Below are positions 1 through 64,000 of a stretch of DNA of 64,000 nucleotides, piece after piece. Both the position numbers and the translations under genes were made by a program. The DNA comes from Candidatus Collierbacteria bacterium GW2011_GWB2_45_17 (GTDB lineage Bacteria > Patescibacteriota > Microgenomatia > UBA1400 > MFAQ01). The notes under the pieces were generated by a model. That model saw nothing but the letters and a program-made list of their open reading frames with translations. It was not told where the DNA came from and did not search any database. The stretch lies in contig LCKO01000004.1 in NCBI GenBank assembly GCA_001001485.1, forward strand, positions 4,761 to 68,760. The letters run 5' to 3'. Positions within the stretch are counted from its first letter, which is position 1. Each line of letters opens with the position of its first letter.

Positions 1-3
1 AAA

Positions 4-492
4 ATGGGAAAAAAGACTCAGGAGAAAGCAACCACTTTTAATAATGCCGTAGAGGTGGTGGAAAATAAGACCGAAAAATTAATTCGGAGATTGGTAGGCG
101 GACTGTTGGTTTTCCCCGGTGTAAGAGATAGGATTAAGACTTGGTTTAATAAGATTGATTTGCCCGGGGCTTCCGGAAAAGCTCTAAAGCTAGTGGTCGA
201 GCAAGAGGAAGCAGATCCCGGAAAAATAATAGAAAATGTTCAAGCGGAGCTGAAAGAAGTGCTTCAAGAGGCGTACATGATTGGGGGAGAAAGTGAAAAT
301 ACGACCGAGAAAGATGTGCTGGACCTGGCCATTCAGCTAATCCGTGAGGCTATCAGGGAGGAAAAAAAGAAATTGATGGCAGAGATGGAGATGGCTCGTA
401 AGGAGGGTCTGGAAACAGAGGAGGATAGTCTGTTTGCTAAGCTTAACGATCTAAACATAGAAGAGAACAAGATAGTGTCCCTTTTGGGGTAA
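4..492 (+). CDS. Hypothetical protein (possibly the C-terminal part of a gene running off the window start); charged, coiled-coil-like C-terminus
   Basis: Intact ORF ending 22 nt before rpoD; no recognisable motif. The position upstream of rpoD is where dnaG often sits, but no primase motifs are seen. Confidence 0.35.
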
Positions 493-514
493 TTTTGAGG
501 CTTGTTGTGTTAAA

Positions 515-1633
515 ATGGGAGAGAATATTATGGCCGATAAAAAGGAAAATCTCCCCATTCAGTTAAAGATTGCCGAAATACTAGCCCTGGGAAAGGATCA
601 GGGGTTTGTAACCCAAGATGATATCCTGGAGTACTTCCCTCGGGCCGAAACCGAGGCAAATGATCTGGATTATCTTTACGAACTGCTTTTTAAAGCCGAT
701 ATTGATGTGTTTGAAAGTGTTTTGTCTGGACAAGATGCGGAAATTGCCGCGGCGGCCAGTGAGCTAGAAAAAGAGCTGGAGTCGCTCTCAAAACTGGAAG
801 ACACCGAGGTAAATGATCCGGTGAGAATGTACCTAAAGGAAATTGGAAGAATTCCTCTTTTAAAACGAGAAGAAGAAATCTCTTTGGCTCAGAAGGTGGA
901 GCGGGGAGACAAAAGGGCAAAAGACATGCTGACAAAATCCAATTTGAGGTTAGTAGTCTCGATTGCCAAAAAATACATGGGTCGGGGGATGAGTTTTTTG
1001 GATTTGATTCAGGAGGGTAACAAAGGTTTGATTCGGGCGGTGGAAAAGTATGATTGGACAAAGGGGTATAAATTTTCAACTTACGCTACCTGGTGGATTC
1101 GTCAGGCCATTACCCGGGCGATTGCTGACCAAGCCAGAACAATTCGGATTCCGGTCCACATGGTGGAGACGATCAACAAACTTATTAGAACACAAAGAAA
1201 ATTGATGCAAGACCTTGGTCGCGAGCCGACCGATGATGAAGTGGCCTCGGAGCTGGAAACGACTCCGGAGAAAGTTCGAGAGATCTTGAAGATAGCCCAA
1301 AAAACGACCTCGCTGGAAACTCCAATAGGAGACGATGAAGATTCACTTCTGGGTGACTTTATTCCTGATGAGAGACAGGCGACACCGTACGAGGCCACGT
1401 CCAGACAGCTAATGCATGAGAATTTGGAAGAGGCGCTGGGGTCACTGACGGAGCGAGAAAGTAAGGTGCTGAGAATGAGATTTGGACTGGCTGGAGATAA
1501 ACCACTAACCTTGGAAGAGGTGGGCAAGGTGTTCGGTGTCACTCGCGAAAGAATCAGACAGATAGAGAGCAAGGCCCTGCGGAAACTTCGTCACCCAAGC
1601 AGAAGAAGAAAACTACAGGATTATTTGGAGTAA
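515..1633 (+). CDS. rpoD: RNA polymerase sigma-70 factor RpoD
   Basis: Sigma70 region 2 ([61 protein letters not shown]), region 3 and region 4 ([31 protein letters not shown]). Confidence 0.95.
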
Positions 1634-1668
1634 AAACTCAAAAAATCAAAAACTCTAAACTAGAAGCC
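1633..1668. repeat. Degenerate copy of the 8-bp-period A-rich tandem repeat (aaaactcaa aaaatcaa aaactcta aactagaa) just after the rpoD stop
   Basis: Period-8 units RAAHTCWA, same family as the in-frame copies at 27462, 29342, 29603, 58306 and 60931. Confidence 0.6.
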
Positions 1669-1670
1669 TA

Positions 1671-2270
1671 TTAAATCTTTAGCTTCGGTTTTCCAGGAAC
1701 GACATGATGGTTCGGGCAACGAGCCTGATACTCTTGTTCCGCTCCAATTAGAACGATTGGATCATGGTAGTTGGCCGGTTGACCATTAATAAATCGTTGG
1801 GTTTTGGTGGCATCTTTGCCACAGGTTTTTCCATTCTCCCTGTATTTACAGATGGCCGAAGGACGATCTATTTCATCACACAAAGCGAGGAGCTGAGGCA
1901 TTGAGCCGAAAGGTTCACCACGAAAATCGAGAGATAAGCCGGCAAAGATTACTCGAATGTCTTGTCCGAGCAAAAACTCGACCACATTCACAATTTCTTG
2001 GTCAAAAAATTGAATTTCATCGATGGCGACAAGAGAGGTGTCTGTTTGAAGTAAAGGAATGATATCAACAGCGTTTTGAACCGCAGTGGCTGGATAGCTA
2101 CCCCCCGAGTGAGAACGAATTTCATCGATAGCGTTCCAGCGATCATCTTGAGCTGGCTTGAAGGCTTGAATTTTATTACCCCCATATTTTGCACGAGAGA
2201 TTTCTTTGAGAAGGATGTCGGTTTTGCCGGCGAACATAGAGCCGGCGATGCCTTTGAGTCTTTCGGTCAT
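1671..2270 (-). CDS. tdk: Thymidine kinase
   Basis: P-loop GSMFAGKT, VAIDEIQFF, C-terminal zinc-binding Cys pairs; good alignment to E. coli Tdk. Start taken at MTERLKG (ATG 2270); the ORF-track start at 2297 is likely a 5' over-extension. Confidence 0.9.
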   Translation of the reverse strand: MTERLKGIAGSMFAGKTDILLKEISRAKYGGNKIQAFKPAQDDRWNAIDEIRSHSGGSYPATAVQNAVDIIPLLQTDTSLVAIDEIQFFDQEIVNVVEFLLGQDIRVIFAGLSLDFRGEPFGSMPQLLALCDEIDRPSAICKYRENGKTCGKDATKTQRFINGQPANYHDPIVLIGAEQEYQARCPNHHVVPGKPKLKI

Positions 2271-2335
2271 ACAAAAATGATTATGACGGAACAACAAAAT
2301 TTGACAAGGGGAAACGGAGAGGAATATGATGAAGT

Positions 2336-2662
2336 ATGTTAGCCAATTTGATAATCAACGCTCTAGGCTTTTATGTGACTGCCTATATTGTTCCCGGGGT
2401 AAAGATAGAGAACTTCCAATCTTTAGCGGTGGTGGCAATTATCTGGGGAGTTTTGTCCATTATATTGCGACCGATATTGATAATTCTCACCTTGCCGGTG
2501 AACATTATGACCCTCGGACTTTTTACTTTTGCGATCAACGCGTTTTTGATTATGCTAACCAGTAGTATTGTGCCCGGCTTTAAAGTAGACGGCTTTGGGA
2601 CCGCGTTACTGGCCGCAGTAGTGCTTTCTATACTGAATGTAGTTTTGGGTGGACTGAGATAA
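2336..2662 (+). CDS. Phage holin family 4 / DUF360-like small membrane protein
   Basis: About 108 aa with 3-4 TM helices; pattern LIINALGFYVTAYIVPGVKIENFQSLAVVAIIWGVLSIILRPILIILTLPVNIMTLGLF matches the DUF360 (Phage_holin_4_2) family. Confidence 0.65.
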   Translation: MLANLIINALGFYVTAYIVPGVKIENFQSLAVVAIIWGVLSIILRPILIILTLPVNIMTLGLFTFAINAFLIMLTSSIVPGFKVDGFGTALLAAVVLSILNVVLGGLR

Positions 2663-2667
2663 ACTTT

Positions 2668-3138
2668 TTACTCTACGGTGACAAGACCGAAATGACCGGC
2701 GTTGAGATGGTTGTGGTATTTGTAAGTTCCGGGTTTGGGGAAGGAAAAAGATTTGGATTCGTTGGTCTTAGCAAGACCCAGATTAAGGGCCGGATAGTCA
2801 GTATGAGCCGGGTGAGGACTACTGGCAACGTCCATTTTAGCCTCGCCTTGGTTGATCCAGATAACGGTATCGCCGGCTTTGATAATTAAATTTTGGGGTT
2901 TGAAACCATTGGCGTCGTATGTCACAGTAAAATTATCTGTTATCAAGGCAGGGGGAGTGACTATCGTAGTAGGAGTTGGAGAAATAAAGGGATAAGTATT
3001 AAGCTCGGGAGCGTAAACGCTTCCGTTTTTAAAAAAGACATAATAAACAGCTATATACGCAAGGCCGCCGATAAGAAGGTAGATAACAACCCATCGCCAC
3101 ATAGGGTGCTTACCATAACCTGTTTTTGAATCATCCAT
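2668..3138 (-). CDS. Membrane-anchored cupredoxin-like (EfeO-type) domain protein
   Basis: N-terminal TM helix. C-terminal beta-rich domain with His-rich motifs (SSPHPAHTDYP, TYKYHNHLNAGHFG) resembles Cys-less cupredoxin-like domains; weak. Confidence 0.45.
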   Translation of the reverse strand: MDDSKTGYGKHPMWRWVVIYLLIGGLAYIAVYYVFFKNGSVYAPELNTYPFISPTPTTIVTPPALITDNFTVTYDANGFKPQNLIIKAGDTVIWINQGEAKMDVASSPHPAHTDYPALNLGLAKTNESKSFSFPKPGTYKYHNHLNAGHFGLVTVE

Positions 3139-3301
3139 GATTCAGTTTATATAATTTTGAGTCTAATTGTCAAATTTCTTGCTTCGGATGGCTAGTTTTG
3201 GTAAAATGAGCACGTCCGTTAATATTCCCCTGCCCGCCTCGCGGCGGATAAATAGCCCAGAAGGTAGACCTGCCTGCCGTGAGGCAGGACGCCTCCAATA
3301 T

Positions 3302-3547
3302 ATGACTTGGTATGCTTATGTGTTATTAAGTTTAAAGAATGGTAATCTCTACAAGGGGATTACGAATGATTTGGAGAGAAGGATTTCGGAGCACAATTTG
3401 GGGAAAAATCGATCAACCAAAATAAATGCACCTTGGAAAATTGTATATTTTGAAAAATTTATGACTCGAGATGAGGCAAGAAACAGGGAAAAGTTTCTCA
3501 AGTCAGGCAAGGGTCGTGAATTTTTAAAATTTATTATTCCCCTGTAG
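3302..3547 (+). CDS. GIY-YIG nuclease family protein (small stand-alone GIY-YIG domain)
   Basis: YAYVLLSLKNGNLYKGITNDLERRISEHNLGKNRSTKINAPWKIVYFEKFMTRDEARNREKFLKS: GIY...YIG, R, E and N catalytic pattern. Start at ATG 3302; the ORF-track start 3167 is an over-extension. Its stop codon lies inside the 5' acceptor stem of the following tRNA. Confidence 0.75.
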   Translation: MTWYAYVLLSLKNGNLYKGITNDLERRISEHNLGKNRSTKINAPWKIVYFEKFMTRDEARNREKFLKSGKGREFLKFIIPL

Positions 3548-3609
3548 CTCAACGGTAGAGCAACATCCTGTTAAGATGAAGGTTCGTGGTTCGAATCCAC
3601 GCGGGGGAG
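3538..3609 (+). tRNA. tRNA-Asn (anticodon GUU), CCA not encoded
   Basis: Hand-folded cloverleaf: acceptor TCCCCTG/CGGGGGA, D-arm GCTC-AACGGTA-GAGC, anticodon loop CTGTTAA (GTT), T-arm CGTGG-TTCGAAT-CCACG, discriminator G. Confidence 0.85.
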
Positions 3610-3684
3610 CTAAAAGGCCTTAATCTGACCAAAAATGCAGTTATTATGGTAATTAAACAAATGTTAGTCATATTGGTAAACGGA

Positions 3685-4410
3685 ATGAAAAAGATGGTGG
3701 TGATTGTTCTAGTTGTACTACTTTTTCTTGCTTCACCAAATAATGTTAGCGCCAATGGTGGTGTTGTAGTAGAGCCTTCCCAGAATGAAATTGAAAAATT
3801 GAACAATAAAATTGATGCATTAATTTTGAGCAATAATGCTAATGGAATTTCGGGAAATATAATTGGTTTAGCTAATACTCAAATGCAATTTTTAACGTTT
3901 ATCCTTGCTGTGGTTGGTATAGGGATTCCTGTTTTTGCGTTCTTTTTTAGAAAAGAGATTCAAATAATAAAAGATAGAGCAATGTTGAGTGTAGTGAACA
4001 TGGAAAATGAGGTTAAAAAAATAAAGTTATCTGAGAAGGACATCGCCAAAAGAAAAAATGATATTGATAGACTTTATAGTGATTTTGAAAAGAGATTAAC
4101 GGATATTGACGAAAAAATGAAAAAACTGAAATCCACAGAGGGGGGGCCAAAAGAAAAGAATAGATTAGCAGAATTAGAGCAAGAGATAATGGGATTAAAG
4201 AGGAAGCTTTCTCAGGGCATTCAGCCTTATACTTTGAACGTTTCAAGTTATCCAGGCACCGCTAGTGGATATGTTGGACCTCTATCTACTACAACATCCA
4301 CATCAATGGGTAGTTTTGGTGCAATAAGTCCAAGTTCTGCTACAACAACTACGGTTGAGCCCTTTTATCCCAGCCCCTCTGCATCACCATCCCCTGAACC
4401 AGAAGATTAG
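3685..4410 (+). CDS. Secreted/membrane hypothetical protein: signal peptide, one internal TM helix, coiled coil, Ser/Thr/Pro-rich C-terminal tail
   Basis: MKKMVVIVLVVLLFLASPNNVSA signal-like N-terminus; second hydrophobic helix FLTFILAVVGIGIPVFAFFF; K/E-rich heptads; C-terminal STTTSTSMGS...PSPSASPSPEPED. Start at 3685; the ORF-track start 3586 lies inside the tRNA. Confidence 0.5.
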   Translation: MKKMVVIVLVVLLFLASPNNVSANGGVVVEPSQNEIEKLNNKIDALILSNNANGISGNIIGLANTQMQFLTFILAVVGIGIPVFAFFFRKEIQIIKDRAMLSVVNMENEVKKIKLSEKDIAKRKNDIDRLYSDFEKRLTDIDEKMKKLKSTEGGPKEKNRLAELEQEIMGLKRKLSQGIQPYTLNVSSYPGTASGYVGPLSTTTSTSMGSFGAISPSSATTTTVEPFYPSPSASPSPEPED

Positions 4411-4489
4411 TTCACCTTGAGGGAAAATGAACACAACTTAATTGTTTGATTTCCTTTAGTCTTTCTCTCACTTGTTTTACCCACACAGG

Positions 4490-4556
4490 ATTTTGAAAAA
4501 CCTTGATAACTTGTGACAAACTTTCGGCCAGAGCAAAACTAGGGACTGGGAACCAG
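4490..4556. repeat. Copy A of a roughly 65-bp imperfect direct repeat; copy B is at 6852..6918
   Basis: Roughly 75-80% identity, with the shared core ttcggYcagagcaaaactagggacWgggaRc. Reverse-strand translations are conserved at protein level (PVPSFALAESLSQVIKVFQNPVWV vs PVPSFALTEAIERCIKAFQNPIWS). Confidence 0.7.
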
Positions 4557-4610
4557 ATGATACCTAATATGTCTATGGTGTAATATTGTTTAGATGCGGA
4601 TAAATCGTAA

Positions 4611-4988
4611 ATGAATACTAACGAAAAAGAAAAAAGGTGCTTAAATGGTCAGAAGATAAGAAATTTTTTAAGAAAATATAGGTTTATTGCCATTGTATTA
4701 GGGTGGGCTCTTTCCATGGGGGCGGGGTATGTCTTTATTGAAGTATTCACGGTGAGCGATGTTGTGGGTACAACCTTTTCTTGGATTACATTTATATTGT
4801 ATTTTATATGGATATCAAACGGTATCGGCGGATTAAAGAAAATTCTTGGTCTGACCGTAAGCGTAACAAAATGGTTATTAGCGATCTCTATTGTTTTTTT
4901 GGTTATTAGTTTGGCTGTTGGATGGGTAAATACTATATCCCCAACCACTATTATTATTATTCTATTATTACTAATATTAGCCCGATAA
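4611..4988 (+). CDS. Hypothetical integral membrane protein (4 predicted TM helices)
   Basis: Hydrophobic segments FIAIVLGWALSMGAGYVFIEVF, FSWITFILYFIWISNGIGG, LLAISIVFLVISLAVGWV, IIIILLLLILA; AT-rich codon usage. Confidence 0.4.
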   Translation: MNTNEKEKRCLNGQKIRNFLRKYRFIAIVLGWALSMGAGYVFIEVFTVSDVVGTTFSWITFILYFIWISNGIGGLKKILGLTVSVTKWLLAISIVFLVISLAVGWVNTISPTTIIIILLLLILAR

Positions 4989-5078
4989 CGACACTTCTTG
5001 TTGGTCGTTGTTAATTGGGGTTTGAGTAAAGAGATGGGGGTCAAACGACTTAGAATGCTTGAAATAGAAAACTGAAAG

Positions 5079-5462
5079 ATGATTACATTGACGGCCAGTG
5101 AGTTTATTGCGAAGAAGAACGATGATTTTAATATGAACCATGAAGTTGGGGTCAAGGATATTGGTCGTAAGGGGCGGTACTATTATCATCGAGAGGCCTG
5201 GACTTTTAGAATACAGAGTAATTTACCCAAAAAAGTCTTTGTGATTGAGAGACTGAGGAAGGAAAGCACAGAAGGCGAGTTAACGTACGGCAATTGGAAG
5301 AAGGGAGACATTGAATACCGTATTGGCTATTACATTGTTGGAAGAATAGGCAAGGCCAGTGGAAGGTGGGTTTGGGGTCAGTTTTGTCCCTTAATTCCTT
5401 CAAATGATTTAGTAGCCTTACTTGATCAAGCCAAGAAAGAAGGCGTCATTGTTGAGTCTTGA
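5079..5462 (+). CDS. Hypothetical cytoplasmic protein
   Basis: Intact 127-aa ORF in the AT-rich island; no recognised motif. Confidence 0.35.
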   Translation: MITLTASEFIAKKNDDFNMNHEVGVKDIGRKGRYYYHREAWTFRIQSNLPKKVFVIERLRKESTEGELTYGNWKKGDIEYRIGYYIVGRIGKASGRWVWGQFCPLIPSNDLVALLDQAKKEGVIVES

Positions 5463-5712
5463 GTGTTTATATAAGAGGTGAACAAATGAAGACTCTTAAA
5501 CAGGTATCTTTACACAATCGCATTTATCGCCTGCTTTAGAGTTATTTAAAGGTTTTGTATCGCATCTTTATTGATCAGTTTTTATAGGTACTTTACTAAT
5601 CAATTAGGGGACTCTTGGCCACAGGAGATATCCTAGGTTTAGAAAGTGAAAAAGAAACACCGAGCCAATAATTACATTAACTAGAAGATTCGACTTTATA
5701 ATGTCAACCAAA

Positions 5713-6249
5713 TTACGTTTTTATTTTAAGAACTTTATGCAAAAAATCACCAGGACCGATAACTTTTAAATTACCTATTTTAATTTTTTTTAAATCTCCC
5801 ATATCTTTAGTTACCAAATAATTTGCCCCCAACATACCTGAACCATCAAACAACAAGTTGTCCGTACCCTTATTAGTTTGTACTGGTTTATCAACAAACA
5901 TTCTATTAATATAGCCTTTATCTGTAACCATTTTTATTAGTGGTCCAATATGTAAACTATCAATAATTCCTTCTTTGGCTTTGTGCTGTAACACACGATC
6001 GTATTCTTTTAATAAATCGGCGTTTATTATTAGATGAAACATATCAATTTTAAGCGCTTCAATTATTTGATATGGGGCACTATCAATAAATTTTCTTTTT
6101 GATGCTATCAAGGCAGACAACACAATACCAGTGTCTAAAACAACACGAGCTTTATTATCGTTTGGTGGTGTTGGTATGGCTTTTCTGGGAACAGTTAACG
6201 ATTTTCTTTTTAAGGCTGGCAATCTTTCTGTCGCAGGCAATCTAGGCAT
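5713..6249 (-). CDS. PIN-domain putative toxin (TIGR00305-like PIN family) with basic/Pro-rich N-terminal extension
   Basis: VVLDTGIVLSALIAS (PIN N-terminal acidic motif) and C-terminal LVTKDMGDL resemble PIN-family toxin components; N-terminal 35 aa rich in R/K/P. Confidence 0.65.
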   Translation of the reverse strand: MPRLPATERLPALKRKSLTVPRKAIPTPPNDNKARVVLDTGIVLSALIASKRKFIDSAPYQIIEALKIDMFHLIINADLLKEYDRVLQHKAKEGIIDSLHIGPLIKMVTDKGYINRMFVDKPVQTNKGTDNLLFDGSGMLGANYLVTKDMGDLKKIKIGNLKVIGPGDFLHKVLKIKT

Positions 6250-6279
6250 AAGTTTTTGTTCTAATTCGATATAAACAAG

Positions 6280-6732
6280 TTATTTTGTTTGAGTAAGCGC
6301 CGCCTCATTGTAAATAGTTACAATATTATTAATATCAATTGTCATGCTAGGGTTTTTCGTGAGTATTTCAATTACTATTTTCAAAACAGTCAGATAGATC
6401 AATATTTTGTTCGGAGAATCAGGAATCCACTTTTTAAACTTCGAAAATTGGGGAGTTTGTTTAAGCTTTGATAAATCATTCTTATTTTTATTTTTTTCTA
6501 AAGCATCAAATAAACTTTGTGCAGTTTGTAGTGGATCAGGTGAATTTTCCAGTATTTTAATTACACCGTCTATCGTACCCGTAAGATTTCCATTAGGCAC
6601 ATTTTCCATAGATCCACAGTGAGGACATTGTGACTTGTTATTTGAAAAGAAAGCTGACGAACCCACACCCAATTCAATTCCCGACGAAAAAACTCTATGA
6701 CATCGTTCACATTGCATTAAAAGTAATGGCAT
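6280..6732 (-). CDS. Zinc-ribbon protein (CxxC...CxxC) encoded immediately upstream of the PIN gene; candidate cognate antitoxin/partner
   Basis: MQCERCHRVFSSG...CPHCGS zinc ribbon at the N-terminus; same strand, 30-nt gap to the PIN gene. Confidence 0.45.
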   Translation of the reverse strand: MPLLLMQCERCHRVFSSGIELGVGSSAFFSNNKSQCPHCGSMENVPNGNLTGTIDGVIKILENSPDPLQTAQSLFDALEKNKNKNDLSKLKQTPQFSKFKKWIPDSPNKILIYLTVLKIVIEILTKNPSMTIDINNIVTIYNEAALTQTK

Positions 6733-6851
6733 ATGGTGTATTTTACTATGAACAAATTTTTTATTGATTAAAACCTAAACTGTATCCGCTCGTGTTAATA
6801 TTTTGATTTGGTTCAATCTTTGTCGTGCTTGTTCTGACCATATTGGATTCT

Positions 6852-6918
6852 GGAAAGCCTTGATACAACGTTCAATCGCTTCGGTCAGAGCAAAACTAGG
6901 GACAGGGAGCTTTGGTTT
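6852..6918. repeat. Copy B of the roughly 65-bp imperfect direct repeat (see 4490..4556)
   Basis: Aligned by eye: attctggaaagccttgatacaacgttcaatcgcttcggtcagagcaaaactagggacagggagc. Confidence 0.7.
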
Positions 6919-6923
6919 GGGAG

Positions 6924-7454
6924 TCAGATGCAATTTACTTCTCTCAGTATTTCTTTGCTTATTTCGTCAAGAGGTCTATTTGCATTGACGAAAATTGCAT
7001 TTCTTTTTTTCATTTCACCTTCCCACCAATCTTTCCATCCTAATACAACATCTCTACTTTCTTGGGTATTACCAATATCACTTGTTCCCTCTCGGTTTTT
7101 AAGTCTTTCGTTTAGGGTTTGAGAGTTAAGAAGTAGGACAAATTTCTTGTCAAAAAAAGGGAGAATATCGTTCATGTTTGATGCGATTCCACTATAGAAA
7201 GCTAAATTTGATTTTTGAGATTTTAACAGTAGTTCAAGTTTTTCGGTGTTACAAATCCATTCTGCGTTTTTAACATGTTCAGGGTTGGCATTGTCGTAAT
7301 TTTCAAAAATATTTTTGGATTCTTTGTGGTACATTTCAAACATTCCTTTGATGTTTTCAATGTCGCTGGACTCATACCCCATTTTTTTAAGATGTTTGCC
7401 CACAGATGTTTTACCTGTTCCAGATACTCCTGTTATTAAGATCCTTTCTTTCAT
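6924..7454 (-). CDS. P-loop NTPase, small nucleoside/nucleotide-kinase-like ATP-binding protein
   Basis: MKERILITGVSGTGKTSVGKHL Walker A right at the N-terminus (AAA_18/AAA_33-like kinase fold). Start taken at ATG 7454; the ORF-track start 7694 adds 80 aa of low-complexity over-extension. Confidence 0.55.
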   Translation of the reverse strand: MKERILITGVSGTGKTSVGKHLKKMGYESSDIENIKGMFEMYHKESKNIFENYDNANPEHVKNAEWICNTEKLELLLKSQKSNLAFYSGIASNMNDILPFFDKKFVLLLNSQTLNERLKNREGTSDIGNTQESRDVVLGWKDWWEGEMKKRNAIFVNANRPLDEISKEILREVNCI

Positions 7455-7470
7455 TCGAATAATTATATCA

Positions 7471-7486
7471 AGGTTCGAAAATCGAC
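7471..7486. repeat. 16-nt repeat aggttcgaaaatcgac (second copy at 11054..11069); resembles a degenerate tRNA T-arm/3' end
   Basis: Exact 16-mer shared. Compare the tRNA-Asn 3' half aaggttcgtggttcgaatccacgc. Confidence 0.5.
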
Positions 7487-7527
7487 GAACTTGACAAAGG
7501 TAGATTTTAAATATAAAAATTGAGTTA

Positions 7528-8061
7528 ATGAAAAACCAACAAGGATTTGGAATTATTATTCTACTTCTCATAGTTACCGGAATTATGGTGTTCGGTACCT
7601 TAGCTGCGGGAGCTGCGGTGCTTCTAGGAAAAGCACCTGAATGTCCCACCCAAGGATCTTCCTCGGCCAGAAGTGAAAAAGAAATAGGAGACACGTTAGA
7701 ACAAGGATCGGTAAATATTACTGACGGCGAAGCGACAACGCTGGCACAAGGGTATATTGGGGGAAAAGTTGACGAGGCACGGGTCTGTTTTACCGAGGGA
7801 CTGGGTCATGTTTCGGGTAAAATGAATCTTGGTTCAGTCAGTCCATCATTTTATGTTTCAGCAGGAGTTGATCTGTCCGGATCGGTTCCTAAAGCTACTA
7901 ATTTAAGTATTCAACTAGGTTCGCTTCCTAACATTTCTTTTATTTCCGGTTTGGCAATGGATAAAATAAATTCATTAATTTCTGAAAATTTGTCTAAGTT
8001 TGAATTAAAGCAAAAATATACGGCTTCTTTTTCAAATGGATCACTTACCATAAGTAAATAG
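7528..8061 (+). CDS. Membrane-anchored secreted hypothetical protein
   Basis: N-terminal TM/signal anchor FGIIILLLIVTGIMVFGTLAAGAAVLLG followed by a Ser/Gly-rich extracytoplasmic domain. Confidence 0.45.
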   Translation: MKNQQGFGIIILLLIVTGIMVFGTLAAGAAVLLGKAPECPTQGSSSARSEKEIGDTLEQGSVNITDGEATTLAQGYIGGKVDEARVCFTEGLGHVSGKMNLGSVSPSFYVSAGVDLSGSVPKATNLSIQLGSLPNISFISGLAMDKINSLISENLSKFELKQKYTASFSNGSLTISK

Positions 8062-8099
8062 TTACTCAATACGCCACATGTAAATGATACTATTAGACA

Positions 8100-8849
8100 A
8101 TGACGGATTCAAAAGTAAAAACAGTAGATAAAAAAATTGATGTTTACGAAAGACAAGCTGTTCTTTATGATGAAATATATGCGTCTCAAGGCAAAGACTA
8201 TCAGGAAGAGGCTCGTCAAATACACAATGTTATAGATAGCCACAAACGTTCAGATGGATCGCAGCTTTTGGATGTTGGTTGTGGAACGGGTGGTCATTTT
8301 CCCTTCTTGTCTAAATGGTATAAAGTAGAAGGTTTGGATTTAGATGGGCATATGTTGGCGGTTGCCAAAAGACGATTTCCAGATATTTCTTTCCATCAGG
8401 GAGATATGGCCAATTTCAATTTAGAAAATCAATTTGATGCTGTAACTTGTTTGTTTAGCGCTATCGGCTATACAAAAAAAGCTGAAAGTATGCAGAAGTC
8501 TATCGTTAATATGGCCAAACATGTAAACCCAGGAGGAGTATTGGTAGTAGAGCCTTGGTTTTCTCCAGATCAGTGGACTGTGGGTAGACCATCTGCGGTT
8601 TTTGTTGATAAACCAGACCTAAAAATTGCCAGAGTAAATATTAGCGAACAAAGAGATAATGTTTCTGTAATTAATTTTCATATTTTAGTTGCCACTCCAG
8701 GAAAAGTTGAAGAATTTACTGAACTCCACGAGTTAGGATTGTTTACCAAAGAACAATATCTTCGAGGTTTTGAAATGGCCGGGTTAAAAGTAGAACACGA
8801 CCCAAAAGGCATTACTGGTAGAGGATTGTATATTGGTTTGAAAAGTTAA
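8100..8849 (+). CDS. Class I SAM-dependent methyltransferase (TylM1/Methyltransf_25-like)
   Basis: Motif I LLDVGCGTGGHFPFL, motif II/post-I LDLDGHMLAVAKRRF, FDAVTCLFSAIGY. Confidence 0.8.
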   Translation: MTDSKVKTVDKKIDVYERQAVLYDEIYASQGKDYQEEARQIHNVIDSHKRSDGSQLLDVGCGTGGHFPFLSKWYKVEGLDLDGHMLAVAKRRFPDISFHQGDMANFNLENQFDAVTCLFSAIGYTKKAESMQKSIVNMAKHVNPGGVLVVEPWFSPDQWTVGRPSAVFVDKPDLKIARVNISEQRDNVSVINFHILVATPGKVEEFTELHELGLFTKEQYLRGFEMAGLKVEHDPKGITGRGLYIGLKS

Positions 8850-9059
8850 CAATACTTTTATTGTTTGCTAATACACTAAGGGTAATTTGAGATCAGTATT
8901 TAGCTATTTGAAGCTAAGCTGTGCCACTCCAGGCACGAAAGTGCCACACGAGCCATCACAACCGTAATACTGCTATTGCTCTTGAGAACCCCGCTGGAAT
9001 TGTTTAATCTATAAGTAGATAGTCATTACAAACGGTGACTTACTATGATATGAAACAAA

Positions 9060-9074
9060 CCACCTTCGAGGTGG
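9060..9074. promoter_or_regulatory. Palindromic motif CCACCTtCGAGGTGG, copy 1 of 4, 87 nt upstream of the 9161 CDS
   Basis: Inverted repeat CCACCTC/GAGGTGG; extended shared context caaaccaccttcgaggtgggataggggtgggg with copy 2. Confidence 0.6.
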
Positions 9075-9160
9075 GATAGGGGTGGGGTATTAGAGAAAAA
9101 AAGTTTGAAAATAGTTCGGTCTACTCACTACAGGTCGACCCAACCGGCGGGCAGGGTTTT

Positions 9161-9862
9161 TTGGGATGTTATGATTTATTTATGGGAAAGTTCGATTGTG
9201 CTCAAAAACAAAAAGTCGTCCTTAAGTGGATGAAGTGGGGACTGGTCCTCTTTGTAATAGCGGTATTCGCGATGTATGGATATTTTGACGGATACCTCTC
9301 CCGAAGGGTTGTTTTGTCAGAGCCTTCTTTGGTGACAACTGAAACGACAGCCGAAGTTTGTTACGAAAAATCGATGAATATTGAGTGTTTGGAAGGGTTT
9401 GGGTGTACGCGAGTTGAGGCTTTTTGTAACTGTATGGGAGGATCGAACGAGTTGGTAGAAGACTATGGAGCTTGCGTAATTGATGGGGATGAGTATACGG
9501 GAATATCCTTTCAAGAGCTGGAGCAGGGTTGGTATTGGGGAGTTCCTGATTACAAAAAGCCTGGTACGCCCAGTAATTGGGTTTTTAAAAACGATGGGAC
9601 TAGAAGTGAGGGTTGGTTCAGACCAGACCCGACCGAAAGCTCCGATTATATTCTTGAAGCCTCTGAGGGTTCTTGTGACGACAATGCACAGTGTCAATGG
9701 GCGGGAGAGGGTTGTGGTGGTGGACATGGAATGTGCACCAACAATCCGGAAAAGTATCAGGATGTAATAACCACTTGTGATATTAACGAAAACTTTCCGG
9801 CAAATCGTGGTTATTCGTGCGGGTGTGTGGTAACTCTTGGTAGGTGTGGCTGGAAGAGATGA
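9161..9862 (+). CDS. Cysteine-rich membrane-anchored/secreted hypothetical protein
   Basis: TM helix WGLVLFVIAVFAMYGYF, then a domain with at least 16 Cys (CYEKSMNIECLEGFGCTRVEAFCNCMGG ... CGCVVTLGRCGW). Confidence 0.45.
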   Translation: MGCYDLFMGKFDCAQKQKVVLKWMKWGLVLFVIAVFAMYGYFDGYLSRRVVLSEPSLVTTETTAEVCYEKSMNIECLEGFGCTRVEAFCNCMGGSNELVEDYGACVIDGDEYTGISFQELEQGWYWGVPDYKKPGTPSNWVFKNDGTRSEGWFRPDPTESSDYILEASEGSCDDNAQCQWAGEGCGGGHGMCTNNPEKYQDVITTCDINENFPANRGYSCGCVVTLGRCGWKR

Positions 9863-10034
9863 AACGGTATGAAAATTAGGGGTAGAGTAAAAGTAGCGAA
9901 GATGAAAACAAATCTTGATTTCCTGGCTGTTTATTTTGCGGCATCTCTTGTGGTGACTGTTGTCTCCCCGTTTTGGAGAAAAATGAGAAGGTTAAATGGT
10001 TAGAAATCGATTCACTTCTTTGGTTGTATACAAA

Positions 10035-10049
10035 CCACCTCCGAGGTGG
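10035..10049. promoter_or_regulatory. Palindromic motif CCACCTCCGAGGTGG, copy 2, 47 nt upstream of the 10096 CDS
   Basis: Exact 15-mer; a possible -35-like ttgtat sits immediately upstream. Confidence 0.6.
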
Positions 10050-10095
10050 GATAGGGGTAGGATACGCTTCCAGTGTGTCCTGCTAAGATATCTTT

Positions 10096-11028
10096 ATGGA
10101 TTTTGATAAACACAGAAATGCTCAGGAACTGAATTTGGGTGAAGTATCCAACTTTCTGGAAAATAATGGGTTTGTGGAAGTTAATCTCAACCAACAATGG
10201 AGACATATCACCGGTAGCGTGTTTAAAAATGGCACAAAACAATTCTTCAAATTAGCCTCAACCGAAGGTGTTGCCGAAAGAACGGAAAACGAGTTCGCAT
10301 GGAACAAATTGATAAACAACCGGCCGAAACTAAAACTACCAGTTTCGGTACCAAAGATTTATGAGTCAGGTAAATACAACGGCTTGTTTTGGTTTACCTG
10401 TGAATTTGTAGAAGGCACTCCGCTAGCTCAAGAATCTCAAAGTGGTGAAACGAAAAAACTTGAAAATAATCTATCAAAAATAGCGTTGACGGCAAAGATA
10501 ATTTTGGAATTCAAGTCGGATAAACACCTTCCAAATGATGAGAGAAAAAATGATGAGAAAGAAGATCCAAAAACGGTATTCTTGGACAGGATAAAGCATT
10601 GGATGGGTCAGTTTGATAATAACGTTGACGACCTATATGATTTCATTGAAAAACGGATTGAATATGGACTAAAAGCTCCCCAACATGGTGATTTCGTCCC
10701 CTGGCATATTTTTATCACGAACGAAAACAAACTTTTTCTAATTGATGGGGAACATTCTAGGATTGCGGGATTTAAATTTTACGATATCGCATATTTCTAC
10801 CATAGAGTTTATACAAAACTGAAAAGACCAGACATTGCCAACAAATTTCTGGAAGAATTTAATAACATTTATCAATTCAGTAAAGCAGACAAAGAATGTC
10901 TTGGATTAATTCTTGCCCAAAGAGTTATCGGTGGTTATTTTGACTCAAGTAAATGTGGCGAAAAAAATGTCTGCCTCCATGATGAACTAAAAAGAAAGAT
11001 TCTTGAGGGTAAAATTACTATTGGCTAA
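10096..11028 (+). CDS. Phosphotransferase-family (APH/choline-kinase-like) protein-kinase-fold protein
   Basis: HGDFVPWHIFITNENKLFLIDGEHSRIAGFKFYDIAYFY matches the APH catalytic-loop HGD.hp.N... and the ...lIDwE.. activation segment. Confidence 0.55.
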   Translation: MDFDKHRNAQELNLGEVSNFLENNGFVEVNLNQQWRHITGSVFKNGTKQFFKLASTEGVAERTENEFAWNKLINNRPKLKLPVSVPKIYESGKYNGLFWFTCEFVEGTPLAQESQSGETKKLENNLSKIALTAKIILEFKSDKHLPNDERKNDEKEDPKTVFLDRIKHWMGQFDNNVDDLYDFIEKRIEYGLKAPQHGDFVPWHIFITNENKLFLIDGEHSRIAGFKFYDIAYFYHRVYTKLKRPDIANKFLEEFNNIYQFSKADKECLGLILAQRVIGGYFDSSKCGEKNVCLHDELKRKILEGKITIG

Positions 11029-11053
11029 TTTTTTGATTGAAAAGGTTGAGGAA

Positions 11054-11094
11054 AGGTTCGAAAATCGACCCAACCACATCCACCTCCGAGGTGG
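11054..11094. promoter_or_regulatory. Composite repeat: aggttcgaaaatcgac + cccaacc + CCACCTCCGAGGTGG (palindrome copy 3), 37 nt upstream of the 11131 CDS
   Basis: Shares the 16-mer with 7471 and tcgacccaacc with 9135-9145; palindrome at 11080-11094. Confidence 0.6.
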
Positions 11095-11130
11095 GACAGT
11101 GTATTTTTAGTAAGATAAAGGTGGAATGTT

Positions 11131-11922
11131 ATGACACATAATAACAAAAGGCTCCCTGGCCTGTTGGCTCCTTTGATAATTCTTCTGATGTTTGGTGGTA
11201 TCTATGCTATTAGTAATCTCAACAAAGAGGGGGAGGAGGAAACTAAACAAATTAAGAACAGCGATATCAGCTATATTCCTTTTGGCGACTCTTTTACCAT
11301 AGGTTTGGGGGTGGCAGAACCTCATCGCTGGCCAAATATGATGGTAGAGAATTTTGCCAAGGAGGATATAAGTATTAAAATCCTTGAGAATCCTGCTGTA
11401 TCCGGCTATACCGTGAGGGACATGATTAATTTTGAACTGCCGATATTGGAAACCTTAAGGCCTGATTTTGTCACAGTGTTTATCGGCACAAACGACAGTT
11501 TTGTTCAAAAAGATGTTGTGGTTTTTGAAAAAGATTACAAAGAACTGCTTGATAAAATCCAAAAGTTACTACCGGACCCAAAAAGTATTGTGCTGATCAC
11601 AATCCCTGATTATTCAAAGTTTCCAGCTCTTAAACACTACCGAAGAATAAATTATTCAGAGTCTATCACCTCTTACAATGAGGTAATCAGGCAAGAATCT
11701 GTTGATCGAGATCTGATTTTGGCGGACATTTATCCAGTAAGCCAAAAAATGACTGACGAACAGGACTTTATACCGGATGGGCTTCATCCATCTGGGGCAG
11801 GGTATGTGAAGTGGGAAAGAGTGATATATCCGAAGGTGAGAGAGCTATTGCTCAAATCACCTCCGAGGTGGAATACTTTTGTGATGAAGTCTGTCCAGAC
11901 TGAAACCATCTTTTTTGGCTAA
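11131..11922 (+). CDS. SGNH/GDSL hydrolase-type esterase with N-terminal membrane anchor
   Basis: GDSFT (block I Ser), FIGTNDS (block III), DGLHPSGAGY (block V DxxH); N-terminal TM. Palindrome copy 4 (11857-11871) lies in its last 20 codons. Confidence 0.8.
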   Translation: MTHNNKRLPGLLAPLIILLMFGGIYAISNLNKEGEEETKQIKNSDISYIPFGDSFTIGLGVAEPHRWPNMMVENFAKEDISIKILENPAVSGYTVRDMINFELPILETLRPDFVTVFIGTNDSFVQKDVVVFEKDYKELLDKIQKLLPDPKSIVLITIPDYSKFPALKHYRRINYSESITSYNEVIRQESVDRDLILADIYPVSQKMTDEQDFIPDGLHPSGAGYVKWERVIYPKVRELLLKSPPRWNTFVMKSVQTETIFFG

Positions 11923-12688
11923 TATTTGCGAAGATTTGCATAGATATGGTAGAATATACATAGATATGACAAATAGCCTTATTTCGATCAGTAACATCGC
12001 CAAACAACTCGGTGTTTCAATAGATACCCTCAGGAGATGGGATAAAACCCATCGACTTCCCTCGACCAGAATTGGCCCACGGGGTCATCGCTATTATAGA
12101 CAAGCTGATATTGACCTCTTTTTACGAAATGATATCTACTTGGCCAGGCAGTGGGCTATGTCTACGGTAGGATCAACTCCACCATCTGAAGTATATTGCC
12201 AAACAAGAGATGTATTTCAGGTGAGGCTAGAAAGACTCCAGGGGCAACTCCAACGTGTCGTTCCCGAGTCAACAATGTCATTGTTGTGTGCAATCGCGGG
12301 TGAAATCGGGAATAACTCTTTTGATCACAACCTGGGTAATTGGCCAGATGTAACAGGAATATATTTCTCATTCGATTTGAGAAACGGGTACATTGTATTA
12401 GCTGACCGAGGTTTGGGAATATTAACAACCCTTAAACGGGCACTTCCCGAACTAAAAGATACGGACGAGGCGTTAAAAATAGCTTTTACAGAAACAATAT
12501 CTGGTAGGCGTCCTGAGGTTAGGGGAAACGGTTTGAAGTTTGTTAGGCAAGTTGTAATTGATAACCCATTCACACTCATGTTTCAAACAGGGGATGTATA
12601 TCTAAATCTAAAACAAAATGACAGGGATGTTATTATTTCTCATACGGACGGAAATATAAGAGGATGTTTGGCTATAATAAATTTTTAA
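11915..12688 (+). CDS. Excisionase/MerR-type HTH (HTH_17) fused to a GHKL (HATPase_c) ATPase domain, RsbW/anti-sigma-kinase-like
   Basis: HTH: ISISNIAKQLGVSIDTLRRWDKTHRLPSTRIGPRGHRYYRQADIDLFL. GHKL N-box EIGNNSFDH, G1 DRGLGI, G2 GNGLKFV. Alternative start at ATG 11966. Confidence 0.6.
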   Translation: MANICEDLHRYGRIYIDMTNSLISISNIAKQLGVSIDTLRRWDKTHRLPSTRIGPRGHRYYRQADIDLFLRNDIYLARQWAMSTVGSTPPSEVYCQTRDVFQVRLERLQGQLQRVVPESTMSLLCAIAGEIGNNSFDHNLGNWPDVTGIYFSFDLRNGYIVLADRGLGILTTLKRALPELKDTDEALKIAFTETISGRRPEVRGNGLKFVRQVVIDNPFTLMFQTGDVYLNLKQNDRDVIISHTDGNIRGCLAIINF

Positions 12689-12695
12689 AACCAAT

Positions 12696-12974
12696 ATGAT
12701 AATAGAACTAAAAAAATTCGGCACAGCATTGATATCCCGACCATCGGGAAAGGAAGCTTGGTTAGCTTTTCAATCATCTCTTAAGGATGTTTCAGAACAT
12801 GAGGAAGTAATAATTGATTTCACCGGTGTTTTGGTGCTCACACCATCGTGGGCGGATGAGTTCTTAACTCCTTTGAGGACCCGTTTCAAGGATAAAGTGA
12901 AATTAATGGATACAGACAATGCTTCTGTTGAAGCAACCATGACCATACTCGATAAACCGGTGGGGAATGCCTGA
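12696..12974 (+). CDS. DUF4325-type STAS-like domain protein (anti-sigma-antagonist-like fold)
   Basis: About 92 aa; ...ALISRPSGKEAWLAFQSSL...VIIDFTGVLVLTPSWADEFL fits the STAS_2/DUF4325 pattern (i.ldF.gV..lt.SF.dEl); 8 nt downstream of the GHKL gene. Confidence 0.55.
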   Translation: MIIELKKFGTALISRPSGKEAWLAFQSSLKDVSEHEEVIIDFTGVLVLTPSWADEFLTPLRTRFKDKVKLMDTDNASVEATMTILDKPVGNA

Positions 12975-14109
12975 AGGACTAGCCTTTATGAAAATTTATA
13001 ATACTCTCACAAAAAAGATAGACGTTTTTGCGTCTTTAAGGCCCAAAAAAGTATCGATTTATGTTTGTGGTATTACTCCGTATGACACGACCCATCTGGG
13101 TCACGCCTTTACTTATATTAGTTTTGACGCACTCATTAGATACTTAAAGTTTAAAAGATATGAGGTTACATACACTCAAAATGTAACAGACATAAACGAC
13201 AGAGACGGAGACATTTTAGAACGAGCCCGCCAACAAAATATCTCCTGGTCTACCTTGGCTACATTCTGGACAGATAAGTTTTTGGGTGACATGAAAGCTC
13301 TAAATTGGATTCAACCAACCCATTACTTAAAAGCGTCCGAGAATATAGACTCCATGGTTTCTCTGATCCAGAAACTTTTGGCCAAGGGAATTGCTTATAC
13401 CGGTAACAATAGTGTTTATTTGGACGTAACCAAGAAGAACGACTATGGCAAGCTTTCCAGGTTAACTAAAGAGCGGATGCTGAAAAAGGCAAAGGAATTT
13501 GAAGAAGACATAGATAATCCCGACAAAAGAAACCCGCTGGATATAACTTTATGGAAAGCGATCGATTCTAATCAACCCAGTCACATACCATCTTTTGATA
13601 GCCTGTTTGGCAAAGGTAGACCGGGTTGGCACATAGAGTGTTCGGCCATGAGCACCCTTTCTCTGGGGGAACAAATTGATATTCATGGAGGAGGGACGGA
13701 CTTGATTTTTCCTCATCATGAAGCAGAGATCGTTCAAAGCGAGGGCTCAACCGGAAAAATTCCCTTTGCAAAATACTGGGTTCACACCGGTCAAGTTTTC
13801 TACAAAGGAGAAAAGATGAGTAAATCAAAGGGAAATCTGGTGATGGTCTCCAGTCTTTTAGAAAAATACTCCTCGAACGCAGTTCGCTGGCTGATTTTGT
13901 CTCATCATTACAGAAAAAGATGGGAGTTCGATGAAGAGAAACTGGCGCGTGCTCAAAATAAAGTTGAGGTGTTAGAAGGCGACCTTCGTGATGGTAGCGA
14001 AGAAGAGTTTACTAAAATCATGGATAATGATCTCGATACTCCGAAGGCCTTAGAACTATTACTTCGTTCCAAAAACAAACGCGTCTACGACGTTTTAGGT
14101 TTTAGATAG
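12967..14109 (+). CDS. cysS: Cysteinyl-tRNA synthetase (short form lacking extended C-terminal domain)
   Basis: CGITPYDTTHLGHA (HIGH), WHIECSAM and FPHHEAEI (zinc ligands as in E. coli CysRS), KMSKSKGN. Confidence 0.9.
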   Translation: MPEGLAFMKIYNTLTKKIDVFASLRPKKVSIYVCGITPYDTTHLGHAFTYISFDALIRYLKFKRYEVTYTQNVTDINDRDGDILERARQQNISWSTLATFWTDKFLGDMKALNWIQPTHYLKASENIDSMVSLIQKLLAKGIAYTGNNSVYLDVTKKNDYGKLSRLTKERMLKKAKEFEEDIDNPDKRNPLDITLWKAIDSNQPSHIPSFDSLFGKGRPGWHIECSAMSTLSLGEQIDIHGGGTDLIFPHHEAEIVQSEGSTGKIPFAKYWVHTGQVFYKGEKMSKSKGNLVMVSSLLEKYSSNAVRWLILSHHYRKRWEFDEEKLARAQNKVEVLEGDLRDGSEEEFTKIMDNDLDTPKALELLLRSKNKRVYDVLGFR

Positions 14110-14126
14110 CGTGTTACAATGCTGTC

Positions 14127-15284
14127 GTGATAGAAGGAGAAAATTCATCGTTTTCTGGATTTTACAAAAAAACCATTTCCGAGAGAGTTGACCTGCTGTC
14201 TGCGAGAGTCGGACTAACAAAAGAAGAGAGAATGTCTTTCGAACAAGGGCTCAGTATGTTACAGGCAGATTTGATGATAGAAAATGTCGTGGGTGTGTAT
14301 GAACTGCCTTTGGCTATTGCCACAAATTTTGTTATCGATGGAAAGGAGACTTTAATTCCCATGGTGGTAGAGGAGGCTTCTGTGGTGGCCGGAGCGAGCA
14401 AGGCCGCCAAGATAATTTCTAAATACGGGGGGTTTATTACCGAAGCAGGGCCATCATTATTAAAAGGACAGATTCAGATTATTCCCCAGAACTTAGACTT
14501 GACTGTGATTAAGAAAATAATTGAGAGCTCTGAGAAGACTTTAGTAAAACGGGGAAATTCTCTGGTTCCTAATTTGGTGAAGAGAGGTGGAGGGGTTGTA
14601 AGCATAGGAGTAACAATGATATCCGAGACTCGCGTTGGCCCTATGGCGTCAGTTGATGTTTTGGTTAATATCGGCGAGGCGATGGGAGCAAATATTGTCA
14701 ACAAAATATGTGAAGGTCTGGCCGACGAGGTGGGTAAGTTGACTCAGGCTCGAGTGAATTTAAAAATTCTTTCTAATCATTTAGATCAACGATTGGCCGT
14801 GGCCCGATGTCAAATTTCTACCTCCAGTGAGGATTTGTCTCTTGAGATAGCTCAGAGAATCGTCGAGGCGCAAGTATTTGCAGAAGAAAGCGTTGACAGA
14901 GCGGTGACACATAACAAGGGAGTGCTAAATGGAATTGATGCGGTGGCATTGGCCACAGGACAAGATTGGAGGGCCATCGAAGCAGGAGTACACGCCTTTG
15001 CCGCAAGAGAAGGATACGGTCCCTTGACCAAGTGGAAAATTGAGGGAGATTGGTTGAAGGGAGAAATTAAAGTACCTTTGGCTGTCGGAATAGTTGGGGG
15101 AATAACTCAGTTTCACCCGGTGGTAGCAACTTGTTTAAAAATTTTAGGAGTCAAGACCTCCGGTGATTTATCGAGAATTATGGCTGCCGTGGGATTGGCC
15201 CAAAACTTTGCCGCTTTGTATTCCTTGGTAGGTGAAGGTGTCCAGAAAAGCCACGGGAAGCTCCACCGGAGAAAGCTTAAGTAG
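14127..15284 (+). CDS. mvaA: Hydroxymethylglutaryl-CoA reductase, class II
   Basis: ENVVGVYELPLAIA, VVEEASVVAGASKAAK, DAMGANIVN, THNKGVLNGIDAVALATGQDWRAIEAGVHAFAA, GIVGGITQFHP; aligns along the full length with P. mevalonii HMGR. Confidence 0.85.
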   Translation: MIEGENSSFSGFYKKTISERVDLLSARVGLTKEERMSFEQGLSMLQADLMIENVVGVYELPLAIATNFVIDGKETLIPMVVEEASVVAGASKAAKIISKYGGFITEAGPSLLKGQIQIIPQNLDLTVIKKIIESSEKTLVKRGNSLVPNLVKRGGGVVSIGVTMISETRVGPMASVDVLVNIGEAMGANIVNKICEGLADEVGKLTQARVNLKILSNHLDQRLAVARCQISTSSEDLSLEIAQRIVEAQVFAEESVDRAVTHNKGVLNGIDAVALATGQDWRAIEAGVHAFAAREGYGPLTKWKIEGDWLKGEIKVPLAVGIVGGITQFHPVVATCLKILGVKTSGDLSRIMAAVGLAQNFAALYSLVGEGVQKSHGKLHRRKLK

Positions 15285-15311
15285 GTCAAAATGATAAGAT
15301 GATTAATATAG

Positions 15312-16478
15312 ATGAAAATAAGAAAGAAGAAATGGCTAGGGGTTCGGCCTGAATTTTTGGTAATACTGGGATTGGTAGTTTTTGTGTTGGCGATGATTGA
15401 TCTTCGAGATTCACAAAGAGTTTTGGGAGATGCTCGCAGTGAAAAAAATGATGGTTATCGTCAAGATGACGACAATGAAGATGATAATAAAACTGACAGT
15501 AAAGATGAAGGAAACAAGGGGGATAATAAGAACAAAAAGACTAACAGCCAGGGTAATTATTTGATAATCACCCCAACAATTCTTCCAACAGTAATTCCGG
15601 CAATCCAATTCGAGATGCAGACGGGAATTCAACCGACGATAGGGGTGGTCCAACCGACGACTGTTCCAACAGTCACCCAAAAGGCTTCTTTGGAGACGGT
15701 GATGGATCAGCCCTCGATTAAAACCGTCCCGATATCCGGCACCTCAGTAATCTTTACCCCTTTGGTAGTCGATCCTACGATAAAGGTTGATAGCGCCGGT
15801 ACATTAATTAAATCCATAAAAAAAGGCATAGAATCCATTGGAAAAGGAACTGTGCGACCAACAGAAGTCCCCACACCAACCCCGACCACCAAACCATCGA
15901 TAACCAGTACAAAAATACCTGAAGTGGCACTGAATAAAATTAAATTGAAGTACCTGGTAAAAGGAGATCAGGTAATGTTGACGGCCGAGGATGAGAAAAA
16001 TATGCTGATATCTGTAAACGAGGACGATCTGAGAAGAGTGGAGTCGTCCGTGCTCAGTCGGTTGGAGAAAAACGGAGTGGTTTTGAGTTTGGCAAACAAC
16101 AACCAACTGGCTGTAAGTAAGGGAGGGGTAACCGCCATCACTGATTTACCAATTTCGGTGGATGTTCAATCGAAGTCCTTAATCGTAACGACGACGAGTG
16201 GAGTAAAAGAGGTGATGGTACTACCGGACAAGGCACTAAAAAACATTATCGATCTGGGAGTGGTGGCTGAGGTCAATTCAGGGGTGGTGCCAAAAATCGA
16301 GTATTCAGGAGGGGAGGTGCTATATAAGTTTACCGGCACGAAAAACTATAAAATGTTTGGTTTGGTAGAGGTGACAGTACCTGTTACAATTTCGGTTTCG
16401 GCGACTTCGGGAGACGAAGTTCCTGAGAATCAAGCCCTTATAACCAGGGTGGTGAGAAGGCTGTCGATTGTCAGATGA
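15312..16478 (+). CDS. Membrane-anchored hypothetical protein with Asp/Asn/Lys-rich low-complexity linker and Thr/Val/Pro-rich domain
   Basis: TM helix FLVILGLVVFVLAMI; DDDNEDDNKTDSKDEGNKGDNKNKK linker; repetitive PT-rich segments. Confidence 0.45.
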   Translation: MKIRKKKWLGVRPEFLVILGLVVFVLAMIDLRDSQRVLGDARSEKNDGYRQDDDNEDDNKTDSKDEGNKGDNKNKKTNSQGNYLIITPTILPTVIPAIQFEMQTGIQPTIGVVQPTTVPTVTQKASLETVMDQPSIKTVPISGTSVIFTPLVVDPTIKVDSAGTLIKSIKKGIESIGKGTVRPTEVPTPTPTTKPSITSTKIPEVALNKIKLKYLVKGDQVMLTAEDEKNMLISVNEDDLRRVESSVLSRLEKNGVVLSLANNNQLAVSKGGVTAITDLPISVDVQSKSLIVTTTSGVKEVMVLPDKALKNIIDLGVVAEVNSGVVPKIEYSGGEVLYKFTGTKNYKMFGLVEVTVPVTISVSATSGDEVPENQALITRVVRRLSIVR

Positions 16479-16522
16479 GAAAGAAATGTGTAGAATGAAG
16501 TTAGTTAATAATAAAAAAAATC

Positions 16523-16747
16523 ATGAGGAGACCTGCCAAAAAAAATAACAAAGGTTTGCTAGGAGCAGTCGGAGCGGCGGTTCTAGGAGTTGCCGCCGGA
16601 GCAGCAGCAGTATTTTTATCAAAGAAAGAAAACAGAGAGAAGGTTCAGAGAAGCGTTAGTAGTGCCGTGAAGAAAGGTAGGGTCGAGATCGGGAAAGCAA
16701 AGAAAAAAGTCGTGGCGACAAAGAAAAAACTTCTTAAGAGGAGATAG
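16523..16747 (+). CDS. Small basic hypothetical protein with one hydrophobic helix
   Basis: 74 aa, K/R-rich, GAVGAAVLGVAAGAAAVFL. Confidence 0.3.
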   Translation: MRRPAKKNNKGLLGAVGAAVLGVAAGAAAVFLSKKENREKVQRSVSSAVKKGRVEIGKAKKKVVATKKKLLKRR

Positions 16748-17504
16748 TCAAGAAGGCTACAATCGAAAGTAGAATACGATAGACCGCAAACAAAGTGAAG
16801 TCGTGTTTTTTGACGTAATCAATAAAAAGTCTGACTGCGACCAGGGCGGAAAAAAAGGAGATGAGACAACCCAACGCTAGAAGGAGATATTCTTCTGGAG
16901 AAAACCCCAGTCCTGATTTGAGAAGATCGTAGCCGGAAGCAGCTAACATGGTGGGAATGGCCAGAAAAAAGGAAAATTCTACTGCCTGAGCCCTAGTAAG
17001 TCCGAATGAAAGTCCACCAACGATAGCAGCGGCCGAACGGGAAATCCCGGGAATGATGGAGAGTGATTGGAATAGACCAATGCCCAACAGCTGAGGTGTT
17101 GATAGGTCATTTTGTGTTTTTAAACCATGGTTCATTTTGGAAATTCGGTCTACCAGCAGGAGGATGAGACCGCCAAAAAAAAGAGAGTAAACGACGATGA
17201 GAGGGTTACCGAGTAAAACATGGCGGATTAATTTGTAGAGAGTAAAACCAATTATTCCCGTGGGGATAAAGGCGATGATGGTTGACTTCCAGTTTTCCGG
17301 AGATTTAAACAGACGGTGTCGGAAAATCCAAACGACAGCCAGAATGGCGGCGAACTGAATCACGATATCGAAAGATTTAGTAAACTCCGAGGTGGTGACT
17401 GATAAATATTTTTGAGCAAGGATAAGATGGCCGGTACTGGATATGGGTAAAAATTCCGTAAGACCTTCGATAATGGAAAGAATAATTGCTTGAAAAATAG
17501 TCAC
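16734..17504 (-). CDS. uppP: Undecaprenyl-diphosphatase
   Basis: EGLTEFLPISSTGHLIL signature and multi-TM BacA topology. Confidence 0.9.
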   Translation of the reverse strand: MTIFQAIILSIIEGLTEFLPISSTGHLILAQKYLSVTTSEFTKSFDIVIQFAAILAVVWIFRHRLFKSPENWKSTIIAFIPTGIIGFTLYKLIRHVLLGNPLIVVYSLFFGGLILLLVDRISKMNHGLKTQNDLSTPQLLGIGLFQSLSIIPGISRSAAAIVGGLSFGLTRAQAVEFSFFLAIPTMLAASGYDLLKSGLGFSPEEYLLLALGCLISFFSALVAVRLFIDYVKKHDFTLFAVYRILLSIVAFLTISS

Positions 17505-17536
17505 CGGATTCTATTATACGAGGTGGCTGGTGTAAT

Positions 17537-18940
17537 ATGAAAGTGATGCAGATTACCCCTTTATCGCGAGGAGAACTTCCAAAACCACCAAGTTTTTTTA
17601 AGATGGTAGGGCCCAGCTTTATTTTGCTTGGATTGGGGCTTGGTAGTGGAGAACTGATCTTATGGCCGTATCTGACGGCTAACTACGGACTGGGAATAAT
17701 CTGGGGAGCAATCATGGGGATCACCATGCAGTGGTTTATCAATATGGAGATAAGTCGATATACCCTGGTTACCGGAGAAAGTGTTTTTGTGGGGCTGTCG
17801 AGGAAGATGGGTAGAATAATTCCGATCTGGTTTTTGGTATCCACCATTATTCCTTGGATGTGGCCAGGCATCGTTCTTTCCGGAGCAAAATTATTGGTTG
17901 ATGGTCTGGGATGGGGAGATTCAACTATCATTGCCGGAGTGATGCTGGTGATGATTGGGATTTTTTTGAGTCTAGGCCCCGTACTTTACGGAACTCAGGA
18001 AAAAATGCAAAAGATTCTGCTTTTGGTTGGACTACCTTTCGTTTTGGGACTGTCTTGGTGGTTGGCTACCAGAAATGGTCTGACGGCGCTGAGTCTCGGT
18101 ATCTGGGGTAAGGGTGAGGGCTACTGGTTTTTGCCGGCAGGGGTACAGTTATCGGCTTTTTTGGCGGCGGTGGCTTTCTCCGGCGCCGGAGGAAACTTAA
18201 ATCTTGGACAGTCACAAAATATTAAAGAAAAAGGTTATGGCATGGGACTTGGATCAGGGAGAATCACAAGTTTGTTGACCGGGAGAAAAGAAACGATAGT
18301 CCTGACCGGTAAAGATTTTGAAATAAATAATAACAGTTTAAATATATTTTCAAGATGGTGGAGACTGATGAACTGGGAACAGGGAATTGTTTTTTGGTTG
18401 ACTGGAGTAATATCGATAATTTCGCTATCCCTACTGGCATACGAAACGATCTATGGTAAAACCGGAGGTTTGACCGGAGTTAATTTTATTGTCGCAGAAA
18501 GTGGCTATATCGGATCAGTCACCTCTCTATTTATTGGAAAGGCCTTTTTAATATTATTGGGGCTGATGTTAGTCGCGACTCAGTTTTCGGTAATCGGCAC
18601 GACGACAAAAATATTGGCGGAAAATTGGCTTCTTCTAAACTGGGACAAACATCGTTCTGAAAACTTGCCAAAGTATTTTTATACTCTACTTTGGATGCAA
18701 ATCGGTCTGATGCTGGCGGTTTTAGCATTCGGCTTTAGAGAACCATTACAGCTGGTATTAATCAGTGCGGTGATGAATTCTTGGACGATGGTAATATATT
18801 CCGGTTTGGTACTTTGGCTTAATACTAAAGGCTTGGATAAAAGACTGGCGCCGAGTTATTGGCGTAGAAGTGTACTGCTGGGGGCAATTATCTTTTTGAC
18901 GGTCTTGGGAGTTTTGGCTCTGAAGCAGTTACTTTCTTAG
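17537..18940 (+). CDS. Nramp-related polytopic membrane transporter-like protein (divergent)
   Basis: About 11-12 TM helices; the N-terminal GPSFILLGLGLGSGELILWPYLTANYG resembles the Nramp first-TM motif but the DPGN is replaced. Confidence 0.4.
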   Translation: MKVMQITPLSRGELPKPPSFFKMVGPSFILLGLGLGSGELILWPYLTANYGLGIIWGAIMGITMQWFINMEISRYTLVTGESVFVGLSRKMGRIIPIWFLVSTIIPWMWPGIVLSGAKLLVDGLGWGDSTIIAGVMLVMIGIFLSLGPVLYGTQEKMQKILLLVGLPFVLGLSWWLATRNGLTALSLGIWGKGEGYWFLPAGVQLSAFLAAVAFSGAGGNLNLGQSQNIKEKGYGMGLGSGRITSLLTGRKETIVLTGKDFEINNNSLNIFSRWWRLMNWEQGIVFWLTGVISIISLSLLAYETIYGKTGGLTGVNFIVAESGYIGSVTSLFIGKAFLILLGLMLVATQFSVIGTTTKILAENWLLLNWDKHRSENLPKYFYTLLWMQIGLMLAVLAFGFREPLQLVLISAVMNSWTMVIYSGLVLWLNTKGLDKRLAPSYWRRSVLLGAIIFLTVLGVLALKQLLS

Positions 18941-19678
18941 TCTGGGACTAATCATCAAGAAACGGGGGACGCGAAAGACATCTGGTTCGATTTTGGCTGA
19001 TAAAAGATTGGGAACGGTAAAGTCTTTGAGAGTGTGAGTATCATCAATTTCGATAATGGCCAGACCGAGATCGGAAAGAAAAATGGGTAGGGTTTTGATG
19101 AGCTGATTAATGAGAGAGGTTCCTTGTGGGCCACCGTCTAGGGCGAGCAAGGGTTCAAAATCTTTGACCGAAGCGTCTAGGATAGAAATATTTTTCGAAG
19201 GGATGTAGGGCAGATTGGCCAGAACGATATCAAACTTTATTTTGGGAAAATTTTCAAGAAGATTGGACTGTTCAAAAAAGAGGTTGACGGTGGAGGGAAG
19301 TAATCTGGAAGCGTTATTTTTGGTCACATCGAGAGCTTGGGGAGAGATGTCGGAGAGATAAATGGTATAGGGGATTTGTTTTTTTTGGAGACTGACTGCC
19401 AGTGAAAGTCCGAGACAGCCGGAACCGGTGCCAACGTCGGCGATGGTTGGATGAGTCAGCTCATGGTTGGCTATAAATTGCTCAACCAACTGGACAATTT
19501 TTTCCGATTCGAGTCGAGGAATGAGGGTTGATTCATTTACCAAGAAGTCCAGACCACAAAACTCGGCGTGACCGGTGAGATATTCTACCGGTTTTTCACC
19601 CAGACTGGGATTTGTGTCCGAAAAGCCATGTTTTCTAAGGTGGTTTACCTCCAGTGGGGTTAAGACGCGTTTGGGCAT
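18929..19678 (-). CDS. prmC: Release-factor glutamine N5-methyltransferase PrmC/HemK
   Basis: PVEYLTGHAEFCGLDFLVNESTLIPRLESE, ADVGTGSGCLGLSLA, NLPYIP (NPPY variant). Start at ATG 19678; the ORF-track start 19744 overlaps the upstream gene by 60 nt. Confidence 0.8.
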   Translation of the reverse strand: MPKRVLTPLEVNHLRKHGFSDTNPSLGEKPVEYLTGHAEFCGLDFLVNESTLIPRLESEKIVQLVEQFIANHELTHPTIADVGTGSGCLGLSLAVSLQKKQIPYTIYLSDISPQALDVTKNNASRLLPSTVNLFFEQSNLLENFPKIKFDIVLANLPYIPSKNISILDASVKDFEPLLALDGGPQGTSLINQLIKTLPIFLSDLGLAIIEIDDTHTLKDFTVPNLLSAKIEPDVFRVPRFLMISPRLRK

Positions 19679-19682
19679 GGGA

Positions 19683-20438
19683 TTAAGGAGTGGAGAAGGT
19701 GTATTCGGAGGTGGCGACCGGTTTGCCGCCAATTTCCAAAACAATCAGGTATTTGTAGAGGGTACCGGGGAGAAGGCCTTCGACGCTGAGAAGATGATTG
19801 GTTTCCGGAGTGGTGGAGACAGGGTAGGTCTGGGTAAGACCTTCGATAAAACGAATTGAAGTTTTTGCCGGCCTTTGGGTAGAAAAAGAGATAAGCACTT
19901 GGGTAGAAGAGATGGGGGTGATGAGGGGTGAAGTGAGGATTTCGGATGCTTTAGTGCGAGTTTCTTGACTGGTGCCAACTTGCCGGATGATCGAGGGCAG
20001 TAGCGTAGCGAAGGAAAAGATAACCAGTATGGGAATTAGGACGGCAAAAGCCGATCGAAGAGGAATGCCCCAGAGCTTGTGATAATAAATTTTGGACTGC
20101 TGTGCCTGTTTAAAGAGAAGTAATTGATTTTTGGAGAAAAAGTCTCCGTGATTATTGGGGCAGTTATAGACAGTGACGGTCTGAGGAACCGAGTCGTCTT
20201 TGATGCCAGGCATAGTCTGTCCGCATTTAGGACAGATCGGGGTAGTGGCGGGAAAGGTGTGGCTTTTGGGAATGATCGAGTCGATATTTCTGGCTGTTTC
20301 AATGGTAAGAAAATTAGCTAAGTAAGGTTCCAGCAAATGGCCGCCACAGTTAAGGCACTCCGCAACCGAATGAATTTGTCCATCAGAAGTTTCGATTTCG
20401 ATAGCTGAGAGTGGCTGGTGACATTGAGGGCAGTCCAT
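19683..20438 (-). CDS. Hypothetical protein with two N-terminal zinc ribbons, a TM helix and a C-terminal beta-rich (FN3-like) domain
   Basis: CPQCH...CLNCGG and CPKCG...CPNNHG; TM helix AFAVLIPILVIFSFATLLPSII. Confidence 0.45.
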   Translation of the reverse strand: MDCPQCHQPLSAIEIETSDGQIHSVAECLNCGGHLLEPYLANFLTIETARNIDSIIPKSHTFPATTPICPKCGQTMPGIKDDSVPQTVTVYNCPNNHGDFFSKNQLLLFKQAQQSKIYYHKLWGIPLRSAFAVLIPILVIFSFATLLPSIIRQVGTSQETRTKASEILTSPLITPISSTQVLISFSTQRPAKTSIRFIEGLTQTYPVSTTPETNHLLSVEGLLPGTLYKYLIVLEIGGKPVATSEYTFSTP

Positions 20439-20471
20439 GGTTCATTTTAACATTCTGGTAAACTGAAGGAT

Positions 20472-21818
20472 ATGCGATTGAAGTTTATGGGAGCGGCCGC
20501 GACCGTAACGGGGTCGAACTTTTTTTTGAGTAGTGAAAAAACCGGATTGATGGTGGATTTTGGTATGTTCCAAGGAAAACCGGAAGAGGTTGAATTGAAT
20601 TCAGTTAAACCAGACATGGATTTTACAAAATTATCGGGAGTGATTCTGACTCATGCACACCTGGATCATTGCGGAAGATTACCGCTTCTAGCCCGTTATG
20701 GTTTTAAAGGGCCTATTTTTATGACAGAGGCGACCAAGGCTTTGGCTGAGCTGGTGCTCTATGACTGCGCGAAGATAGCCAAAGAAGCGGAGGGGAGATC
20801 AATACTTTATACAGATGAAGACGTCGAAGTAATTTTGAAGCAGGTTTCTTTGGTTGAGTACGACAAGCGATTCGACATTGGAGGTTTTACGGTTACCTTG
20901 GTGGATGCCGGTCACATTTTGGGATCGGCTAGCGTAGTGGTGGAAGAGCGCGCTACAGGTAAAAGCGTGGCTTTTAGTGGAGATTTGGGAAATACCCCAG
21001 AGCCGTTACTTTCGCCGACTCACTTTGTAAACAAAGCTAAGGTGGCGGTGGTGGAATCGACTTACGGCGACGAGATACACGGACCAAGAGAGGAGATCGA
21101 AGACTTGGTGAAGATTATTCAAAAGGCAGAAAGAGAAAAGGGGACGGTTTTGATTCCCTCTTTTTCGATAGAGAGAGCGCAAGAACTTTTGTATATTTTT
21201 GATCAGCTGAAGAAGGATGGGAGAATGGCGTATGAAACACCGGTGTTTTTGGATAGTCCAATGGCGATTAAAGCGACAACGATCTTTAAGGATTTTCCGG
21301 TGCTATATAGCCAGAAGCTTAAAGATCAAGTAAAAACGGATGACCCTTTTGATTTTCCGGGTTTGATGATTTGTGACAGTATGGAAAAGAGCAAACAAAT
21401 TAAAAACTATGAAGGAACAAAGGTAATTGTGGCCGGCAGTGGCATGATGAGTGGGGGTAGAGTAGTTCATCATGCCTTAAATTATTTAGAGGATCCCAAA
21501 ACTCAACTGGTTTTTGTTGGCTATCAAGCAGAGGGGACACTGGGAAGAGAAATTTTGGATGGAAAGAAGAGGGTAAATATTTGGCGAAGTCAGGTAGAGG
21601 TTAAGGCAGAGATACTGGAAATTAAGACGATGAGTGCTCATGCCGACCAGGAACAGGTGCTTAATTGGCTAAAGAAGATTGAAGGTTTGGAAGAAGTAGC
21701 TTTGATCCACGGAGAAGACTTGGCGAGATTAGTATTAAGTGAGAAAATTCATCAGGAACTACCGGATGTTAAAGTAATATTACCTATAATCAATCAGGAG
21801 ATTAAAATTGATTCATAA
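20472..21818 (+). CDS. MBL-fold beta-CASP family RNA-metabolising hydrolase (CPSF/RNase J-like)
   Basis: HAHLDHCGRLP motif 2, downstream D and H motifs, beta-CASP length and organisation. Confidence 0.8.
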   Translation: MRLKFMGAAATVTGSNFFLSSEKTGLMVDFGMFQGKPEEVELNSVKPDMDFTKLSGVILTHAHLDHCGRLPLLARYGFKGPIFMTEATKALAELVLYDCAKIAKEAEGRSILYTDEDVEVILKQVSLVEYDKRFDIGGFTVTLVDAGHILGSASVVVEERATGKSVAFSGDLGNTPEPLLSPTHFVNKAKVAVVESTYGDEIHGPREEIEDLVKIIQKAEREKGTVLIPSFSIERAQELLYIFDQLKKDGRMAYETPVFLDSPMAIKATTIFKDFPVLYSQKLKDQVKTDDPFDFPGLMICDSMEKSKQIKNYEGTKVIVAGSGMMSGGRVVHHALNYLEDPKTQLVFVGYQAEGTLGREILDGKKRVNIWRSQVEVKAEILEIKTMSAHADQEQVLNWLKKIEGLEEVALIHGEDLARLVLSEKIHQELPDVKVILPIINQEIKIDS

Positions 21819-22337
21819 ATGAAAAAAATAATTACGATCATCCTTGGTTCGGCTTTATTTTTGTCTGTCGGTGTTGTTTTTGCCCAAGAGTTGACGCTCA
21901 CCAAGGTGGGGGTCTTGTCTACAGTGGGAGTAGATTACAGCTCGATAGACTATACAGGAGCAATCCCGACACTAGAAGGAACAGCTACACCCTCGGCGCA
22001 GGTATTAATTAAAATAAAAACCTCAACCGAGGCGACCGTAGCCGCCAGTCCTAGTGGGGTGTGGAAGTTTACCCCGGGCGTATTAAGTTTGGGGAGTAGT
22101 TCGATTGTGATTACCTCAGGATCTCAATCAATTTCTTTTTCACTGAACTTTAATGCGACACCGGCGGCCACGCCTACCGCGACGGCCACACCGACACCAA
22201 TTCCCGAAGAACTTCCCGATGCCGGAGTTTGGGAGTATTACTTGCCGGTAATTGGTGCAGGAATTTTGGTATTATTTTTAGGAAAATATATCAAAGAAAA
22301 AATGTTGTCCTGGGAAGGTAGGAAGGATGGGAAATAG
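21819..22337 (+). CDS. Secreted cell-surface protein with sortase-like C-terminal sorting signal (LPDAG + TM + basic tail)
   Basis: N-terminal signal peptide MKKIITIILGSALFLSVGVVFA; C-terminal PEELPDAG-VWEYYLPVIGAGILVLFLG-KYIKEK. Confidence 0.45.
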   Translation: MKKIITIILGSALFLSVGVVFAQELTLTKVGVLSTVGVDYSSIDYTGAIPTLEGTATPSAQVLIKIKTSTEATVAASPSGVWKFTPGVLSLGSSSIVITSGSQSISFSLNFNATPAATPTATATPTPIPEELPDAGVWEYYLPVIGAGILVLFLGKYIKEKMLSWEGRKDGK

Positions 22338-22956
22338 AGTTGAGGTAATTTACGATATTGAGACAAAAAGTTTTTTTGACGACACAAATTTTCGGGATCC
22401 GTCTACGCTGGGGATATCAATCGTATCCGCTTACAGGAGGGAAGTCGATAGAGAACTGAATGAAGTTTCCGGAGAGATGAAAAGTTTTTGGGAACGAGAC
22501 TTCGAAAAGATGTGGAGCTGGTTTGAGGAGGCAGATAGAATTATTGGTTACAACTCGTTGGGGTTTGATAATCCGGCGATGAATGGAATTTACACTAGAG
22601 GAGATTTTACCAAATTGAAACACCTTGATATTTTGGATGAGATAAAAAGGGTTTTTGGACATAGAGTGAAGCTCGATAGTGTGGCGAAGGAAACTCTGGG
22701 TCAGGGCAAGATCGCCGGTGGAGCTGAAGCCGTCAAGTGGTGGGAGAAAGGCGATCCCGAGAGCCTGGCCAATCTGAAAAAATACTGTGAAATGGATGTG
22801 GAGGTGACTAGGAAAATTTATGATTATGGACTGAAGAATGGGAAGCTCAAGTTTAAAGACAGGTGGAATGAAATGAGGGAGATAGAGGTAGACTTTTCTT
22901 ATCCTGAAGCGTTGGTGGTCGAAAAGCCAGCAGAAGAGCAAATGGGTCTGTTTTAG
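22327..22956 (+). CDS. DEDD-family 3'-5' exonuclease (DnaQ/RNase T-like)
   Basis: Exo I VIYDIETKS, Exo II IIGYNSLGFDNPAM, Exo III YCEMDVEVTRKIYDY. Confidence 0.7.
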   Translation: MGNRVEVIYDIETKSFFDDTNFRDPSTLGISIVSAYRREVDRELNEVSGEMKSFWERDFEKMWSWFEEADRIIGYNSLGFDNPAMNGIYTRGDFTKLKHLDILDEIKRVFGHRVKLDSVAKETLGQGKIAGGAEAVKWWEKGDPESLANLKKYCEMDVEVTRKIYDYGLKNGKLKFKDRWNEMREIEVDFSYPEALVVEKPAEEQMGLF

Positions 22957-22972
22957 GTGATAAAATACATTT

Positions 22973-23224
22973 ATGGTAAACACAAAAAAGCGTAAAATAC
23001 TCGAGTACAATGCGGTTTTTCAGGCAGAAAATGATGGTGGCTATTCGGTTTGGGTTCCGGGTTTGCCGGGGTGTACTTCTCAGGGGGAGACTTTTGACCT
23101 GGCTATGGAGAATATCCGTGAGGCGATCGGGCTTTATCTGGAGGATGAGCAGACAAAGGTAGAGTTTCCAGATGAGCGAGGTCAACGTCAGTTTTTGATT
23201 CCAGTAACCTATCAATATGCCTAA
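22973..23224 (+). CDS. hicB: Type II antitoxin HicB
   Basis: YNAVFQAENDGGYSVWVPGLPGCTSQGETFDLAMENIREAIGLYLE, the canonical HicB/UPF0150 pattern. Confidence 0.8.
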   Translation: MVNTKKRKILEYNAVFQAENDGGYSVWVPGLPGCTSQGETFDLAMENIREAIGLYLEDEQTKVEFPDERGQRQFLIPVTYQYA

Positions 23225-23453
23225 ACTGCCAGTAATTTCGGCACAGGTTTTGATAAGAGTTTTGTTAAAAATTGGCTTTGTGATTATTTCTCAACGAGGG
23301 AGTCATATTAAATTGCGTCGTGAAGTGGGGCGTAAAGTGCAAATGGTGATTGTTCCCAATCACAAGATTCTCAAACCAGGGACGTTGCGTAATGGTATTC
23401 TCAAAGCAATTGACCTATCAGTTGATGAATTAAATCAACTACTCAAAAAATAG
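23217..23453 (+). CDS. hicA: Type II toxin HicA (mRNA interferase)
   Basis: LPVISAQVLIRVLLKIGFVIISQRGSHIKLRR...PNHKILKPGTLRNGILKAIDL, the YcfA/HicA pattern; overlaps hicB by 8 nt. Confidence 0.8.
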   Translation: MPKLPVISAQVLIRVLLKIGFVIISQRGSHIKLRREVGRKVQMVIVPNHKILKPGTLRNGILKAIDLSVDELNQLLKK

Positions 23454-24154
23454 TGTCTCTCAGTCCTAGTGGGGTTGTTATAGAGCAAAATTCGGTTATG
23501 AATAAAGAAATAAATAACAAAACCCTTAGAATACTTATTCTCTGGATGCTAATTTTTGGGGCCGTAGAGGTGTTTTTTCTTAACGTAATAACAATGGATA
23601 ACTATCTAATTGCCATTCCATATTTCCTCACAATTATTTTGATGGTAGTAACGTTTAACAAAACCATATTTAGAATAGTCACAAGAGAGACAAAAACAGA
23701 TAAATACCTACTACTAATTATTCCGCTGATATTGCACGGACTAATATATTGGGTTTGTGTAAAATATCTCAGAGAACCGACCGAGCTCATTAGAAATAAC
23801 TCTGTTTCATTTTTGTCGTTAAACAAATTTTATCTATGGGTAAAACCACTACATGTTTTACTGCAACAAATGATGATTATCGTATTAGTCAAAAAGTTAC
23901 ATCAGAATAATGTTAGTTTGAGAGAAATCATGGTTTTTACTGCCATACTTTTTGGAGCCACTCACATTTATCCTTTTCTGGTAGGTAGTATGACGTTACC
24001 CATTGCCTCATATTTTACAGGCTTTGCAGTTGCTGGATCGATCATATTCCCTCATCAAATTCTAATGGTTAAGAATGGATATCTGAATAATATCATCATG
24101 CACACGATGTTTTATTCTTTGTCAGCTTTGTTGTTTTGGTCATTATATGGATAA
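23453..24154 (+). CDS. Polytopic membrane protein, possibly CPBP/Abi-family intramembrane protease-like
   Basis: 6-7 TM helices; the late FGATHIYPF resembles the CPBP FxxxH motif; otherwise weak. Confidence 0.35.
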   Translation: MSLSPSGVVIEQNSVMNKEINNKTLRILILWMLIFGAVEVFFLNVITMDNYLIAIPYFLTIILMVVTFNKTIFRIVTRETKTDKYLLLIIPLILHGLIYWVCVKYLREPTELIRNNSVSFLSLNKFYLWVKPLHVLLQQMMIIVLVKKLHQNNVSLREIMVFTAILFGATHIYPFLVGSMTLPIASYFTGFAVAGSIIFPHQILMVKNGYLNNIIMHTMFYSLSALLFWSLYG

Positions 24155-24188
24155 GTCTATTTAGATTCAAGATAAAAAATATCTAAAG

Positions 24189-24821
24189 ATGTTTATTGAA
24201 GAAAAAGAATTGATAGATGACCAGATAAGAGCGCTTAACATGGATTCGATTATGCTCTTGGATGATCGCTTAGATGAAAACTACACCATTAATTTTGTAT
24301 TGGATAAACCTGAGTGGAGGAAGCTTTATGAAAAACTGACCTGTGAATTTGAGAAGTCTGACAGCGGACTTTATGTGTATCCATTTGAAAGATTGCACAT
24401 GACTTTGCTAGGAAGAATTGATAAGAGGATAGATGAAAACCGAATCGTTGAGACATTGAAAGGTAATTTGGTGGGGAAGACGCTTGTTTTTAAGGTGGGA
24501 TACTTGGCTTGTAATGAGCTGGGAGTGTCAGCGGTTTCGGAACCGGAGTTCGATCTGGCGGAGCTGAGGAATAAAATTAGAAAAGATTTGGATATAAAAG
24601 GAGATGATTATACTAAGTACTTACCTATCTATGAGAGGCTGGGGTGGTTTAACTTTATTAGATTTCAGGACTACCCCGGAGAGAAGTTTTTTGAAACTTT
24701 GTGGAACATGAGGGATTATCAGTTTGGAGAATTCGAGGCAAGAGATGTCGATATTTACCTAAATACCAGCCGGACGATGGATCCGGAGAAGTGCAAGTTG
24801 ATCGAGAAAGTAACTTTTTAG
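24189..24821 (+). CDS. Hypothetical protein
   Basis: Intact 210-aa ORF. A single HMTLLG (2H-phosphoesterase-like) motif, but no second HxT/S motif was found. Confidence 0.35.
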   Translation: MFIEEKELIDDQIRALNMDSIMLLDDRLDENYTINFVLDKPEWRKLYEKLTCEFEKSDSGLYVYPFERLHMTLLGRIDKRIDENRIVETLKGNLVGKTLVFKVGYLACNELGVSAVSEPEFDLAELRNKIRKDLDIKGDDYTKYLPIYERLGWFNFIRFQDYPGEKFFETLWNMRDYQFGEFEARDVDIYLNTSRTMDPEKCKLIEKVTF

Positions 24822-24844
24822 GTCTTTGTGGGCAAATCAGTAGA

Positions 24845-24874
24845 TTGACGGGGAAAAGATACTTGGAGTATAAT
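24845..24874 (+). promoter_or_regulatory. Candidate sigma-70 promoter for the Rrf2-suf operon (TTGACG-18-TATAAT)
   Basis: ttgacg at 24845-24850 and tataat at 24869-24874, 12 nt upstream of the Rrf2 start. Confidence 0.45.
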
Positions 24875-24885
24875 AGTCCAAGTAT

Positions 24886-25272
24886 ATGTTTACACTCACC
24901 AAAAGGGCGGATTATGGACTATCTTTGCTTTCGATCTTGGCTGAAAAAGGCCGAGGGGGTAGAGTTAGTCTTAAAGAACTGGGAGAGATGGGAATGCCGA
25001 GAGCGTTTATGGCCAAGATTGTCACCCCGCTAATTGAGGCTGGAATTTTGAACTCGAAAGAGGGAAGAGGGGGTGGATTTGCTCTTAACTATGATCCTAA
25101 GGAGATTCAGATCAAAGAGGCTCTGGAGGCCATTGAAGGAGAGGTAGAGCCGGTTTCTTGTGGAGGGTGCCCCGCTGGAGACTGTTGCAACCAGCAGGAT
25201 TTTATGGAGAGATTGACGAAAGATATTAATAAATTGTTGGAAAAATATACGTTGGAGGATCTTATCAAATGA
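24886..25272 (+). CDS. Rrf2-family transcriptional regulator (IscR/SufR-like)
   Basis: LTKRADYGLSLLSILAEKG...VSLKELGEMGMPRAFMAKIVTPLIEAGILNSKEGRGGGFAL plus a C-terminal Cys cluster (CGGCPAGDCC). Confidence 0.85.
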   Translation: MFTLTKRADYGLSLLSILAEKGRGGRVSLKELGEMGMPRAFMAKIVTPLIEAGILNSKEGRGGGFALNYDPKEIQIKEALEAIEGEVEPVSCGGCPAGDCCNQQDFMERLTKDINKLLEKYTLEDLIK

Positions 25273-26036
25273 ATTATCGGGCGACCGCAGAGGGTCGCCC
25301 CTACACGAATATGTTAAAGATAAAAAATTTAAAAATTGAAGTTGGTGGAAAAGAAATTTTGAAAGGGGTGGATTTGGAGGTGGGGAAGGGAGAAGTGGTG
25401 GCGTTGATGGGACCGAACGGGTCGGGAAAGTCAAGTTTGTCGAATACCTTGATGGGAAATCCAAACTATGAAATAACTGAAGGAGAGATGATTTTTGAAG
25501 GAAAAAATATCGGAGAAATGTCTCCGGACGAGCGCGCTGGACTAGGGATATTTATGGCCTTTCAGTACCCGGTAGCCATTCCCGGGGTAACGGTCAGAGA
25601 GATGTTGATTACCTCACTTAGGTCTCGTGGACAGGAAGTAAAAGCAATTGATGTCAAAAGACAGGTGGAAGAAATTGCCAAAGAGCTAAGAATAAGTGAA
25701 GATCTTTTGTCTCGAGGACTCAATGAGGGTTTTAGTGGAGGTGAAAAGAAGAAGATGGAAATACTGCAGATGAAGGTTTTGCAACCAAAACTGGCTATTT
25801 TGGATGAGACTGATAGTGGATTGGATCTGGACGCGATGAATTTTGTGGCTTTTGAAGTCCAGAGGCAGATTCAACAAACAGGAATGTCGGTGATTTTGAT
25901 TACCCATTATCAAAAAATGCTGACCCTGATTAATGTAGACAAGGTAGCAGTTTTGAAAAAAGGTTTGGTGGTAGACAGAGGAGGAAAAGAGCTGATAGAA
26001 GAATTAGGAAAAAACGGTTACAAAAAATATGAGTAG
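25269..26036 (+). CDS. sufC: Fe-S cluster assembly ATPase SufC
   Basis: Walker A GPNGSGKSSL, ABC signature FSGGEKKK, Walker B ILDETDSGLD. Possible true start at MLKIKNL (25311). Confidence 0.9.
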   Translation: MNYRATAEGRPYTNMLKIKNLKIEVGGKEILKGVDLEVGKGEVVALMGPNGSGKSSLSNTLMGNPNYEITEGEMIFEGKNIGEMSPDERAGLGIFMAFQYPVAIPGVTVREMLITSLRSRGQEVKAIDVKRQVEEIAKELRISEDLLSRGLNEGFSGGEKKKMEILQMKVLQPKLAILDETDSGLDLDAMNFVAFEVQRQIQQTGMSVILITHYQKMLTLINVDKVAVLKKGLVVDRGGKELIEELGKNGYKKYE

Positions 26037-27459
26037 ATTTGCCAAAAAAATTGTTGAGGAAAAGAAGAGTACGGAAGGGATTGGAGATACTTATGTTTTG
26101 GGACACAACGATAAATTTGAGTATGCCTATAAATCTGCTAAAGGTATAAGTGAAGCGAGAGTTAGAGAGATTTCGGCGCTGAAAGAAGAGCCGGAGTGGA
26201 TGCTAGAGATCCGCTTGAAAGCTTTGAAGATCTTTTTTGAGAAGAAAATGCCGGAATGGGGTGGGGATATGTCCAAGATAAATTTTGATGAAATTTATTA
26301 TTATTTGAAGCCACTTAATAAACCCGGTAAAACTTGGGATGAGGTACCCGCAGAAATAAAAGCCACCTTTGAAAAGATTGGAGTACCGCAAGCAGAAAGA
26401 GAGGCGCTCGCGGGAGTAAAAAGCCAGTACGACTCGGAAGTGATTTATGGATCTCTTCGGAAAAGTCTGTCTGACAAGGGAGTAGTTTTCTTGGGAATGG
26501 ACGAGGGACTTAAACAATATCCAGACTTAGTCAAAGAATATTTTGGCAAAGTAATTCCGATGGGAGACAACAAATTGGCGGCATTAAATACTGCCGCTTG
26601 GTCGGGAGGGTCCTTTGTCTATGTTCCCAAAGGAGTAGATGTAGAACTTCCCCTACAAACATATTTCCGAATCAACAGCGAGAACGCAGGACAGTTTGAA
26701 AGAACTTTGATCATCTTAGACGAAGGGGCGAATTTGCACTATATCGAAGGTTGTAGTGCATCCAGTTATTCTTCTGGATCGCTACATGCGGCAGTGGTGG
26801 AGATATTTGTGAAGAAAGGAGCCAAAATGCAGTACACTACGGTCCAAAATTGGTACAAAAATGTTTATAACTTGGTAACCAAGAGAGCGTGGGTGGAGGA
26901 GGAAGGGTTGATGAGATGGATAGACGGAAACTTGGGAAGTAAATTAACTCAAAAATATCCTTGTTGTATCTTGGCCGGGAGAAAGGCTAGAGGTGAAATC
27001 CTCTCGATTGCTTGGGCTGGGGCTGACCAACACCAAGACACCGGAGCAAAGATGATTCATTTGGCGCCAGAGACCACTTCGCAAATTTTGTCGAAGTCAA
27101 TTAGTAAGGGTGGAGGAAGAGCGACTTATCGGGGTTTGGTACAGATAAATAAAGGAGCCAAAGGGGCGAGATCCAAAGTGGTTTGTGATGCGCTGATACT
27201 TGACTCTAAGTCGAGGTCGGACACTTACCCGACAAATAAAATTATGGAGAATGAGTCAACGCTGGAGCATGAAGCGGTGGTGAGCAGAATATCGGAGGAT
27301 CAACTTTTCTATTTGATGTCCCGAGGAATTTCGGAGCATGAAGCGGAAGGGATGATTGTCAATGGGTTTCTTGAACCAGTGATGAGAGAGGTGCCGTTTG
27401 AGTACGCAATTGAGATGAACAGATTAGTTAATTTGGAGATGGAAGGGAGTGTGGGATGA
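26029..27459 (+). CDS. sufB: Fe-S cluster assembly protein SufB
   Basis: Full-length SufB-like; ILDEGANLHYIEGCSA and KISKGGGRATYRGLVQI motifs. Confidence 0.9.
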   Translation: MSRFAKKIVEEKKSTEGIGDTYVLGHNDKFEYAYKSAKGISEARVREISALKEEPEWMLEIRLKALKIFFEKKMPEWGGDMSKINFDEIYYYLKPLNKPGKTWDEVPAEIKATFEKIGVPQAEREALAGVKSQYDSEVIYGSLRKSLSDKGVVFLGMDEGLKQYPDLVKEYFGKVIPMGDNKLAALNTAAWSGGSFVYVPKGVDVELPLQTYFRINSENAGQFERTLIILDEGANLHYIEGCSASSYSSGSLHAAVVEIFVKKGAKMQYTTVQNWYKNVYNLVTKRAWVEEEGLMRWIDGNLGSKLTQKYPCCILAGRKARGEILSIAWAGADQHQDTGAKMIHLAPETTSQILSKSISKGGGRATYRGLVQINKGAKGARSKVVCDALILDSKSRSDTYPTNKIMENESTLEHEAVVSRISEDQLFYLMSRGISEHEAEGMIVNGFLEPVMREVPFEYAIEMNRLVNLEMEGSVG

Positions 27460-27965
27460 AAAAAAGAACTCAAGGAATCAAGGACTCAAGAACTCAAGAT
27501 GTTGAGAGATTTCTGGTTACAGAGCCGGGGAAGTATGAGTATGAAGTTATTATGGATGAGTTGAATAGTGAGAAAGATCTTTTGGGAATTATAAAGGCAG
27601 AAACCGAGGGAGATTATGAAATAAATCTGTTATCGAGACATGAGGTGGGGAAGACAAAATGTCGAGTAGAAGTCAAAGGAATTGTTTCTAATGGGGCAAG
27701 AGTAAAAGTTAAAGGTCGGGTAAAAATAGACGAGGGAGCTATAGGATCAGATAGTTTTTTGGCCATGAAACTCTTGATGTTGGATAATCGAAGTTTGGCA
27801 GTGGCTGAACCGGAACTAGAAATTGAGAATAATGAAGTCAAAGCCAGTCACAGTGCCAGTGTGGGAAGAATAGACGAAGAACAACTATTTTACTTAGCCA
27901 CTCGTGGAGTTTCTAAATCTGAAGCAGAAAAGTTAATAATTAAAGGCTTCTTGGGGGTAGAATAA
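27456..27965 (+). CDS. sufD: Short SufD-like (SufB/D C-terminal core) protein
   Basis: C-terminal SufBD beta-helix plus HSASVGRIDEEQLFYLATRGVSKSEAEKLIIKGFL. The N-terminal 15 codons are the 8-bp-period repeat (KKRTQGIKDSRTQD). Confidence 0.6.
   Translation: MKKRTQGIKDSRTQDVERFLVTEPGKYEYEVIMDELNSEKDLLGIIKAETEGDYEINLLSRHEVGKTKCRVEVKGIVSNGARVKVKGRVKIDEGAIGSDSFLAMKLLMLDNRSLAVAEPELEIENNEVKASHSASVGRIDEEQLFYLATRGVSKSEAEKLIIKGFLGVE
27462..27505 (+). repeat. 8-bp-period A-rich tandem repeat (gaactcaa ggaatcaa ggactcaa gaactcaa) forming the 5' end of sufD
   Basis: Period-8 units visible directly in the sequence; same family as 29342, 58306 and 60931. Confidence 0.75.
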
Positions 27966-27969
27966 GAAT

Positions 27970-29214
27970 ATGTTGGATGTACAGAAAATTAGGGAGGAGT
28001 TTCCGATACTAAAGCGGAAGATTAATGGACATGATTTGGTGTACTTGGATAGTGGGGCGACGAGTCAGAAACCGGAGAGTGTCTTGAGGGCGATGGATGA
28101 TTATTATCGGAATAATAACGCTAACATTCATCGAGGGGTCTATGACATGTCAGTAGAGTCAACCAGAATGGTGGATGAGGCCAGAGAGAAAGTAGCGAAA
28201 TTTATCGGGGCTAGGACAGAAGAAATAATTTTTACCAGGAATGCGAGTGAATCGCTTAATTTGGTGATGTATTCGTGGGGAAAGAAAAATATTAAAGAAG
28301 GCGACGCTGTTTTGGTGACTCGCTTAGAGCATCACTCGAACTTTGTGCCTTGGCAAGTACTTTGCAAAGAAAATAAGGCGGAGTTTAGAGTTTGGAATGT
28401 TGATAGGGAGGGGAGGTTAGTGGATGAGATTGCTTCGGTTCGGAGTACCGAAACTCGCAATGACGGGAAGGTGAAGTTGATTGCGATGACGGGAGCGAGT
28501 AACGCAATTGGGACCTTGGTGGATATTAAGAAGATGGTGGAGATGGTGAGGAGTAAGAATCCTGATGTAGTGGTAGTTTTGGATGCGTCGCAGATGGTGC
28601 CGCACATGAAGGTGGATGTTTCCAAATTGCCAGTGGACTTTGTAGCTTTTTCGGGACACAAGATGCTGGGGCCAACAGGGGTTGGGGTATTGTGGGGCAA
28701 AAAAGAAGTTCTAAACAAAATGGAGCCATTCTTGTATGGTGGGGACATGATTGGAGAAGTAGGGCTGGAAAGTACGACTTGGGGAGAGTTGCCCAATAAA
28801 TTTGAAGCGGGAACACCAGACATTGCCGGAATAATTGGCTTGGGGGCGGCGGTAGATTATTTGGAAAGTTTGGGAATGGATAATGTCAGAGAGCATGAAA
28901 AAGAGCTGATTGGATATGCTTTGGAGAAGTTTAAGGAATTGGGAGATTTGGTAACAGTATATGGAGTAGATAATGTGGAGGAGAAAGGCGGGGCTTTGGC
29001 GTTTAATGTGAAAGGGGTTCATGCTCATGATGTGGCGCAGGTTTTGAACAACTATGGAATTGCGGTACGATCTGGACAGCATTGTGCCGCTCCACTGGTG
29101 ACCAGTTTTGGAGTGTCGGCGATGGTGAGGGCGACTTTTTATATTTACAATACTAAAGAAGAAATTGATTATTTGGTAGAAAAATTGAAAGAAGTACCAA
29201 AAGTGTTTGCTTAA
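27970..29214 (+). CDS. sufS: Cysteine desulfurase SufS
   Basis: Class V aminotransferase; PLP lysine region FSGHKMLGPTGVGVL, active-site Cys in RSGQHCA; carries the 22-nt repeat (28441-28466) in frame. Confidence 0.9.
   Translation: MLDVQKIREEFPILKRKINGHDLVYLDSGATSQKPESVLRAMDDYYRNNNANIHRGVYDMSVESTRMVDEAREKVAKFIGARTEEIIFTRNASESLNLVMYSWGKKNIKEGDAVLVTRLEHHSNFVPWQVLCKENKAEFRVWNVDREGRLVDEIASVRSTETRNDGKVKLIAMTGASNAIGTLVDIKKMVEMVRSKNPDVVVVLDASQMVPHMKVDVSKLPVDFVAFSGHKMLGPTGVGVLWGKKEVLNKMEPFLYGGDMIGEVGLESTTWGELPNKFEAGTPDIAGIIGLGAAVDYLESLGMDNVREHEKELIGYALEKFKELGDLVTVYGVDNVEEKGGALAFNVKGVHAHDVAQVLNNYGIAVRSGQHCAAPLVTSFGVSAMVRATFYIYNTKEEIDYLVEKLKEVPKVFA
28441..28466 (+). repeat. 22-nt repeat gtaccgaaactcgcaatgacg inside sufS (encodes STETRNDG); second copy at 32962..32983 in an intergenic region
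   Basis: Exact 22-mer in both places; local hairpin ttcgg-agta-ccgaa in the sufS copy. Confidence 0.7.
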
Positions 29215-29622
29215 ATGTCGGACTACAAGGATGAAATTATTGATCACTACAAAAATCCGAGGAACTTTGGGGAATTAGAGAACGCGGATGTGACCATAAA
29301 TGAGGCGAATTCGTCATGTGGGGATGTGGTACAGATACAAATAAGAACTCTAGGAAACAAGAACTCAAGAACTCAAGATAAGGAAGATTTGGTAATAAAA
29401 GAGATGAAGTGGCGGGGGGTGGGGTGTGCGATTTCAACGGCCGCGGCCTCGATGCTGTCGGAGAAAGTGGTGGGGATGGACAAGAGAGACTTGGAAAAGT
29501 TGGGAGAAACGGGGATAATAAAGATGTTGGGTGGCGAGATAAATCCAGGTAGGATGAAGTGTGCCATGCTCGCCTATCGTGGGTTATTGAGAATATTTGA
29601 GGAAAAAAATCAAAAAATCTAA
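29215..29622 (+). CDS. sufU: SufU/IscU-like zinc-dependent sulfur transferase
   Basis: NPRNFGELENADV...CGD...GVGCAISTAAASML, the SufU motifs; contains an about 11-aa in-frame insertion (RTLGNKNSRTQD) relative to B. subtilis SufU. Confidence 0.85.
   Translation: MSDYKDEIIDHYKNPRNFGELENADVTINEANSSCGDVVQIQIRTLGNKNSRTQDKEDLVIKEMKWRGVGCAISTAAASMLSEKVVGMDKRDLEKLGETGIIKMLGGEINPGRMKCAMLAYRGLLRIFEEKNQKI
29342..29382 (+). repeat. 8-bp-period A-rich tandem repeat inserted in frame in sufU
   Basis: aagaactcta ggaaac aagaactcaa gaactcaa gat. Confidence 0.75.
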
Positions 29623-29645
29623 AAATCAAAAACTCAAAACTAAAA
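29603..29645 (+). repeat. 8-bp-period A-rich tandem repeat at the sufU 3' end / next gene 5' end
   Basis: aaaaatca aaaaatct aaaaatca aaaactca aaactaaa; supplies the last codons of sufU and the spurious N-terminal extension of the next ORF. Confidence 0.7.
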
Positions 29646-30286
29646 TGACAAATGATTGGAAATTGATTTTGAAAGTGATTGGAGGGAGCGCCTTGCTCCT
29701 TTTTGTGGTGATCTTTGGACTGTCGAAGATGGCGAGTCCAGATAGCACCCTAAAAGTAGACGAAAAAGTATTGTTGGATGGAGCAAGATTTATTAAAGAA
29801 AATGGGGAAATAAAAGTAACGGTGGTTAATTTTTCGGACATGCAGTGCCCGGCTTGTAAAGCGGCCGACATCCAGACCAGAGAGTTGTTTAGTAAGCCGG
29901 GAGTAAAGATTGTGACGAGACTTTTTCCCCTGCCAGCCAATTTACACCCTTATGCGCTGATTTCAGCTAAAGCGGTAGAGACAGCCCGAATCTTAGGGAA
30001 GGGATGGGAAATGATGACTCTGTTGTATGAAAAGCAAACGGAATGGTCGGCAGTGGACAAACCGGAAGAAAAATTTGCCGAGTATGTGAAGAGTCTGGGA
30101 TTGGATGAAAAAATATTTTTGGAAATGTTAGGTTCCAAGGAGGTGAAAGATAACGTTCAAAGAGACGCCGATTTGGCGGCTTCACTAAGGCTTTCCGGAA
30201 CCCCAACATTTTTTGTCAACGGAGAGCAAGTGGGGGCGCCATTCGTGGTCGGAAAGGTTAAGGAGCTTTTGGGAGAAAAACCATGA
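29645..30286 (+). CDS. DsbA-family thioredoxin-fold thiol:disulfide oxidoreductase, membrane-anchored
   Basis: CPAC active site in VNFSDMQCPACKAAD; N-terminal TM anchor. Start set to MTNDW (29645); the ORF-track start 29597 reads into the repeat. Confidence 0.7.
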   Translation: MTNDWKLILKVIGGSALLLFVVIFGLSKMASPDSTLKVDEKVLLDGARFIKENGEIKVTVVNFSDMQCPACKAADIQTRELFSKPGVKIVTRLFPLPANLHPYALISAKAVETARILGKGWEMMTLLYEKQTEWSAVDKPEEKFAEYVKSLGLDEKIFLEMLGSKEVKDNVQRDADLAASLRLSGTPTFFVNGEQVGAPFVVGKVKELLGEKP

Positions 30287-30969
30287 TTAATATACCGATA
30301 CTGACGGCAACCGCTTTGGCTAACGGACTGAACCCTTGCGGTATTGGAATGCTGATTACTTTTTTGGGATACTTGTTGGTTTTTGGTAGGAAAGGAAGAG
30401 ACAGGAGTTGGTTGTTAAAAACAGGAATGATTTACATTGGCAGTGTTTTTGTGACCTACCTTGTTTTGGGATTGATGTTTTATCAGGTAGCTTTTTACAT
30501 GCAGAGGTGGTGGTTGGCAGGAGTGTTCAAACAAATTCTTGGAGGCGTGATTGTTATCGCCGGACTAATACAGTTGAAAGATGTATTTTGGCAAGACGCA
30601 CCCTTTCATCTGAGAATGCCAAAGATGGGTTTTGAAAAGATCAATAAATTGATGGCCAAGACCAGTTCCGGAGTGACGGTCTTGATTGGAGTATTGACGA
30701 CGATTTTTGCCACTCCATGTATGTTGCCCCTTTATGTGGGAACTACGGCTGTGATCGCCAGATCGGGATTGTCCATGACGGCGGTGCTTGGCTATTTCCT
30801 TTACTATAATTTGATTTTTATTATGCCGCTGATAATTATATTGACGGTGATGGTAGGGGGGAAACAGGTGGTGGAAATGAAAGAGTGGGAACATAAAAAT
30901 ACTGCTTGGATGAGATTTGTTTTGGGGACGGCTTTGGTGGTGATGGGAATAATAATATTTCTTAGATAA
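30283..30969 (+). CDS. CcdA/DsbD-family transmembrane thiol-disulfide electron transporter-like protein
   Basis: Conserved Cys in TM1 (GLNPCGIGML) and TM4 (FATPCMLPLYVG); adjacent to and overlapping the DsbA-like gene. Confidence 0.55.
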   Translation: MINIPILTATALANGLNPCGIGMLITFLGYLLVFGRKGRDRSWLLKTGMIYIGSVFVTYLVLGLMFYQVAFYMQRWWLAGVFKQILGGVIVIAGLIQLKDVFWQDAPFHLRMPKMGFEKINKLMAKTSSGVTVLIGVLTTIFATPCMLPLYVGTTAVIARSGLSMTAVLGYFLYYNLIFIMPLIIILTVMVGGKQVVEMKEWEHKNTAWMRFVLGTALVVMGIIIFLR

Positions 30970-31677
30970 ATGTCTCCAAAAAAACTAATCGGGAAGGTTG
31001 AGTTTAGGGAAAATTTGGCTGGACAAAATTATCTGGTTCGAATCGAATTTGACGAAAAAGTAGATTTTACTCCAGGGCAGTATGTCAGCCTGAAAGTAAA
31101 TAGCGAGGGCTTGAGACGGTCATACTCGGTGGCCAGTTTACCCGAAGAGAAGAGTATCGATGTTCTGGTGGACACAACACCGATGGGAGTGGGATCAAAG
31201 TATATCTTGGGACTCAGAGTTGGTGATGAAGTGGAAGTGTTGGGATTTTTGGGAAATTTTATAATTGACTTTCAAGCCACAGAGAAGGCCAGACACATCA
31301 TGTTTTTGGCTACCGGAACGGGAATCGCTCCGCTGAAGCCAATGATTGAAGATTTGCTATATAAAAGGAGTTTTATCGGAGAGATGAGGCTTGTTTGGGG
31401 AGTGCGACATGAAACGGATCTCTATTGGCTTAAAGAAATGGATAATCTAAACCGCGATTATGATAATTTTAAATTTGATATTGTATTGTCTCAACCAACG
31501 GAGGATTGGCCTGGGTTTAGAGGTCACTTGGGAGGGTTGGTGAACGAGCTGACACAAGACTGGAGTAAGACCTTGGTGTATCTATGTGGTTCACGCGAAA
31601 TGATTGTTGAGATGGAAAAGAGGTTAAAAGAAAAAGGAGTACCCGAAGAACAGATTCATTATGAGAAGTATTACTGA
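30970..31677 (+). CDS. FAD/NAD(P)-binding oxidoreductase (ferredoxin-NADP reductase / PyrK-like)
   Basis: RRSYSVAS (RxYS FAD motif), MFLATGTGIAPLKPMI (NAD(P) motif), YLCGSREMI. Confidence 0.7.
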   Translation: MSPKKLIGKVEFRENLAGQNYLVRIEFDEKVDFTPGQYVSLKVNSEGLRRSYSVASLPEEKSIDVLVDTTPMGVGSKYILGLRVGDEVEVLGFLGNFIIDFQATEKARHIMFLATGTGIAPLKPMIEDLLYKRSFIGEMRLVWGVRHETDLYWLKEMDNLNRDYDNFKFDIVLSQPTEDWPGFRGHLGGLVNELTQDWSKTLVYLCGSREMIVEMEKRLKEKGVPEEQIHYEKYY

Positions 31678-31976
31678 TGATGATTGAAGAAAAAATTCGT
31701 GAGGCTTTGAAAAATGTAATTGATCCGGAATTGGGCGTAAGCATAGTTGATCTGGGTCTCATCTATGATGTTCGATATGAGGCAGGGGAAGCCGAAATAG
31801 AGATGACACTTACTAGCCCAGGTTGCCCCCTGGCAGGGGTAATTGATAAGAAGGTGAGAGAAGTGATGAAGGAAGTACCGGAGATTAAAAACGTCACCAT
31901 AGAACTGGTGTGGGATCCGCCTTGGAGTACCGGAGCGATGTCGGAAGAGCTGAGGGCGGAGCTTGGTATAGACTAA
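31677..31976 (+). CDS. sufT: DUF59/MIP18-family Fe-S assembly protein (SufT-like)
   Basis: VIDPELGVSIVDLGLIYDV...TLTSPGCPLA. Confidence 0.75.
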   Translation: MMIEEKIREALKNVIDPELGVSIVDLGLIYDVRYEAGEAEIEMTLTSPGCPLAGVIDKKVREVMKEVPEIKNVTIELVWDPPWSTGAMSEELRAELGID

Positions 31977-31979
31977 ATT

Positions 31980-32912
31980 ATGGAAAATACAATTAATAAT
32001 ATGGTCGTTGAAGATGAGTTTAAACATGGGGAAACAACTGAATTCGTGGTTGCAAGAGGATCTCGATCGCTAGAGGAAGTGAATGGAAGGTTGGGCTACA
32101 AATATGGCAAAAAAAATGGCTCACTTAAATCGGTCGCAAGTGAAATGTTTAGAGATATAAATAAATTTATGGCTGTGGAAGAACGTGACTGGGGAGCAGA
32201 TGTGTTGGCTGAAACGGGATTACCAGGGACGAAGGTGGTAATAGGAGGGGTCACTGTTTATTTTCATGGGATATCACACAGTCAAGGAAATGCCATAGAT
32301 AAAGGTGTTGGTAAGGAAGAGTTTGATATTTATCTCAAGGAGTGGGTGAATGATACATATTTTGATAAAAAAGAAGGCGTGGTCTTGGAGTCCGGCTTTA
32401 GGCAAGCATATCATATGAATCAGGGAGAACCGGCGGGGGAAGATACTGTAATGGATAATCTCTTCAGAGAGAGCATCGGTAGTTTGTTAATTAATACTGG
32501 AGTTGCAATTGTAATTTCTGGATTTTCGGCCATGATTCGGAGAAATAATATTGAGAGTGGGGTAATTCCCGATTTTCTAAAAAAAGTTATTGATGGCAGA
32601 AAATCAATAAAAGACTTGGTTGATTTGAGAAAATCGTTTTTTAAATTACCACAACCCTTCTGGACATTGCTTCTAGCAGAATTAGCTCCTACTCATGCTG
32701 TTGAAAAATCGATTGTTATGTATCGATTGGGTATGGATAGGGTAAAAGGAGAAAATACAATCCATTTTTTGTGCGGTCTGGATCATGAGCAACATATGGC
32801 AAAACTTGCAAAAGAAGAAGGTCTGTCACGGGTTGGAATGACAATGTTTACAAAAAAAGGTTTGGAGTTGGAAGGTAAACAGCTTTTGGAAAAAATGGTA
32901 GCAGACTCTTGA
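31980..32912 (+). CDS. Hypothetical protein
   Basis: Intact 310-aa ORF; no recognised motif. Confidence 0.35.
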   Translation: MENTINNMVVEDEFKHGETTEFVVARGSRSLEEVNGRLGYKYGKKNGSLKSVASEMFRDINKFMAVEERDWGADVLAETGLPGTKVVIGGVTVYFHGISHSQGNAIDKGVGKEEFDIYLKEWVNDTYFDKKEGVVLESGFRQAYHMNQGEPAGEDTVMDNLFRESIGSLLINTGVAIVISGFSAMIRRNNIESGVIPDFLKKVIDGRKSIKDLVDLRKSFFKLPQPFWTLLLAELAPTHAVEKSIVMYRLGMDRVKGENTIHFLCGLDHEQHMAKLAKEEGLSRVGMTMFTKKGLELEGKQLLEKMVADS

Positions 32913-32927
32913 TTATGGATTGCCACG

Positions 32928-32983
32928 GTTCGGTACCCTCTTTGGGGTATCCATAGAAGTACCGAAACTCGCAATGACGCGAA
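32928..32983. repeat. Intergenic hairpin ggttcggtac...gtaccgaaac, containing the second copy of the 22-nt repeat gtaccgaaactcgcaatgacg
   Basis: Inverted repeat of 9 bp around a 24-nt loop; the 22-mer is identical to sufS 28441-28466. Confidence 0.6.
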
Positions 32984-33000
32984 TAATGTAAGATATTGAT

Positions 33001-33468
33001 ATGAAAGTAATACTGGGGGCGGATCATGGGGGATTTGAAATTAAAGAGAAAACCAAGGTTTGGCTGGAGGAGATGGTGGACCTGCAGGGCCTGGCCCTGC
33101 AGGTGGTGGATGTGGGGAGTGAGAGGAGTGATCCGGATGATGATTATGTGGACTATGCCATGAAAGCGGTACTGGAAAGAAAAGATGATGACAGAATGAT
33201 TTTGTTTTGTCGGAATGGGATGGGGATGGCAATAACGGCGAATAAGCGAAAGGGAGTGAGGTGTGGCTTGGGGTTTGGGTCTGAAGCGGTGAGGAAGGGC
33301 AGGACGGATGATGATATCAACGCTTTGGCGATACCGGCAGACTATTCAACCGATGAGGGAGTAAGAGAAATGGTGAAAATATTTTTGACTACAGAGTTTT
33401 CTAATTCCGAGAGATATAAAGCAAGACTGGAAAAACTTAGTAAACTTGAGGCAATATGGTCACAATAG
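33001..33468 (+). CDS. rpiB: Ribose-5-phosphate isomerase B
   Basis: ILGADHGGF...CRNGMGMAITANK, the RpiB/LacAB pattern; contains a 21-nt perfect palindrome (33085-33105) encoding an inserted DLQGLALQ relative to E. coli RpiB. Confidence 0.85.
   Translation: MKVILGADHGGFEIKEKTKVWLEEMVDLQGLALQVVDVGSERSDPDDDYVDYAMKAVLERKDDDRMILFCRNGMGMAITANKRKGVRCGLGFGSEAVRKGRTDDDINALAIPADYSTDEGVREMVKIFLTTEFSNSERYKARLEKLSKLEAIWSQ
33085..33105. repeat. Perfect 21-nt palindrome ctgcagggcctggccctgcag inside the rpiB coding sequence
   Basis: Self-complementary; shares the ggcctggccct core with the REP-like elements at 39842, 41950 and 62767. Confidence 0.8.
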
Positions 33469-34169
33469 TTCCGGCAATTCTGGAAAAAGATGTTACTTCT
33501 TTTTTGGAGAAGTTTGAGAAGATAAAAGGTAGTTGTAAGCGGGTTCAAGTGGATATAATTGACGGAAAGTTTGCGCCAACAGAGACGGTGATACCGGAGA
33601 TACTACTTAATATAGACACAGTGGTAGATTTTGAAGGCCACCTTATGGTGGAAAAACCGGAAAACTGGGTGGAGAGATGCGCGGCGGCGGGTATGACGGC
33701 ACTTTACGGTCAGGTGGAAAAAATGGAAGATAGAGCCAGGTTTGTGGCCGATACAGAATTTGCAGGCATGAAAGCGGGTTTGGCTTTTGACATCGACACT
33801 CCCCTGGATGGTTTGGAAGAGATAGTTAACGATCTGGATGGAGTATTGCTGATGGGGGTAAAAGCGGGCAGTCAGGGGGTACAGGAATTTGACGCGCGAG
33901 TGCTGGCTAAGATCAAGAAAGTGAGAGCGATGAGTGAATTTGTGACCATTGTGGTTGACGGCGGGCTGAAGGTAGAGAATATTAAAAAGTGTTTGGCGGC
34001 GGAGTGGGCGGAAGAGATAGTTGAGGATGAGTTTAACAAAAGTTTTTTGGGAATGGAGTTTGTGGTGGGAAGTGATTTGTTTGAGGCGCCTGATGTCGCG
34101 GTTGAGTTGGAGAGATTGGAATACTTGACGGAAAAAAATCCTCTGGATTCCGGATCAAGTCCGGAATGA
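33456..34169 (+). CDS. rpe: Ribulose-phosphate 3-epimerase
   Basis: IVPAILEKDV..., VQVDIIDGKFAP, HLMVEKPENW, the Rpe TIM-barrel motifs. Confidence 0.85.
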   Translation: MVTIVPAILEKDVTSFLEKFEKIKGSCKRVQVDIIDGKFAPTETVIPEILLNIDTVVDFEGHLMVEKPENWVERCAAAGMTALYGQVEKMEDRARFVADTEFAGMKAGLAFDIDTPLDGLEEIVNDLDGVLLMGVKAGSQGVQEFDARVLAKIKKVRAMSEFVTIVVDGGLKVENIKKCLAAEWAEEIVEDEFNKSFLGMEFVVGSDLFEAPDVAVELERLEYLTEKNPLDSGSSPE

Positions 34170-34231
34170 CAAGGGTGATGGAGTGAGATTCCTCGACGTT
34201 GCTCGGAATGACGGTGTAGTATAGTTGGGGT

Positions 34232-34855
34232 ATGGCATTTAAGAATTTGAAAGCGGTGACTATTTTTGGATTTGCGGACTGTCAACCAGCCGATCCTCTG
34301 TACAAAGAGACGGTGGAAGTAACCAGGCTTTTGGCTCAGAACGGACTGGAGATCGTTAATGGGGGAGGGCCTGGGGTGATGAGGGCGGCCACAGACGGAG
34401 CTCATGAAGGGGGAGGAGTAGCTTCGGTGGCTACATTTTATCCAAAGTTTATTGAAAATTTTGAAGGAAAAGATCCGCAAAATAAAGCGGATAAAGAGAT
34501 CATCATGAATAACTATGTTGATAGAACCATGAAACTCTTGGAGCTCGGTGATGCTTACGTCATCTTTAACGGAGGAACCGGAACTTTGTCAGAGCTAGGG
34601 ATGGCTTGGGGACTGGCTTATTTGTACTTTGGCCATCACAAACCGCTGATTTTGTATGGTGGTTTTTGGTATCCGATAATTGAAGAATTGGTTAAGAACA
34701 TGAGAATCGGTTCTAGGCCGGGAGCCTTGAGAGTTTATAAAATAGCGACCACGCCGGAGCAGGTTTTGGAGTATCTAAATGAGTTTGATTTGGAAATGCC
34801 TCCTAGGACTGAGATAAAAGATGACTTGAGTGGAGAGAAGGCGTTTATTGAGTAG
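34232..34855 (+). CDS. LOG-family protein (TIGR00730; cytokinin riboside 5'-monophosphate phosphoribohydrolase-like)
   Basis: VNGGGPGVMRAATDGA and FNGGTGTLSELGMAW (PGGxGTxxE motif). Confidence 0.8.
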   Translation: MAFKNLKAVTIFGFADCQPADPLYKETVEVTRLLAQNGLEIVNGGGPGVMRAATDGAHEGGGVASVATFYPKFIENFEGKDPQNKADKEIIMNNYVDRTMKLLELGDAYVIFNGGTGTLSELGMAWGLAYLYFGHHKPLILYGGFWYPIIEELVKNMRIGSRPGALRVYKIATTPEQVLEYLNEFDLEMPPRTEIKDDLSGEKAFIE

Positions 34856-34876
34856 GTGGTTTGGTAAGATGGAGGT

Positions 34877-35725
34877 ATGAGGTTTTCTGATTTGGAAGTG
34901 AAAGCAAATGAGATAAGAGCCGAGGTAATAAAAATGCTGGTAGAGGCGGGGACGGGCCATCCGGCCGGCGCGTTGGGGTCGGCTGATTTTTGGACATTAT
35001 TGTATTTAGGGGGATTGATAAAGATTAACCCCCAAGATCCGTGGAACGAAGATAGAGATAGAGTAGTTTTGTCGGCAGGGCATTACTGTCCGGTGCTATA
35101 CGCGGTCCTCGCCGAAGCGGGATTTTTTCCGAAAGAGGAACTTTCGAGTTTACGTAAAATTGATAGCAGATTGCAGGGGCATCCGGTGGCACGAATGTTA
35201 CCCGGGATAGAAAATAGCAGTGGCACGCTGGGCCAAGGAATAAGCGTAGCGGTGGGAATGGCACTGGCGGCTCGAATGGATAAAAAGAAACACAGGGTAA
35301 TTTGTTTCATGGGAGATGGTGAGCAAAACGAAGGACAGGTCTGGGAAGCGTACATGAGCGTGGCAAAGTATAAACTGTCAAACTTAACCATCGTGATTGA
35401 TAGAAATAATATCCAGATAGACGGACACACTGAGGACGTGATGCCACTGGAGCCATTAGAAGAAAAACTGAAAGCTTTTGGATTTGCCGTGATAGAAGTG
35501 GATGGACATAATATGGAAGAGATAGAAAAAGCAATGAATAGAGCAAAAGTAACTTTTGAAAAGCCGACGGCGATAGTTTTACACACTATCCCTGGGAAAA
35601 ATGTGGATTTTATGGAGAATGATTATGCTTGGCACGGCAGAGCACCCGGAATGGGAGAGACGGTGCAAGCCCTGATGGAGCTACATAAGTTAAGAACTTT
35701 AGATGGAAAAATAATTAATGATTAA
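34877..35725 (+). CDS. tkt: Transketolase, N-terminal (TPP-binding) subunit
   Basis: GTGHPAGALGSADFW, SAGHYCPVLYAVLAEAGF, GSLGQGISVAVGMALA, MGDGEQNEGQVWEA. Confidence 0.9.
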   Translation: MRFSDLEVKANEIRAEVIKMLVEAGTGHPAGALGSADFWTLLYLGGLIKINPQDPWNEDRDRVVLSAGHYCPVLYAVLAEAGFFPKEELSSLRKIDSRLQGHPVARMLPGIENSSGTLGQGISVAVGMALAARMDKKKHRVICFMGDGEQNEGQVWEAYMSVAKYKLSNLTIVIDRNNIQIDGHTEDVMPLEPLEEKLKAFGFAVIEVDGHNMEEIEKAMNRAKVTFEKPTAIVLHTIPGKNVDFMENDYAWHGRAPGMGETVQALMELHKLRTLDGKIIND

Positions 35726-36695
35726 TCACGAGATGAATCTTGTGGAAGATTGGAATAACTTGGAAAAGAGGCCGATGAGGGATGGATATGGAGAGGCGAT
35801 GGTGGAGATGGCCAGGAAAAATACTAAAGTGGTGGTCTTGATAGCCGATTTACTGGAAAGTTTGAAACTGGATGAGTTTAAAAAAGAGTTTCCGGAGAGA
35901 TTAATTGAAGTGGGAATACAAGAACAGAATATGATGGGGCTGGCGGCTGGCATGGCTTTGTCTGGAAAAATTCCCTTTGTAAATTCTTTTGCCTGTTTTA
36001 GTCCGGGGAGAAATTGGGAGCAGTTACGGATCTCGGTCTGTTTGACAAAAAATAATGTCAAGGTGATCGGAGGACACGCGGGATTTGGAAACGGAACCGA
36101 TGGAGCCAACCAGCAAAGTTTTGAGGACATGGCGATTACGAGGGTATTGCCGAACATGATAGTCTTGGCGCCGGCGGACTATGAACAAATAAAAAAAGCG
36201 GTTTGGAGAGTAATGGCTTTAGACGGACCGGTTTACATGAGAATGACAAAGCCGGCCAGAGAAGGAATGACGACCAGAACAACTCCTTTTGAAATCGGAA
36301 AAGCTCAAGTATTTCGAGAAGGAAAAGACATTTCAGTATTTGCTTGTGGCAGTATGGTCTACGAGGCTATGCTGGCGGCCAAAGAACTGGCAGGGACAGT
36401 AGAGGTGGAGGTAATTAATGTCCACACTATTAAACCGCTGGACACTGAAGCGGTGGTGAAGTCGGCCAGAAAAACCGGAAAAGTGGTGACGGCAGAAGAA
36501 CATTCGATAATTGGAGGTTTGGGGAGCGCGGTGGCAGAGGTACTGGGCGAAAATTATCCAGTACCGATGAGGCGGGTGGGAATGCGAGATACTTTTGGGG
36601 AAAGTGGAGAGCCGGAGGAGTTGATGAAAAAATATGGTTTAACAAAGAACGAAATAATTAAGGAAATAAAAATACTAGTAAATAAAAATGAGTAG
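35718..36695 (+). CDS. tkt: Transketolase, C-terminal (pyrimidine-binding + C-terminal domain) subunit
   Basis: Split-tkt arrangement; EQNMMGLAAGMALSGKIPF, FACFSPGRNWEQLR, GGLGSAVAEVL. Confidence 0.9.
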   Translation: MINHEMNLVEDWNNLEKRPMRDGYGEAMVEMARKNTKVVVLIADLLESLKLDEFKKEFPERLIEVGIQEQNMMGLAAGMALSGKIPFVNSFACFSPGRNWEQLRISVCLTKNNVKVIGGHAGFGNGTDGANQQSFEDMAITRVLPNMIVLAPADYEQIKKAVWRVMALDGPVYMRMTKPAREGMTTRTTPFEIGKAQVFREGKDISVFACGSMVYEAMLAAKELAGTVEVEVINVHTIKPLDTEAVVKSARKTGKVVTAEEHSIIGGLGSAVAEVLGENYPVPMRRVGMRDTFGESGEPEELMKKYGLTKNEIIKEIKILVNKNE

Positions 36696-37425
36696 TATCG
36701 AGAAAAATGGGAAGGTGATGCTGTTAGCTTATGACCAAGGACTGGAGCATGGGCCGATTGATTTTGATGATAAGAGCGTAGATCCGGCTTATATTATGGA
36801 GATTGCTAAAAACGGTTACTTTACCGGCGTGGTTTTTCAGGAGGGAGTGGCGGCCAAGTACTATCAAAAAGAAAGCGGCGTACCACTAATTGTGAAACTA
36901 AACGGAAAAACTTCTTTTCAAGGCGAAGAACCGTTGTCCCTCCAACTTTGTACAGTAGAGAAGGCGGCGGAACTGGGAGCGGTGGGAGTGGGATACACAA
37001 TATATGTGGGAAGTGAGCATGAAGAACAGATGCTGGTGGAGTTTTCCAGAATAGAAGATGAGGCTCATGCCAGAGACATGATCGTAATCGCCTGGATGTA
37101 CCCTAGAGGAAAAAAGGTCGCTGGTAGAGAGTCTGAACGAGATGTAGTCGCTTATGGGGCCAGAATGGGGATGGAATTGAATGCCGACTATGTAAAAGTG
37201 CCTTATACAGGGGATTCGGAAAGTTTTAACTGGGTGGTGCGGGCGGCAGGAAAAACGGGGGTTTTGGCCCAGGGAGGTAAAAAAGTCGACTGGGAAAACT
37301 TGGAACTAGAGGTAGAAGGAGCTATGAAGGCCGGAGCCAAAGGAATTGCGATTGGTAGAAATGTTTGGCAGGACGAAAACCCAAATGAAATTTCAAAAAA
37401 ATTATCGGAAATAATATTTAAATAA
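36688..37425 (+). CDS. Class I fructose-bisphosphate aldolase, archaeal/DhnA type
   Basis: LAYDQGLEHGP ... ADYVKVPYTG (Schiff-base Lys in VK) and GAKGIAIGRNVWQ. Confidence 0.75.
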   Translation: MSSIEKNGKVMLLAYDQGLEHGPIDFDDKSVDPAYIMEIAKNGYFTGVVFQEGVAAKYYQKESGVPLIVKLNGKTSFQGEEPLSLQLCTVEKAAELGAVGVGYTIYVGSEHEEQMLVEFSRIEDEAHARDMIVIAWMYPRGKKVAGRESERDVVAYGARMGMELNADYVKVPYTGDSESFNWVVRAAGKTGVLAQGGKKVDWENLELEVEGAMKAGAKGIAIGRNVWQDENPNEISKKLSEIIFK

Positions 37426-37428
37426 TTT

Positions 37429-38412
37429 ATGCAAAAGGTGGTAGTAATTGGGGCGGCGGTGATGGATGTGCTGTTGAAGTCCAATGGCTTAAAGGTGGTT
37501 AAGGGGCATGAGGTTCCCGGCGGAGTAGCTATGTGTGAGATGATTGGGGGAAAGTTGGAGGCTGAGGAGAGTTTGGTGACTAGCGGTGGCGGAGGGACAA
37601 ATGTGGCGGTGGGGCTTCACAGACTGGGAGAGGCAGTAAAGATGATTTCTCGCATAGGAAGTGATGATTTGGGAGAGGTGATGACTAAACAACTAGAGCG
37701 AGAAGGGGTAGACCTATCTATGTTGCAAAAAGGAGAAGGGAAGACGGGAATCTCGGTGGTGCTAGTATCTCCGGATGGAGGAAGATCGATCGTGACGTAC
37801 AGAGGGGAAAGCGGACTAATAGATTCAAGGGAGATTGATTGGGAAGAAATGAAAAAGGCGGACTGGATTCAGATTTCTTCGCTTGGCGGAGAAATGGAGT
37901 TTTTGGAGGACATGGTAACCTTTGCCTTGACTAATGGCCTAAAGATTGGGGTTAATCCAGGTAAAAAAGAACTGGAACAAAAAGGGAGGTTGCTAAAACT
38001 ATTACCTAAATTTGATCTCTTTAACATTAATCGAATGGAAGCGAGTCTTTTGTTGGGAGTAGATTATGAAGATGAGAAGGAGATGGTGAAAAAAATGGTC
38101 GATATGGGAGCAAAAATATTGTCGATTACCGATGGGAAGAGAGGGGCGAGCGTGGCGGCAAACAGAAGGTGGTTAAAAATGGAAGCTTTTTCGGTAAAAT
38201 CGGTTGATGATACCGGGGCCGGAGATGCGTTTGTGAGCGGGGTGGTATCGGGAATACTACAGTATCGGAACCCGGAAGATTTTTTGAAGATGGGGCTGGC
38301 AAATGGAGGGAATAAAGTAACTAAACTGGGGGCTAAGGAAGGTCTCTTGTATAAAGATGAAATGGAGGGGTGGATGAAGAAGAAATTAAAGATGACTGAA
38401 GAGTGGGTATAA
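37429..38412 (+). CDS. PfkB-family carbohydrate/nucleoside kinase
   Basis: N-terminal VVIGAAVMDV, GGGGTNVAVGL, C-terminal DTGAGDAFVSGVVSGIL (DTxGAGD). Confidence 0.75.
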   Translation: MQKVVVIGAAVMDVLLKSNGLKVVKGHEVPGGVAMCEMIGGKLEAEESLVTSGGGGTNVAVGLHRLGEAVKMISRIGSDDLGEVMTKQLEREGVDLSMLQKGEGKTGISVVLVSPDGGRSIVTYRGESGLIDSREIDWEEMKKADWIQISSLGGEMEFLEDMVTFALTNGLKIGVNPGKKELEQKGRLLKLLPKFDLFNINRMEASLLLGVDYEDEKEMVKKMVDMGAKILSITDGKRGASVAANRRWLKMEAFSVKSVDDTGAGDAFVSGVVSGILQYRNPEDFLKMGLANGGNKVTKLGAKEGLLYKDEMEGWMKKKLKMTEEWV

Positions 38413-38419
38413 GATAGTT

Positions 38420-38530
38420 ATATTTTCCACAAGTGTTCGAAGTGCGCAAAAAGACGTGCTCGACCTCCGTCCCTCGAGTACGAGTGCGGATCCGCTCCGC
38501 GCGACCTTTTGCTTGCCCTTCTGCACCCTT
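38420..38530. other. GC-rich structured intergenic segment with nested palindromes (gcggatccgc; gtgctcgac...ctcgagtac)
   Basis: Local GC is far above the surroundings; several inverted repeats; no ORF. Confidence 0.3.
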
Positions 38531-38570
38531 GCTGAAAAACATCATTCTTTTTATATGGTTAAATGAAGGT

Positions 38571-39557
38571 ATGGGAAAGCCGAAGATTTTTGTAACACAT
38601 GTTTATTTGGGGAAGTTTTTGGAAAGACTGAAGGAGAAGTATGAAGTAGTTGTTTGGAAAGATAAGAATATCACGAGAGAAGATTTGCTGACAGGAGTAA
38701 AAGGATCGGTAGGGATTATTTCCCTGTTGACCGAAAAAATTGACGGTGAAGTGATGGACAGCGCCGGATCTCAACTTAGGGTGATCAGTAATTATGCGGT
38801 TGGTTATGACAACGTTGAAGTAGAAGCAGCTACCAAAAGAGGAATTAGTGTGACAAATACTCCGGGAGTATTAACCGAGTCGGTGGCTGAAGAAGTCATC
38901 GCTTTTGTTTTGGTTTTGTTTAGAAGGATAGCAGAGGGTGACAGATTTGTTCGGGAGGGAAAGTACAAGGGTTGGGAGCCGGACTTACTACTGGGTACCG
39001 GAATTAAAGATAAGACGATGGGGATAGTAGGTCTCGGGAGGATTGGGCGGTGGACGGCCAGGATGGCCAGAGCCTTGGGAATGAAAGTAATCTATTTTAA
39101 CCGTCATCGAGATGAGGAGTTTGAGGAAGAGTATGGGGTGACTTATCATACATTTGACCAACTTTTAGAAAACGCCGAGGTGGTGAGCCTGTCGGTGCCT
39201 CTGACAGATGAGACCAGACATCTGATTGGCGAGAGGGAACTGAAACTGATGAAACCATCGGCGATTCTGATAAACACCTCGAGAGGCCCGATAGTCGATC
39301 AGGAAATTTTGATAAAAGCCTTAAAGGAAAAATGGATTGCCGGAGCAGGGCTGGATGTTTTTGAAGATGAGTCACAAGTCCCTGAAGATTTAAGGGCTTT
39401 GCCTAATACCGTTTTGACACCGCATACCGCTTCGGCCACGATTGAGACAAGAATTGCTATGGCTAGAATAGTGGTGGATAATGTGACTGACGCGATTGAA
39501 GGAAGACAGCCTTTGTGTCTCGTGAATCCTGATGTTTGGAAGGAGAAAATAGATTAG
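38571..39557 (+). CDS. D-isomer-specific 2-hydroxyacid dehydrogenase (glyoxylate/hydroxypyruvate reductase-like)
   Basis: NAD-binding GIVGLGRIGRWTARMARALGMKV, catalytic R/E/H region ...NTSRGPIVDQ...LTPHTASAT. Start at ATG 38571; the ORF-track start 38433 lies in the GC-rich segment. Confidence 0.8.
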   Translation: MGKPKIFVTHVYLGKFLERLKEKYEVVVWKDKNITREDLLTGVKGSVGIISLLTEKIDGEVMDSAGSQLRVISNYAVGYDNVEVEAATKRGISVTNTPGVLTESVAEEVIAFVLVLFRRIAEGDRFVREGKYKGWEPDLLLGTGIKDKTMGIVGLGRIGRWTARMARALGMKVIYFNRHRDEEFEEEYGVTYHTFDQLLENAEVVSLSVPLTDETRHLIGERELKLMKPSAILINTSRGPIVDQEILIKALKEKWIAGAGLDVFEDESQVPEDLRALPNTVLTPHTASATIETRIAMARIVVDNVTDAIEGRQPLCLVNPDVWKEKID

Positions 39558-39558
39558 C

Positions 39559-39828
39559 ATGAAAGACTTGGATACAGAGCTGGAACTGCCGATGGACGAA
39601 GACGAAAATATCGGAGACGGTTTTAAGAAAAAGAGGTTAAAAAGAAAAAAATCCAAAGAAGAAAGAATCGCGGAAAGAAGAGTGGTCTTTTGGACATTTA
39701 TGATAATTGTAGGGGCCACCATCTTTTTTTGGTTGTGGCCAAGACTACAACTGGGAAATTTTAGTCTGCCATCTTTTGATGGAACCCCAAACAAAGAATG
39801 GAAGAATTATGTGGAGTATCAATTGTAG
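39559..39828 (+). CDS. Small hypothetical membrane protein
   Basis: 89 aa, acidic N-terminus, K/R stretch, one TM helix VVFWTFMIIVGATIFFWLW. Confidence 0.4.
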   Translation: MKDLDTELELPMDEDENIGDGFKKKRLKRKKSKEERIAERRVVFWTFMIIVGATIFFWLWPRLQLGNFSLPSFDGTPNKEWKNYVEYQL

Positions 39829-39832
39829 TTGT

Positions 39833-39903
39833 CAAATTCGATAGGGCCAGGCCTTGAAGATCTGGGACCCTATAAGGCCTGGCCCTGTGGGAGGATTGGG
39901 GGA
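39833..39903. repeat. REP/MITE-like palindromic element, copy 1 of 3 (between convergent genes)
   Basis: aaattcgatagggccaggccttgaagatctgggaccctataaggcctggccctgtgggaggattgggg; stem agggccaggcctt / aaggcctggccct. Confidence 0.8.
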
Positions 39904-41936
39904 GAGGGAGCAAGACGTCGTTCAATATCGGTCGGGTCGCAGGCAGTTTTTGGTTCGGTGCCTTTGACAAAGTAATCAACCCTGGTAGGACAACCCGTGC
40001 AAGTAAGTGTACCGGTAAGAATACAAATAGGTACCTTGATAAGATTTTCCGGTGGCGTAAGATTTTTGGGTTCATGATTTTTTTCCAAGATGGTGTTGAA
40101 TACTTTGGCCCAGATAGGAGAGGCGCCGGTGATACCGGAGGCTATTTTGGACATGGGTGAGCTGTCATTGTTACCGACCCAGGTGGCTACCAGAAAATTT
40201 TCCGTAAATCCAATAGCCCAGTTATCTTTTAGATCATTGCTGGTGCCGGTCTTGACGGCAACTTTGGCCGACTTGATATTGAGAACTGAGTTGGCTCCGA
40301 AAGCCGCGCTTCTGGCACCGTTGTCACTGAGAATGTCGGAAACAAGATAGGCGGTGGTTGGAGACAAATTACGTTTGGGAGTGCAGATAACTTCTTCGGC
40401 GTTGACAACAGTGTTACTGCCGGCGAGATTTTTTTGACTAGGGCAGGTAACTAGCTTAAGAAGTTCACCGGTATTTTTTTCTACTTTTAAGATAGTGAGG
40501 AGAGGAGTAGTGATACCTTGGTTAGCAAAGGTAGAGTAAGCGGTGGCAAGATCGGTCATCTTGACCTCCAAACTGCCGAGCGCAATTGAAGGTCCGAACC
40601 TTCCCGGGTCGTCCCAGGTGGTGATTCCAAGTTTTTTGGCAAAATCGGCGAAGTTGTTGACGCCATTTTGCAGAAGGATGAGAACGGAGGGGATATTGTA
40701 TGAACTGGCTAATGCCTGACGAAGAGTGATGGTGCCGTGAAATTTGCCATCGTAGTTTTTGGGCGTCCAAACTTCATTACCCGAAAGACGGACTGTAACG
40801 GGACGATCTTCGATAATGTTGGCTGGGTTGTGACCTTTTTCAAAATAGAGAGCGTAGTTTAAGGGCTTGATAGAGCTCCCCGGCTGGCGAGTGGCTGTGG
40901 TCAGGTTAACTTGACCATTTTCCTTCAAATTAAAATAATCCTTTGAACCGACCATGGCTAAGACCTCACCGGTTTTAGGATTGGTGACCAAGGCGGAACC
41001 ATTGGATACATTTAACCTTTTTATTTTCTCAACTTCTTCGGTGACAATCTTTTGAACCTGATCTTGAAGGTTGGCATCAAGGGTGGTGTAAACTCTTAAA
41101 CCTCCCTGGGTAACGACGCCTTCTCCCAACTGATCAACTAATAGGCTTTTGACGAGCATCACAAAATGCGGTGCCTTGATCTCAATTTTGGCAGATTTAA
41201 AGTCAATTTTTTCTTCGAGAGATTTGTCTAAATCTATCTTAGTAATCAAACCATCCTTGAACATTTGATGTAAAACCCATTGTTGTCTGGTAATAGCCAG
41301 TTCCGGTTGGTCTCCGAATGGAGAATACTTGCTGGGGGCTCGGGTGAGTCCGGCCAAAAAAGCCGCTTGAGCCAGATCTAGGTCCTGGGAATCGATGTCA
41401 AAATACTGACGGGCGGCCTCTTGGATGCCATAAGCCGGGCCGCCAAAACCGACTTGATTGAGATACATCTCAAAAATTTTATCCTTAGTGAAGAGATGTT
41501 CTGCTTTGATAGCCAGAATAATTTCTTTGACTTTTCGGGTAATAGTTTTTTCCGGTGTGAGAATAGTATTTTTGATTAATTGTTGAGTGATGGTAGAGCC
41601 ACCCTCGAGTTTATCGTCGAAAAGATTTTTATAAATAGCCCTAATAAGTCCCGGTAGTGAGAAACCGTTGTGAGAATAAAAATCCTTGTCTTCGGCGGCG
41701 AGAAAAGCGTTTTTGACGTGCTGAGGAAGAGAATCTAGAGAAATTAGAGTTCTGTTTTCGTCTTTGTAGATTTTGTATAACAGAACACCGTTTCGATCAA
41801 GAATTTGGGTAGTTAATTTTGAGGGGTATTGAGAAAGTTGTTTGGGGTCCGGTAAGCCACGGAAAATTTCAAAGTAGAGAATAAAAGAAAGGACGGCTAG
41901 AGATAGTAGAAAAAAAAGATTGCGTTTGGGGAGCAT
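39870..41936 (-). CDS. PBP1A-family bifunctional transglycosylase/transpeptidase (penicillin-binding protein) 1
   Basis: GT51 EDKDFYSHNG, GGSTITQQLIKN; TPase GSSIKP (SxxK), SSYN (SxN), KTGTSND (KTG). Start at ATG 41936 (MLPKRNLFFLL TM anchor); the ORF-track start 42161 reads through repeat copy 2. Confidence 0.85.
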   Translation of the reverse strand: MLPKRNLFFLLSLAVLSFILYFEIFRGLPDPKQLSQYPSKLTTQILDRNGVLLYKIYKDENRTLISLDSLPQHVKNAFLAAEDKDFYSHNGFSLPGLIRAIYKNLFDDKLEGGSTITQQLIKNTILTPEKTITRKVKEIILAIKAEHLFTKDKIFEMYLNQVGFGGPAYGIQEAARQYFDIDSQDLDLAQAAFLAGLTRAPSKYSPFGDQPELAITRQQWVLHQMFKDGLITKIDLDKSLEEKIDFKSAKIEIKAPHFVMLVKSLLVDQLGEGVVTQGGLRVYTTLDANLQDQVQKIVTEEVEKIKRLNVSNGSALVTNPKTGEVLAMVGSKDYFNLKENGQVNLTTATRQPGSSIKPLNYALYFEKGHNPANIIEDRPVTVRLSGNEVWTPKNYDGKFHGTITLRQALASSYNIPSVLILLQNGVNNFADFAKKLGITTWDDPGRFGPSIALGSLEVKMTDLATAYSTFANQGITTPLLTILKVEKNTGELLKLVTCPSQKNLAGSNTVVNAEEVICTPKRNLSPTTAYLVSDILSDNGARSAAFGANSVLNIKSAKVAVKTGTSNDLKDNWAIGFTENFLVATWVGNNDSSPMSKIASGITGASPIWAKVFNTILEKNHEPKNLTPPENLIKVPICILTGTLTCTGCPTRVDYFVKGTEPKTACDPTDIERRLAPSPPILPQGQAL

Positions 41937-41937
41937 G

Positions 41938-42011
41938 ACAAAATTCGATAGGGCCAGGCCTTGAAGATCTGGGACCCTATAAGGCCTGGCCCTATAGGAG
42001 GATTTGGGGAG
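41938..42011. repeat. REP/MITE-like palindromic element, copy 2 of 3 (immediately upstream of the PBP gene start)
   Basis: Near-identical to copy 1, including the flanks aaattcgat... and ...ataggaggatttgggg. Confidence 0.8.
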
Positions 42012-42188
42012 TGTGAGACGGGGAGGACGAAGAGTGAGGAGTTTTTCAAACAAAAGGATGACAAAACCGACAAAAGAAACGAAAAAGACAAGTAAGCTGA
42101 AGACGGGACGACCAACTAATAAAAAGACGTTTTTGGATTGAGTTTTTTTCTTTATACCCATGATTGTAAGGCTGAGGGGTAAAAAAAA

Positions 42189-43400
42189 CTAGAGGGTAGA
42201 AATGTTTTTTATCGGCTCCCATAACTCTCCGAAGGGGACTTCATAACCGAGGGCCCAGATGGCCACCCCCCCAAGATTGGCGGATTTTACCAGTTTTATC
42301 TTTTGTTTGAGGGACTCCGAATTTTCAAAATATATCTGATGTGTTTCCTCGCCTTTTTCAAACACCAAGTAAGGACTAAGGGTGGTTTGAGACCACATAG
42401 CCGAGAGAGAGGATATTTTTGAGTCGGAAAACAACGATTGAATTCGGGAATAACTGGCCAGCGAACCCGTGCCGGGATAGGTGTTGGCCAGAAAATCCTT
42501 TCCTGCAGTTTGCCATTCATAACCATAAAAAGGGATTCCGAGGATAATCTTTTCCGGTGGCACAATTTTGGTAATTTGTGAAAGATGGGAGATGATATCT
42601 TGATCAAGACAGGGGAGGCTTTGCTGATGATTACATTTGCCCGTTAAGGGGGCGACCGGACCGGCCTGAGACGATGACTTACGAGAATAATCATAGGCCA
42701 TGACGATAAATCGGTCAACGACTGGACTGAGACCGACGAGATCCCAAAGACGATCCTTGGTCGCGGTATCGGCGAAGATATCAACATCGATTTGACAGTT
42801 CTTGTTTTGGGTCCGGCAGGCGTTTTTTAAATTTCTGATGAAGGTGATGAAATTTGATCTGGTTGTGGTTTCGGGCTTTCCGACGTATTCAAAATCGACG
42901 TTGATGTCATCAAAGTTTTTATTTTTGTATATCTCCATGATCGAGTTGATTGCTGTTCTGGAATTAGATGGATTTTCCAGTATTGACTCGATTAACTCCG
43001 GATCCATGGCAGTAACTGTCAGGATGGTTTTTTGACCGAGAAGTTTTGATTGGTAAAGAAGTTTTTCGACGGCGTTCGAATTTATTTTATTCCAGCCAGG
43101 TTCTTGTTCTTTTTTGACATTTATCTTGTTTATGGTGCCATCCGGATTGAGGTCTATGGCGAAGTAAGCAAGGTGAGTAAGAAAATTTATATTTAGTTCG
43201 TTAGCATATTTACTGTTCCAGTAAGGGAAAAACCCGTAAATGATTTTCGGAGATTTTGAAGCGGTGGAATGACCGGTAATGACGTCTATAAGGGCAATGG
43301 GGCTGATCAGGGGAAGAGTATTTTGCCAAACTACATAAATAGTAATGGTGATAAGGGAAAGTCCAAGGACAAAGAGGATGGCTCTAATTTGGCTGAGCAT
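42189..43400 (-). CDS. Glycoside hydrolase family 18-like (chitinase/peptidoglycan hydrolase-like) membrane-anchored protein
   Basis: FDDINVDFEY matches the GH18 DxxDxDxE catalytic motif; N-terminal TM anchor ILFVLGLSLITITIYVV. Start at ATG 43400. Confidence 0.65.
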   Translation of the reverse strand: MLSQIRAILFVLGLSLITITIYVVWQNTLPLISPIALIDVITGHSTASKSPKIIYGFFPYWNSKYANELNINFLTHLAYFAIDLNPDGTINKINVKKEQEPGWNKINSNAVEKLLYQSKLLGQKTILTVTAMDPELIESILENPSNSRTAINSIMEIYKNKNFDDINVDFEYVGKPETTTRSNFITFIRNLKNACRTQNKNCQIDVDIFADTATKDRLWDLVGLSPVVDRFIVMAYDYSRKSSSQAGPVAPLTGKCNHQQSLPCLDQDIISHLSQITKIVPPEKIILGIPFYGYEWQTAGKDFLANTYPGTGSLASYSRIQSLFSDSKISSLSAMWSQTTLSPYLVFEKGEETHQIYFENSESLKQKIKLVKSANLGGVAIWALGYEVPFGELWEPIKNISTL

Positions 43401-45717
43401 TTTCTGGGGTTGGGGTTGGCAAGTAGTTTGACGGGGTAACAGTCTTTGACTGGAATTTGGAGTAGTCGACGATGGTTTGTGGCCATTGAATGTGTCCATT
43501 GTCATCTACGGGATAGACGCAGTCTAGACAAAAATCATAAGTAAAAGGATCAGAAACGACAGTGTGTTCTTCTAGGTCACGGTCGACCGTTTCATCTCCG
43601 GGCAGAACCGGATACTTGTCCGACCGTCGAACCCAAACCTGTTTTTTGGTGAGATAATTATTTTGGCTTAGAGGAAGAACGCCTTCGATAAAATATTCCG
43701 AATGGGATTCGCACTGATTTTCTTGTTGAGCCAGAAGGCCGGTTAGATTGCAAACTTGAAAGTTGGTGACCATCTCCGGTTTTGACAGTGGCTTGTCTTT
43801 GATGTTTTGAAGTACTTTTCTCATGATGGTATTCCAGATTGGAGAAGCGCCGGTGACGCCTGAGGCGACATAACTCATGGAGGAGTTGTCATTGTTACCG
43901 ACCCAGGTGACGGCCAAATAATCCGGCGTATAGCCTATGGTCCAGTTGTCCTTTAGGTCGTTGGTGGTACCGGTTTTTACGGAAACGGTATGCCCGGGAA
44001 TAACCAGTTTGCTGGTAGCTCCAAAAGCGGCTGAACGGGCACCGTTGTCGGCTAAGATATCAGAAATAATAAAGGTGACTTCTTGTGGAAGAGTAACTCT
44101 GGGGTCGGTGGGAAGAAGGTTTTGTATTTGATTTTGTTTCCCAAAATCGGTCCAGTTTAATGGCATGACAGAAACTAAGTTTGCCGTTTTCTCCGGCTGG
44201 AATTCTTCGAGAATTTGACCGTCGAAAGTTTCAATCTTTAAAACGGAAACAAGAGGTACAGTAACACCCCTGTTAGCAAAAGTGCCAAAGGCTTTGGCCA
44301 TATCAAACATGGTTACCTCCCCGCCTCCAAGAGTAAGGGATAGACCGTATTGACTAGAGTCTGTCCATGAGGAAATTCCCATGGCAGAGGCAGTAGCGAT
44401 GAAGGAGGCGTTGCCATTGAGAGCCAGTTGTTTGACGGCCGGAATGTTGAGGGAGCTGGCTAGTGCTTGACGCATAGAAACCGGTCCACGGAAAGTATTA
44501 TCGTAATTTTTGGGACAGTACTGTTTTTGGCCAGAGACATTAAAACAAGTAGGCAGATCGAGATAGGTGGTGCTGGTTGGCCAGCCATTTAAAAGTCCGG
44601 TGGCATAGTTTATGGGTTTAATTGAAGAACCGGGTTGGCGCTGGGAAGTGACCACGTTTACCTGGCCATCAATATCATCATCGTAGTAATCTTTGGAACC
44701 AACCAGGGCCAGAATTTCTCCCGTGTTGGGGTGAGTAACGATGGCGGCGCCGTTGCTGATTTTTAACTTGGCAATTTTTTTCATTTCGGCCGAAAGTGAA
44801 GCTTGAACGTAGTTTTGTAAATCAAGGTCCAAAGTGGTGGTGACTTTTAGTCCACCCAAGTTCACTTTATCCTCACCATACTTTTGAACCAGACTGTCGC
44901 GAACCATAAGAGAAAAATGTGGACCGTTGATAGAGATATTTTTTTTGATAAAGTTAAGTTTTTCTATTTTAGCCGCTTCCAGCTGATCAGAGGTCAGGTA
45001 ACCATCTTCAAACATTCGACGAAGGACTTCGTGTTGACGATTGATGGCCAGCTCCGGTTTGGCTCCGAAAGGAGAGTATCGAGTGGGAGATTGGGGTAGG
45101 CCGGCCAGTAAAGCAGACTCGGCTAGATTAAGGTCTTTAGCCGATTTACCGAAGTAAGTCTGGGCTGCCGTTTCTATGCCGTAAACTGTGCCCCCATAGG
45201 GGGCGTGATTGAGGTAAAGTTCCAGAATTTGGTCTTTGTTGTAATAAACTTCCGTGACTAAGGCAAGGATGGCTTCTTTGATTTTCCGGGTGATGGTTCG
45301 GCGAGGATCCGAGAGGAGTGAATTTTTTACTAATTGTTGGGTAATGGTAGAACCACCCTCCAGCCTTTTACCAGTCAAGGTTTTAAAAGTGGCTCGGATA
45401 ATGGCCAAAGTGTCCAAACCGTGGTGTTTATAAAAATTTTTATCTTCGATAGCGATGGTAGCTTGTTTGACAAAATCGGGAATATTTTTGGAGGAGATGG
45501 GTGAGCGGCGAATGTCGGAGTAGACCTCATAAAGCAGTTTGCCGTTTCGATCAAGGATTTTGGTACTAATGGGAGCCGGTGTTTTGACTAGTTTGGCCGG
45601 ATTGGGAACATCTTTTAGTAGAAAAAATAAAAAAATTAGAGATAGGCCAGAAAAAATTAACACCAGACTTAAAGGCGTGGGACGGTATTGAAGAAGTTTC
45701 TGGCGAGTGATGACCAT
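43384..45717 (-). CDS. PBP1A-family bifunctional transglycosylase/transpeptidase (penicillin-binding protein) 2
   Basis: GT51 EDKNFYKHHG, GGSTITQQLVKN; TPase GSSIKP, SSLN, KTGTTND. Confidence 0.85.
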   Translation of the reverse strand: MVITRQKLLQYRPTPLSLVLIFSGLSLIFLFFLLKDVPNPAKLVKTPAPISTKILDRNGKLLYEVYSDIRRSPISSKNIPDFVKQATIAIEDKNFYKHHGLDTLAIIRATFKTLTGKRLEGGSTITQQLVKNSLLSDPRRTITRKIKEAILALVTEVYYNKDQILELYLNHAPYGGTVYGIETAAQTYFGKSAKDLNLAESALLAGLPQSPTRYSPFGAKPELAINRQHEVLRRMFEDGYLTSDQLEAAKIEKLNFIKKNISINGPHFSLMVRDSLVQKYGEDKVNLGGLKVTTTLDLDLQNYVQASLSAEMKKIAKLKISNGAAIVTHPNTGEILALVGSKDYYDDDIDGQVNVVTSQRQPGSSIKPINYATGLLNGWPTSTTYLDLPTCFNVSGQKQYCPKNYDNTFRGPVSMRQALASSLNIPAVKQLALNGNASFIATASAMGISSWTDSSQYGLSLTLGGGEVTMFDMAKAFGTFANRGVTVPLVSVLKIETFDGQILEEFQPEKTANLVSVMPLNWTDFGKQNQIQNLLPTDPRVTLPQEVTFIISDILADNGARSAAFGATSKLVIPGHTVSVKTGTTNDLKDNWTIGYTPDYLAVTWVGNNDNSSMSYVASGVTGASPIWNTIMRKVLQNIKDKPLSKPEMVTNFQVCNLTGLLAQQENQCESHSEYFIEGVLPLSQNNYLTKKQVWVRRSDKYPVLPGDETVDRDLEEHTVVSDPFTYDFCLDCVYPVDDNGHIQWPQTIVDYSKFQSKTVTPSNYLPTPTPENAQPN

Positions 45718-45753
45718 GGTTAGGTAATTATACTGGTATGTTAGTATTTAAAG

Positions 45754-46332
45754 ATGAGACGGCTTTGGTACTACTATTTATACCTATTAATTGTTTGGGG
45801 GAGTTTCAGATATTTTGTCCGCTTGCCAGACGTAATTGAAGAGCTTTGGTTTAAACCTCTGATTTGGTTAGTGCCTTTGTTTTGGTGGGGCTTATCGCTT
45901 TCCACCAAATTAGTAATGTTCGGAAAAGATTTGTTTCGTTCAGTGGTCTGGGGAGTTTTTGTGGGAGCTTTGTATTTTGGACTGATTAGAAGGTTTAATT
46001 TTAATGGAGAGATCGGCAATCTGGATATGATGGGAGTGGCTTTGGCGACAGCAGTGACGGAAGAGCTAACCTTTAGTGGTTTTGTAGCCGGATATCTGGA
46101 AAAAATTCAAAAAGGGAAGTGGATAAACTTTTTAATAGTGGGGTTGATGGTAGCAGTCATAAGATTGCCAATATTGTTATTTGTTTACGGTTTGGGACTA
46201 GTTGACTTGGTTGGCGTAATATTCTTCGCCGGTGCGAGTGGAATAATAAACGCTTGGATAAGAATACGGACAGGGAATGTGACCGGTTCGATTTTGGCGA
46301 GGTTGGGGATGAATCTCGCCGTATTGGGATAA
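45754..46332 (+). CDS. CPBP-family (CAAX protease/Abi) intramembrane metalloprotease-like protein
   Basis: Multi-TM; TEELTFSGF (EExxxR/F-type motif 1) and later FFAGASGIINAWI. Confidence 0.5.
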   Translation: MRRLWYYYLYLLIVWGSFRYFVRLPDVIEELWFKPLIWLVPLFWWGLSLSTKLVMFGKDLFRSVVWGVFVGALYFGLIRRFNFNGEIGNLDMMGVALATAVTEELTFSGFVAGYLEKIQKGKWINFLIVGLMVAVIRLPILLFVYGLGLVDLVGVIFFAGASGIINAWIRIRTGNVTGSILARLGMNLAVLG

Positions 46333-46377
46333 ATTGGGGGTTGACATACTAAGGGTGGTGGATAAAGATGAAAGTCA

Positions 46378-46393
46378 ACACTAAATATTGTGT
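46378..46393 (+). promoter_or_regulatory. NrdR box acacTAAATATTgtgt at the nrdR start
   Basis: Matches the NrdR-box palindrome pattern (acaC-w-AtATaT-w-Gtgt); precedes nrdR-nrdJ. Confidence 0.55.
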
Positions 46394-46398
46394 TTCTT

Positions 46399-46872
46399 AT
46401 GAACTGTCCATATTGCTCTAATGAAGATTCGGCCGTCCTGGAGAGTCGGGGTCTGCCGGAGGATGTGGGGGTACGAAGGAGAAGGCGGTGTAAAAAGTGC
46501 GATAAACGGTTTACGACCCACGAGACGGTGGTGAAGATAGATCTCAGAGTAATAAAAAAGAACGGTCGAGTAGAGCAGTACGATAGAGAAAAACTTTTGA
46601 AGGGTATTGGGAAAGCGTGTTATAAACGAAAAGTAACAACAGAAGAAATTGAAAATTTGGTGGATGAAGTGGAGTGCAAGATGCTAAATAGGCGGACGGT
46701 AGAAATTAAGTCCAGCGAGATAGGTAAGATGGTTCTTAATCGGCTGAAGAGATTGGATGAGCTCGCCTATATGCGATTTGCCAGTGTTTACCTGGATTTT
46801 CACAATGCCGATGATTTTAAGCAGTTTGTTTTGACTTCACAGAAATCCTTCGGCTTTGCTCAGGACAAATAA
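46399..46872 (+). CDS. nrdR: Transcriptional repressor NrdR
   Basis: MNCPYCSNEDSAVLESR...RRRRCKKCDKRFTTHE zinc ribbon plus ATP-cone. Confidence 0.85.
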   Translation: MNCPYCSNEDSAVLESRGLPEDVGVRRRRRCKKCDKRFTTHETVVKIDLRVIKKNGRVEQYDREKLLKGIGKACYKRKVTTEEIENLVDEVECKMLNRRTVEIKSSEIGKMVLNRLKRLDELAYMRFASVYLDFHNADDFKQFVLTSQKSFGFAQDK

Positions 46873-49165
46873 TTACCAATTAATTAAGCAGAAAATGAAA
46901 AATAAAAAGAAGGTGCAAGTCAAAGAGGAAAAATTTGAAGTTCCAAAGACAATTGTCAAAAGAGACGGCAGAGTAATGCCGTTTGAAATTAAGAAGATTG
47001 AAAAGGCGATGCTCTTGTGTTTTGAGGATTTGGGCAAGGAACCGGCAACTCCGATAGGGGAACTAGCTAAGAGAGTAGTAAATATAATTGGAGTCAAGTA
47101 TGTAAAACCGACGGTAGAGCAAGTCCAGGATACGGTAGAGTTGGTTTTGCAAGCGGCAGGTGAGTTTGCGGCGGCCAAGAACTACATTATCTATAGAGTG
47201 GAGCATGCCAAGATGAGAGATGCCAGACCGGTGCCCAGGGAGGTGGCTAAGGCGTTTGCGGATAGTGATGTTTATTTTGAAAACCAGATCCAGAAATTCC
47301 AGTTTTTTGATAAGTATTCGCGTTTTAATTATGATTTGGGAAGGAGAGAGACTTGGAAAGAAACGGTAGATAGGTCGGTAGATTATTTACGAGAACTGTC
47401 GGGAGAAAAGCTGGATGCGAGTGTGTACAAAAGAATCAGAAGTTCGATGTTGGAAATGAAGGCCACGCCGTCGATGAGACTCTTGGCCATGGCCGGCCCG
47501 GCGGCGAGAAGAAATAATATCAGTATTTACAACTGTTCTTATCAGCCGGTGGACAGTATAGATTCGTTTGTTGAGGCCTTGATTATTTCCATGAACGGGT
47601 GCGGCGTTGGTTTTTCGGTGGAAAGTAAGTATGTCGAAAATCTTCCCAGAGTAAAAAGACAGAATGGCTTGGAAACCAAACAAATGGTGATAGAGGATTC
47701 AACGGAAGGTTGGGCCGAGGCTTTGAGGACCGGTCTTACTACTTGGCTTGGAGGCGGAGATGTTCGATTTGATTATTCCGCTCTCCGTCCAGCCGGAGCG
47801 ATACTTCGAACCAAGGGAGGCAGGTCATCTGGTCCGGAACCACTAAGACGAATGATGGAGTTTGTCAGAGAAAGAATTTTTGCCCGACAAGGGAGTTTCT
47901 TGAGACCGATTGATGCTCACGACATGATGTGTGAAGTGGGCAATGCCGCCGTTTCCGGAGGAATGAGAAGAACGGCGATGATTTCACTTTTTGATTTTGA
48001 TGATAACGAGATGTGGAACTCTAAGTCAGGGGACTTTGAAAGAGACAACAGCCAGAGGTGGAACGCTAACAACAGCGCGGTCTGGCCACTGTCCGGTTTG
48101 ACACAGTTTGAGGTTACCAAGCAGATGCTGGAGATAGTAAAATCCGGAAGGGGTGAGCCGGGTATCTTTAATCGACAATCGGCGATTGATACGAGGCCGG
48201 CCAGACGAACAGTGGCTGAATTTGGAACCAATCCGTGTGGAGAGATTATCTTGAGACCTTTTGAGTTTTGTAATCTTTCGATAGCGATAGCCCGACATGA
48301 AGATACCTATGAAACACTGAAAGACAAAGTTGAGGTGGCGGCAATAATTGGGACGATTCAATCACTGGCTACCAATTTCCCCGGTTTAAGACCGGCTTGG
48401 AAGAAAAACTGTGAAGAGGAAAGACTTTTGGGAGTAGACATTAATGGACAGATGGATAGTCCGGTAGCCCAAGATCCGGCAGTTCAGAACCGACTACGGC
48501 AGGTGGCGATTGAGACAAATAGATTAACAGCTCAGAAACTGGGAATAAACCAAGCAAGTGCTGTTACCTGTGTAAAACCTTCCGGCAACTCATCACAGTT
48601 ATTTAACTGTTCGTCGGGAATTCATGCCCGATGGTCTCCCTATTACGTCAGAAACATCCGAGTCAGCACTCACTCGTCTATTTATAAGGTGCTGAAAGAT
48701 GAAGGGGTGCCGATGGATCCGGAGAATGGTCAGACTCCCGAAACAGCGAATACTTGGGTAATTCACTTTCCGGTAAAGTCTCCGGATGGCGCCATCACCA
48801 GAAAAAGTTATTCGGCCATACAGCAGTGTGATTACTGGTTTCAAAATAAAGTTAACTGGACAGAGCACAACCCAAGCGTGACCATAACTTATTCTCCCGA
48901 TGAAGTGATTGACCTTATTAAGTGGGTCTGGGAGCACAAGAACCTAATCGGAGGAATGGCCTTTTTACCGGTGTTTGACGCCGCCTACTCGCAGATGCCT
49001 TACCAGGAGATAGAAAAAGAGGAGTACGAAAAGTTGAAAGCGAAGTTCCCAACGATTGACTTTAGTAAACTATATCGATACGAGGAAGAGGACTATACCA
49101 AGGCGGCTCAGGAGCTGGCTTGTGTGGCTGGTTGCGATATAGATCCCAATGAGGGGAAGCTCTAG
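46856..49165 (+). CDS. nrdJ: Ribonucleotide reductase, class II (adenosylcobalamin-dependent), with N-terminal ATP-cone
   Basis: ATP-cone VKRDGRVMPFEIKKIEKAM; active site FGTNPCGEIILRPFEFCNLS. True start possibly at a downstream Met. Confidence 0.75.
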   Translation: MLRTNNYQLIKQKMKNKKKVQVKEEKFEVPKTIVKRDGRVMPFEIKKIEKAMLLCFEDLGKEPATPIGELAKRVVNIIGVKYVKPTVEQVQDTVELVLQAAGEFAAAKNYIIYRVEHAKMRDARPVPREVAKAFADSDVYFENQIQKFQFFDKYSRFNYDLGRRETWKETVDRSVDYLRELSGEKLDASVYKRIRSSMLEMKATPSMRLLAMAGPAARRNNISIYNCSYQPVDSIDSFVEALIISMNGCGVGFSVESKYVENLPRVKRQNGLETKQMVIEDSTEGWAEALRTGLTTWLGGGDVRFDYSALRPAGAILRTKGGRSSGPEPLRRMMEFVRERIFARQGSFLRPIDAHDMMCEVGNAAVSGGMRRTAMISLFDFDDNEMWNSKSGDFERDNSQRWNANNSAVWPLSGLTQFEVTKQMLEIVKSGRGEPGIFNRQSAIDTRPARRTVAEFGTNPCGEIILRPFEFCNLSIAIARHEDTYETLKDKVEVAAIIGTIQSLATNFPGLRPAWKKNCEEERLLGVDINGQMDSPVAQDPAVQNRLRQVAIETNRLTAQKLGINQASAVTCVKPSGNSSQLFNCSSGIHARWSPYYVRNIRVSTHSSIYKVLKDEGVPMDPENGQTPETANTWVIHFPVKSPDGAITRKSYSAIQQCDYWFQNKVNWTEHNPSVTITYSPDEVIDLIKWVWEHKNLIGGMAFLPVFDAAYSQMPYQEIEKEEYEKLKAKFPTIDFSKLYRYEEEDYTKAAQELACVAGCDIDPNEGKL

Positions 49166-49324
49166 GAGGGTCTGATTACTATCAGTCTTTTGTTGACATT
49201 GCTAAGAGTTAGTTTGGGCGATTTTACGGTGCTGTACCGCTCTTTTTATATCTTTCTTGTGGGATTTATTTGTCTTCCTTGGCTTCTCTCTGGTTACAGT
49301 GAAGCAGTTTTGGTATAGTTAGAT

Positions 49325-49690
49325 ATGCCTGCTTTGGGTAAGGAAATAGAACGCCAACTGACTCCCGACGAGATCGCCTTGCGAGAGGTTCAGGGGTATA
49401 TAGATAAAGTAGAACATCAGGCAGAAACGCAAGAACCACCGGTATACAGTCAACAACAGGTTTCCCCGGGGATGATGACTACACCTCGACCCACCAGCCC
49501 GAATATAACAAGCGTGATTCCGGTTTCGACCAAGCAGAAAATAATTCTGCCTCTTGATCAAACGGGAGTAGAGGGCGGTTTAAAAAACCATGTGTTTGAG
49601 GGACTGCGGTGGTTGTCTGAATGGTGTGTCATGATGATTAAAAAATATCCAGGCAGAGTCTTTTATATGTCGCCTCAAGTAAACAGATGA
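49325..49690 (+). CDS. Hypothetical protein
   Basis: Intact ORF overlapping the following ATPase gene by 4 nt (operon-like). Confidence 0.35.
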   Translation: MPALGKEIERQLTPDEIALREVQGYIDKVEHQAETQEPPVYSQQQVSPGMMTTPRPTSPNITSVIPVSTKQKIILPLDQTGVEGGLKNHVFEGLRWLSEWCVMMIKKYPGRVFYMSPQVNR

Positions 49691-52008
49691 TCTATCTAAA
49701 CTTCTGGATTCAGTATTTCTTGGCAATACTCTTGGGACTTACCTTGCTGGGGACAACGGTGGTTGGTTTTTGGATGTTGTTTGTAATCTGGCTTCGAAAC
49801 AGAAATAGAGAAGAGGTCAGTCTAAACTTTGTGCTTTTGGAAATAGCCGTGCCCAAGGACAATGAAATAAAGATTGATGCGGTCGAACAGATGTTTGCCT
49901 CTCTTTTTTCCTTAAAAAAGGGAGGCTTTTGGCAGAAGTTTGAGTCACAACAACATTTGTCTTTGGAGATTGTGGGGCGAAAAGAAGATATTCGGTTTTA
50001 TATTTCTTGTCATAAAAAGAATGTCGAGCTGGTAGAAAAACTAGTTTCCGGTACTTATCCCGGGACCCACGTCAAACAGGTTGATGAATACAATATCTTT
50101 TATAAAGATACTAAAGTAGATTTTGCCGAGTTGGCTTTAAAAAATGAAAGTTTTAAACCAATAAAATCTTTTAAAGAGCTACCGGTAGATTCTTTGTCTT
50201 CAATTACTTCAGCGATGGCAAAATTTGGAGATAATGAAGCGGCGGCGATACAGATAGTGGTTTCCCCAGCCGAGTCTCACTGGAGTAAGTCCGGCCTTGA
50301 TTACGTTTCAAAGCTGAAAAAAGACGAATCCGATCCGGAGAAGGCAAGATTTAAGATGAACCCTCAGGACATGGAGGCGATTACCAATAAGTGTTCCAAG
50401 GTAGGATTTTTGACCAGCATTAGAATTGTGAGTGTGGCTCCGACTATGGATCAGGCGAAAGCCAACCTTAGCAACCTAAAGGGAACTTTTTCCCAGTTTG
50501 CAGGTAATCAAAACAATTTCACCGGTAACAAAATTTGGTTTAAACAGTCATTTATGCTCGATTTTATTTACAGATATCAAAATATGTGGGGACTAAACTC
50601 GGTCTTGTCGACCGACGAGCTGGCAACGGTGTGGCACCTTCCAAACAAAACAATTGAAACTTCACACATTTACTGGCTGACGGCAAAGACAGCCCCGGCA
50701 TCGGGTGAGTTTCCCGAGTCCGGTTTGTGGCTTGGCAGATCGGTAGACAGAGGTCAAGAGAGAAATATTTATATGGGAGAGACGGACAGAATGAAACACC
50801 TTTATATCATCGGCCGAACGGGTACCGGAAAAACGGAACTTCTGAAATCGATGATCATTCAGGATATGAGGGCGGGCAAAGGGCTCTGCTTTATGGAACC
50901 ACATGGCGACGGTATCGAGGAACTGTTGGAGCTGGTGCCACCGGAGAGAGCCGAAGATGTGGTGGTCTTTGATCCTTCGGACAAGGAGAGACCGATGGGT
51001 TTTAACTTACTTGAAGTAAGGAATTATGAAGAGATGCACATCGTGGCCTCTTCGATCATCAACTTGATGTACAAGCTCTACGATCCACACCGGACCGGAA
51101 TGGTGGGACCGAGATTTGAACACGCCATCAGAAACGCCATGCTGACGGTGGCGACCGTTCCCGGAGCCACTTTTGTGGAGGTGAACAGAGCCCTGACAGA
51201 TCAGAAATACGTCCAAGAAATACTGCCAAACGTAAAAGACCCGATTGTCAAACGCTACTGGACGGACCAGATTGCGCAGACCAGTGACTTCCATAAATCA
51301 GAGACTTTGGATTATATCGCCTCTAAGTTTGGAAGGTTCGTGACCAATCAACTAATTAGAAACATCATTGGTCAAGCGAAGAGCACCCTTAATTTTAGAA
51401 CGGCTATGGACGAGGGAAAAATCGTGTTTCTTAAACTGGCCAAAGGTATATTGGGGGAGGAAGACTCCAGCTTTTTGGGTAACATACTGATTCCGAAGAT
51501 ATTATCGGCGGCACTTTCCCGACAAGAAGTGCCCAAGGAGCAGAGACGCCCCTTCTACTTATATGTAGATGAGTTTCAAAACTTTGCCACGCCGGACTTT
51601 GCCCAGATGCTTTCCGAAGTACGAAAGTACGGAATTGGCTTGGTGCTCGCTAATCAGTTTGTGAGCCAAATCGACGAACAAGTTCGAGACGCTATCTTTG
51701 GGAACTGTGGAACCTTGATGACTTATCGGGTGGGCGTTCAGGATGCGGCCATTTTGGCCAAAGAGTTTGAAGGAGTCTTTGGTGAGACGGATCTTGCTAA
51801 TATACCGGCTCAAAATATTTATGTCAAAACAGTCGTAAACGGAACTCCGGTGCGACCATTTTCGATGAACGTAGAGAGAGATCTAAAAGCGGAGAGGGCT
51901 CAAGGAAGTCTGGAAGTGTCCAGGATGGTCAGGGAATTATCCAGGCTGAAATTTGGGCGGGATGTTGCCGAAGTGAGTGAGGAAATAGAGAGAAGATCAA
52001 ACCTGTAA
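49687..52008 (+). CDS. Membrane-anchored VirD4/TraG/TraD-like (type IV coupling protein family) P-loop ATPase
   Basis: Two N-terminal TM helices; Walker A LYIIGRTGTGKT; Walker B FYLYVDEFQNF; TrwB/TraD-type all-alpha and C-terminal segments. Confidence 0.55.
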   Translation: MIYLNFWIQYFLAILLGLTLLGTTVVGFWMLFVIWLRNRNREEVSLNFVLLEIAVPKDNEIKIDAVEQMFASLFSLKKGGFWQKFESQQHLSLEIVGRKEDIRFYISCHKKNVELVEKLVSGTYPGTHVKQVDEYNIFYKDTKVDFAELALKNESFKPIKSFKELPVDSLSSITSAMAKFGDNEAAAIQIVVSPAESHWSKSGLDYVSKLKKDESDPEKARFKMNPQDMEAITNKCSKVGFLTSIRIVSVAPTMDQAKANLSNLKGTFSQFAGNQNNFTGNKIWFKQSFMLDFIYRYQNMWGLNSVLSTDELATVWHLPNKTIETSHIYWLTAKTAPASGEFPESGLWLGRSVDRGQERNIYMGETDRMKHLYIIGRTGTGKTELLKSMIIQDMRAGKGLCFMEPHGDGIEELLELVPPERAEDVVVFDPSDKERPMGFNLLEVRNYEEMHIVASSIINLMYKLYDPHRTGMVGPRFEHAIRNAMLTVATVPGATFVEVNRALTDQKYVQEILPNVKDPIVKRYWTDQIAQTSDFHKSETLDYIASKFGRFVTNQLIRNIIGQAKSTLNFRTAMDEGKIVFLKLAKGILGEEDSSFLGNILIPKILSAALSRQEVPKEQRRPFYLYVDEFQNFATPDFAQMLSEVRKYGIGLVLANQFVSQIDEQVRDAIFGNCGTLMTYRVGVQDAAILAKEFEGVFGETDLANIPAQNIYVKTVVNGTPVRPFSMNVERDLKAERAQGSLEVSRMVRELSRLKFGRDVAEVSEEIERRSNL

Positions 52009-52037
52009 TTTTTGGGTGGTAAAATACTTCATAATTG

Positions 52038-52112
52038 GGGCGACTAGCTCAATGGTAGAGCAAACGTCTTATACACGTTCGGTTTCAGGTTCGAGCCCTG
52101 AGTCGCCCACCA
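52038..52112 (+). tRNA. tRNA-Ile (anticodon UAU), CCA encoded
   Basis: Hand-folded: acceptor GGGCGAC/GTCGCCC, D-arm GCTC-AATGGTA-GAGC, anticodon stem AACGT/ACGTT with loop CTTATAC (TAT), T-arm TCAGG-TTCGAGC-CCTGA, ACCA 3' end. Confidence 0.75.
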
Positions 52113-52115
52113 AAA

Positions 52116-52487
52116 ATGAAAGCTATGACAAAAAATACTCAAAAAATTAAGGTAAAGCAAGATAGACTCTTGAGAGTGGTTCAGCCCGAGGGGGGAATCA
52201 AGGACTATTTGGGCAACAATTGGCCACAAGAAATGGTTATCAGCGGAAACTTGGAGCTGGGGAAAACCGGAAACCCCGTCACCGTCTATCTTGAAGATGA
52301 GATAACCGGCGAGTCACTGGAGATTTCGGGGGTTAAGAATGCCTTTGTCATATTGGAAGATACCAGAAGATCGACTTCGGGCTGGCTAGCGATGGCCGTA
52401 GGCTCAATAGAGAAAATGGGAGACGTTCTGGGTTTTTTATCTCAGACAACACTGGACACTATCAGGAAGCTGACCAAAAGGACTTAG
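52116..52487 (+). CDS. Hypothetical protein
   Basis: Intact 123-aa ORF immediately 3' of tRNA-Ile. Confidence 0.35.
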   Translation: MKAMTKNTQKIKVKQDRLLRVVQPEGGIKDYLGNNWPQEMVISGNLELGKTGNPVTVYLEDEITGESLEISGVKNAFVILEDTRRSTSGWLAMAVGSIEKMGDVLGFLSQTTLDTIRKLTKRT

Positions 52488-53359
52488 AGGTCAACAATCT
52501 TAGGTTTATCCTTAGCTGGTTTTTCGGAAATGAATTCCAGATATTTTTCGGTGGTGGAGAGTCTTTTGTGGCCCACGAGCTTACTGATATAAACTAGGGG
52601 ACTGCCGGAAGTGAGCTGTTGGGCAATAAAAGTGTGTCTCAGGTCATTGACCTTGGCTTTTTCGATACCGGCAAGATGAAAGTATCGGTCAAGATTAGAG
52701 CGGATATTTCTGATTAAGAAAGAGTTGCCAGTCTTGGTGATGAAGACATTGGTGTTGGCGCTTTTGGGACGAACAGTAAGATATCGATCAAGAGCTTCTT
52801 TGGCCGGCTGGTTGATGGGAATGATACGTTCCGGATGTGATTCGTAGGCACGGATCGTGATTTGATGGGTGTGGCCATCAATGTCGGAAATTTTTAGATT
52901 GGCAAGCTCAGAGATACGCATCCCAGTTTGGAGAAGAATCTCAACAATGGCGGCCATTCTAAGATCCTCTCTGCAAGTGTCACGAAGGGCGCGATACTCG
53001 ATTTTGTTTAAGAGCCGAGGAGGTTTGATGTCGTATTTGGGGTGAGAAACTCCAACGGAAGGGTTTTCGGTGATGAGGCCTTGGGACTCAATATAGGAGA
53101 AAAAGGATTTGATGGAGTTAATTTTTCTGGAAACTGACTTGGTGGTGTAGTTTTTTTCGGCCAGATCGGCTTTGAAAGCGTCGATATGATCTTTGGTGAC
53201 CTCATCTAGGTTCAAGATGTTTGACTTGGCGACAAAGTCGGCCAGCTGTTCGATATCCTTAGAGTAAGCTAAAATAGTAGCAGAAGCCCGGCCTTGCTTG
53301 GCAAGGTTGGCTTTGAAGGCCGAAACGGCCTGTTTGATATTTAGCTCGGTTTGTTCCAT
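52484..53359 (-). CDS. Tyrosine site-specific recombinase (XerC/XerD/phage-integrase family)
   Basis: N-terminal SAM-like core-binding domain; catalytic GMRISELANL (Arg I), LRHTFIAQQL (His/Arg II), LVGHKRLSTTEKYL (His, Tyr). Confidence 0.8.
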   Translation of the reverse strand: MEQTELNIKQAVSAFKANLAKQGRASATILAYSKDIEQLADFVAKSNILNLDEVTKDHIDAFKADLAEKNYTTKSVSRKINSIKSFFSYIESQGLITENPSVGVSHPKYDIKPPRLLNKIEYRALRDTCREDLRMAAIVEILLQTGMRISELANLKISDIDGHTHQITIRAYESHPERIIPINQPAKEALDRYLTVRPKSANTNVFITKTGNSFLIRNIRSNLDRYFHLAGIEKAKVNDLRHTFIAQQLTSGSPLVYISKLVGHKRLSTTEKYLEFISEKPAKDKPKIVDL

Positions 53360-53415
53360 GGTTTTAGATACTTTAATTATGTATGGCGCTAATTATAACA
53401 CTCTAGGTCTAGCAA

Positions 53416-53796
53416 ATGCAAGTGGCTAATCGTGGTAATGGCGATAGGCACGAGATAGGCTGGTTAAAGGCTGTTATTTTGGTCGTAGCTTGGTTGATAA
53501 TTATTTCTTTGGCTAAGGATGTGTGGCAAATAAGAACCGGTTTTAACCGAATAACCGAGTCGGAAAGAAGATTGACGGCTGAGGAGGCACGACAAAGTAA
53601 CTTGAAACAGAAACTGGAACTGGTTCAAACCCAACCTTATATAGAAAAACTAATTAGAGAGAAACTCAATATGCAAAAGGTGGGAGAGGTGATCGTAGTC
53701 ATGCCTAAGAAAGGGAGTTTGAGAACTGTAGACGAGGTAGAGCCTGGTTTGCCTGAGCATAACTGGGAAAAGTGGTGGAAATTGTTGCGGGTCTAG
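53416..53796 (+). CDS. Septum-formation-initiator-like (FtsB/DivIC-type) membrane coiled-coil protein
   Basis: Single TM helix AVILVVAWLIIISL followed by a coiled coil (RRLTAEEARQSNLKQKLELVQTQPYIEKLIREKL). Confidence 0.4.
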   Translation: MQVANRGNGDRHEIGWLKAVILVVAWLIIISLAKDVWQIRTGFNRITESERRLTAEEARQSNLKQKLELVQTQPYIEKLIREKLNMQKVGEVIVVMPKKGSLRTVDEVEPGLPEHNWEKWWKLLRV

Positions 53797-53926
53797 GGTT
53801 CCGCCCCCTAATTAAGTCGGATTATGAGCCCGACAAGATACTTACCTTCCACCCGCAAATAACGAACACCCATATTTTATCACGGATGGGTGAGCTTGAC
53901 AATTCGGGTAATATATGGGTAAATGA

Positions 53927-54607
53927 ATGTGGATGGCAAAATCAAAAGAGAGGCTCGAAGCTAGAAAAATGAGACTGGAGGGAATTAGCATAAGAAAAAT
54001 CGCGAATATGGTCGGCGTTTCGAAAGGCACCGTAAGTCTTTGGTGTGGAGATATTGTGCTAACCAAAGAACAGCAAGATAAGTTAATCGAGGATGATAAA
54101 AAAGGTGGTGCGGTTGGACGAGCGAAGGCATGGAAAAGTATAAGAGAAGAAAGATTGAGGAGATTATCCAGAAATATGCAGAGGGGAGCAAAATTAGTTG
54201 GACAAATGAGTGCAAGAGACATATTCATTGCAGGCGTGGCATTATATTGGGCAGAAGGAAACAAGAAGAACCGTAGGTTGGTGTTTTCTAATTCAGACCC
54301 AATGATGATAAAGCTAATGATTAAATGGTTAGTCGATTGTTTGAATATTCCAAGAAGTGACATCTATTGTAAGGTCGGAGTCAACCAGATTCATATAAAT
54401 AGGGTTGCCAAAGTTGAACAATATTGGTCTGAGGTTACCGGAATTCCGCTAAATGAGTTTCGTAAAGTTAGTCTGAAAAAAGTAAATTCCTCAAAGGTAT
54501 ATGAAAATACAGAGGAGCATTTTGGGACATTAAACTTGATAGTCAAAAAAAGTACGGATTTAAATTATTTGGTTCTGGGTTTGATCGAAGGGTTGACACG
54601 GACTTGA
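53927..54607 (+). CDS. HTH + LAGLIDADG-like homing-endonuclease-like protein
   Basis: N-terminal HTH (ISIRKIANMVGVSKGTVSLW); central FIAGVALYWAEGNKKNR resembles a degenerate LAGLIDADG motif followed by the usual ...LVFSNSDPMMIKLMIKWL block; ends 30 nt before tRNA-Met. Confidence 0.35.
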   Translation: MWMAKSKERLEARKMRLEGISIRKIANMVGVSKGTVSLWCGDIVLTKEQQDKLIEDDKKGGAVGRAKAWKSIREERLRRLSRNMQRGAKLVGQMSARDIFIAGVALYWAEGNKKNRRLVFSNSDPMMIKLMIKWLVDCLNIPRSDIYCKVGVNQIHINRVAKVEQYWSEVTGIPLNEFRKVSLKKVNSSKVYENTEEHFGTLNLIVKKSTDLNYLVLGLIEGLTRT

Positions 54608-54636
54608 GGCTAATGCGTGATAAAATAAACGGTAAT

Positions 54637-54708
54637 GGCAGGGTAGCTCAGTGGTAGAGCAAGCCCATCATAAGGGCGAGGTCACGGGTCCGACCCCCGT
54701 CCCTGCTA
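54637..54708 (+). tRNA. tRNA-Met (anticodon CAU; three G-C pairs closing the anticodon stem, initiator-like), CCA not encoded
   Basis: Hand-folded: acceptor GGCAGGG/CCCTGCT, D-arm GCTC-AGTGGTA-GAGC, anticodon stem AGCCC/GGGCG with loop ATCATAA, T-arm ACGGG-TCCGACC-CCCGT. Confidence 0.7.
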
Positions 54709-54710
54709 CT

Positions 54711-55718
54711 ATGAAAAAAAGAATTTTGTCCGGTATAACGCCTAGTGGAAGTGCCTTGCATATTGGCAACTATTTTGGAGCCGTTAAGCCTCAAATTGAG
54801 CTTCAAAACGGGAATGAGACTTATTATTTTGTGGCTGACCTCCACGCTCTGACCACGGTTCAAGACAAGGAGGATTTGGAAAGAAACATAAAAAATGTGA
54901 TCTTGGACTATCTGTCTTTGGGACTTGACCCCCAGAAATGCGTATTTTTTCGACAATCAGATGTACCCGCCCATTCTCAAATGGCTGTAGTTATGGGAAA
55001 TTACGTAACTTATGGTCACATGCAGAGAATGCACGCCTTTAAAGATAAATTGCAGAAGGGTGCCGGATCCGAATCGATCAATATGGGTTTGTTCAATTAT
55101 CCAATACTTATGGCTGCCGATATACTGTTATATAAACCTGAGGCTATTCCCGTCGGTGAAGACCAAAGACAACATGTAGAAATTACTAGGGATATGGCAG
55201 AATCATTCAACAACAAATATGGAAATATACTGGTATTGCCGGAACCTATGATCTCAAAGGCGACCGGTAGGGTGGTGGGTACTGATGGAGAAAGGAAAAT
55301 GAGCAAGAGTCTCGGAAATGTGATTGGAATTTTTGAAGATGATGAAATTATTCGCAAGCAGATAATGAGTAGTTTTACGGATCCGAATAGAAAAAAAGCG
55401 ACCGATCTGGGAAAAGTGGAGGGTAATCCGGTGTTTATTTTTCATGACCTACTGAATGACGATAAGGAGGAGGTGAATGATTTAAAAGACAGATACAGTA
55501 AGGGAATGGTTGGTGACGTGGAGGTTAAGGAAAGACTGATCGTAGCGCATCAAAGGATGTTTCACGAAGCTAAGAAAAGAAGGAAATTGCTAGCGAATGA
55601 TCAAGAAGGGTTGCGAAGTATATTGAGAGAAGGAGCGGAAAAGGCGGCGATGGTAGCCAACGAGACACTAAAAGAGGTTTACACCTCGATAGGAATAATA
55701 AACGGTTTGAATAAATAA
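54711..55718 (+). CDS. trpS: Tryptophanyl-tRNA synthetase
   Basis: GITPSGSALHIGNYFGA (HIGH), YFVADLHALTT, KMSKSLGN. Start at ATG 54711; the ORF-track start 54651 lies inside the tRNA. Confidence 0.9.
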   Translation: MKKRILSGITPSGSALHIGNYFGAVKPQIELQNGNETYYFVADLHALTTVQDKEDLERNIKNVILDYLSLGLDPQKCVFFRQSDVPAHSQMAVVMGNYVTYGHMQRMHAFKDKLQKGAGSESINMGLFNYPILMAADILLYKPEAIPVGEDQRQHVEITRDMAESFNNKYGNILVLPEPMISKATGRVVGTDGERKMSKSLGNVIGIFEDDEIIRKQIMSSFTDPNRKKATDLGKVEGNPVFIFHDLLNDDKEEVNDLKDRYSKGMVGDVEVKERLIVAHQRMFHEAKKRRKLLANDQEGLRSILREGAEKAAMVANETLKEVYTSIGIINGLNK

Positions 55719-55719
55719 A

Positions 55720-56055
55720 ATGAAAGATTTGATTACTTACGGTGACTTTGGAAAACTGGATATAAGAGCCGGGAAGATAGTGGAAGCGAGTGCGCCGGAA
55801 TGGAGCGATAAACTAATTAGATACGAGGTGGATTTGGGAGTAGAACTGGGGAAGAGAGTTCTGTTTTCGGGAATTCGTAAATGGTACAAACCGGAAGACT
55901 TAGTAGGTAAAATTATTCCGGTGGTTATTAATCTGACTCCCAAGAAGATGGGCGATGAGGAGTCACAAGGCATGGCCATCATGGCTGACGGAGAAACGGG
56001 GGCAGTGATGATTTTTTTACCGGACTCGGTTGAGCCAGGAACGGTGATAAGATAG
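55720..56055 (+). CDS. tRNA-binding (Trbp111/CsaA/EMAP-type OB-fold) domain protein
   Basis: FGKLDIRAGKIVEAS...DKLIRYEVDLG...LFSGIRKWY.PEDLVGKIIPVVINLTPKKMGDEESQGM matches the MetRS-C/CsaA family. Confidence 0.8.
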   Translation: MKDLITYGDFGKLDIRAGKIVEASAPEWSDKLIRYEVDLGVELGKRVLFSGIRKWYKPEDLVGKIIPVVINLTPKKMGDEESQGMAIMADGETGAVMIFLPDSVEPGTVIR

Positions 56056-56065
56056 GAAGTTCAAG

Positions 56066-57946
56066 ATGGCAAAACAAACTAAACCACAGACAAAGAAGTT
56101 TGAATTCAGATTTAATCTGAACTTAAGAAGAGTTCTGATGTGGATATTGATACTATTTCTTTTTCTACCAAGTCTGATTAAGTTCTGGTTGGGTTCTGCA
56201 GGAGTAGTAAAAGAAATTCCTTTATCGACGGCCATCGCCGAAATAAAAGCAGGCAAGGTTGAGTCGGTTCAGATAAGAGGACAAGAGCTTATACTTTTGT
56301 ACCCAAAGGAGCTGGACGGTAAACAAGTAATCGGTATGTCCCGTAAAGAGGAAGGAGCTAGCTTTATGGATCAATTGCAGAAAGCCGGCGTGGATGAGGG
56401 TAAAATAAAACTGGAGGTGGTATCTCAAGATCTGATAAATTCATTTTGGAATGTAATGTCTTTGATTTTGCCGATAGTTGGGTTTGGACTATTGATGTTT
56501 TATATGATGAAAAGACAGGGAGGGGGAGCGGACATGTTTGGTATCGGAAAAAGTAAGGCCAAACTCTTTGCTAAGGGAAAACAAAACGTCAAGTTCTCGG
56601 ATGTAGCCGGAGTGGACGAAGCCAAAAAAGAGCTGGAAGAAGTGGTTGATTTTTTGAAAAATCCCAAGAAATACATCGACCTTGGAGCCAGAACTCCCAA
56701 GGGAGTTCTCTTGACCGGTCCGGCCGGAGTAGGAAAAACACTGCTGGCTAGAGCAGTGGCCGGTGAAGCCGGAGTGCCTTTCTTTTCGATGGCTGGATCG
56801 GAGTTTATGGAGATGTTGGTAGGAGTGGGAGCCAGCAGGGTGCGAGACCTGTTCGATACGGCTAAGAAAGCCAATCCGTCGATAATTTTTATCGATGAAA
56901 TAGACGCCATCGGTAGAACTAGAGGTGGCAGTGGGGGTTTTGGTGGTCATGATGAGCGAGAACAAACTTTAAATCAGATTTTGGTGGAGATGGACGGCTT
57001 TACTCAATCGGACAATGTAATAGTACTGGCCGCCACGAATAGACCTGATGTACTGGATCCAGCTTTGGTTAGGCCGGGACGTTTTGACCGCAGAGTAACT
57101 CTAGACCTTCCGGATATCGCCGGCAGAAAGGCTGTTTTGGAGATCCACAAAAAAGGAAAACCCTTTATAAAAGATCTTAACTGGACCAAGGTGGCGGAGA
57201 GAACGGTTGGTTTTTCCGGGGCTGACATCGAGAACATGCTTAATGAAGCGGCCATACTGGCGGCACGAGATAGTCAAAAGGAAATTGAAATGAAAGATAT
57301 TGAAGAGGCGGCCATGAAGGTTAAGATGGGTCCGGAAAAAAAGAGATTACAGTCTAAGCTAGAAAAACAAATGACGGCCTATCATGAAGCCGGGCACGCC
57401 TTGGTAGGCCACTTGTTGCTGGGGACAGATCCGATTCACAGAGTAAGCATTGTTTCTCGAGGAATGGCCCTGGGATATACCATGAGCCGACCCAAGACGG
57501 ATAAATATCAGCAGACCTTGTCTGAATTGAAAGATGAAATCGCGATGATGTTGGGTGGTAGAGCGGCCGAAAAAATCGTTTTTAATGAGCTCACGGCGGG
57601 AGCGGCCAGTGATATTGAAAGAGGAACCATATTAGCCCGAAGGATGGTGGTAGATTTTGGTATGAGTGAGCTGGGGCCGGTGTCTCTTAATCAAACAATA
57701 GATACCAATGCTTGGGGATATGGTGCGGGAGACAGCATTAGACTGTCTGAAGTGATGCAGGCAAAGGTAGACTTGGAAATTAAGAAATTTGTAGACGATG
57801 GCTATAAATTGGCTGAAAGTGTAATCAAGAAGAATAGAAAAATTCTGGATAAAATTGTGGACAGATTGATGAAAGTGGAGACGATTGAGCAAGAAGAGTT
57901 TGAGAAGATTGTTGGAAAGATAAAGCCATCTGTAGACGAAAAATGA
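56066..57946 (+). CDS. ftsH: ATP-dependent zinc metalloprotease FtsH
   Basis: N-terminal TM helices, AAA+ [18 protein letters not shown], Walker [13 protein letters not shown], zinc site HEAGHAL. Confidence 0.95.
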
Positions 57947-58884
57947 GGAAATTAATTCTCATCGATGGTAACGCTTTGCTACATCGAGCGTATCACGCTT
58001 ACCCGCCACTTTCGACACCCAAAGGAGAGCTGGTAAATGCGGTATATGGTTTTTCATCGATGCTGTTGTCGGTATTGGAAAAACTGTCTCCCACTCACGT
58101 GGCGGTGGCTTGGGACCTTAAAGGACCCACTTTTAGAAAACAGGAGTTTGAAGCTTACAAAGCCAACAGAGACCCGATGGATGAGGATTTGGCGACACAA
58201 ATAGACCGAACGAAAGAAGTGGTGGAGAAACTTAATATTCCTCAGTATGGCATCGAGGGTTTTGAAGCGGATGATATTATCGGAACGATCTCAAGGCTGG
58301 CATTCGAAAGAACTCAAGAACTCAAGAACTCAAGAACTCAAGATGAGGATACTCAGGTGGTAATTGTGACGGGAGACAGAGACTCACTTCAATTAATTAA
58401 AGGGAAAAAAGTTGTTGTTTATCTACCGATCCAGAATCATCACGGCCAGTCGGTGGTTTTTGATGAGGACAAAGTCAGAGAGGTTTACGGCTTGAACCCC
58501 AAACAGATAATTGATTTGAAAAGTTTAATGGGAGATGCCTCGGATAATATTCCGGGGGTTAAAGGGGTGGGTAGAGTGACGGCAACCAAATTAATTCAAG
58601 AGTTTGGAAATCTAGAAAATATTTACAAAAATATTAATGACATAAAGATTACTCCAAGAGTGAAAGCCATGTTGTCGTCGGACAAGGAAATGGCTGAAAA
58701 AAGTTTCCATTTAGCGGAAATAAATTGTGACGTACAATTGAAACTCGATTGGGACGATTGTTTGTTAACTAACTATGACAAAAACGGAGCCCTGTCTTTG
58801 TTTGAGGAATTGAACTTTAAGAGTCTGATTAGTAAACTACCTAAAGATTCCTGGGAGAAAGAAATCCAGGATATATTTATATGA
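57943..58884 (+). CDS. 5'-3' exonuclease / flap endonuclease (Pol I N-terminal-domain-like)
   Basis: LILIDGNALLHRAYHA, FEADDIIGT, VTGDRDSLQL, H3TH GDASDNIPGVKGVG; carries an in-frame 12-aa repeat insertion RTQELKNSRTQD. Confidence 0.8.
   Translation: MRKLILIDGNALLHRAYHAYPPLSTPKGELVNAVYGFSSMLLSVLEKLSPTHVAVAWDLKGPTFRKQEFEAYKANRDPMDEDLATQIDRTKEVVEKLNIPQYGIEGFEADDIIGTISRLAFERTQELKNSRTQDEDTQVVIVTGDRDSLQLIKGKKVVVYLPIQNHHGQSVVFDEDKVREVYGLNPKQIIDLKSLMGDASDNIPGVKGVGRVTATKLIQEFGNLENIYKNINDIKITPRVKAMLSSDKEMAEKSFHLAEINCDVQLKLDWDDCLLTNYDKNGALSLFEELNFKSLISKLPKDSWEKEIQDIFI
58306..58346 (+). repeat. 8-bp-period tandem repeat (gaactcaa)x4 inserted in frame in the 5'-3' exonuclease gene
   Basis: aa gaactcaa gaactcaa gaactcaa gaactcaa gat. 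Confidence 0.85.
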
Positions 58885-59993
58885 AAATTGCTTTGGTACA
58901 CGACTTTATGAAGGAGTTTGGAGGAGCCGAGAGAGTGCTAAGAGTGTTGTCCGAGATGTACTCTCAAGTACCCATTTACACCGCTTTCAAAGTATCCGGA
59001 TCCAGCTGTGATAAAGAGTTTGCCGATAGAAAAATTATCGAAAGCTCGTTTGGTTGGCTAATAAAAAGCTTTAACCTGTACAGCCCCTTGAGATTTCTGG
59101 TACCGCTAATTTGGAGGTCAATTGATCTGTCTAGTTATGACTTGGTAATTACTTCCTGTTCCTCATATTTTGCCAGAGGTTTTAAGGTCTCCCCAAAAAC
59201 TTGTGTAGTGGCTTACTGCCACACTCCACCGAGATTTCTTTACGGATATGAAACGAGCATAAATTTACAAAGATTTTGGATAGTGAGAGTTTACGCAGTG
59301 ATTGTTAATCACTTCTTAAGAATTTTTGATTTTTGGTCCTCCCAAAGAGTTGATAAGTGGATAGTGAACTCCGAAAACGTAAAAAGGAGGGTCTGGAAAT
59401 TCTATCGAAAAGAAGCGGAAGTGGTCTATCCACCAATAGATGTTGAGAAAATTATCCGAGAAAGTGAGGGGGTAAAAAAACAGGATTATTTCTTAATTGT
59501 TTCGAGATTGGTGGGAGCCAAGGGATTGGTCGAGGCGGCCAAAGCGGCCAGACAGACCGGCTTTAAACTAAAAATTGTAGGAGAGTCAGTGGGATTTTCT
59601 CAAATAGAAAAACAGCTAAGGAAGATTAGAGAAGTAGAGCTTTTAGGAAGAGTAAACGATAAAAGACTGGGCGAGCTCTATGCCGGAGCTAAGGGGTTTA
59701 TTGCTCTAGCCAGAGATGAGGATTTTGGAATTACACCAGTGGAAGCGATGGCTTCCGGAACTCCAGTGATCGCTTTTAACGGAGGGGGATTTAAAGAGAC
59801 GGTGGTGGAAGGGGTGACCGGTTTGTTAATAAACAATACGGATACGGAAACATTGGAATTGGCGATGAAAAAGTTTGAATCGAAAAAATGGAACAGAGCT
59901 GAACTGGTAGAGCAGGCCAGAAAATTTTCCAGAGACAACTTCGTAAAAAAGATTAGGAAAATAATTGATAAGATGGTCGTGGATGAGAAATAA
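58881..59993 (+). CDS. GT4-family glycosyltransferase (glycosyltransferase group 1)
   Basis: C-terminal EDFGITPVEAMASGTPVIAFNGGG (E-x7-E region) typical of GT4/GT-B enzymes. Confidence 0.8.
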   Translation: MKIALVHDFMKEFGGAERVLRVLSEMYSQVPIYTAFKVSGSSCDKEFADRKIIESSFGWLIKSFNLYSPLRFLVPLIWRSIDLSSYDLVITSCSSYFARGFKVSPKTCVVAYCHTPPRFLYGYETSINLQRFWIVRVYAVIVNHFLRIFDFWSSQRVDKWIVNSENVKRRVWKFYRKEAEVVYPPIDVEKIIRESEGVKKQDYFLIVSRLVGAKGLVEAAKAARQTGFKLKIVGESVGFSQIEKQLRKIREVELLGRVNDKRLGELYAGAKGFIALARDEDFGITPVEAMASGTPVIAFNGGGFKETVVEGVTGLLINNTDTETLELAMKKFESKKWNRAELVEQARKFSRDNFVKKIRKIIDKMVVDEK

Positions 59994-60540
59994 TCTGGCC
60001 TTGAAGGTGTTGTTTATCAGTAACTCGCTTTATGTGTTTGCGGCCTTGCTTCTCGGGCCACTTTACGCTGTCTATGTTCAAAGAATAGGAGGAGGAGTCC
60101 TGTTGGTGAGCGTATCAACGGCAGTGTTTTACGTATCGACGACTTTATTTCTTTTATTTGTCGCTAGGTGGGGAGATATGCTAAAAGAGATGGAACTAAT
60201 GTTGGTGGTTAGTTATATTATTCGAGGCTTGGGATTTTTAAGCTATATTTTTATTGACAGCGCTCTGTTGTTAATCTTGTCGCAGGTTGTTTTTGGTTTG
60301 GCTGAGTCGCTTGGAACTCCGACATTTGGAGCTTTGTTTGCCAAACATATTGATAAAAAAGAAGAAGTAATGGAGTTTTCTGACTGGGCGATGGTGTCGA
60401 ACTTGGTAATGGCTCTAGGAACTATCATTGGCGGCTTTATTGCCAGTAGTTTGGGATTTAATTTTTTGTTTGTAACAATCGCGATTTTGTGCTTTGTTTC
60501 TGCCGGGTGGATATTGTTTACCCCGAGGCAAGTTTTGTAA
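59965..60540 (+). CDS. Hypothetical 6-TM membrane protein (MFS-like half-transporter fragment?)
   Basis: Six hydrophobic helices; no signature motifs. Confidence 0.35.
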   Translation: MIRWSWMRNNLALKVLFISNSLYVFAALLLGPLYAVYVQRIGGGVLLVSVSTAVFYVSTTLFLLFVARWGDMLKEMELMLVVSYIIRGLGFLSYIFIDSALLLILSQVVFGLAESLGTPTFGALFAKHIDKKEEVMEFSDWAMVSNLVMALGTIIGGFIASSLGFNFLFVTIAILCFVSAGWILFTPRQVL

Positions 60541-60541
60541 T

Positions 60542-61390
60542 ATGCCTGAACTACCGGAGGTGGAAACCATTAGAAGACAACTAAAAGAAGTCCTTGTTGG
60601 GAAAACTATCTCTAAGATCGAAGTGTTGCGGGCAAAAAGTTTTGCCGGTGATCCCAAGTCGCTGATCGGCCGGAAGATTAAGGATATACAAAGAAAGTCG
60701 AAAGTAATCGAGGTTTCGTTTGAAGACCACGAGAAGATGGTAACAGTTCACTTAAAAATGACCGGCCAATTGGTATTTGTAGATGGGGAGATGAGAGTTT
60801 CTGGAGGGCATCCGACGGCGGACTGGGTGAATGGCTTGCACAGTAAACATACCCGAGTAGTGTGGACTTTTGATGACGGGTCAAAACTGTTCTTTAACGA
60901 CATGCGCGTGTTTGGATGGATGAAACTAGTAGAAAGAACTCAAGAACTCAAGAACTCTAGGTATCAAGTTCCAGATGTAATAGACAAAGATTTCACAGAA
61001 GACTATCTCTTCAATTCATTAAAGAAGACTAAAAAACCGATAAAGCTAATTTTGCTTGATCAGAACAAAATTGGCGGCCTGGGGAATATCTATGTGAATG
61101 ATGCTTTATTTATGGCCGGGGTAAGACCGGAGAGAAAGACCGACACTTTAGAAAAAAAAGAAGTCAGTAAACTTCACAAAGCCATCGTAAAAGTGATTAA
61201 TCTGGGAATTAAGTATGGAGGTGCCAGTGCCAGTAACTATGTTCAAGTTTCAGGACTGGGTGGAACTTATCAAGATCATTTTTTGGTTTATAAAAGAGAG
61301 GGTCTGAAGTGCCGGGATTGTGAGAGCAAAATTCAAAAGATAAAATTGGGAGGACGAGGAACTTTCTTCTGCCCAAGCTGTCAAAAATAA
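60542..61390 (+). CDS. mutM: Formamidopyrimidine-DNA glycosylase Fpg/MutM
   Basis: Starts MPELPEVETIRR (catalytic Pro2, Glu3); H2TH; C-terminal zinc finger CRDCESKIQK...FFCPSCQ; in-frame repeat insertion RTQELKNSR. Confidence 0.85.
   Translation: MPELPEVETIRRQLKEVLVGKTISKIEVLRAKSFAGDPKSLIGRKIKDIQRKSKVIEVSFEDHEKMVTVHLKMTGQLVFVDGEMRVSGGHPTADWVNGLHSKHTRVVWTFDDGSKLFFNDMRVFGWMKLVERTQELKNSRYQVPDVIDKDFTEDYLFNSLKKTKKPIKLILLDQNKIGGLGNIYVNDALFMAGVRPERKTDTLEKKEVSKLHKAIVKVINLGIKYGGASASNYVQVSGLGGTYQDHFLVYKREGLKCRDCESKIQKIKLGGRGTFFCPSCQK
60931..60968 (+). repeat. 8-bp-period tandem repeat inserted in frame in fpg/mutM
   Basis: aa gaactcaa gaactcaa gaactcta ggtatcaag. Confidence 0.8.
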
Positions 61391-61427
61391 AGCAATGCGG
61401 GGATAAGGATGTAGAATATGGGTAGAA

Positions 61428-62477
61428 ATGCTGACAAACTTAAGGCTGAGCGAGTTTAGAAATTATAAAGAAGCTGTGTTCGAGTTTTCGCCTGGAGTAA
61501 ATGTGGTGGTGGGGGAAAATGCCAAAGGAAAGACAAATCTTTTGGAAGCGATTTATCTTTTGGGAGTCGGAGACAGCTTTCGGGCGAAGAGAACGGAAGA
61601 GATGGTTACTTTTGGACAGGAACTGGGGAAGGTGGCGGGAGATCTTCAGCTAGCAAAAGACGATCAAATGACTTTGGAGGTAATGATAAACGGAGGAATG
61701 GTGATGGGCAAGATGGTCAACAAAAGAAAGTACTTAGTAGATGGGGTATCAAAAAGAAGACGAGACATATTAGGACTACTGCCATTAGTGCTTTTTCGGC
61801 CCGAGGATGTCGAGCTCGTTAGTGGATCTCCGAGTCCGAGAAGGAAGTTTCTGGACAGTCTTCTGATACAGGTAGACAAGGTCTATGAGAATAGTTTGTC
61901 CACCTATGAGCAGGCATTGCGGAGGAGAAATAAGATTCTTGACGCTATCCGTGATGGATCTGCCAGTCGATACGCACTGACCTTTTGGGATGGACTTTTA
62001 ATTCGACACGGCCAGATAGTTTCCGACAAAAGAAGAGATTTGATTGAATATATAAATGCTTTGTTTAAAAAAAGCGATTTGTTTAAAAATATTCAAATGG
62101 CTTATGACATGAGTGCGGTGAGTGAATCCAGGCTTAGCCAATATAAAGAGGCTGAGGTGGCGGTGGGATACACCTTGGTAGGCCCGCACAAAGATGATTT
62201 CTTAATTAAAGATAAAAGTCGCGATTTAGCCACCTACGGTTCTAGGGGAGAACAAAGAATGGCGGTACTGGCTTTAAAGATGGGAGAGATTTATTTTATG
62301 GAGGAAAAAAGTCACAAAAAAGTATTATTGCTACTGGATGATATTTTTTCCGAACTGGACGAGACGCATAAAGGAGAGGTACTGAGAGTAATGTCCGGCA
62401 GGCAGGTGGTGGTGACCACCGCAGATGAAGGGGACGCTAAAATGTTTAAGAAGGCAAAAACGATCAGACTTTCTTAG
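61428..62477 (+). CDS. recF: DNA replication and repair protein RecF
   Basis: MLTNLRLSEFRNY, Walker A GENAKGKTNLLEAI, signature and Walker B LLLDDIFSELDE. Confidence 0.85.
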   Translation: MLTNLRLSEFRNYKEAVFEFSPGVNVVVGENAKGKTNLLEAIYLLGVGDSFRAKRTEEMVTFGQELGKVAGDLQLAKDDQMTLEVMINGGMVMGKMVNKRKYLVDGVSKRRRDILGLLPLVLFRPEDVELVSGSPSPRRKFLDSLLIQVDKVYENSLSTYEQALRRRNKILDAIRDGSASRYALTFWDGLLIRHGQIVSDKRRDLIEYINALFKKSDLFKNIQMAYDMSAVSESRLSQYKEAEVAVGYTLVGPHKDDFLIKDKSRDLATYGSRGEQRMAVLALKMGEIYFMEEKSHKKVLLLLDDIFSELDETHKGEVLRVMSGRQVVVTTADEGDAKMFKKAKTIRLS

Positions 62478-62736
62478 AGTTGATTCTTTCCAAAATGCGG
62501 GTGGCTTGAATAGTAACAAGAACAGCAATGGCCGTAATGGCAATGGCGTAGATAAAAAGGGAGATGACTCCGGAACTTTTGGCAAAATAGGGCTTGATAA
62601 AGACCTCAACATACTCCTTAATGGCTTCGTTCCAGGCTAGAGCGGCGACCAGACCGAAAGAGGTAGAAATGAGAGTGATAACCTGGGTGGCGACGGCGTG
62701 TGGAAGTGGTTTGACGGGTTTCTTTTTGAGTTTCAT
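62464..62736 (-). CDS. Small hypothetical membrane protein (2 TM helices)
   Basis: Start at MKLKKKP (62736); the ORF-track start 62946 reads through REP-like copy 3. Confidence 0.4.
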   Translation of the reverse strand: MKLKKKPVKPLPHAVATQVITLISTSFGLVAALAWNEAIKEYVEVFIKPYFAKSSGVISLFIYAIAITAIAVLVTIQATRILERINSKKV

Positions 62737-62757
62737 TGTTTTATTATAATGCTTGTG

Positions 62758-62825
62758 AAATTCTAGGGCCAGGCCTTGAAGATTGGGGATCCTATAAGGC
62801 CTGGCCCTGATAGGAGTAAAATTGG
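62758..62825. repeat. REP/MITE-like palindromic element, copy 3 of 3 (between divergent gene starts)
   Basis: gaaattctagggccaggccttgaagattggggatcctataaggcctggccctgataggag; variant of copies 1-2 with small indels. Confidence 0.75.
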
Positions 62826-63696
62826 TGATGTGAAGATTGAAACATTTGATAAAAGCTGGTTTGAGGACAGTAAGACGCTGAAAAATATCGTCGGCAAACA
62901 TGCCGCCGGACAAGTGACCATTATTGGAGGAAGCAAACTGTTTCATGGCGCACCATTACTGGCTTTGAGAGGGGCGGCTAGAATTGCGGGGATGGTTTAT
63001 TTTTCGACACCGGACGAAGATAAAGAGGTGGCAGATAAAATCAAAACAGGGCTGTCTAGCTTTGTTTGGGTACCTTACGAGGAAGCCGGAAACTACATTG
63101 CCAAATCTGATGCGGTACTAATTGGACCGGGGATGATGAGGAGCCACATCAAAGAACAGAACTTTGTTTGTGACCGCGAGGGAGAAGCGACGAGAAGAAG
63201 GTGTCAAGATCTATTTGATAAACATGCCGACAGAAAATGGGTGATCGACGGTGGAGCCCTGCAAGTGGTAAGTGTAGAAAAAATGCCTCGAGGAGCAGTG
63301 GTGACTCCAAATGATAAAGAGTTTGAGATGATGTTTGGTCAAAAAATAGAAGAGGAAATTGAAAAAAGAGGTGAACAGATTCTATCACTGGCTAAAAAGT
63401 ATCACCTGGTAATCTTGACGAAAGATAAAATTTCGATAGTAAGCGATGGTGAAAGAGTCGTAAAAATATTGGGAGGAAATGACGGACTGGTGAAGGGCGG
63501 TATCGGGGACACGATCGCCGGTGTGTTGGCGGGGTTTTTGGCCAAAGACGAACCGATATTTGCCGCGGCGGCGGCCTCATATTTGGTAAAAGGAGCGGCA
63601 GAAAAGTTGGCCGAACGGCAAGGCTATATGTTTAACGCTGATGATGTAGTAAATATGGTGCCAGAAATATACGGAGAGGCGGTAAATAACTTGTGA
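62776..63696 (+). CDS. NAD(P)H-hydrate dehydratase (YjeF C-terminal / Nnr2, carbohydrate-kinase fold)
   Basis: VTIIGGSKLFHGAPLLALRGAARIAGMVYF, VLIGPGMM, GGNDGLVKGGIGDTIAGVLAGFLAK. The 5' end is uncertain: the first codons come from the REP-like element, and a GTG at about 62830 is an alternative start. Confidence 0.7.
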   Translation: MKIGDPIRPGPDRSKIGDVKIETFDKSWFEDSKTLKNIVGKHAAGQVTIIGGSKLFHGAPLLALRGAARIAGMVYFSTPDEDKEVADKIKTGLSSFVWVPYEEAGNYIAKSDAVLIGPGMMRSHIKEQNFVCDREGEATRRRCQDLFDKHADRKWVIDGGALQVVSVEKMPRGAVVTPNDKEFEMMFGQKIEEEIEKRGEQILSLAKKYHLVILTKDKISIVSDGERVVKILGGNDGLVKGGIGDTIAGVLAGFLAKDEPIFAAAAASYLVKGAAEKLAERQGYMFNADDVVNMVPEIYGEAVNNL

Positions 63697-63726
63697 TATT
63701 CCGCAGAAAATGCGATAATTGATTTA

Positions 63727-64000
63727 TGTTTTCTCCGTCGTATCAGATAACAAACAAGATTCTTTCCAGTCTAATAAATATTGAAGTAAACAGTAAGATC
63801 ATTGAACTGGCTCAGTTGCAGGTGGATTGGGAGGGGAGACTTAGACTGGAGAGTTTGGTAAAACGAATTTACAGTGTGTTTCATTTTGTGGAAAATGGTT
63901 TGAGTACAGATGATGTGGCAAAAATAGTCAAAGACGAGCCGGAGAGGGACGATAAGGCCGGGGAGGTGGCTTTGAGAACGGGAGTGGTGGGAAAAGAAAA
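63727..64000 (+). CDS. Partial hypothetical ORF running off the window end
   Basis: MFSPSYQITNKILSSLINIEVNSKIIELAQLQVDWEGRLRLESLVKRIYSVFHFVENGLSTDDVAKIVKDE... with no stop before the end. Confidence 0.3.

Follow-up and report, generated by a model that had tools for sequence, protein, structure and literature searches.

A tRNA-Asn gene of Candidatus Collierbacteria bacterium GW2011_GWB2_45_17 as the probable target of accreting cassettes bounded by serine recombinase attachment sites

The window analysed here is the whole 64,000-nucleotide stretch (64 kb) of Candidatus Collierbacteria bacterium GW2011_GWB2_45_17 (GCA_001001485.1, LCKO01000004.1:4761-68760). Features between the flank of its tRNA-Asn gene and cysS are presented in Table 1. 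The first-pass annotation had listed these genes essentially correctly, save that two paralogous small ORFs on the minus strand (within relics A and B) were overlooked, and had reported no integrase; no integrase ORF was found in the 64-kb window. The search of the cargo against phages and plasmids gave no match, and no homologue of the 241-aa protein was found at any related locus examined. The PIN protein also matched TIGR00305, under its cut-off, and NCBIfam kinase matches to the AAA_18 protein were weak. The zinc-ribbon protein fell below the Pfam cut-off; its zinc ribbon and helices were read from an AF2 model (pLDDT 71), for which no fold match was found in PDB. The PIN and zinc-ribbon genes had been described as a pair. 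They are adjacent in the window and in L054, where a PIN copy (87% identical) again lies downstream of the zinc-ribbon gene, whereas other genes occupy that position in three other loci (downstream partners elsewhere being a DUF6602 protein, an ORF opening with an HNH-like Cys/His motif, or a 219-aa protein). Conservation of the pairing is therefore confined to one close relative. The most likely roles of the cargo, which comprises envelope proteins, a small kinase and the PIN nuclease with its zinc-ribbon partner, are by inference surface variation and conflict or addiction.

Table 1 Features of the tRNA-Asn to cysS region; positions are counted from the first nucleotide of the window
Feature	Position	Strand	Evidence or remarks
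Degenerate tRNA-Asn start copy ATTCCCCTG	3224-3232	+	Read from sequence; left repeat of GIY-YIG cassette
GC-rich leader of GIY-YIG cassette	3233-3301	+	Hairpins CCGCC-tcgc-GGCGG, CCTGCC-gtga-GGCAGG
GIY-YIG gene, 81 aa	3302-3547	+	Pfam GIY-YIG E=6.4e-17, 62 bits
Right repeat copy of GIY-YIG cassette	3536-3544
tRNA-Asn(GUU), anticodon GTT in DNA	3538-3610	+	ARAGORN; Rfam 64 bits
Putative right-arm sequence TAAAAGGCCTTAATCTGACCAA	3611-3632	+	13-mer TTAATCTGACCAA at equal offset in L052
241-aa protein (putative cassette 1)	3685-4410	+	Signal peptide, one further TM, coiled coil, Ser/Thr/Pro-rich tail
Relic A (putative attP-type junction, decaying)	4412-4576	-	Small ORF 4412-4561; LSR tail coding 4412-4547; core GGGAACCA 4548-4555 (+ strand); ~8 codons of LSR 3' end
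125-aa multi-TM membrane protein (putative cassette 2)	4611-4988	+	No family found
127-aa soluble protein (putative cassette 2)	5079-5462	+	No detectable family
PIN_3 protein, 178 aa (putative cassette 2)	5713-6249	-	Pfam PIN_3 34.6 bits (cut-off 27)
150-aa zinc-ribbon + helical-bundle protein (putative cassette 2)	6280-6732	-	30 nt upstream of PIN
Relic B	6775-6933	-	LSR tail coding; core GGGAGC 6905-6910 (+ strand)
AAA_18 P-loop kinase-like protein, 176 aa	6924-7454	-	Pfam AAA_18 40.9 bits
Exact 17-mer AAGGTTCGAAAATCGAC, intergenic	7470-7486; 11053-11069	+	Two copies
177-aa protein	7528-8061	+	N-terminal membrane anchor
Distal variable region	8100-12966	+	SAM methyltransferase, Cys-rich 233-aa protein, APH-like kinase, SGNH hydrolase, MerR-HTH, DUF4325
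Palindromic repeat CCACCTCCGAGGTGG, separating distal genes	9060, 10035, 11080, 11857		Four copies
cysS, conserved distal flank	12967-14109	+	Synteny resumes; L014, L015 comparison

The AT-rich DNA that follows tRNA-Asn does form an accessory island. Its GC content (3611-8099, 0.354 or 35.4%, compared with 0.432 or 43.2% for the rest of the 64-kb window) was the lowest among all sliding windows of equal length (mean 0.426, sd 0.024), and its tetranucleotide correlation to the window was likewise the lowest (0.58-0.69 versus about 0.86), bearing out the composition claimed for it in the first-pass annotation. The drop in GC begins already at the GIY-YIG gene (0.335-0.346), 5' of the tRNA; within the island individual genes form a mosaic (0.32-0.45), and from 8100 to cysS the value is intermediate (0.399). 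The island had been taken to end at 8100. We instead extend the variable region to 3611-12966, because tRNA-Asn and cysS are only about 1.5 kb apart in a sister species, and consider it probably a hypervariable accretion zone with an AT-rich core at 3611-8099.

Comparison with relatives located the variability precisely. At least 24 contigs from this population share the gene order. In a close relative (L005; RpoD 99%, GIY-YIG 95% identical), homology stops at 3610, the last base of tRNA-Asn, and nothing is in common beyond it; there, the tRNA is followed by a 537-aa Resolvase+Recombinase+Zn_ribbon_recom protein (a large serine recombinase, LSR), together with small ORFs and type I R-M genes. 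The distance between tRNA-Asn and cysS ranges across relatives from 1.5 kb to >9 kb. L015 has the order RpoD-holin-cupredoxin-tRNA-Asn-Fic-cysS; Fic alone occupies the interval in L015 and L017, all genes of 8100-12966 being missing from it, yet L016, with the same cysS protein, carries ~3.4 kb more. Downstream of cysS, L014 (cysS 93% identical) has the same genes as the window. None of the 15 genes at 3685-12974 (0/15) occurs at the tRNA-Asn locus in any relative examined, the reverse of the shared genes in shared order expected of a core region. The exact break and the varying interval length agree with an accessory region at a tRNA-Asn integration site, as had been proposed.

LSRs recur at this site. 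Two contrasting LSRs adjoin tRNA-Asn in L050 and L051, which belong to one species (RpoD 94%). Across the 18 informative Microgenomates genomes (species representatives with at least 1.5 kb of sequence downstream of tRNA-Asn), LSR genes or fragments adjoin it in eight (six full-length, two fragments), and 8/8 end in the tRNA-encoded peptide ...(W)LPRVDSNHEP. No tyrosine integrase was seen at tRNA-Asn in any locus examined. The integrase family involved is the LSR, not the tyrosine type implied by the tRNA 3'-end duplication suggested earlier; relatives carry LSR elements at the same site, and the window, with no recombinase, likely keeps relics of their attachment sites.

The GIY-YIG gene had been counted as an island member. 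Its 10-nt overlap with the tRNA (3538-3547) was confirmed, the stop codon TAG being tRNA U8-A9-G10. However, the gene belongs to the conserved DNA 5' of the tRNA, being retained with the same overlap in L005, where the island is completely different; for this reason we treat it as separate. Judged from sequence, it is a cassette inserted in the tRNA 5' end. At the homologous position, 287-368 nt before the tRNA, the tRNA start is exactly repeated over 10-11 nt in three lineages (L041, L042 and L049), and in L041 and L049 this repeat is followed by the same CCGCC-N4-GGCGG hairpin as in the window.

Relics A and B are paralogues of each other, with 56% identical amino acids (E=8e-17). Their joint profile matched 48 clusters among 1.84 billion representatives, mostly ORFs of 50-100 aa, with all 48 tail-bearing ORFs at <=218 aa. 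What is conserved is a ~40-residue tail, joined in frame to LSR C-termini behind a constant WLP / GGGAGC core. In at least 11/48 clusters the tail is preceded by the C-terminus of an LSR, three subfamilies being represented; residues 1-50 of P0205 correspond to residues 463-512 of 520 in LSR_L023 (80%), whilst P0235 matches residues 483-533 of 542 in LSR_L005 and P0242 residues 402-505 of 510 in LSR_L036. Relic A also keeps DILGIIW, near the LSR end LGILSANW, and its differences from other copies are spread flat over codon positions; among the tails, third-position substitutions dominate (e.g. 2, 2, 9). No full-length LSR with the tail was found among the 48 clusters or in IMG/VR, so the tail's identity as the attP arm and as the C-terminus native to an active LSR is inferred rather than observed.

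Two left arms (tRNA end, tail) and two right arms (CAGTTGGCACTTAATATAC, T.AA....CTTAATCTGACC) were read from the window, L016, L025, L030, L046, L052, L053 and L055, and all four combinations occur, as predicted by exchange at a common core. The sequence immediately after the tRNA (3611-3632) has counterparts: in L052, TTAATCTGACCAA follows a copy of the tRNA 3' end at the same offset, and L053 and L055 have related arms after left arms of the tail type. It would be either the right arm of an unoccupied attB or the relic of an LSR 3' end. It could also be plain native flank; the tRNA site would then be an empty attB, and cassette 1 would have to have arisen in some other way.

We propose, with a probability of roughly two in three, that the locus is a tandem array of LSR-att-bounded cassettes from which the recombinases have been lost. 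The tRNA-Asn 3' end would be the left arm of the recombination site, and the zone would have grown by site-specific integration of LSR elements at this terminus. The LSR gene would lie directly against the attachment site, its ORF reading ...W-L-P (TGG CTC CC), the reverse complement of the core GGGAGCCA. When integrated, the ORF would continue into the reverse complement of the tRNA, ending ...RVDSNHEP(SS) and a stop; when un-recombined, into the ~40-residue tail VPSFALT..IKAFQNPIWAEQARERLKQIK.LT. Three sites would have been kept, namely the tRNA end with its right arm (3588-3632), the attP-type junction with tail, core and the last ~8 LSR codons (4412-4576), and tail plus core (6775-6910). 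These would delimit cassette 1 (3611-4553), bearing the 241-aa envelope protein, and cassette 2 (4554-6910), bearing the genes for two small proteins, the zinc-ribbon protein and PIN. Material from there to cysS would be older or differently bounded; no LSR-type sites bounding 6911-12966 were found, and the right flank of relic B (6911-6930) had no likeness to any known arm. The cassettes presumably arose by tandem accretion followed by LSR loss, and may still be mobilisable in trans. LSRs normally recombine attP with attB only, so for insertion to recur beside an element already present, right arms would have to be alike enough to serve again, which the arm combinations make plausible. No integrated element was seen end to end, the L005 and L051 sequences being too short, and hence no tail-bearing attR distal to an intact LSR was observed.

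The first-pass annotation had offered a decayed integrative element or a CPR-style hypervariable region, and we favour the former. The latter, a surface/conflict region reshaped by illegitimate or homologous recombination with the att-like relics as bystanders of unrelated LSR visits, is the most serious competitor, albeit an unlikely one. A window with neither recombinase nor tRNA-fragment repeat, a distal half without LSR-type sites and the mosaic GC of the cargo would all suit it, as would the divergence upstream of the tRNA, where L005 is unusually dissimilar (TK 71%, cupredoxin 76% versus RpoD 99%) and TK and NUDIX genes are variably present among relatives. However, it leaves unexplained why homology breaks exactly at the tRNA 3' end, why relics A and B lie precisely at cassette boundaries in the sole expected orientation (all tail copies readable against a tRNA-Asn end, namely A, B and those of L052 and L016, are on the opposite strand), and why boundaries of the same kind recur in L016 and L052.

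Less probable still, we consider it doubtful that relics A and B are independent small genes, such as a regulator or antitoxin travelling with the zinc-ribbon module, the LSR fusions being a gene-calling artefact. Relic B does begin with TTG, and a gap of 42 nt separates it from the zinc-ribbon gene, which follows it in the same direction; the order tail, zinc-ribbon gene, PIN is kept in L054, and differences from L054 and L055 are dominated by third positions, a coding-like pattern; most ORFs of the 48 clusters are also of small-gene size. Against this, no start codon is present in relic A or in the copies of L052 and L016, and in L052 the tail copy and the zinc-ribbon gene are on different strands. 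Moreover, N-termini across the family are mutually unrelated except for the LSR C-termini, joined at the same WLP position.

Successive islands of tyrosine-integrase type, bounded by degenerate copies of the tRNA T-arm, are scarcely credible. The 16-mer earlier read as such a relic (7471, 11054) is an exact 17-mer (starts 7470 and 11053), present in two intergenic regions and sharing GGTTCGAA with the T-loop. Aligned locally to the tRNA 3' half it scored 8-9 at best, a value that 4-12% of random 47-mers from the window attain, so that any resemblance to the tRNA is at chance level. Exact 17-mer pairs are expected 0.47 times per 64 kb (Markov-2 simulations), so the one seen is unremarkable, although significant when the scope is the small intergenic space. 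No copy of the tRNA 3' end was found within 3611-13000, and 14-mers from its 3' 45 nt (<=2 mismatches) gave 0 hits there against 1.7 expected by chance, whereas in L052 and L043 genuine tRNA-end relics reproduce 15-17 nt of the acceptor end exactly. With the 16-mer unsupported, so are the segments drawn from it (3610-7486 and 7487-11069); relics A and B are the likely attachment-site remnants. That there is no island, low GC merely reflecting the AT-rich tendency of membrane, coiled-coil and low-complexity proteins, of which several are encoded, is equally hard to credit given 0/15 genes at the locus in relatives and a zinc-ribbon protein with only 6 homologues in 5.8 billion proteins, 0/6 on the large contig of the closest relative.

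Several parts of the locus resemble known systems. As in VapBC-type PIN modules, PIN_3 is encoded in mobile DNA and follows a small partner gene, in the same direction, after 30 nt; here, the partner is a 150-aa zinc-ribbon and helical protein unlike known antitoxins, and the downstream gene varies. T4 SegB, a free-standing GIY-YIG homing endonuclease in the T4 tRNA gene cluster (PMC2330249), is likewise a sporadic gene immediately beside a tRNA gene. In contrast, the 81-aa product here is a predicted catalytic domain alone, with no recognisable DNA-binding domain, in a cassette flanked by a 10-11 nt repeat of the first tRNA bases, its stop codon formed by tRNA positions 8-10. Islander-type islands share the tRNA 3' end, sporadic occurrence in relatives, deviant composition and an intact tRNA. 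Their signature requires a displaced tRNA fragment, and serine-family integrases were stated as not known to target tRNA genes (PMC4383910), whereas here LSRs occupy the site, exchange would fall at the very 3' terminus (GGGAGC-CA) and there is no tRNA fragment repeat. Myxophage Mx8 IntP/IntX and SSV-type integrases have attP inside the integrase gene (PMC6070905; PMC4383910); with the core in the 3' end of the ORF, integration therefore gives a different C-terminus. Those are tyrosine recombinases, whereas here an LSR would exchange a ~40-residue tail for a 10-12-residue tRNA-encoded one. A further parallel is the tandem accretion of integrative elements and cis-mobilisable elements (CIMEs) described for ICESt1/ICESt3 of Streptococcus thermophilus (review PMC5704250), where successive integration at one target and loss of recombination genes from older elements that keep att produce cargo arrays. 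In the cases described, the enzymes are tyrosine integrases and the target 3' end is directly repeated; in the window, the recombinase would be an LSR with a shared core of only ~6-8 nt, the retained sites would comprise the last ~8 LSR codons and a coding tail arm, and the cassettes would be very small (0.9 and 2.4 kb).

As the first-pass annotation had noted, the sequence immediately downstream of tRNA-Asn(GUU) was distinctly AT-rich. Its GC content (3611-8099) was 0.354 versus 0.432 elsewhere, the minimum among sliding windows of equal length, and its tetranucleotide correlation to the whole window was also the lowest, marking it as the most deviant signature. Low GC started already at the GIY-YIG gene (0.335) and a milder dip (0.399) persisted up to cysS. 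The 10-nt overlap between the GIY-YIG gene and the tRNA was likewise borne out, the GIY-YIG stop codon occupying tRNA positions 8-10 (U8-A9-G10), and recombinase domains were absent from the window ORFs, in agreement with the view that no integrase was on board. This initial observation was largely right. The gene order of the locus is presented in the table below. The cysS and zinc-ribbon proteins of the window were identical to Collierbacteria-named entries (GCA_003539025.1; GW2011_GWB1_45-type).

Features of the tRNA-Asn locus and its flanks, in window positions
Feature	Position	Strand	Family match
RpoD	515-1633	+	
Thymidine kinase (TK)	1671-2297	-	
Holin-4-like	2336-2662	+	
Cupredoxin	2668-3138	-	
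GIY-YIG	3302-3547	+	PF01541, 62 bits
tRNA-Asn(GUU)	3538-3610	+	
241-aa envelope protein	3685-4410	+	
125-aa membrane protein	4611-4988	+	
127-aa soluble protein	5079-5462	+	
PIN_3	5713-6249	-	PF13470
Zinc-ribbon protein	6280-6732	-	
AAA_18 P-loop protein	6924-7454	-	
177-aa membrane-anchored protein	7528-8061	+	
Methyltransferase, Cys-rich 233-aa protein, APH-like kinase, SGNH hydrolase, MerR-HTH protein, DUF4325 protein	8100-12974	+	
cysS	12967 onward	+	

In the distal part of the locus, the MerR-type HTH gene was followed by the DUF4325 gene, their ends overlapping (11915-12974). The HTH region of the former matched the PADLOC model 'mad1' (E = 5e-11), and no further component of the 'mad1' system was seen. 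Much further downstream (52038-52112), ARAGORN called a tRNA-Ile with anticodon TAT (UAU), an unusual tRNA-Ile isoacceptor in bacteria.

Comparison with the equivalent loci of relatives demonstrated that the tRNA-Asn-to-cysS interval is accessory. The proposal of a tRNA-linked island was supported by one such locus, L005 (RpoD 99%, holin 94% and GIY-YIG 95% identical to the window), which matched the window base for base through the tRNA end (3610), with no alignment beyond. In the island's place, L005 carried a 537-aa large serine recombinase (LSR; Resolvase, Recombinase and Zn_ribbon_recom), whose gene, on the strand opposite to the tRNA, ended within the tRNA 3' end; beyond it lay small ORFs as well as a type I restriction-modification system. 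Two contigs of a single species (L050 and L051; RpoD 94%) each had a different LSR at tRNA-Asn, sharing 25% and 65% identity, respectively, with the L005 LSR. L015 and L017, loci of one sister species (RpoD 80%, cysS 85%), displayed the order DnaG-RpoD-holin-cupredoxin-tRNA-Asn-Fic-cysS with a tRNA-to-cysS gap of only ~1.5 kb. The cysS protein of another locus, L016, was identical to theirs, yet here the gap was filled by ~3.4 kb of other genes. None of the genes at 3685-12974 occurred at this locus in L005, L015-L018, L050 or L051, and synteny between the window and L014 resumed downstream of cysS (cysS 93%). This comparison therefore places the variable interval at 3611-12966, extending to cysS rather than ending at 8100; only its most AT-rich half had been recognised initially. 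The island gene order was found again in at least 24 contigs from various samples, all of one population, and the island is thus fixed within that population.

The conserved flank was unstable too. Despite 99% identity in RpoD, the TK and cupredoxin of L005 were just 71% and 76% identical to those of the window; an extra NUDIX gene was present between RpoD and TK in L005, and TK was absent from L015. In two further loci, L008 and L009 (about 9285-9307 and 8867-9313), a tRNA-Asn 3'-end fragment with no ARAGORN tRNA call adjoined the C-terminal 143-148 aa of an LSR, both situated downstream of the cupredoxin gene.

LSRs were a recurrent occupant of this site. A degenerate tRNA-Asn pattern search returned 29 species representatives, of which 18 had at least 1.5 kb of sequence downstream of the tRNA, and an LSR adjoined tRNA-Asn in 8/18 (full-length in six, fragments in two). 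The last 7-12 LSR codons alone persisted at tRNA-Asn in several further loci. All tRNA-abutting LSR ORFs finished in ...(W/L)LPRVDSNHEP, coded by the reverse complement of the last ~36 nt of the tRNA. Searching the window with ten LSRs (tblastn) retrieved only the 10-12 tRNA-encoded residues and no LSR remnant beyond chance, and a metagenome scan for the exact tRNA followed by a base other than T gave no match.

Two paralogous minus-strand ORFs in the window, the likely relics A (4412-4561) and B (6775-6933), shared 56% amino-acid identity over 39 residues as well as a 29-nt near-identical DNA core. A profile of both, searched against 1.84 billion representative proteins, identified 48 clusters, nearly all of them ORFs of 50-100 aa, with a common C-terminal motif, PSFALT..IKAFQNPIWAEQARERLKQIK.LT, within the conserved tail. 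The N-terminal parts of many tail ORFs corresponded to extreme C-termini of LSRs from three subfamilies. This included the database proteins P0205 (80% identity to residues 463-512 of 520 in the LSR of L023), P0235 (matching residues 483-533 of 542 in the LSR of L005) and P0242 (matching residues 402-505 of 510 in the LSR of L036). The LSR C-termini met the tail in frame at W-L-P, the point at which integrated LSRs switch to the tRNA-encoded tail. Reverse-complementing the codons TGG CTC CC gives GGGAGCCA, which forms the end of the tRNA and, on the plus strand, of the relics (4548-4555, 6905-6910). A GGGAGC(CA)-like core was common to the tRNA end and the tail, degenerate in some relics as GGGAAC (relic A), GGATC (tail copy of the locus L052) or CGGAGC (L053 and L055). 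Substitutions between tail copies fell mostly at third codon positions (e.g. 2, 2 and 9), the exception being relic A, apparently a copy in decay; relic A also retained DILGIIW, which corresponds to LGILSANW at the LSR end. No full-length LSR bearing the tail was found among the profile matches, and IMG/VR scans with the tail profile and the L005 LSR gave no match. Rfam, run on window positions 1-15000 at E up to 1, matched the tRNA only, and the conserved 150-nt relic thus corresponds to no known RNA.

In L052 and L016, too, structures of this kind separated cassettes. Two kinds of left arm (the tRNA end and the tail) and two of right arm (CAGTTGGCACTTAATATAC and T.AA....CTTAATCTGACC) were seen in four of four combinations across loci, exactly as expected from exchange at a common core. 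The tRNA flank of the window (3611-3632) was of the second right-arm type, with an exact 13-mer at equal offset in L052, whilst the right side of relic B matched no known arm. Putative att-site relics, free of any LSR, were present in the window at 3611-3632, 4412-4576 and 6775-6910. We consider it likely (probability about 65%) that the locus is a tandem array of LSR-att-bounded cassettes whose recombinases have been lost. The cassettes would correspond to 3611-4553 and 4554-6910, with older variable material beyond, up to cysS, and we infer that the relic sites could still function as att sites. The loci compared cover each element in part, the distal ends of the L005 and L051 elements lying beyond the available sequence; cysS was not located in the L005 genome, and P0083 lay on another contig. 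The original suggestion of a decayed integrative island at tRNA-Asn was right in kind; its att sites, its extent and its inclusion of the GIY-YIG gene were not upheld.

The main rival, non-site-specific turnover in which the relics are incidental, is improbable. The array reading is less secure in the distal half of the variable region, which is punctuated by another palindromic repeat. This 35-nt family, built around the palindrome CCACCTCCGAGGTGG, had four copies (9055-9089, 10030-10064, 11075-11109 and 11852-11886), all between genes or at gene ends, with none in the rest of the 64 kb or in the related loci compared. Repeats were also seen beyond the locus. A 53-nt exact repeat (39834-39886 and 41941-41993, with a partial third copy at 62764-62809) contained the inverted repeat TAGGGCCAGGCC...GGCCTGGCCCT, and runs of the octamer AAGAACTC/CAAGAACT at four places (27484, 29358, 58306-58340 and 60932-60957) are presumably a repeated low-complexity coding motif.

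A 16-mer at 7471 and 11054, originally proposed as a tRNA-derived att relic bounding two island segments, was an exact 17-mer (7470-7486 and 11053-11069). Its similarity to the tRNA 3' half was equalled by 4-12% of random window segments, an exact 17-mer pair is expected in 64 kb about half the time, and no copy of the tRNA 3' end occurred in the window, including 3611-13000, or in L005. The proposal and its two segments are therefore unsupported, and this candidate was rejected. The 17-mer, specific to this genome among the related loci compared, lay 58 and 78 nt upstream of two exported-protein genes; its second copy directly preceded the palindromic repeat, and related fragments (TCGACCCAACC) occurred at 9135-9145. 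The 17-mer may have a regulatory or junction role. Genuine tRNA-end relics are present in relatives, namely in L052 (1-172), where the tRNA was followed, after a 105-nt insert, by an exact 17-nt copy of its 3' end (AATCCTGCCGGGGGAGC), and in L043, which had a similar second copy ~40 nt downstream. The idea that relic B extends the P-loop kinase at its C-terminus through a frameshift was dropped, since the N-termini of the relic family are LSR ends, not kinases.

The cargo gave few matches to known families. PHROGs, NCBIfam and PADLOC returned only weak or generic matches for the island proteins and identified none of the known defence systems. Phage and plasmid sequences had no blastn match to the island, and phages likewise had no tblastn match to the zinc-ribbon or 127-aa protein. 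The PIN protein scored 34.6 bits against PIN_3 (PF13470; cut-off 27) and 19.8 against TIGR00305, under the cut-off of 29.15; its acidic residues were judged by eye, and it had no match among PDB sequences. The zinc-ribbon gene upstream of it matched no antitoxin family. Just six homologues of its product were found in 5.8 billion proteins, and an AF2 model predicted, at moderate confidence, a zinc-ribbon plus helical structure with no significant Foldseek match in the PDB. The suggested pairing of the PIN toxin with the zinc-ribbon gene recurred in one relative. Among the five loci compared, L054 retained the order tail, zinc-ribbon gene, PIN (PIN 87%), as in the window, whereas other genes lay downstream of the zinc-ribbon gene in L052 (an unknown 219-aa protein), L053 (an ORF, available for 32 residues, that starts with an HNH-like Cys/His motif) and L055 (a DUF6602 protein). 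The L052 protein contained an RHGLAH (Rx4H-like) motif, which, like the HNH-like one, was read by eye. Because the downstream gene differs in these three loci, a fixed PIN/antitoxin pair is unproven. The variable genes are reminiscent of conflict systems with exchangeable effectors, and we hypothesise that the zinc-ribbon protein could be the conserved partner.

The first-pass annotation counted the GIY-YIG gene as an island member. The gene lay on the conserved flank of the tRNA, however, and forms an AT-rich cassette of its own, inserted into the 5' end of tRNA-Asn. In L041, L042 and L049, whose GIY-YIG proteins were merely 40-43% identical to that of the window, an exact 10-11 nt copy of the tRNA start preceded the cassette, 287-368 nt ahead of the tRNA, so that a direct repeat flanks the cassette in these three lineages; a GC hairpin came after the copy. 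In the window and in L005 the copy was degenerate (ATTCCCCTG, 3224-3232) and had the same hairpin, and the copy was absent from 6/6 tRNA-Asn loci without the cassette. All seven GIY-YIG matches in ~400 kb of related loci fell within 1.1 kb of tRNA-Asn, and in L049 GIY-YIG genes flanked the tRNA on both sides. The 81-aa protein is almost wholly catalytic domain. For this putative nuclease the nearest known parallel is SegB, which lies in the tRNA gene cluster of T4 (PMC2330249).

A broader reading, which we regard as possible though doubtful when taken jointly, combines a Microgenomates LSR family targeting the tRNA-Asn 3' terminus and carrying its attP core in its own ORF with a tail swap, trans-mobile cassettes and an integron-like array. 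Integration would replace the conserved ~40-residue C-terminal tail by the ~10-residue tRNA-encoded one, and through this swap the recombinase could have a built-in switch for its stability or directionality. Cassettes in which just the tail arm and the last ~8 LSR codons remain as half-sites would stay substrates in trans, and the tRNA-Asn-to-cysS interval, with its small cassettes, would act as an integron-like array that visiting LSR elements service. If real, tail exchange would offer a testable, sequence-defined attB/attP pair for organisms without genetic tools, and would explain a fast-turnover locus of envelope and conflict genes in tiny CPR genomes. For annotation, recurrent 'hypothetical small proteins' of the relic type would be recombination-site relics marking cassette boundaries.

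Genomic islands at tRNA genes are textbook knowledge and are attributed to tyrosine integrases. Here, an LSR family adjoined tRNA-Asn in ~40% of the sampled Microgenomates genomes, its ORF crossing the putative attachment core. According to the Islander paper (PMC4383910), no integrases of the serine family were known to use tRNA genes as targets, and a non-exhaustive literature search found no later report of serine integrases at tRNA genes. The integrases of Mx8 and SSV have their att core within the integrase ORF (PMC6070905, PMC4383910), as proposed here. The accretion/CIME (cis-mobilisable element) scheme (PMC5704250) follows the same array logic, although with tyrosine integrases there and a serine recombinase here. 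The locus is probably a variant on known accretion islands, one that is LSR-based and situated at a tRNA gene.

What the first reader, a model, noticed from the sequence alone, without database searches (positions are those of the whole stretch)
11915..12974. Two-gene module: excisionase/MerR-type HTH fused to a GHKL ATPase, followed by a DUF4325 STAS-like protein
The HTH-GHKL fusion carries an N-box (EIGNNSFDH), G1 (DRGLGI) and G2 (GNGLKFV) but none of the dimerisation or phosphoacceptor domains of histidine kinases. This makes it look like the RsbW/SpoIIAB type of serine-kinase anti-sigma factor, except that here the kinase is fused to a DNA-binding domain. The downstream 92-aa protein matches the STAS-like DUF4325 pattern (VIIDFTGVLVLTPSWADEFL), the fold of anti-sigma-factor antagonists.

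To my recollection, DUF4325 proteins are commonly found next to stand-alone GHKL ATP-binding proteins in bacteria, and the function of that pair is uncharacterised. The arrangement suggests a partner-switching module in which the STAS protein regulates, or is phosphorylated by, a DNA-binding GHKL protein. It sits at the end of the accessory region and is preceded by the palindromic operator-like motif. Alternatively it could be a defence-type sensor module.
Basis: partly seen in the sequence, partly recalled or inferred. Interest (0 to 1): 0.7.

Follow-up and report, generated by a model that had tools for sequence, protein, structure and literature searches.

The report
DNA-binding kinase-like switch in CPR bacteria
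A two-gene operon conserved across the tiny, uncultured CPR/Patescibacteria encodes a DNA-binding protein fused to an anti-sigma-factor-type ATP-binding domain plus a small STAS-like partner, and the DNA word it reads on its own promoter can be deduced from covariation, which gives a rare testable regulator-operator pair for these organisms.

Summary

The conserved element is 2-5 same-strand direct repeats, TGCATAGATT, spaced 10 or 20-21 bp, overlapping the -35, the spacer and the start site of A's promoter. Repeat positions 3-4 covary with one HTH residue (D with CA, Q with TA, N with GG), so A reads them, probably as BldC-like head-to-tail multimers.

Best reading: an autoregulated partner-switching-like module wired directly to DNA rather than to a sigma factor. 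Phosphorylation of B (invariant Ser51) is inferred, not shown. The defence and toxin-antitoxin readings are not supported. It is a new variant of a known kind.

The parts
11926..11931 (+). -35 hexamer TTGCGA of the operon promoter. It overlaps repeat R1.
   Evidence: The promoter scan calls TTGCGA, 18 nt, TAGAAT with a TG extension. The equivalent TTGCAT sits inside the first repeat in most of the 80 loci.
11927..11936 (+). Operator repeat R1, TGCGAAGATT (degenerate copy)
   Evidence: It lies 10 bp upstream of R2, which is the commonest spacing across loci.
11937..11946 (+). Operator repeat R2, TGCATAGATA, in the promoter spacer
   Evidence: This is the only cluster of three same-strand copies in the 64-kb window.
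11947..11955 (+). Extended -10 element TGgTAGAAT
   Evidence: It is conserved as TGnTAnAAT between the repeats in most loci.
11957..11966 (+). Operator repeat R3, TACATAGATA, over the predicted transcription start. It abuts the ATG.
   Evidence: It lies 20 bp after R2; spacings of 20 or 21 bp account for 72 of 140 intervals.
11966..12688 (+). Gene A: a 240-aa HTH-GHKL protein. It is annotated in public records as 257 aa starting at TTG 11915.
   Evidence: There are 5409 homologues, and the top 120 are 62-100% identical.
11966..12130 (+). MerR/excisionase-type winged HTH, BldC-like (residues 1-55)
12023..12025 (+). Codon of Asp20 in VSI-D-TLRRW, the specificity residue that covaries with operator positions 3-4
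   Evidence: D pairs with CA/CC in 62 loci, Q/M with TA/TT in 12, and N/S with GG/AG in 5. Permutation p<=5e-5.
12191..12685 (+). Minimal GHKL (Bergerat-fold) domain of the SpoIIAB/RsbW type (residues 76-240)
12299..12331 (+). N-box GEIGNNSFDHN (E113, N117, H121)
   Evidence: Conserved in 100% of 83 proteins. It has the same E-x3-N-x3-H pattern as SEAVTNAIIHGY in PDB SpoIIAB.
12398..12418 (+). G1 box LADRGLG (D147, G149, G151)
   Evidence: Conserved in 100% of 83 proteins. It is the only segment that hhalign aligns to SpoIIAB (RDEGLGI).
12521..12544 (+). G2 box RGNGLKFV, preceded by a flexible ATP-lid (residues 180-187, pLDDT<50)
12696..12974 (+). Gene B: a 92-aa DUF4325 / STAS-like partner
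12846..12848 (+). Codon of Ser51 in the invariant motif TPSWADEF, at the N-terminus of helix 50-67. It is the candidate phospho-acceptor.
   Evidence: It is invariant in 36 B homologues and in the partners of the stand-alone and alternative-fusion GHKLs. The helix position comes from the model. The equivalence to SpoIIAA Ser58 is inference.

Best explanation
Genes A and B form an autoregulated, partner-switching-like transcription module in which the kinase-like component binds DNA itself instead of sequestering a sigma factor.

Step 1 (strongly supported in silico): the N-terminal BldC/MerR-type winged HTH of A reads 10-bp direct repeats (consensus TGCATAGATT) that lie in helical phase over the -35 hexamer, the spacer and the transcription start of the A-B promoter. 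It most likely binds as a head-to-tail multimer, so that occupancy represses the operon.

Step 2 (supported by fold and invariant motifs): the C-terminal domain is a minimal SpoIIAB/RsbW-type GHKL domain that binds ATP or ADP.

Step 3 (inferred from strict gene linkage and from the SpoIIAB-SpoIIAA, RsbW-RsbV and SiaB-SiaC precedents): the STAS-like protein B docks on the GHKL domain in a nucleotide-dependent way. This changes the oligomeric state or geometry of A and hence its occupancy of the repeats.

Step 4 (speculative): A phosphorylates B on the invariant Ser51 at the N-terminus of helix alpha-2, which releases B. A phosphatase encoded elsewhere would reset the switch.

The operator clusters found so far precede A-B itself and, in a few contigs, an orphan B paralogue. 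The demonstrable output is therefore feedback control of the pair; any wider regulon is unknown.
For: Domains and folds.

Nucleotide-binding residues E113, N117, H121, D147, G149, G151, G187 and G189 are 100% conserved in 83 proteins at 50-100% identity. The motif order matches the PDB SpoIIAB sequence.

Linkage: B lies immediately downstream on the same strand in 83 of 84 loci, usually with a 4-nt overlap, while the flanking genes differ completely. The pairing is retained for a stand-alone GHKL (L206) and for a different N-terminal fusion (L207/L208).

Operator:
- The core TG[ACGT][ACG]TAG occurs 2.48 times per 120 nt upstream of A on the forward strand, 0.075 times on the reverse strand, and 0.038 times in the background.
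- 74 of 80 loci have at least 2 copies and 52 have at least 3.
- Spacings are 10 bp (44 intervals), 20 bp (48) and 21 bp (24).
- The repeats are interleaved with a sigma-70-type promoter.
- Covariation between HTH residue 20 and repeat positions 3-4 is concordant in essentially all loci, and the N/GG pairing occurs in clades that are about 50% and 64% identical to the query.

Of 120 contigs with an exact tandem operator in metagenomes, 59 have A directly downstream, and others have B alone.
Against: - No experiment supports any step, and no A-B complex model could be computed because the structure jobs were exhausted.
- Sequence methods do not link the domain to GHKL kinases at all. Foldseek ranks Hsp90, GyrB and topo II ATPases first rather than kinases, so ATPase rather than kinase chemistry remains possible.
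- B's best structural matches are MlaB proteins, which are non-phosphorylated STAS partners of an ABC ATPase.
- No PP2C/SpoIIE-type phosphatase and no sigma-factor gene appear in the Pfam-annotated neighbourhoods of the four loci inspected.
- Repression rather than activation is inferred only from the operator position.
- The permutation test for covariation ignores phylogeny. The Q/TA group is largely one clade.
Confidence: 0.6

Rival explanations
1. The architecture is the same, but A is not a kinase. The GHKL domain acts as an ATP/ADP (energy-charge) or ligand sensor, and B is a non-phosphorylated STAS partner, as MlaB is for MlaF. B's binding tunes DNA occupancy. Ser51 would be structural or an interface residue.
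Against: A Glu-Asn-His N-box of the kinase/anti-sigma type is fully conserved. A Ser is invariant at the canonical STAS phospho-site position, even in divergent partners. Neither observation excludes this rival.
Confidence: 0.25
2. The GHKL domain is a GHL-type ATPase clamp (like MutL, Hsp90, GyrB or MORC). Its ATP-driven dimerisation bridges or compacts DNA bound by the HTH, making A a nucleoid- or promoter-architectural protein with B as a cofactor.
For: Foldseek's best hits are HtpG/TRAP1, GyrB, ParE and topo II ATPase domains, with probabilities up to 1.0. BldC-type filaments distort DNA (PMC5859096).
Confidence: 0.08
3. A is also a genuine anti-sigma factor. Its GHKL domain sequesters a sigma factor, as SpoIIAB and RsbW do, while the HTH tethers the complex at promoters. 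B is the anti-anti-sigma.
For: The closest folds are SpoIIAB, RsbW and UsfX, all of which bind sigma factors.
Against: No sigma gene is linked in any inspected locus. In canonical systems the sigma gene is usually in the operon (established knowledge). The stand-alone and fused forms share B but no third conserved gene.
Confidence: 0.05
4. A-B is a toxin-antitoxin, abortive-infection or other defence module: an autoregulated two-gene cassette in variable genomic contexts.
For: The pair is a small, overlapping, autoregulated cassette whose neighbours vary. A's HTH hits PADLOC mad1 at 5e-11. DUF4325 genes are coupled to PIN/VapC-like genes elsewhere (PMC5499597) and occur in a prophage (PMC7924643). 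The upstream 3-12 kb has low GC and carries generic mad2-like and PtuA/mad8-like hits.
Against: Both proteins keep 50-80% identity across CPR class-level lineages. Each of the 80 loci kept comes from a different assembly. There is no hit in phage or plasmid collections. B and the GHKL domain hit no PADLOC model. The mad2 and mad8 hits cover only generic SAM-methyltransferase and P-loop cores, and those genes are not conserved next to A-B.
Confidence: 0.04

Closest known systems
SpoIIAB-SpoIIAA and RsbW-RsbV partner-switching modules (Bacillus); UsfX-RsfB (Mycobacterium)
   Different: Here the kinase-like domain is fused to a DNA-binding HTH. No sigma factor or PP2C gene is linked. The gene order is kinase then STAS, whereas spoIIAA precedes spoIIAB (from my own knowledge). 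Sequence similarity is undetectable: Pfam HATPase_c and HATPase_c_2 give no hit and hhalign gives probability 0.7%. The partner is DUF4325 rather than canonical STAS (PF01740). The reviewed literature on STAS-only proteins mentions no DNA-binding fusion.
SiaB-SiaC (Pseudomonas aeruginosa) and other non-sigma partner switches (SypE-SypA, BtrW-BtrV)
   Different: In those systems the output is a separate enzyme or regulator. Here the output domain (the HTH) is part of the same polypeptide as the GHKL domain.
BldC (Streptomyces), founding member of the BldC family of MerR-like regulators
   Different: BldC is a 68-residue stand-alone wHTH with no effector domain. Its repeat is AATTxxxx(C), not TGCATAGATT. 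NCBIfam HTH_BldC scores 18.7 bits against a cut-off of 77, so A is not a member by sequence.
Classical MerR-family regulators (MerR, BmrR, CarH, TipA)
   Same: The N-terminal HTH passes the Pfam MerR and MerR_1 thresholds. The best PDB sequence hits are CarH/LitR-type HTHs.
   Different: A has no long antiparallel coiled-coil dimerisation helix. Its operator is direct repeats rather than a palindrome within a 19-20-bp spacer. Its effector domain is a GHKL fold.
MADS anti-phage system (MAD1 HTH)
   Same: PADLOC mad1 hits A's HTH at E 5e-11.
   Different: The match covers only the 50-residue HTH. NCBIfam MAD1 scores 12.2 bits against a cut-off of 80. The GHKL domain and B match no mad model, and no MADS gene set is conserved around A-B.

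Membership tests
GHKL / Bergerat-fold ATP-binding superfamily | An alpha/beta sandwich fold that superposes on solved GHKL domains | tested here: met
GHKL / Bergerat-fold ATP-binding superfamily | N-box (E...N), G1 (DxGxG) and G2 (GxG) motifs in that order, with a flexible ATP-lid between G1 and G2 | tested here: met
   E113/N117/H121, D147/G149/G151 and G187/G189 are 100% conserved in 83 sequences. The lid, residues 180-187, has pLDDT<50.
GHKL / Bergerat-fold ATP-binding superfamily | Recognition by the curated sequence models (Pfam HATPase_c family) | tested here: not met
   There is no hit at E<=1 for A and none for stand-alone or alternative-fusion relatives. The precomputed Pfam lists of 120 homologues show only HTH families.
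GHKL / Bergerat-fold ATP-binding superfamily | Binding or hydrolysis of ATP | not testable with these tools
   This needs biochemistry.
SpoIIAB/RsbW-type anti-sigma serine kinases (partner switching) | A stand-alone-size GHKL domain without a DHp or phospho-acceptor domain, closest in structure to SpoIIAB/RsbW | tested here: met
SpoIIAB/RsbW-type anti-sigma serine kinases (partner switching) | A genetically linked STAS-fold antagonist | tested here: met
   83 of 84 loci. The STAS fold of B is shown.
SpoIIAB/RsbW-type anti-sigma serine kinases (partner switching) | Binds and inhibits a cognate sigma factor, whose gene is usually in the operon | tested here: not met
   No sigma-factor Pfam family appears among the neighbours in L001-L004. 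Physical binding is not testable here.
SpoIIAB/RsbW-type anti-sigma serine kinases (partner switching) | Phosphorylates the antagonist on a conserved Ser, reset by a PP2C phosphatase | not testable with these tools
   An invariant Ser51 lies at the alpha-2 N-terminus. No PP2C gene is linked. Whole genomes were not searched.
STAS superfamily / Pfam DUF4325 | A Pfam DUF4325 hit above the gathering score | tested here: met
   29.1 bits against 23 for B, and 38.4 bits for the partner in L206.
STAS superfamily / Pfam DUF4325 | The STAS alpha/beta fold | tested here: met
BldC family (MerR-like wHTH binding direct repeats head-to-tail) | Sequence membership (NCBIfam HTH_BldC) | tested here: not met
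   18.7 bits against a cut-off of 77.
BldC family (MerR-like wHTH binding direct repeats head-to-tail) | Target sites are same-orientation direct repeats at about 10-bp phasing in variable number | tested here: met
   Covariation with the HTH is shown. Head-to-tail binding itself is not testable here.
Classical MerR family | An HTH followed by a long coiled-coil dimerisation helix, with a palindromic operator in an over-long promoter spacer | tested here: not met
   After the HTH there is only a short helix 56-65. The operator is direct repeats, and the promoter spacer is 18 nt.
MADS defence system | A co-located set of mad1-mad8 genes | tested here: not met
   Only an HTH-level mad1 hit. The mad2 and mad8 hits on neighbours cover generic cores only, and those genes are not conserved near A-B.
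Type II toxin-antitoxin modules | Mobile, multicopy and patchily distributed, with a toxin fold | tested here: not met
   Conservation is high across CPR. The pair is absent from phage and plasmid collections. No toxin family hit was found. Toxicity itself was not tested.

The most novel reading that the evidence does not exclude
This is a previously unrecognised, CPR-wide regulator in which a partner-switching kinase/STAS pair is wired directly to DNA through a BldC-like domain, with no sigma factor in between. It has a simple recognition code at one residue (Asp reads C-A, Gln reads T-A, Asn reads G-G at repeat positions 3-4). It would be the first regulator-operator pair in Patescibacteria whose specificity can be predicted from sequence. 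It may act as an energy- or host-state switch in these minimal episymbionts, and a related HTH uses the same DNA word for a heme-gene regulon outside the CPR.
Probability: 0.45. Interest if true: 0.8.

Novelty: new variant of a known kind. Interest (0 to 1): 0.68.

Why it matters
CPR/Patescibacteria make up a large share of bacterial diversity, but almost none are cultured, and almost nothing is known about how they regulate genes. This pair keeps 50-80% identity across CPR lineages and is annotated only as 'hypothetical' or 'excisionase/MerR-type' protein. The GHKL half is invisible to Pfam, NCBIfam and PADLOC.

The analysis gives four things:
- A structural assignment of the hidden domain to the anti-sigma serine-kinase branch.
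- A cognate operator, with its promoter architecture.
- A covariation-derived specificity residue that can be tested with three point mutants and three oligonucleotides.
- An extension of the partner-switching paradigm to a form in which the switch protein itself binds DNA.

It also shows that BldC-type direct-repeat recognition can be coupled to an effector domain.

Tried and rejected
1. HMM and profile detection of the GHKL domain all failed. This covers Pfam, NCBIfam and PADLOC, PDB by phmmer and by profile, and hhalign against SpoIIAB. Only structure comparison worked.
2. It sits inside the upstream ORF, is not conserved, and scores only as a weak terminator-like hairpin.
3. Defence or mobile-element origin was rejected.
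4. A regulon search gave little. The window has no second operator cluster. The five extra clusters in 80 loci are chance matches inside coding sequence. The metagenome scan for the exact tandem operator returned many non-A contexts, but most are satellite repeats, a repeated AT-rich element, or non-CPR contigs that belong to a different HTH family. Only the orphan-B loci look relevant to this module.
5. Context look-up for stand-alone P0292 was uninformative because the contig ends at the gene.
6. The N-terminus of P0261 looks like a winged helix by eye but has no Pfam support at E<=0.01.
7. Literature searches for DUF4325, for partner switching in Patescibacteria, for the motif, and for CPR transcription factors found no description of this module.
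8. An A-B complex prediction could not be run.
Full report
**1. What is in the sequence**

The window matches Candidatus Collierbacteria GW2011_GWB1_45, where the two proteins are deposited as hypothetical proteins UX08_C0004G0020 and G0021.

Gene A almost certainly starts at ATG 11966 (240 aa) rather than TTG 11915. Homologues align from that Met. In addition, a sigma-70-type promoter lies between the two candidate starts: TTGCGA at 11926, an 18-nt spacer, and TGgTAGAAT ending at 11955.

**2. Domain calls**

- HTH. It passes the Pfam thresholds for MerR_1, MerR and HTH_17.
- Gene B. It passes the DUF4325 threshold, 29.1 bits against 23.
- GHKL. This is the part of the observation that sequence methods do not support. 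There is no HATPase_c hit at E<=1 in Pfam, NCBIfam or PADLOC. Neither phmmer nor a 38-sequence profile finds a GHKL chain in the PDB. hhalign against SpoIIAB (sequence checked against PDB 1til_A) gives probability 0.7% and aligns only the G1 box.

The motifs have the kinase/anti-sigma pattern: E113-x3-N117-x3-H121, then D147-x-G-x-G151, then G187-x-G189. Between G1 and G2 lies a low-confidence ATP-lid, residues 180-187. All these residues are 100% conserved in 83 proteins at 50-100% identity.

**3. Distribution and linkage**

- A has 5409 database relatives, and the best 120 are all 62-100% identical and about 244 aa long. B has 1246.
- A scan of one genome per GTDB species found 480 encoding loci. 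All informative organism labels are CPR/Patescibacteria: Microgenomates lineages, Parcubacteria lineages, Gracilibacteria and Peregrinibacteria. A few TPA labels such as 'uncultured Gammaproteobacteria' look unreliable.
- In 84 loci, B follows A immediately on the same strand in 83. The exception is a contig that ends 2 nt after A. The flanking genes share nothing between loci.
- An exhaustive search with the GHKL domain alone finds only 310 clusters (at 50% identity) among 1.84 billion representatives, so this is a compact family.
- The family has three kinds of architecture: an HTH-fused class of about 245 aa, a stand-alone class of about 190-200 aa with the same motifs, and rare other fusions.
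- A stand-alone member (L206) and a member with a different N-terminal domain (L207/L208) are each followed by a DUF4325 gene.
- The motif DF.GV..(T/S)PSW.DE(F/V)L, including Ser51, is invariant in those divergent partners.
- Neither protein has any relative in 50,697 phage or 72,556 plasmid records.

**4. The cis-element**

It lies inside the upstream GDSL-lipase ORF, scores only as a weak terminator-like hairpin, and has no counterpart upstream of A in other genomes.

The conserved element is a set of direct repeats with consensus a-t-t-TGCATAGATT-t.

- 74 of 80 loci have at least two copies within 120 nt of the start codon, and 52 have at least three.
- The restricted core occurs 2.48 times per 120 nt on the coding strand, 0.075 times on the other strand, and 0.038 times in the background.
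- Successive copies are 10 bp (44 intervals), 20 bp (48) or 21 bp (24) apart, which places them on one face of the helix.
- The typical layout is cTTGCATAGATT-TGCATAGATaTGgTAgAAT-a-TGCATAGATT. One repeat contains the -35 hexamer, one fills the spacer up to the extended -10, and one covers the transcription start.
- In the window the three copies are at 11927, 11937 and 11957. They form the only such cluster in 64 kb.

**5. Evidence that A reads the repeats**

Operator variants track one residue at the start of the recognition helix, position X in VSI-X-TLRRW (Asp20 in the window protein):

| Residue X | Repeat core | Loci |
|---|---|---|
| Asp | TG-CA/CC-TAG | 62 |
| Gln or Met | TG-TA/TT-TAG | 12 |
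| Asn | TG-GG/AG-TAG | 4 |
| Ser | TG-AG-TAG | 1 |

There is essentially no exception, and permutation gives p<=5e-5 without phylogenetic correction. The Asn/GG pairing occurs both in a Microgenomates-type protein (L009, 64% identical to the query) and in proteins about 50% identical (L069, L082). It therefore arose, or was maintained, in distant lineages.

**6. Mechanism proposed**

- A binds the phased repeats over its own promoter, probably as a head-to-tail array, and most likely represses the A-B operon. The position argument is inference.
- The GHKL domain binds nucleotide. This rests on the fold and the invariant motifs.
- B docks on the GHKL domain. This rests on obligate linkage across three architectures and on the SpoIIAB-SpoIIAA, RsbW-RsbV and SiaB-SiaC precedents.
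- Docking alters A's oligomerisation on DNA. This is inference.
- Whether A phosphorylates B at Ser51 is open. Ser51 is the invariant serine at the N-terminus of helix 50-67, which is the canonical STAS phospho-site position by my hand alignment to SpoIIAA.
- Points against phosphorylation: B's nearest folds include the non-phosphorylated MlaB, and no PP2C gene is linked.
- The invariant stretch C78-x-TRD-x-FQ-x-RLE at the first GHKL helix is a candidate docking surface. This is speculation.

**7. Regulon**

In 59 of them A lies directly downstream.

Among the rest, a few place the operator and promoter in front of an orphan B paralogue with Arg15 changed to His (L097, L139), or in front of B preceded by remnants of A (L136, L152, L184, L204). 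No other CPR target emerged.

Many remaining hits are unrelated: satellite arrays, a repeated AT-rich element, or GC-richer non-CPR contigs that belong to another HTH family (see the items noticed in passing).

**8. Rivals**

- A sensor-only (non-kinase) version of the same model is the main rival.
- A GHL-type ATPase clamp, a true anti-sigma function, and a toxin-antitoxin or defence role are less likely, for the reasons listed under each rival.
- The MADS lead (PADLOC mad1, 5e-11) is an HTH-only resemblance. The mad2 and mad8 hits on neighbouring genes cover generic SAM-methyltransferase and P-loop cores, and those genes are not conserved beside A-B.

**9. Novelty and verdict**

All the parts are known kinds: a MerR/BldC-like HTH, an RsbW-type GHKL domain, and a STAS-like partner. 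The combination is not described in the searchable literature. By that combination I mean a partner-switching-type pair whose kinase-like subunit is itself the DNA-binding regulator, together with its direct-repeat operator, its specificity residue and its CPR-wide conservation. Annotation pipelines do not see the GHKL half.

I rate it a new variant of a known kind, of solid interest to people working on CPR biology and on bacterial signalling, with clear and inexpensive experiments available.

Noticed in passing
L129 4148-4822; L182 1140-1825 (- strand); L193; L133, L146, L167, L172, L192, L199; L159: In GC-richer, apparently non-CPR metagenome contigs, the same tandem word TGCATAGATTTGCATAGAT precedes several kinds of gene. 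One is a 207-211-aa MerR/HTH_17 protein with an all-helical C-terminal domain instead of a GHKL, which lies next to a HemY-like oxidase. Others are a 388-400-aa radical-SAM protein (six contigs) and a ferrochelatase-like gene. This suggests that a second regulator family with a related HTH uses the same DNA word for a heme-biosynthesis regulon.
   Followed up: partly
L097 488-839; L139 3117-3446; L136, L152, L184, L204: In L097 and L139 the operator and promoter directly precede an orphan B paralogue (Arg15 changed to His) with no A gene. In the other four contigs the operator is followed by only the last codons of A and then B. These are either recurrent deletions of A or assembly artefacts.
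   Followed up: partly
window 12197-12199 (Cys78) and 12665-12667 (Cys234): There are two conserved cysteines in the HTH-fused family: Cys234 in 83 of 83 proteins and Cys78 in 80 of 83. They sit on a short strand before the first GHKL helix and on the last strand. They are not consistently kept in the stand-alone class. They could form a redox or metal switch. The inter-residue distance could not be measured.
   Followed up: partly
window 11915-11968: The public annotation starts gene A at TTG 11915, upstream of its own -10 box. With ATG 11966, the predicted transcript has a leader of only a few nucleotides and is nearly leaderless. Most relatives have a leader of about 20-25 nt that carries repeat R3.
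   Followed up: partly
window 12967-14109: A short (373-380 aa) class-I cysteinyl-tRNA synthetase ORF has a possible ATG at 12967, which overlaps the end of gene B (the called start in the related contig corresponds to 12988). No terminator-like site separates them on the + strand, so cysS may be co-transcribed with A-B in this genome. This adjacency is not seen in the other loci inspected.
   Followed up: no
window about 3000-12000; 6924-7694 (- strand); 8100-8849: The GC content here is lower (0.34-0.38, against 0.43-0.47 elsewhere). The stretch contains PIN_3, methyltransferase, APH-like kinase and GDSL-lipase genes. The 249-aa methyltransferase hits PADLOC mad2 (5.8e-16, SAM core only), and a 255-aa P-loop protein weakly hits PtuA and mad8. 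This could be a variable island upstream of the module.
   Followed up: partly
L087, L101, L135, L158, L177, L181, L198: A conserved AT-rich element, GGTTCGTCC[A/T]TATGAAGAAAGTTATATCATTAAAGATTTA-TGCATAGATTTGCATAGAT-TTTTAGGATCTG, is followed by unrelated sequence in each contig. It looks like the end of a repeated or mobile element from an unidentified organism and is probably unrelated to the CPR module.
   Followed up: no
P0253 (320 aa), P0261 (276 aa; L207 3445-4275): The same GHKL domain occurs in other fusions. P0253 has an N-terminal cytidylyltransferase-like domain (Pfam 47.5 bits). P0261 has an N-terminal region that looks like a winged helix by eye but has no Pfam hit, and it is followed by a 67-aa DUF4325 gene.
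   Followed up: partly

Follow-up and report, generated by a model that had tools for sequence, protein, structure and literature searches.

A 36-nt tandem-octamer block in housekeeping genes of Candidatus Collierbacteria as a putative family of very small interspersed repeats

A 64-kb stretch of DNA from Candidatus Collierbacteria (henceforth, the window) harbors a 36-nt block composed of 4.5 tandem AAGAACTC units, at a density of approximately 1 per 10 kb. With a probability of about one half, we consider that these blocks define a family of very small interspersed repeats that extends across Collierbacteria and acts as near-neutral or selfish filler DNA. This family is apparently an undescribed relative of the in-frame repeat elements of Rickettsia. 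The preliminary description of this DNA had invoked Rickettsia palindromic elements (RPEs) as a precedent, and this parallel holds: the block is a multi-copy family whose members are in frame within unrelated housekeeping genes and fall in permissive loops of the products.

Copies of the block and their host genes in the window

The window was scanned with the 35-nt consensus (AGAACTCA)x4+AGA using a match threshold of at least 23/35, the block itself having the form (AGAACTCA)x4+AGA(Y), with a length of 35-36 nt. The scan yielded exactly six copies, starting at positions 1633, 27465, 29344, 29605, 58309 and 60935 and all (6/6) located on the + strand, against none in block-shuffled sequence, thereby giving a definite value to the "at least six" copies proposed initially. 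TRF recovered identical arrays, with a period of 8 and 4.5 copies, and the extent of 35-36 nt is common to all six copies, including the two non-coding ones. The GAACTCAA sequence occurs 11 times on the + strand of the window, every time within an array, and 0 times on the - strand; no solo GAACTCAA seeds were detected outside arrays in the window.

Pfam searches agreed with the host genes named in the preliminary description and identified a SUFBD-core protein (169 aa), NifU_N/SufU, a DSBA-like protein, a 5'-3' exonuclease, Fpg and rpoD, and translation reproduced the encoded peptide RTQELKNSRTQD and its variant units as they had been described. This peptide is encoded by a perfect 36-nt copy (58308..58343, + strand) that matches the consensus at 35/35 positions and lies in the 5'-3' exonuclease gene (57943-58884). 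The copies in the short SufD-like gene (27456-27965; block at 27464..27499, + strand, 32/35), the SufU gene (29215-29622; block at 29343..29378, + strand, 31/35) and the Fpg gene (60542-61390; block at 60934..60969, + strand, 30/35) map, respectively, to codons 3-14, a beta-hairpin tip and an inter-domain linker. The SufU and Fpg blocks encode RTLGNKNSRTQD and RTQELKNSRYQV, and units 2 and 3 of the SufD-like copy are the variants AGGAATCA and AGGACTCA. Two A-rich copies are located at gene ends, also on the + strand. A variant of the AAAAATCA type at the junction between SufU and the DsbA-like gene (29604..29639, 26/35) spans the last 6 codons of SufU and its stop, and is followed after 5 nt by the ATG of the DsbA-like gene. 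A degenerate block (1632..1668, 24/35) begins within the stop codon of rpoD (1631-1633). Rfam searches of the window and of 17 loci with arrays reported only tRNAs and no match to any other RNA family.

The preliminary description interpreted the intragenic copies as insertions into loops. This interpretation applies to the SufU and exonuclease copies, which, as judged by alignment, are true insertions of 11-12 aa. The exonuclease presents 12 additional aa at the block with respect to PDB 6vde, and 33 nt are missing at this location in the closest relative (L111). SufU presents 11 additional aa with respect to 2qq4 and 1xjs. In the AlphaFold AF2 model, the insert forms a coil at a beta-hairpin tip and has the lowest internal pLDDT, in agreement with the loop location put forward earlier. 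The N-terminal SufD copy corresponds to a 48-nt gap (27461-27508) in the closest relative (L185), equivalent to a 16-aa insertion, and L097 and L045 carry orthologous copies. The Fpg copy, on the other hand, is a length-neutral overwrite, with ERTQELKNSRYQV standing in place of a same-length xKEKYEKEIRKxx segment, so that 12 ancestral linker codons have been overwritten. An insertion at this site is ruled out by the unchanged length of the window protein (282 aa, equal to >100 homologues) and by the comparison with 1l1t, which revealed no added length at the block. Surviving copies occupy beta-hairpin tips, inter-domain linkers, first or last codons and gene junctions.

Reading phase, octamer conservation and variation among relatives

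The AAGAACTC unit is free of stop codons in each sense frame, every antisense frame contains TGA, and the three sense phases encode cyclic permutations of a single hydrophilic peptide, RTQELKNS. A copy within an ORF can therefore persist only in the sense orientation and with a net length that is a multiple of 3, which accounts for intragenic copies being sense-only (40 sense versus 1 antisense in one scan, 52 versus 4 in another). The earlier claim that all copies are in frame is trivially true for intact genes, but related genomes harbor copies in all three phases, and the impression of a shared frame reduces to a 35:8:10 bias in phase counts that include orthologous sites and are hence not independent.

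Among 75 distinct copies, mismatches vary with octamer position (chi2 = 108, p = 2e-20), with positions A1, A4, T6 and C7 nearly fixed, and codon position has no effect on them (p = 0.43). Because conservation tracks the octamer and not the codon, the constraint is, on this comparative evidence, one that acts at the nucleic-acid level, and the peptide is not its target. The octamer-periodic pattern favours recognition of the nucleic acid, and would fit either a cis-element or a motif serving the element's own propagation.

Additional copies were found in many Collierbacteria and Microgenomates contigs. The orthologous slots of Collierbacteria present a patchy mix of empty, short (1.5 units) and long (4.5 units) states, all of which are seen among exonuclease orthologues. 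Across 120 exonuclease, 120 SufU and 120 Fpg homologues, only in-frame states of 0, 1.5 and 4.5 units were detected, with no 7.5-unit ORF copies. The comparison of lengths across relatives suggested in the preliminary description reveals polymorphism, both in ORFs, where the 1.5- and 4.5-unit alleles are 24 nt apart and the difference amounts to exactly 8 aa in three sister pairs (P0005/P0007, P0006/P0012 and P0008/P0035), and at an intergenic site adjacent to tRNA-Arg, where arrays measure 39, 92, 99 and 172 nt. Both perfect (35/35) and decayed (25/35) copies occur at one orthologous site, and an EEKNQKI C-terminal tail is common to a few scattered SufU alleles.

The slots are also used by other elements. 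In the closest relative, the array of the SufU loop gives way to an unrelated small hairpin element, and a hairpin element, not an array, is found at the SufU/DsbA junction; composite alleles with nested array and hairpin element were seen as well. The exonuclease gene of the window is 100% identical to that of L111 over >300 nt, but close to the array its sequence resembles those of L114 and L022. A 16-kb comparison likewise yields a mosaic of tracts that are either 100%-identical or divergent. Filled, short and empty alleles are scattered over the tree and, given the mosaic genomes, this scatter indicates that homologous recombination moves alleles between lineages. The earlier reading had missed both the hairpin elements in identical slots of close relatives and the allele-level homologous recombination that shuffles slot states. 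A survey of approximately 30 distinct sites, together with comparisons of filled and empty alleles, revealed no mobilising enzyme, target-site duplication, terminal repeat or insertion-site consensus.

Origin and maintenance of the block

If the blocks are filler DNA, new slots would be seeded through templated copying of an existing block, by ectopic conversion or by template switching with purine-rich loop codons as the target, and not through growth of a local seed. Such copying would explain why block length is fixed, why unit variants recur and why the Fpg overwrite is length-neutral. Selection would restrict blocks to permissive slots, slippage would resize them (unit by unit outside ORFs and three units at a time within them) and homologous recombination would shuffle filled, short and empty alleles among lineages. 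The octamer-periodic conservation (A1, A4, T6, C7) further suggests that some factor, be it the copying machinery or a host protein, reads the sequence. Some aspects of the data sit uneasily with filler DNA. The observed patchiness could be explained wholly by a few ancient insertions that later underwent recombination and loss, and position-specific conservation and the excess of one phase (35:8:10) would be unexpected in purely neutral sequences and may signal function. Furthermore, a phage-like contig and the non-coding DNA of other phyla also contain AAGAACTC-type arrays, which could point to a general expression-related role, but in a viral collection the unit was present in 3 contigs, a figure similar to those of shuffled-unit controls (2, 3 and 0).

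A less likely, though credible, alternative to filler DNA is that the array constitutes a functional cis-element read with an 8-nt period, and kept by selection or spread by molecular drive. Candidate readers would operate on DNA, as a DUS/USS-like uptake/recombination signal or a MetJ-like factor on tandem 8-bp boxes, or on RNA, via an unstructured A-rich leader/standby site or regularly spaced UC dinucleotides recognized by an RNA-binding factor, and copies would be intragenic because these genomes have almost no intergenic space. The preliminary description had proposed a cis-element for a factor binding 8-nt sites, and the octamer-periodic conservation, independent of codon position, fits this proposal, but no binding factor was identified. 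A functional element is also consistent with a four-unit block length that is fixed even in non-coding copies, with arrays that stay near consensus at orthologous sites of diverged genomes, and with the several copies adjoining start codons or SD sequences (29604-29639 in the window; L040, L045, L083 and L137-L141 elsewhere). In the phage-like contig, AAGAACNC arrays lie upstream of SD-ATG in many intergenic regions, all of them on one strand. The RNA of the block and its flanks is predicted to be unstructured (-2.4 kcal/mol over 50 nt). The imported tract around the exonuclease array is what uptake-biased alleles would show, but mosaic tracts are found everywhere and not just at arrays. Moreover, the density of the block is roughly ten times below that of DUS/USS, and orthologous copies decay to A-rich sequence, vanish or give way to hairpins with no obvious harm.

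More speculatively, the block could be the recognition array of dedicated machinery by which it is actively spread among populations of Collierbacteria, a scenario that we regard as rather improbable. If true, this machinery would be a sequence-specific DNA-uptake/recombination system, or a templated-insertion enzyme writing a fixed 36-nt tandem without target duplication. The block would then represent a drive element with an 8-nt-period constraint colonising essential genes, and the hairpin elements found in its slots would either enter by the same route or compete with the block for that route.

It is distinctly unlikely that each copy is an independent local microsatellite, derived by slipped-strand growth from purine-rich loop codons, with no copying between loci and with only in-frame lengths surviving. 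The slippage hotspot contemplated in the preliminary description is borne out insofar as length change by unit steps is real: ORF alleles are exactly 3 units apart, unit number is highly variable at the intergenic site (39-172 nt), and variable arrays of this and other octamers occur in many phyla. Slippage alone is nonetheless insufficient, because the 4.5-unit block is fixed even in non-coding copies, the double-change unit AGGAATCA is found repeatedly at unrelated loci, and the window contains no solo seeds. A single octamer, in a single 4.5-unit block, is present at dozens of unrelated loci, including non-coding ones free of any frame requirement. In addition, growth in 8-nt steps from 1.5 to 4.5 units would frameshift housekeeping genes midway, and 7.5-unit ORF copies are absent from the homologues examined.

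Selection on the RTQELKNS-cycle peptide itself, whether as a loop that is flexible and charged, as a site of modification or as a recognition tag, appears highly improbable. Such selection would be compatible with three phases that are cyclic permutations of one peptide, with the location of copies in exposed loops and with the favoured phase, but most of the substitutions, which ignore codon position, change the amino acid (R>K, E>K, T>N, L>I). Moreover, some copies do not encode peptide at all, namely 1632-1668, a portion of 29604-29639 and the tRNA-adjacent arrays, and hairpin elements place unrelated peptides into the same loops. Lastly, an assembly or sequencing artefact, or chance low-complexity sequence, for which nothing specific speaks beyond the presence of short tandem repeats in a metagenome-assembled genome, is effectively refuted by the copy statistics (6 observed versus 0 expected), the intact reading frames, the identical exonuclease protein on 22 contigs from several sources and the independent assemblies carrying the same arrays at orthologous sites.

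Comparison with known repeat systems

The DUS of Neisseria and the USS of Pasteurellaceae are single 10-12-bp motifs present at approximately 1 per kb in both orientations. They are over-represented genome-wide, tolerated in ORFs, conserved at the nucleotide level, common to related recombining lineages and tied to recombined tracts. The block may share these features, with 6 copies versus 0 expected in 64 kb and a presence across Collierbacteria, but it is a 4.5-unit tandem, found at approximately 1 per 10 kb and only in the sense orientation within ORFs. With contingency SSRs it shares a slippage-prone unit whose length is not a multiple of 3 and a copy number that is polymorphic between close relatives. 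Contingency loci, however, switch one locus on or off by frameshift, whereas >300 orthologues of three host genes show only in-frame states, the hosts of the block are housekeeping genes, and one block is dispersed over many loci. REP/MITE-like hairpins are also small interspersed repeats, and the hairpins detected here use array slots and nest within arrays; the array, in contrast, has no inverted repeats, TIRs or target-site duplication. Only the tandem 8-bp geometry matches that of the MetJ operator, whose boxes are located in promoters of a regulon and are bound by a cognate ribbon-helix-helix repressor, whereas copies of the block are mostly intragenic.

A closer structural analogue is provided by the multicopy elements of four tandem hepta-/octanucleotide repeats of Geobacter metallireducens (Aklujkar et al. 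2009, PMC2700814), which also comprise dozens of intragenic and intergenic copies of approximately four 7-8-nt units, with a function that is only guessed in both cases. Their units (GGACCGG, GTTGCTYN and others) are unrelated in sequence to the block, so that the class they define is descriptive and implies no homology; in Geobacter, some sites form inverted pairs, with IS elements located at a constant distance, and the Geobacter paper reports no analysis of reading frames or of gain and loss among orthologues.

RPEs are multi-copy elements that are present in frame in unrelated housekeeping ORFs, where they are translated as additional surface segments that the proteins tolerate without loss of function, and also in intergenic regions (PMC10969869). 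They are palindromic and span approximately 100-150 bp, whereas the block is a 35-36-nt direct tandem of an 8-nt unit that cannot fold and is resized by unit slippage. Although the sequences and phyla involved are unrelated, the block, like RPEs, lies in frame in unrelated ORFs and adds a surface segment to their products.

Arrays in the window and their host proteins

TRF reports four period-8 arrays of 4.5 copies (27464-27499, 29343-29378, 29604-29639 and 58308-58343), one of 3.0 copies (60934-60957) and an A-rich variant array of 2.6 copies (1632-1652), all on the + strand of the window. A scan of the window with the 35-nt consensus, (AGAACTCA)x4+AGA, identified exactly six sites matching at least 23 of 35 positions, all on the + strand and in one common register; neither the - strand nor block-shuffled window sequence has any. 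These results bear out the tandem-octamer family proposed in the preliminary description. Furthermore, the 11 occurrences of GAACTCAA in the window are confined to arrays. By Pfam, the host genes are those for a SUFBD-core protein (169 aa), NifU_N/SufU, a DSBA-like protein, a 5'-3' exonuclease and Fpg, together with rpoD; their translations carry RTQELKNSRTQD and its variants, and the predicted peptides across insert junctions would include LAFER/TQELK/NSR/TQDEDTQVVIVTGDR.

The window has a strong, uniformly positive GC skew (0.04-0.40) over all its 64 kb and the majority of genes lie on the + strand, so that array orientation is inseparable there from the direction of replication or transcription. 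Rfam matched nothing but tRNAs, both in the window and in 17 loci bearing arrays. The window 'SufD' gene (27456-27965), whose start at 27456 overlaps the SufB stop (ATGA), encodes only 169 aa, and its SUFBD-core match comprises the C-terminal part alone (profile positions 93-232).

Relative to solved homologues, the array accounts for an insertion of 12 aa in the exonuclease (6vde) and of 11 aa in SufU (2qq4 and 1xjs). In an AlphaFold model of SufU, the hairpin E37-47/E59-69 has a coil tip made of residues 48-58, where internal pLDDT is lowest. The insertions previously proposed for these two proteins are upheld. The closest relative of the window (L185) has a 48-nt gap in place of the N-terminal copy of the SufD-like gene. 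The Fpg copy had also been taken for an insertion, but the window protein has 282 aa, as do more than 100 homologues, shows no added length against 1l1t, and has ERTQELKNSRYQV aligned column for column with the ancestral linker xKEKYEKEIRKxx. This copy is a length-neutral overwrite rather than an insert.

Slots shared by arrays and hairpins in related genomes

At the exonuclease site, 120 homologues define three states: empty (RMASEDED; 302 aa), short (AFE-RTQD, 1.5 units; 305 aa) and long (4.5 units; 313 aa). These states are intermixed on a tree from which the insert region was left out; the window's long allele has empty alleles as sisters, and the members of three sister pairs (P0005/P0007, P0006/P0012 and P0008/P0035) are exactly 8 aa, or 3 units, apart. 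Older copies have decayed into A-rich forms (KTQKNKNSKTQD; locus L113) that resemble the two non-coding copies of the window. Another hot spot lies at the tip of the SufU hairpin, which, depending on lineage, is empty or holds an octamer array, an unrelated insert (WIPGQARND, GLPRSARND, SPTSRKASLGAG and others) or a composite. A second hot spot in Fpg, the QLVFV|DGE hairpin, has genuine array insertions in other lineages. Either octamer arrays or 7-aa inserts are seen in this hairpin across those lineages, and the 291-aa Fpg of the closest relative (L111 12567-13442) has a 9-aa non-octamer insert there (YSTRSQISGDRSQEK).

Array length is free outside ORFs, with arrays of 39, 92, 99 and 172 nt at a tRNA-Arg site bearing a duplicated tRNA 3' half. 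At such loci (L141 9599-9965; also L137, L139 and L140), tRNA-Arg(CCG) is followed ~150 nt on by a copy of its 3' 35 nt, an att-like direct repeat, and the array, 39-172 nt between contigs, begins immediately after this copy. Collierbacteria-type genes and arrays, the latter at orthologous SufU, SufD and exonuclease sites, are also present in L034, L070, L078, L097, L103 (CAYTOI01) and other binchicken MAGs labelled 'uncultured Pseudomonadales', a label that looks wrong.

The closest relative carries hairpin elements exactly in the window's two SufU-region array slots (L185 6130-6170 and 6395-6440), with GGATCCCCGCATTCGCGAGGATGAC replacing the window array in the SufU loop and GGATTGCCACAGCACTTCGTGCTTCGCAATGAC replacing the A-rich array at the SufU/DsbA junction. 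Moreover, octamer arrays in a related MAG labelled Woesebacteria contain or adjoin an in-frame palindrome of 21 nt, CCATGCCTGCCGGCAGGCAGG. For the exonuclease gene of L022, the same allele without the palindrome, L152, provides a clean filled/empty pair, with junctions (AGA/GGA...GGA) that give a hint of 3 duplicated nt. The simplest reading of slots shared by arrays and hairpins is a selection filter, several repeat families piling up and alternating in them because few slots tolerate inserts in genomes nearly devoid of spare DNA. The palindrome was also seen in L065, L069, L083, L181 and protein P0010.

Very small dispersed hairpins with the pattern GATTSC...GSAATGA make up a second family, which has three copies in the window against 0.47 expected: one within SufS (28425-28466), in frame and encoding EIASVRSTETRNDG, one at the end of ORF 33456-34169 (34143-34170) and one intergenic (34184-34213). 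In L185, the outer stem of the SufS hairpin is kept, and the inner stem differs but pairs nonetheless (EIATTRQGGSRNDG).

Compared with its closest relative (L111/L185), the window is a mosaic in which 100%-identical tracts alternate with tracts of 50-90% identity. The exonuclease gene is identical to L111 over more than 300 nt, whereas the immediate surroundings of the array are closer to L114 and L022. Array-bearing alleles therefore travel by homologous recombination, which can generate the patchy distribution of arrays with no need for several insertions at one site. A segment of ~1 kb (54708-55700) within a class-I tRNA synthetase gene (ORF 54651-55718) has only ~50% identity to L111, its upstream flank being 100% identical, and looks like an allele or gene replacement in a mosaic genome.

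Origin of the blocks and constraint on their sequence

We favour, with a probability of about 0.5, the reading that the blocks are a family of small interspersed filler repeats, which selection would restrict to permissive slots, slippage would resize, recombination would shuffle between lineages and templated copying of an existing block would seed in new slots.

Mismatches to the consensus were analyzed in 75 distinct copies from Collierbacteria-type contigs. Mismatch rates are low at octamer positions A1 (1.6%), A4 (6%), T6 (7%) and C7 (5%) and high at G2 (18%), A3 (14%), C5 (19%) and A8 (13%), the commonest changes being G2>A, A3>G and C5>A. Mismatch depends strongly on octamer position (chi2 = 108, p = 2e-20) and shows no dependence on codon position (8.4%, 10.5% and 9.2%; p = 0.43); what is constrained is therefore the nucleic acid, DNA or RNA, rather than the peptide. 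This octamer-periodic conservation, together with copies adjoining start codons, speaks for the main rival explanation, a cis-element that is functional or driven and is read with 8-nt periodicity, which we consider possible but doubtful. The array has no secondary structure. Likenesses to the 16S AAACTCAAAGGAATTGACGG region, the BpuEI site CTTGAG, the IS608 TCAA cleavage site and Rho YC-dimer spacing were judged coincidental.

For the filler repeats, the templated-copying step is suggested by a fixed block length that is held in non-coding copies too, by recurrent unit variants (e.g. AGGAATCA) at unrelated loci, by perfect and decayed copies sharing one orthologous site and by the Fpg overwrite. 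Growth of each array purely in situ, as a microsatellite, would dispense with this step and appears unlikely to us. We found neither a mobilising enzyme nor a target-site duplication or target motif for the octamer blocks. A 5'-to-3' conservation gradient, as LINE-like 5' truncation would leave, was suspected by eye but is not supported by the mismatch rates per unit index (0.118, 0.108, 0.110, 0.085 and 0.098).

That the peptide is the selected object is highly improbable given the codon-blind mismatches; copies occupy all three reading phases with one in excess (35:8:10, orthologous sites not being independent). The window exonuclease protein is 100% identical to one of Candidatus Collierbacteria bacterium GW2011_GWB1_45_35 and present on 22 contigs, and an assembly artefact can therefore be dismissed.

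None of the 8 cyclic trinucleotides of AAGAACTC is a stop codon, and its complement contains TGA, which reaches all three frames within 24 nt. Because of this, intragenic copies lie in sense orientation (40 sense vs 1 antisense in one scan and 52 vs 4 in another, by ORF-based gene calls). The open-sense, closed-antisense property permits residence in ORFs and is no evidence of adaptation; a 'design' reading was rejected, since by our own calculation ~68% of random octamers contain no stop codon when repeated in tandem.

Scanning 185,579 genomes with the 20-mer yielded, among the matches listed, more than 110 loci in many phyla, with multi-copy genomes comprising an Acidobacteriota MAG, Chthoniobacterales, Bacteroidales and Paenibacillus. 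Arrays in these genomes are intergenic and variable in length, and frequently lie between stop codon and terminator or directly 5' of an SD-ATG. A universal cross-phylum element, which these matches first suggested, is not claimed, because shuffled-unit controls in the viral collection give comparable contig counts (3 for the real unit vs 2, 3 and 0). Given these controls, lone matches outside the clade may be ordinary octamer SSR background, the multi-copy genomes alone being meaningful.

A phage-like contig (L117/L119; IMGVR_UViG_3300001533_002010, 36.5 kb, GC 59%) has AAGAACNC arrays of up to ~17 units in many intergenic regions, all on the same strand with none on the opposite one and several reaching an SD-ATG, as well as other 7-8-nt repeats (GAATGAA, AATAATCA). 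In Chthoniobacterales, Acidobacteriota and soil metagenome contigs (L056, L088, L089, L106, L014, L086, L127, L131, L135, L151, L175 and L178), a AAGAACTC array adjoins a conserved core (GAACCAACAGTCTCGCGCCGAGGTCCGCAT...). At the loci whose downstream flank was read, the core is succeeded by the array in inverted orientation, which makes the whole a foldback, MITE-like composite; it has no Rfam match.

Significance and relation to known systems

We found no earlier description of the octamer element: no paper was found with the array 16-mers or the hairpin-derived peptides, and nothing relevant on in-frame repeats in the Candidate Phyla Radiation (CPR). If confirmed, the element would extend Rickettsia-type translated intragenic repeats to the CPR with a different architecture, a non-palindromic tandem whose unit is open in all sense frames, and its blocks would be concrete markers that can be counted to follow plasticity in protein loops, recombination and the turnover of repeats in very small genomes with almost no intergenic space. 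The codon-blind, octamer-periodic conservation also raises the testable question of which factor reads an 8-nt repeat. In practice, the blocks inflate apparent protein divergence and open alignment gaps in SufU, Fpg and the Pol I-type exonuclease, marker genes for CPR phylogeny and annotation.

The octamer element is not a MITE, a contingency locus or an Rfam family. The Rickettsia palindromic elements (RPEs) invoked as precedent in the preliminary description are a partial match: the octamer element works like them (PMC10969869, for the RPEs) but lacks the palindromy and length that define them. As a description, it matches the class reported in Geobacter metallireducens, in which four tandem hepta/octanucleotide repeats occur both within and between genes (PMC2700814), although the sequences are unrelated.
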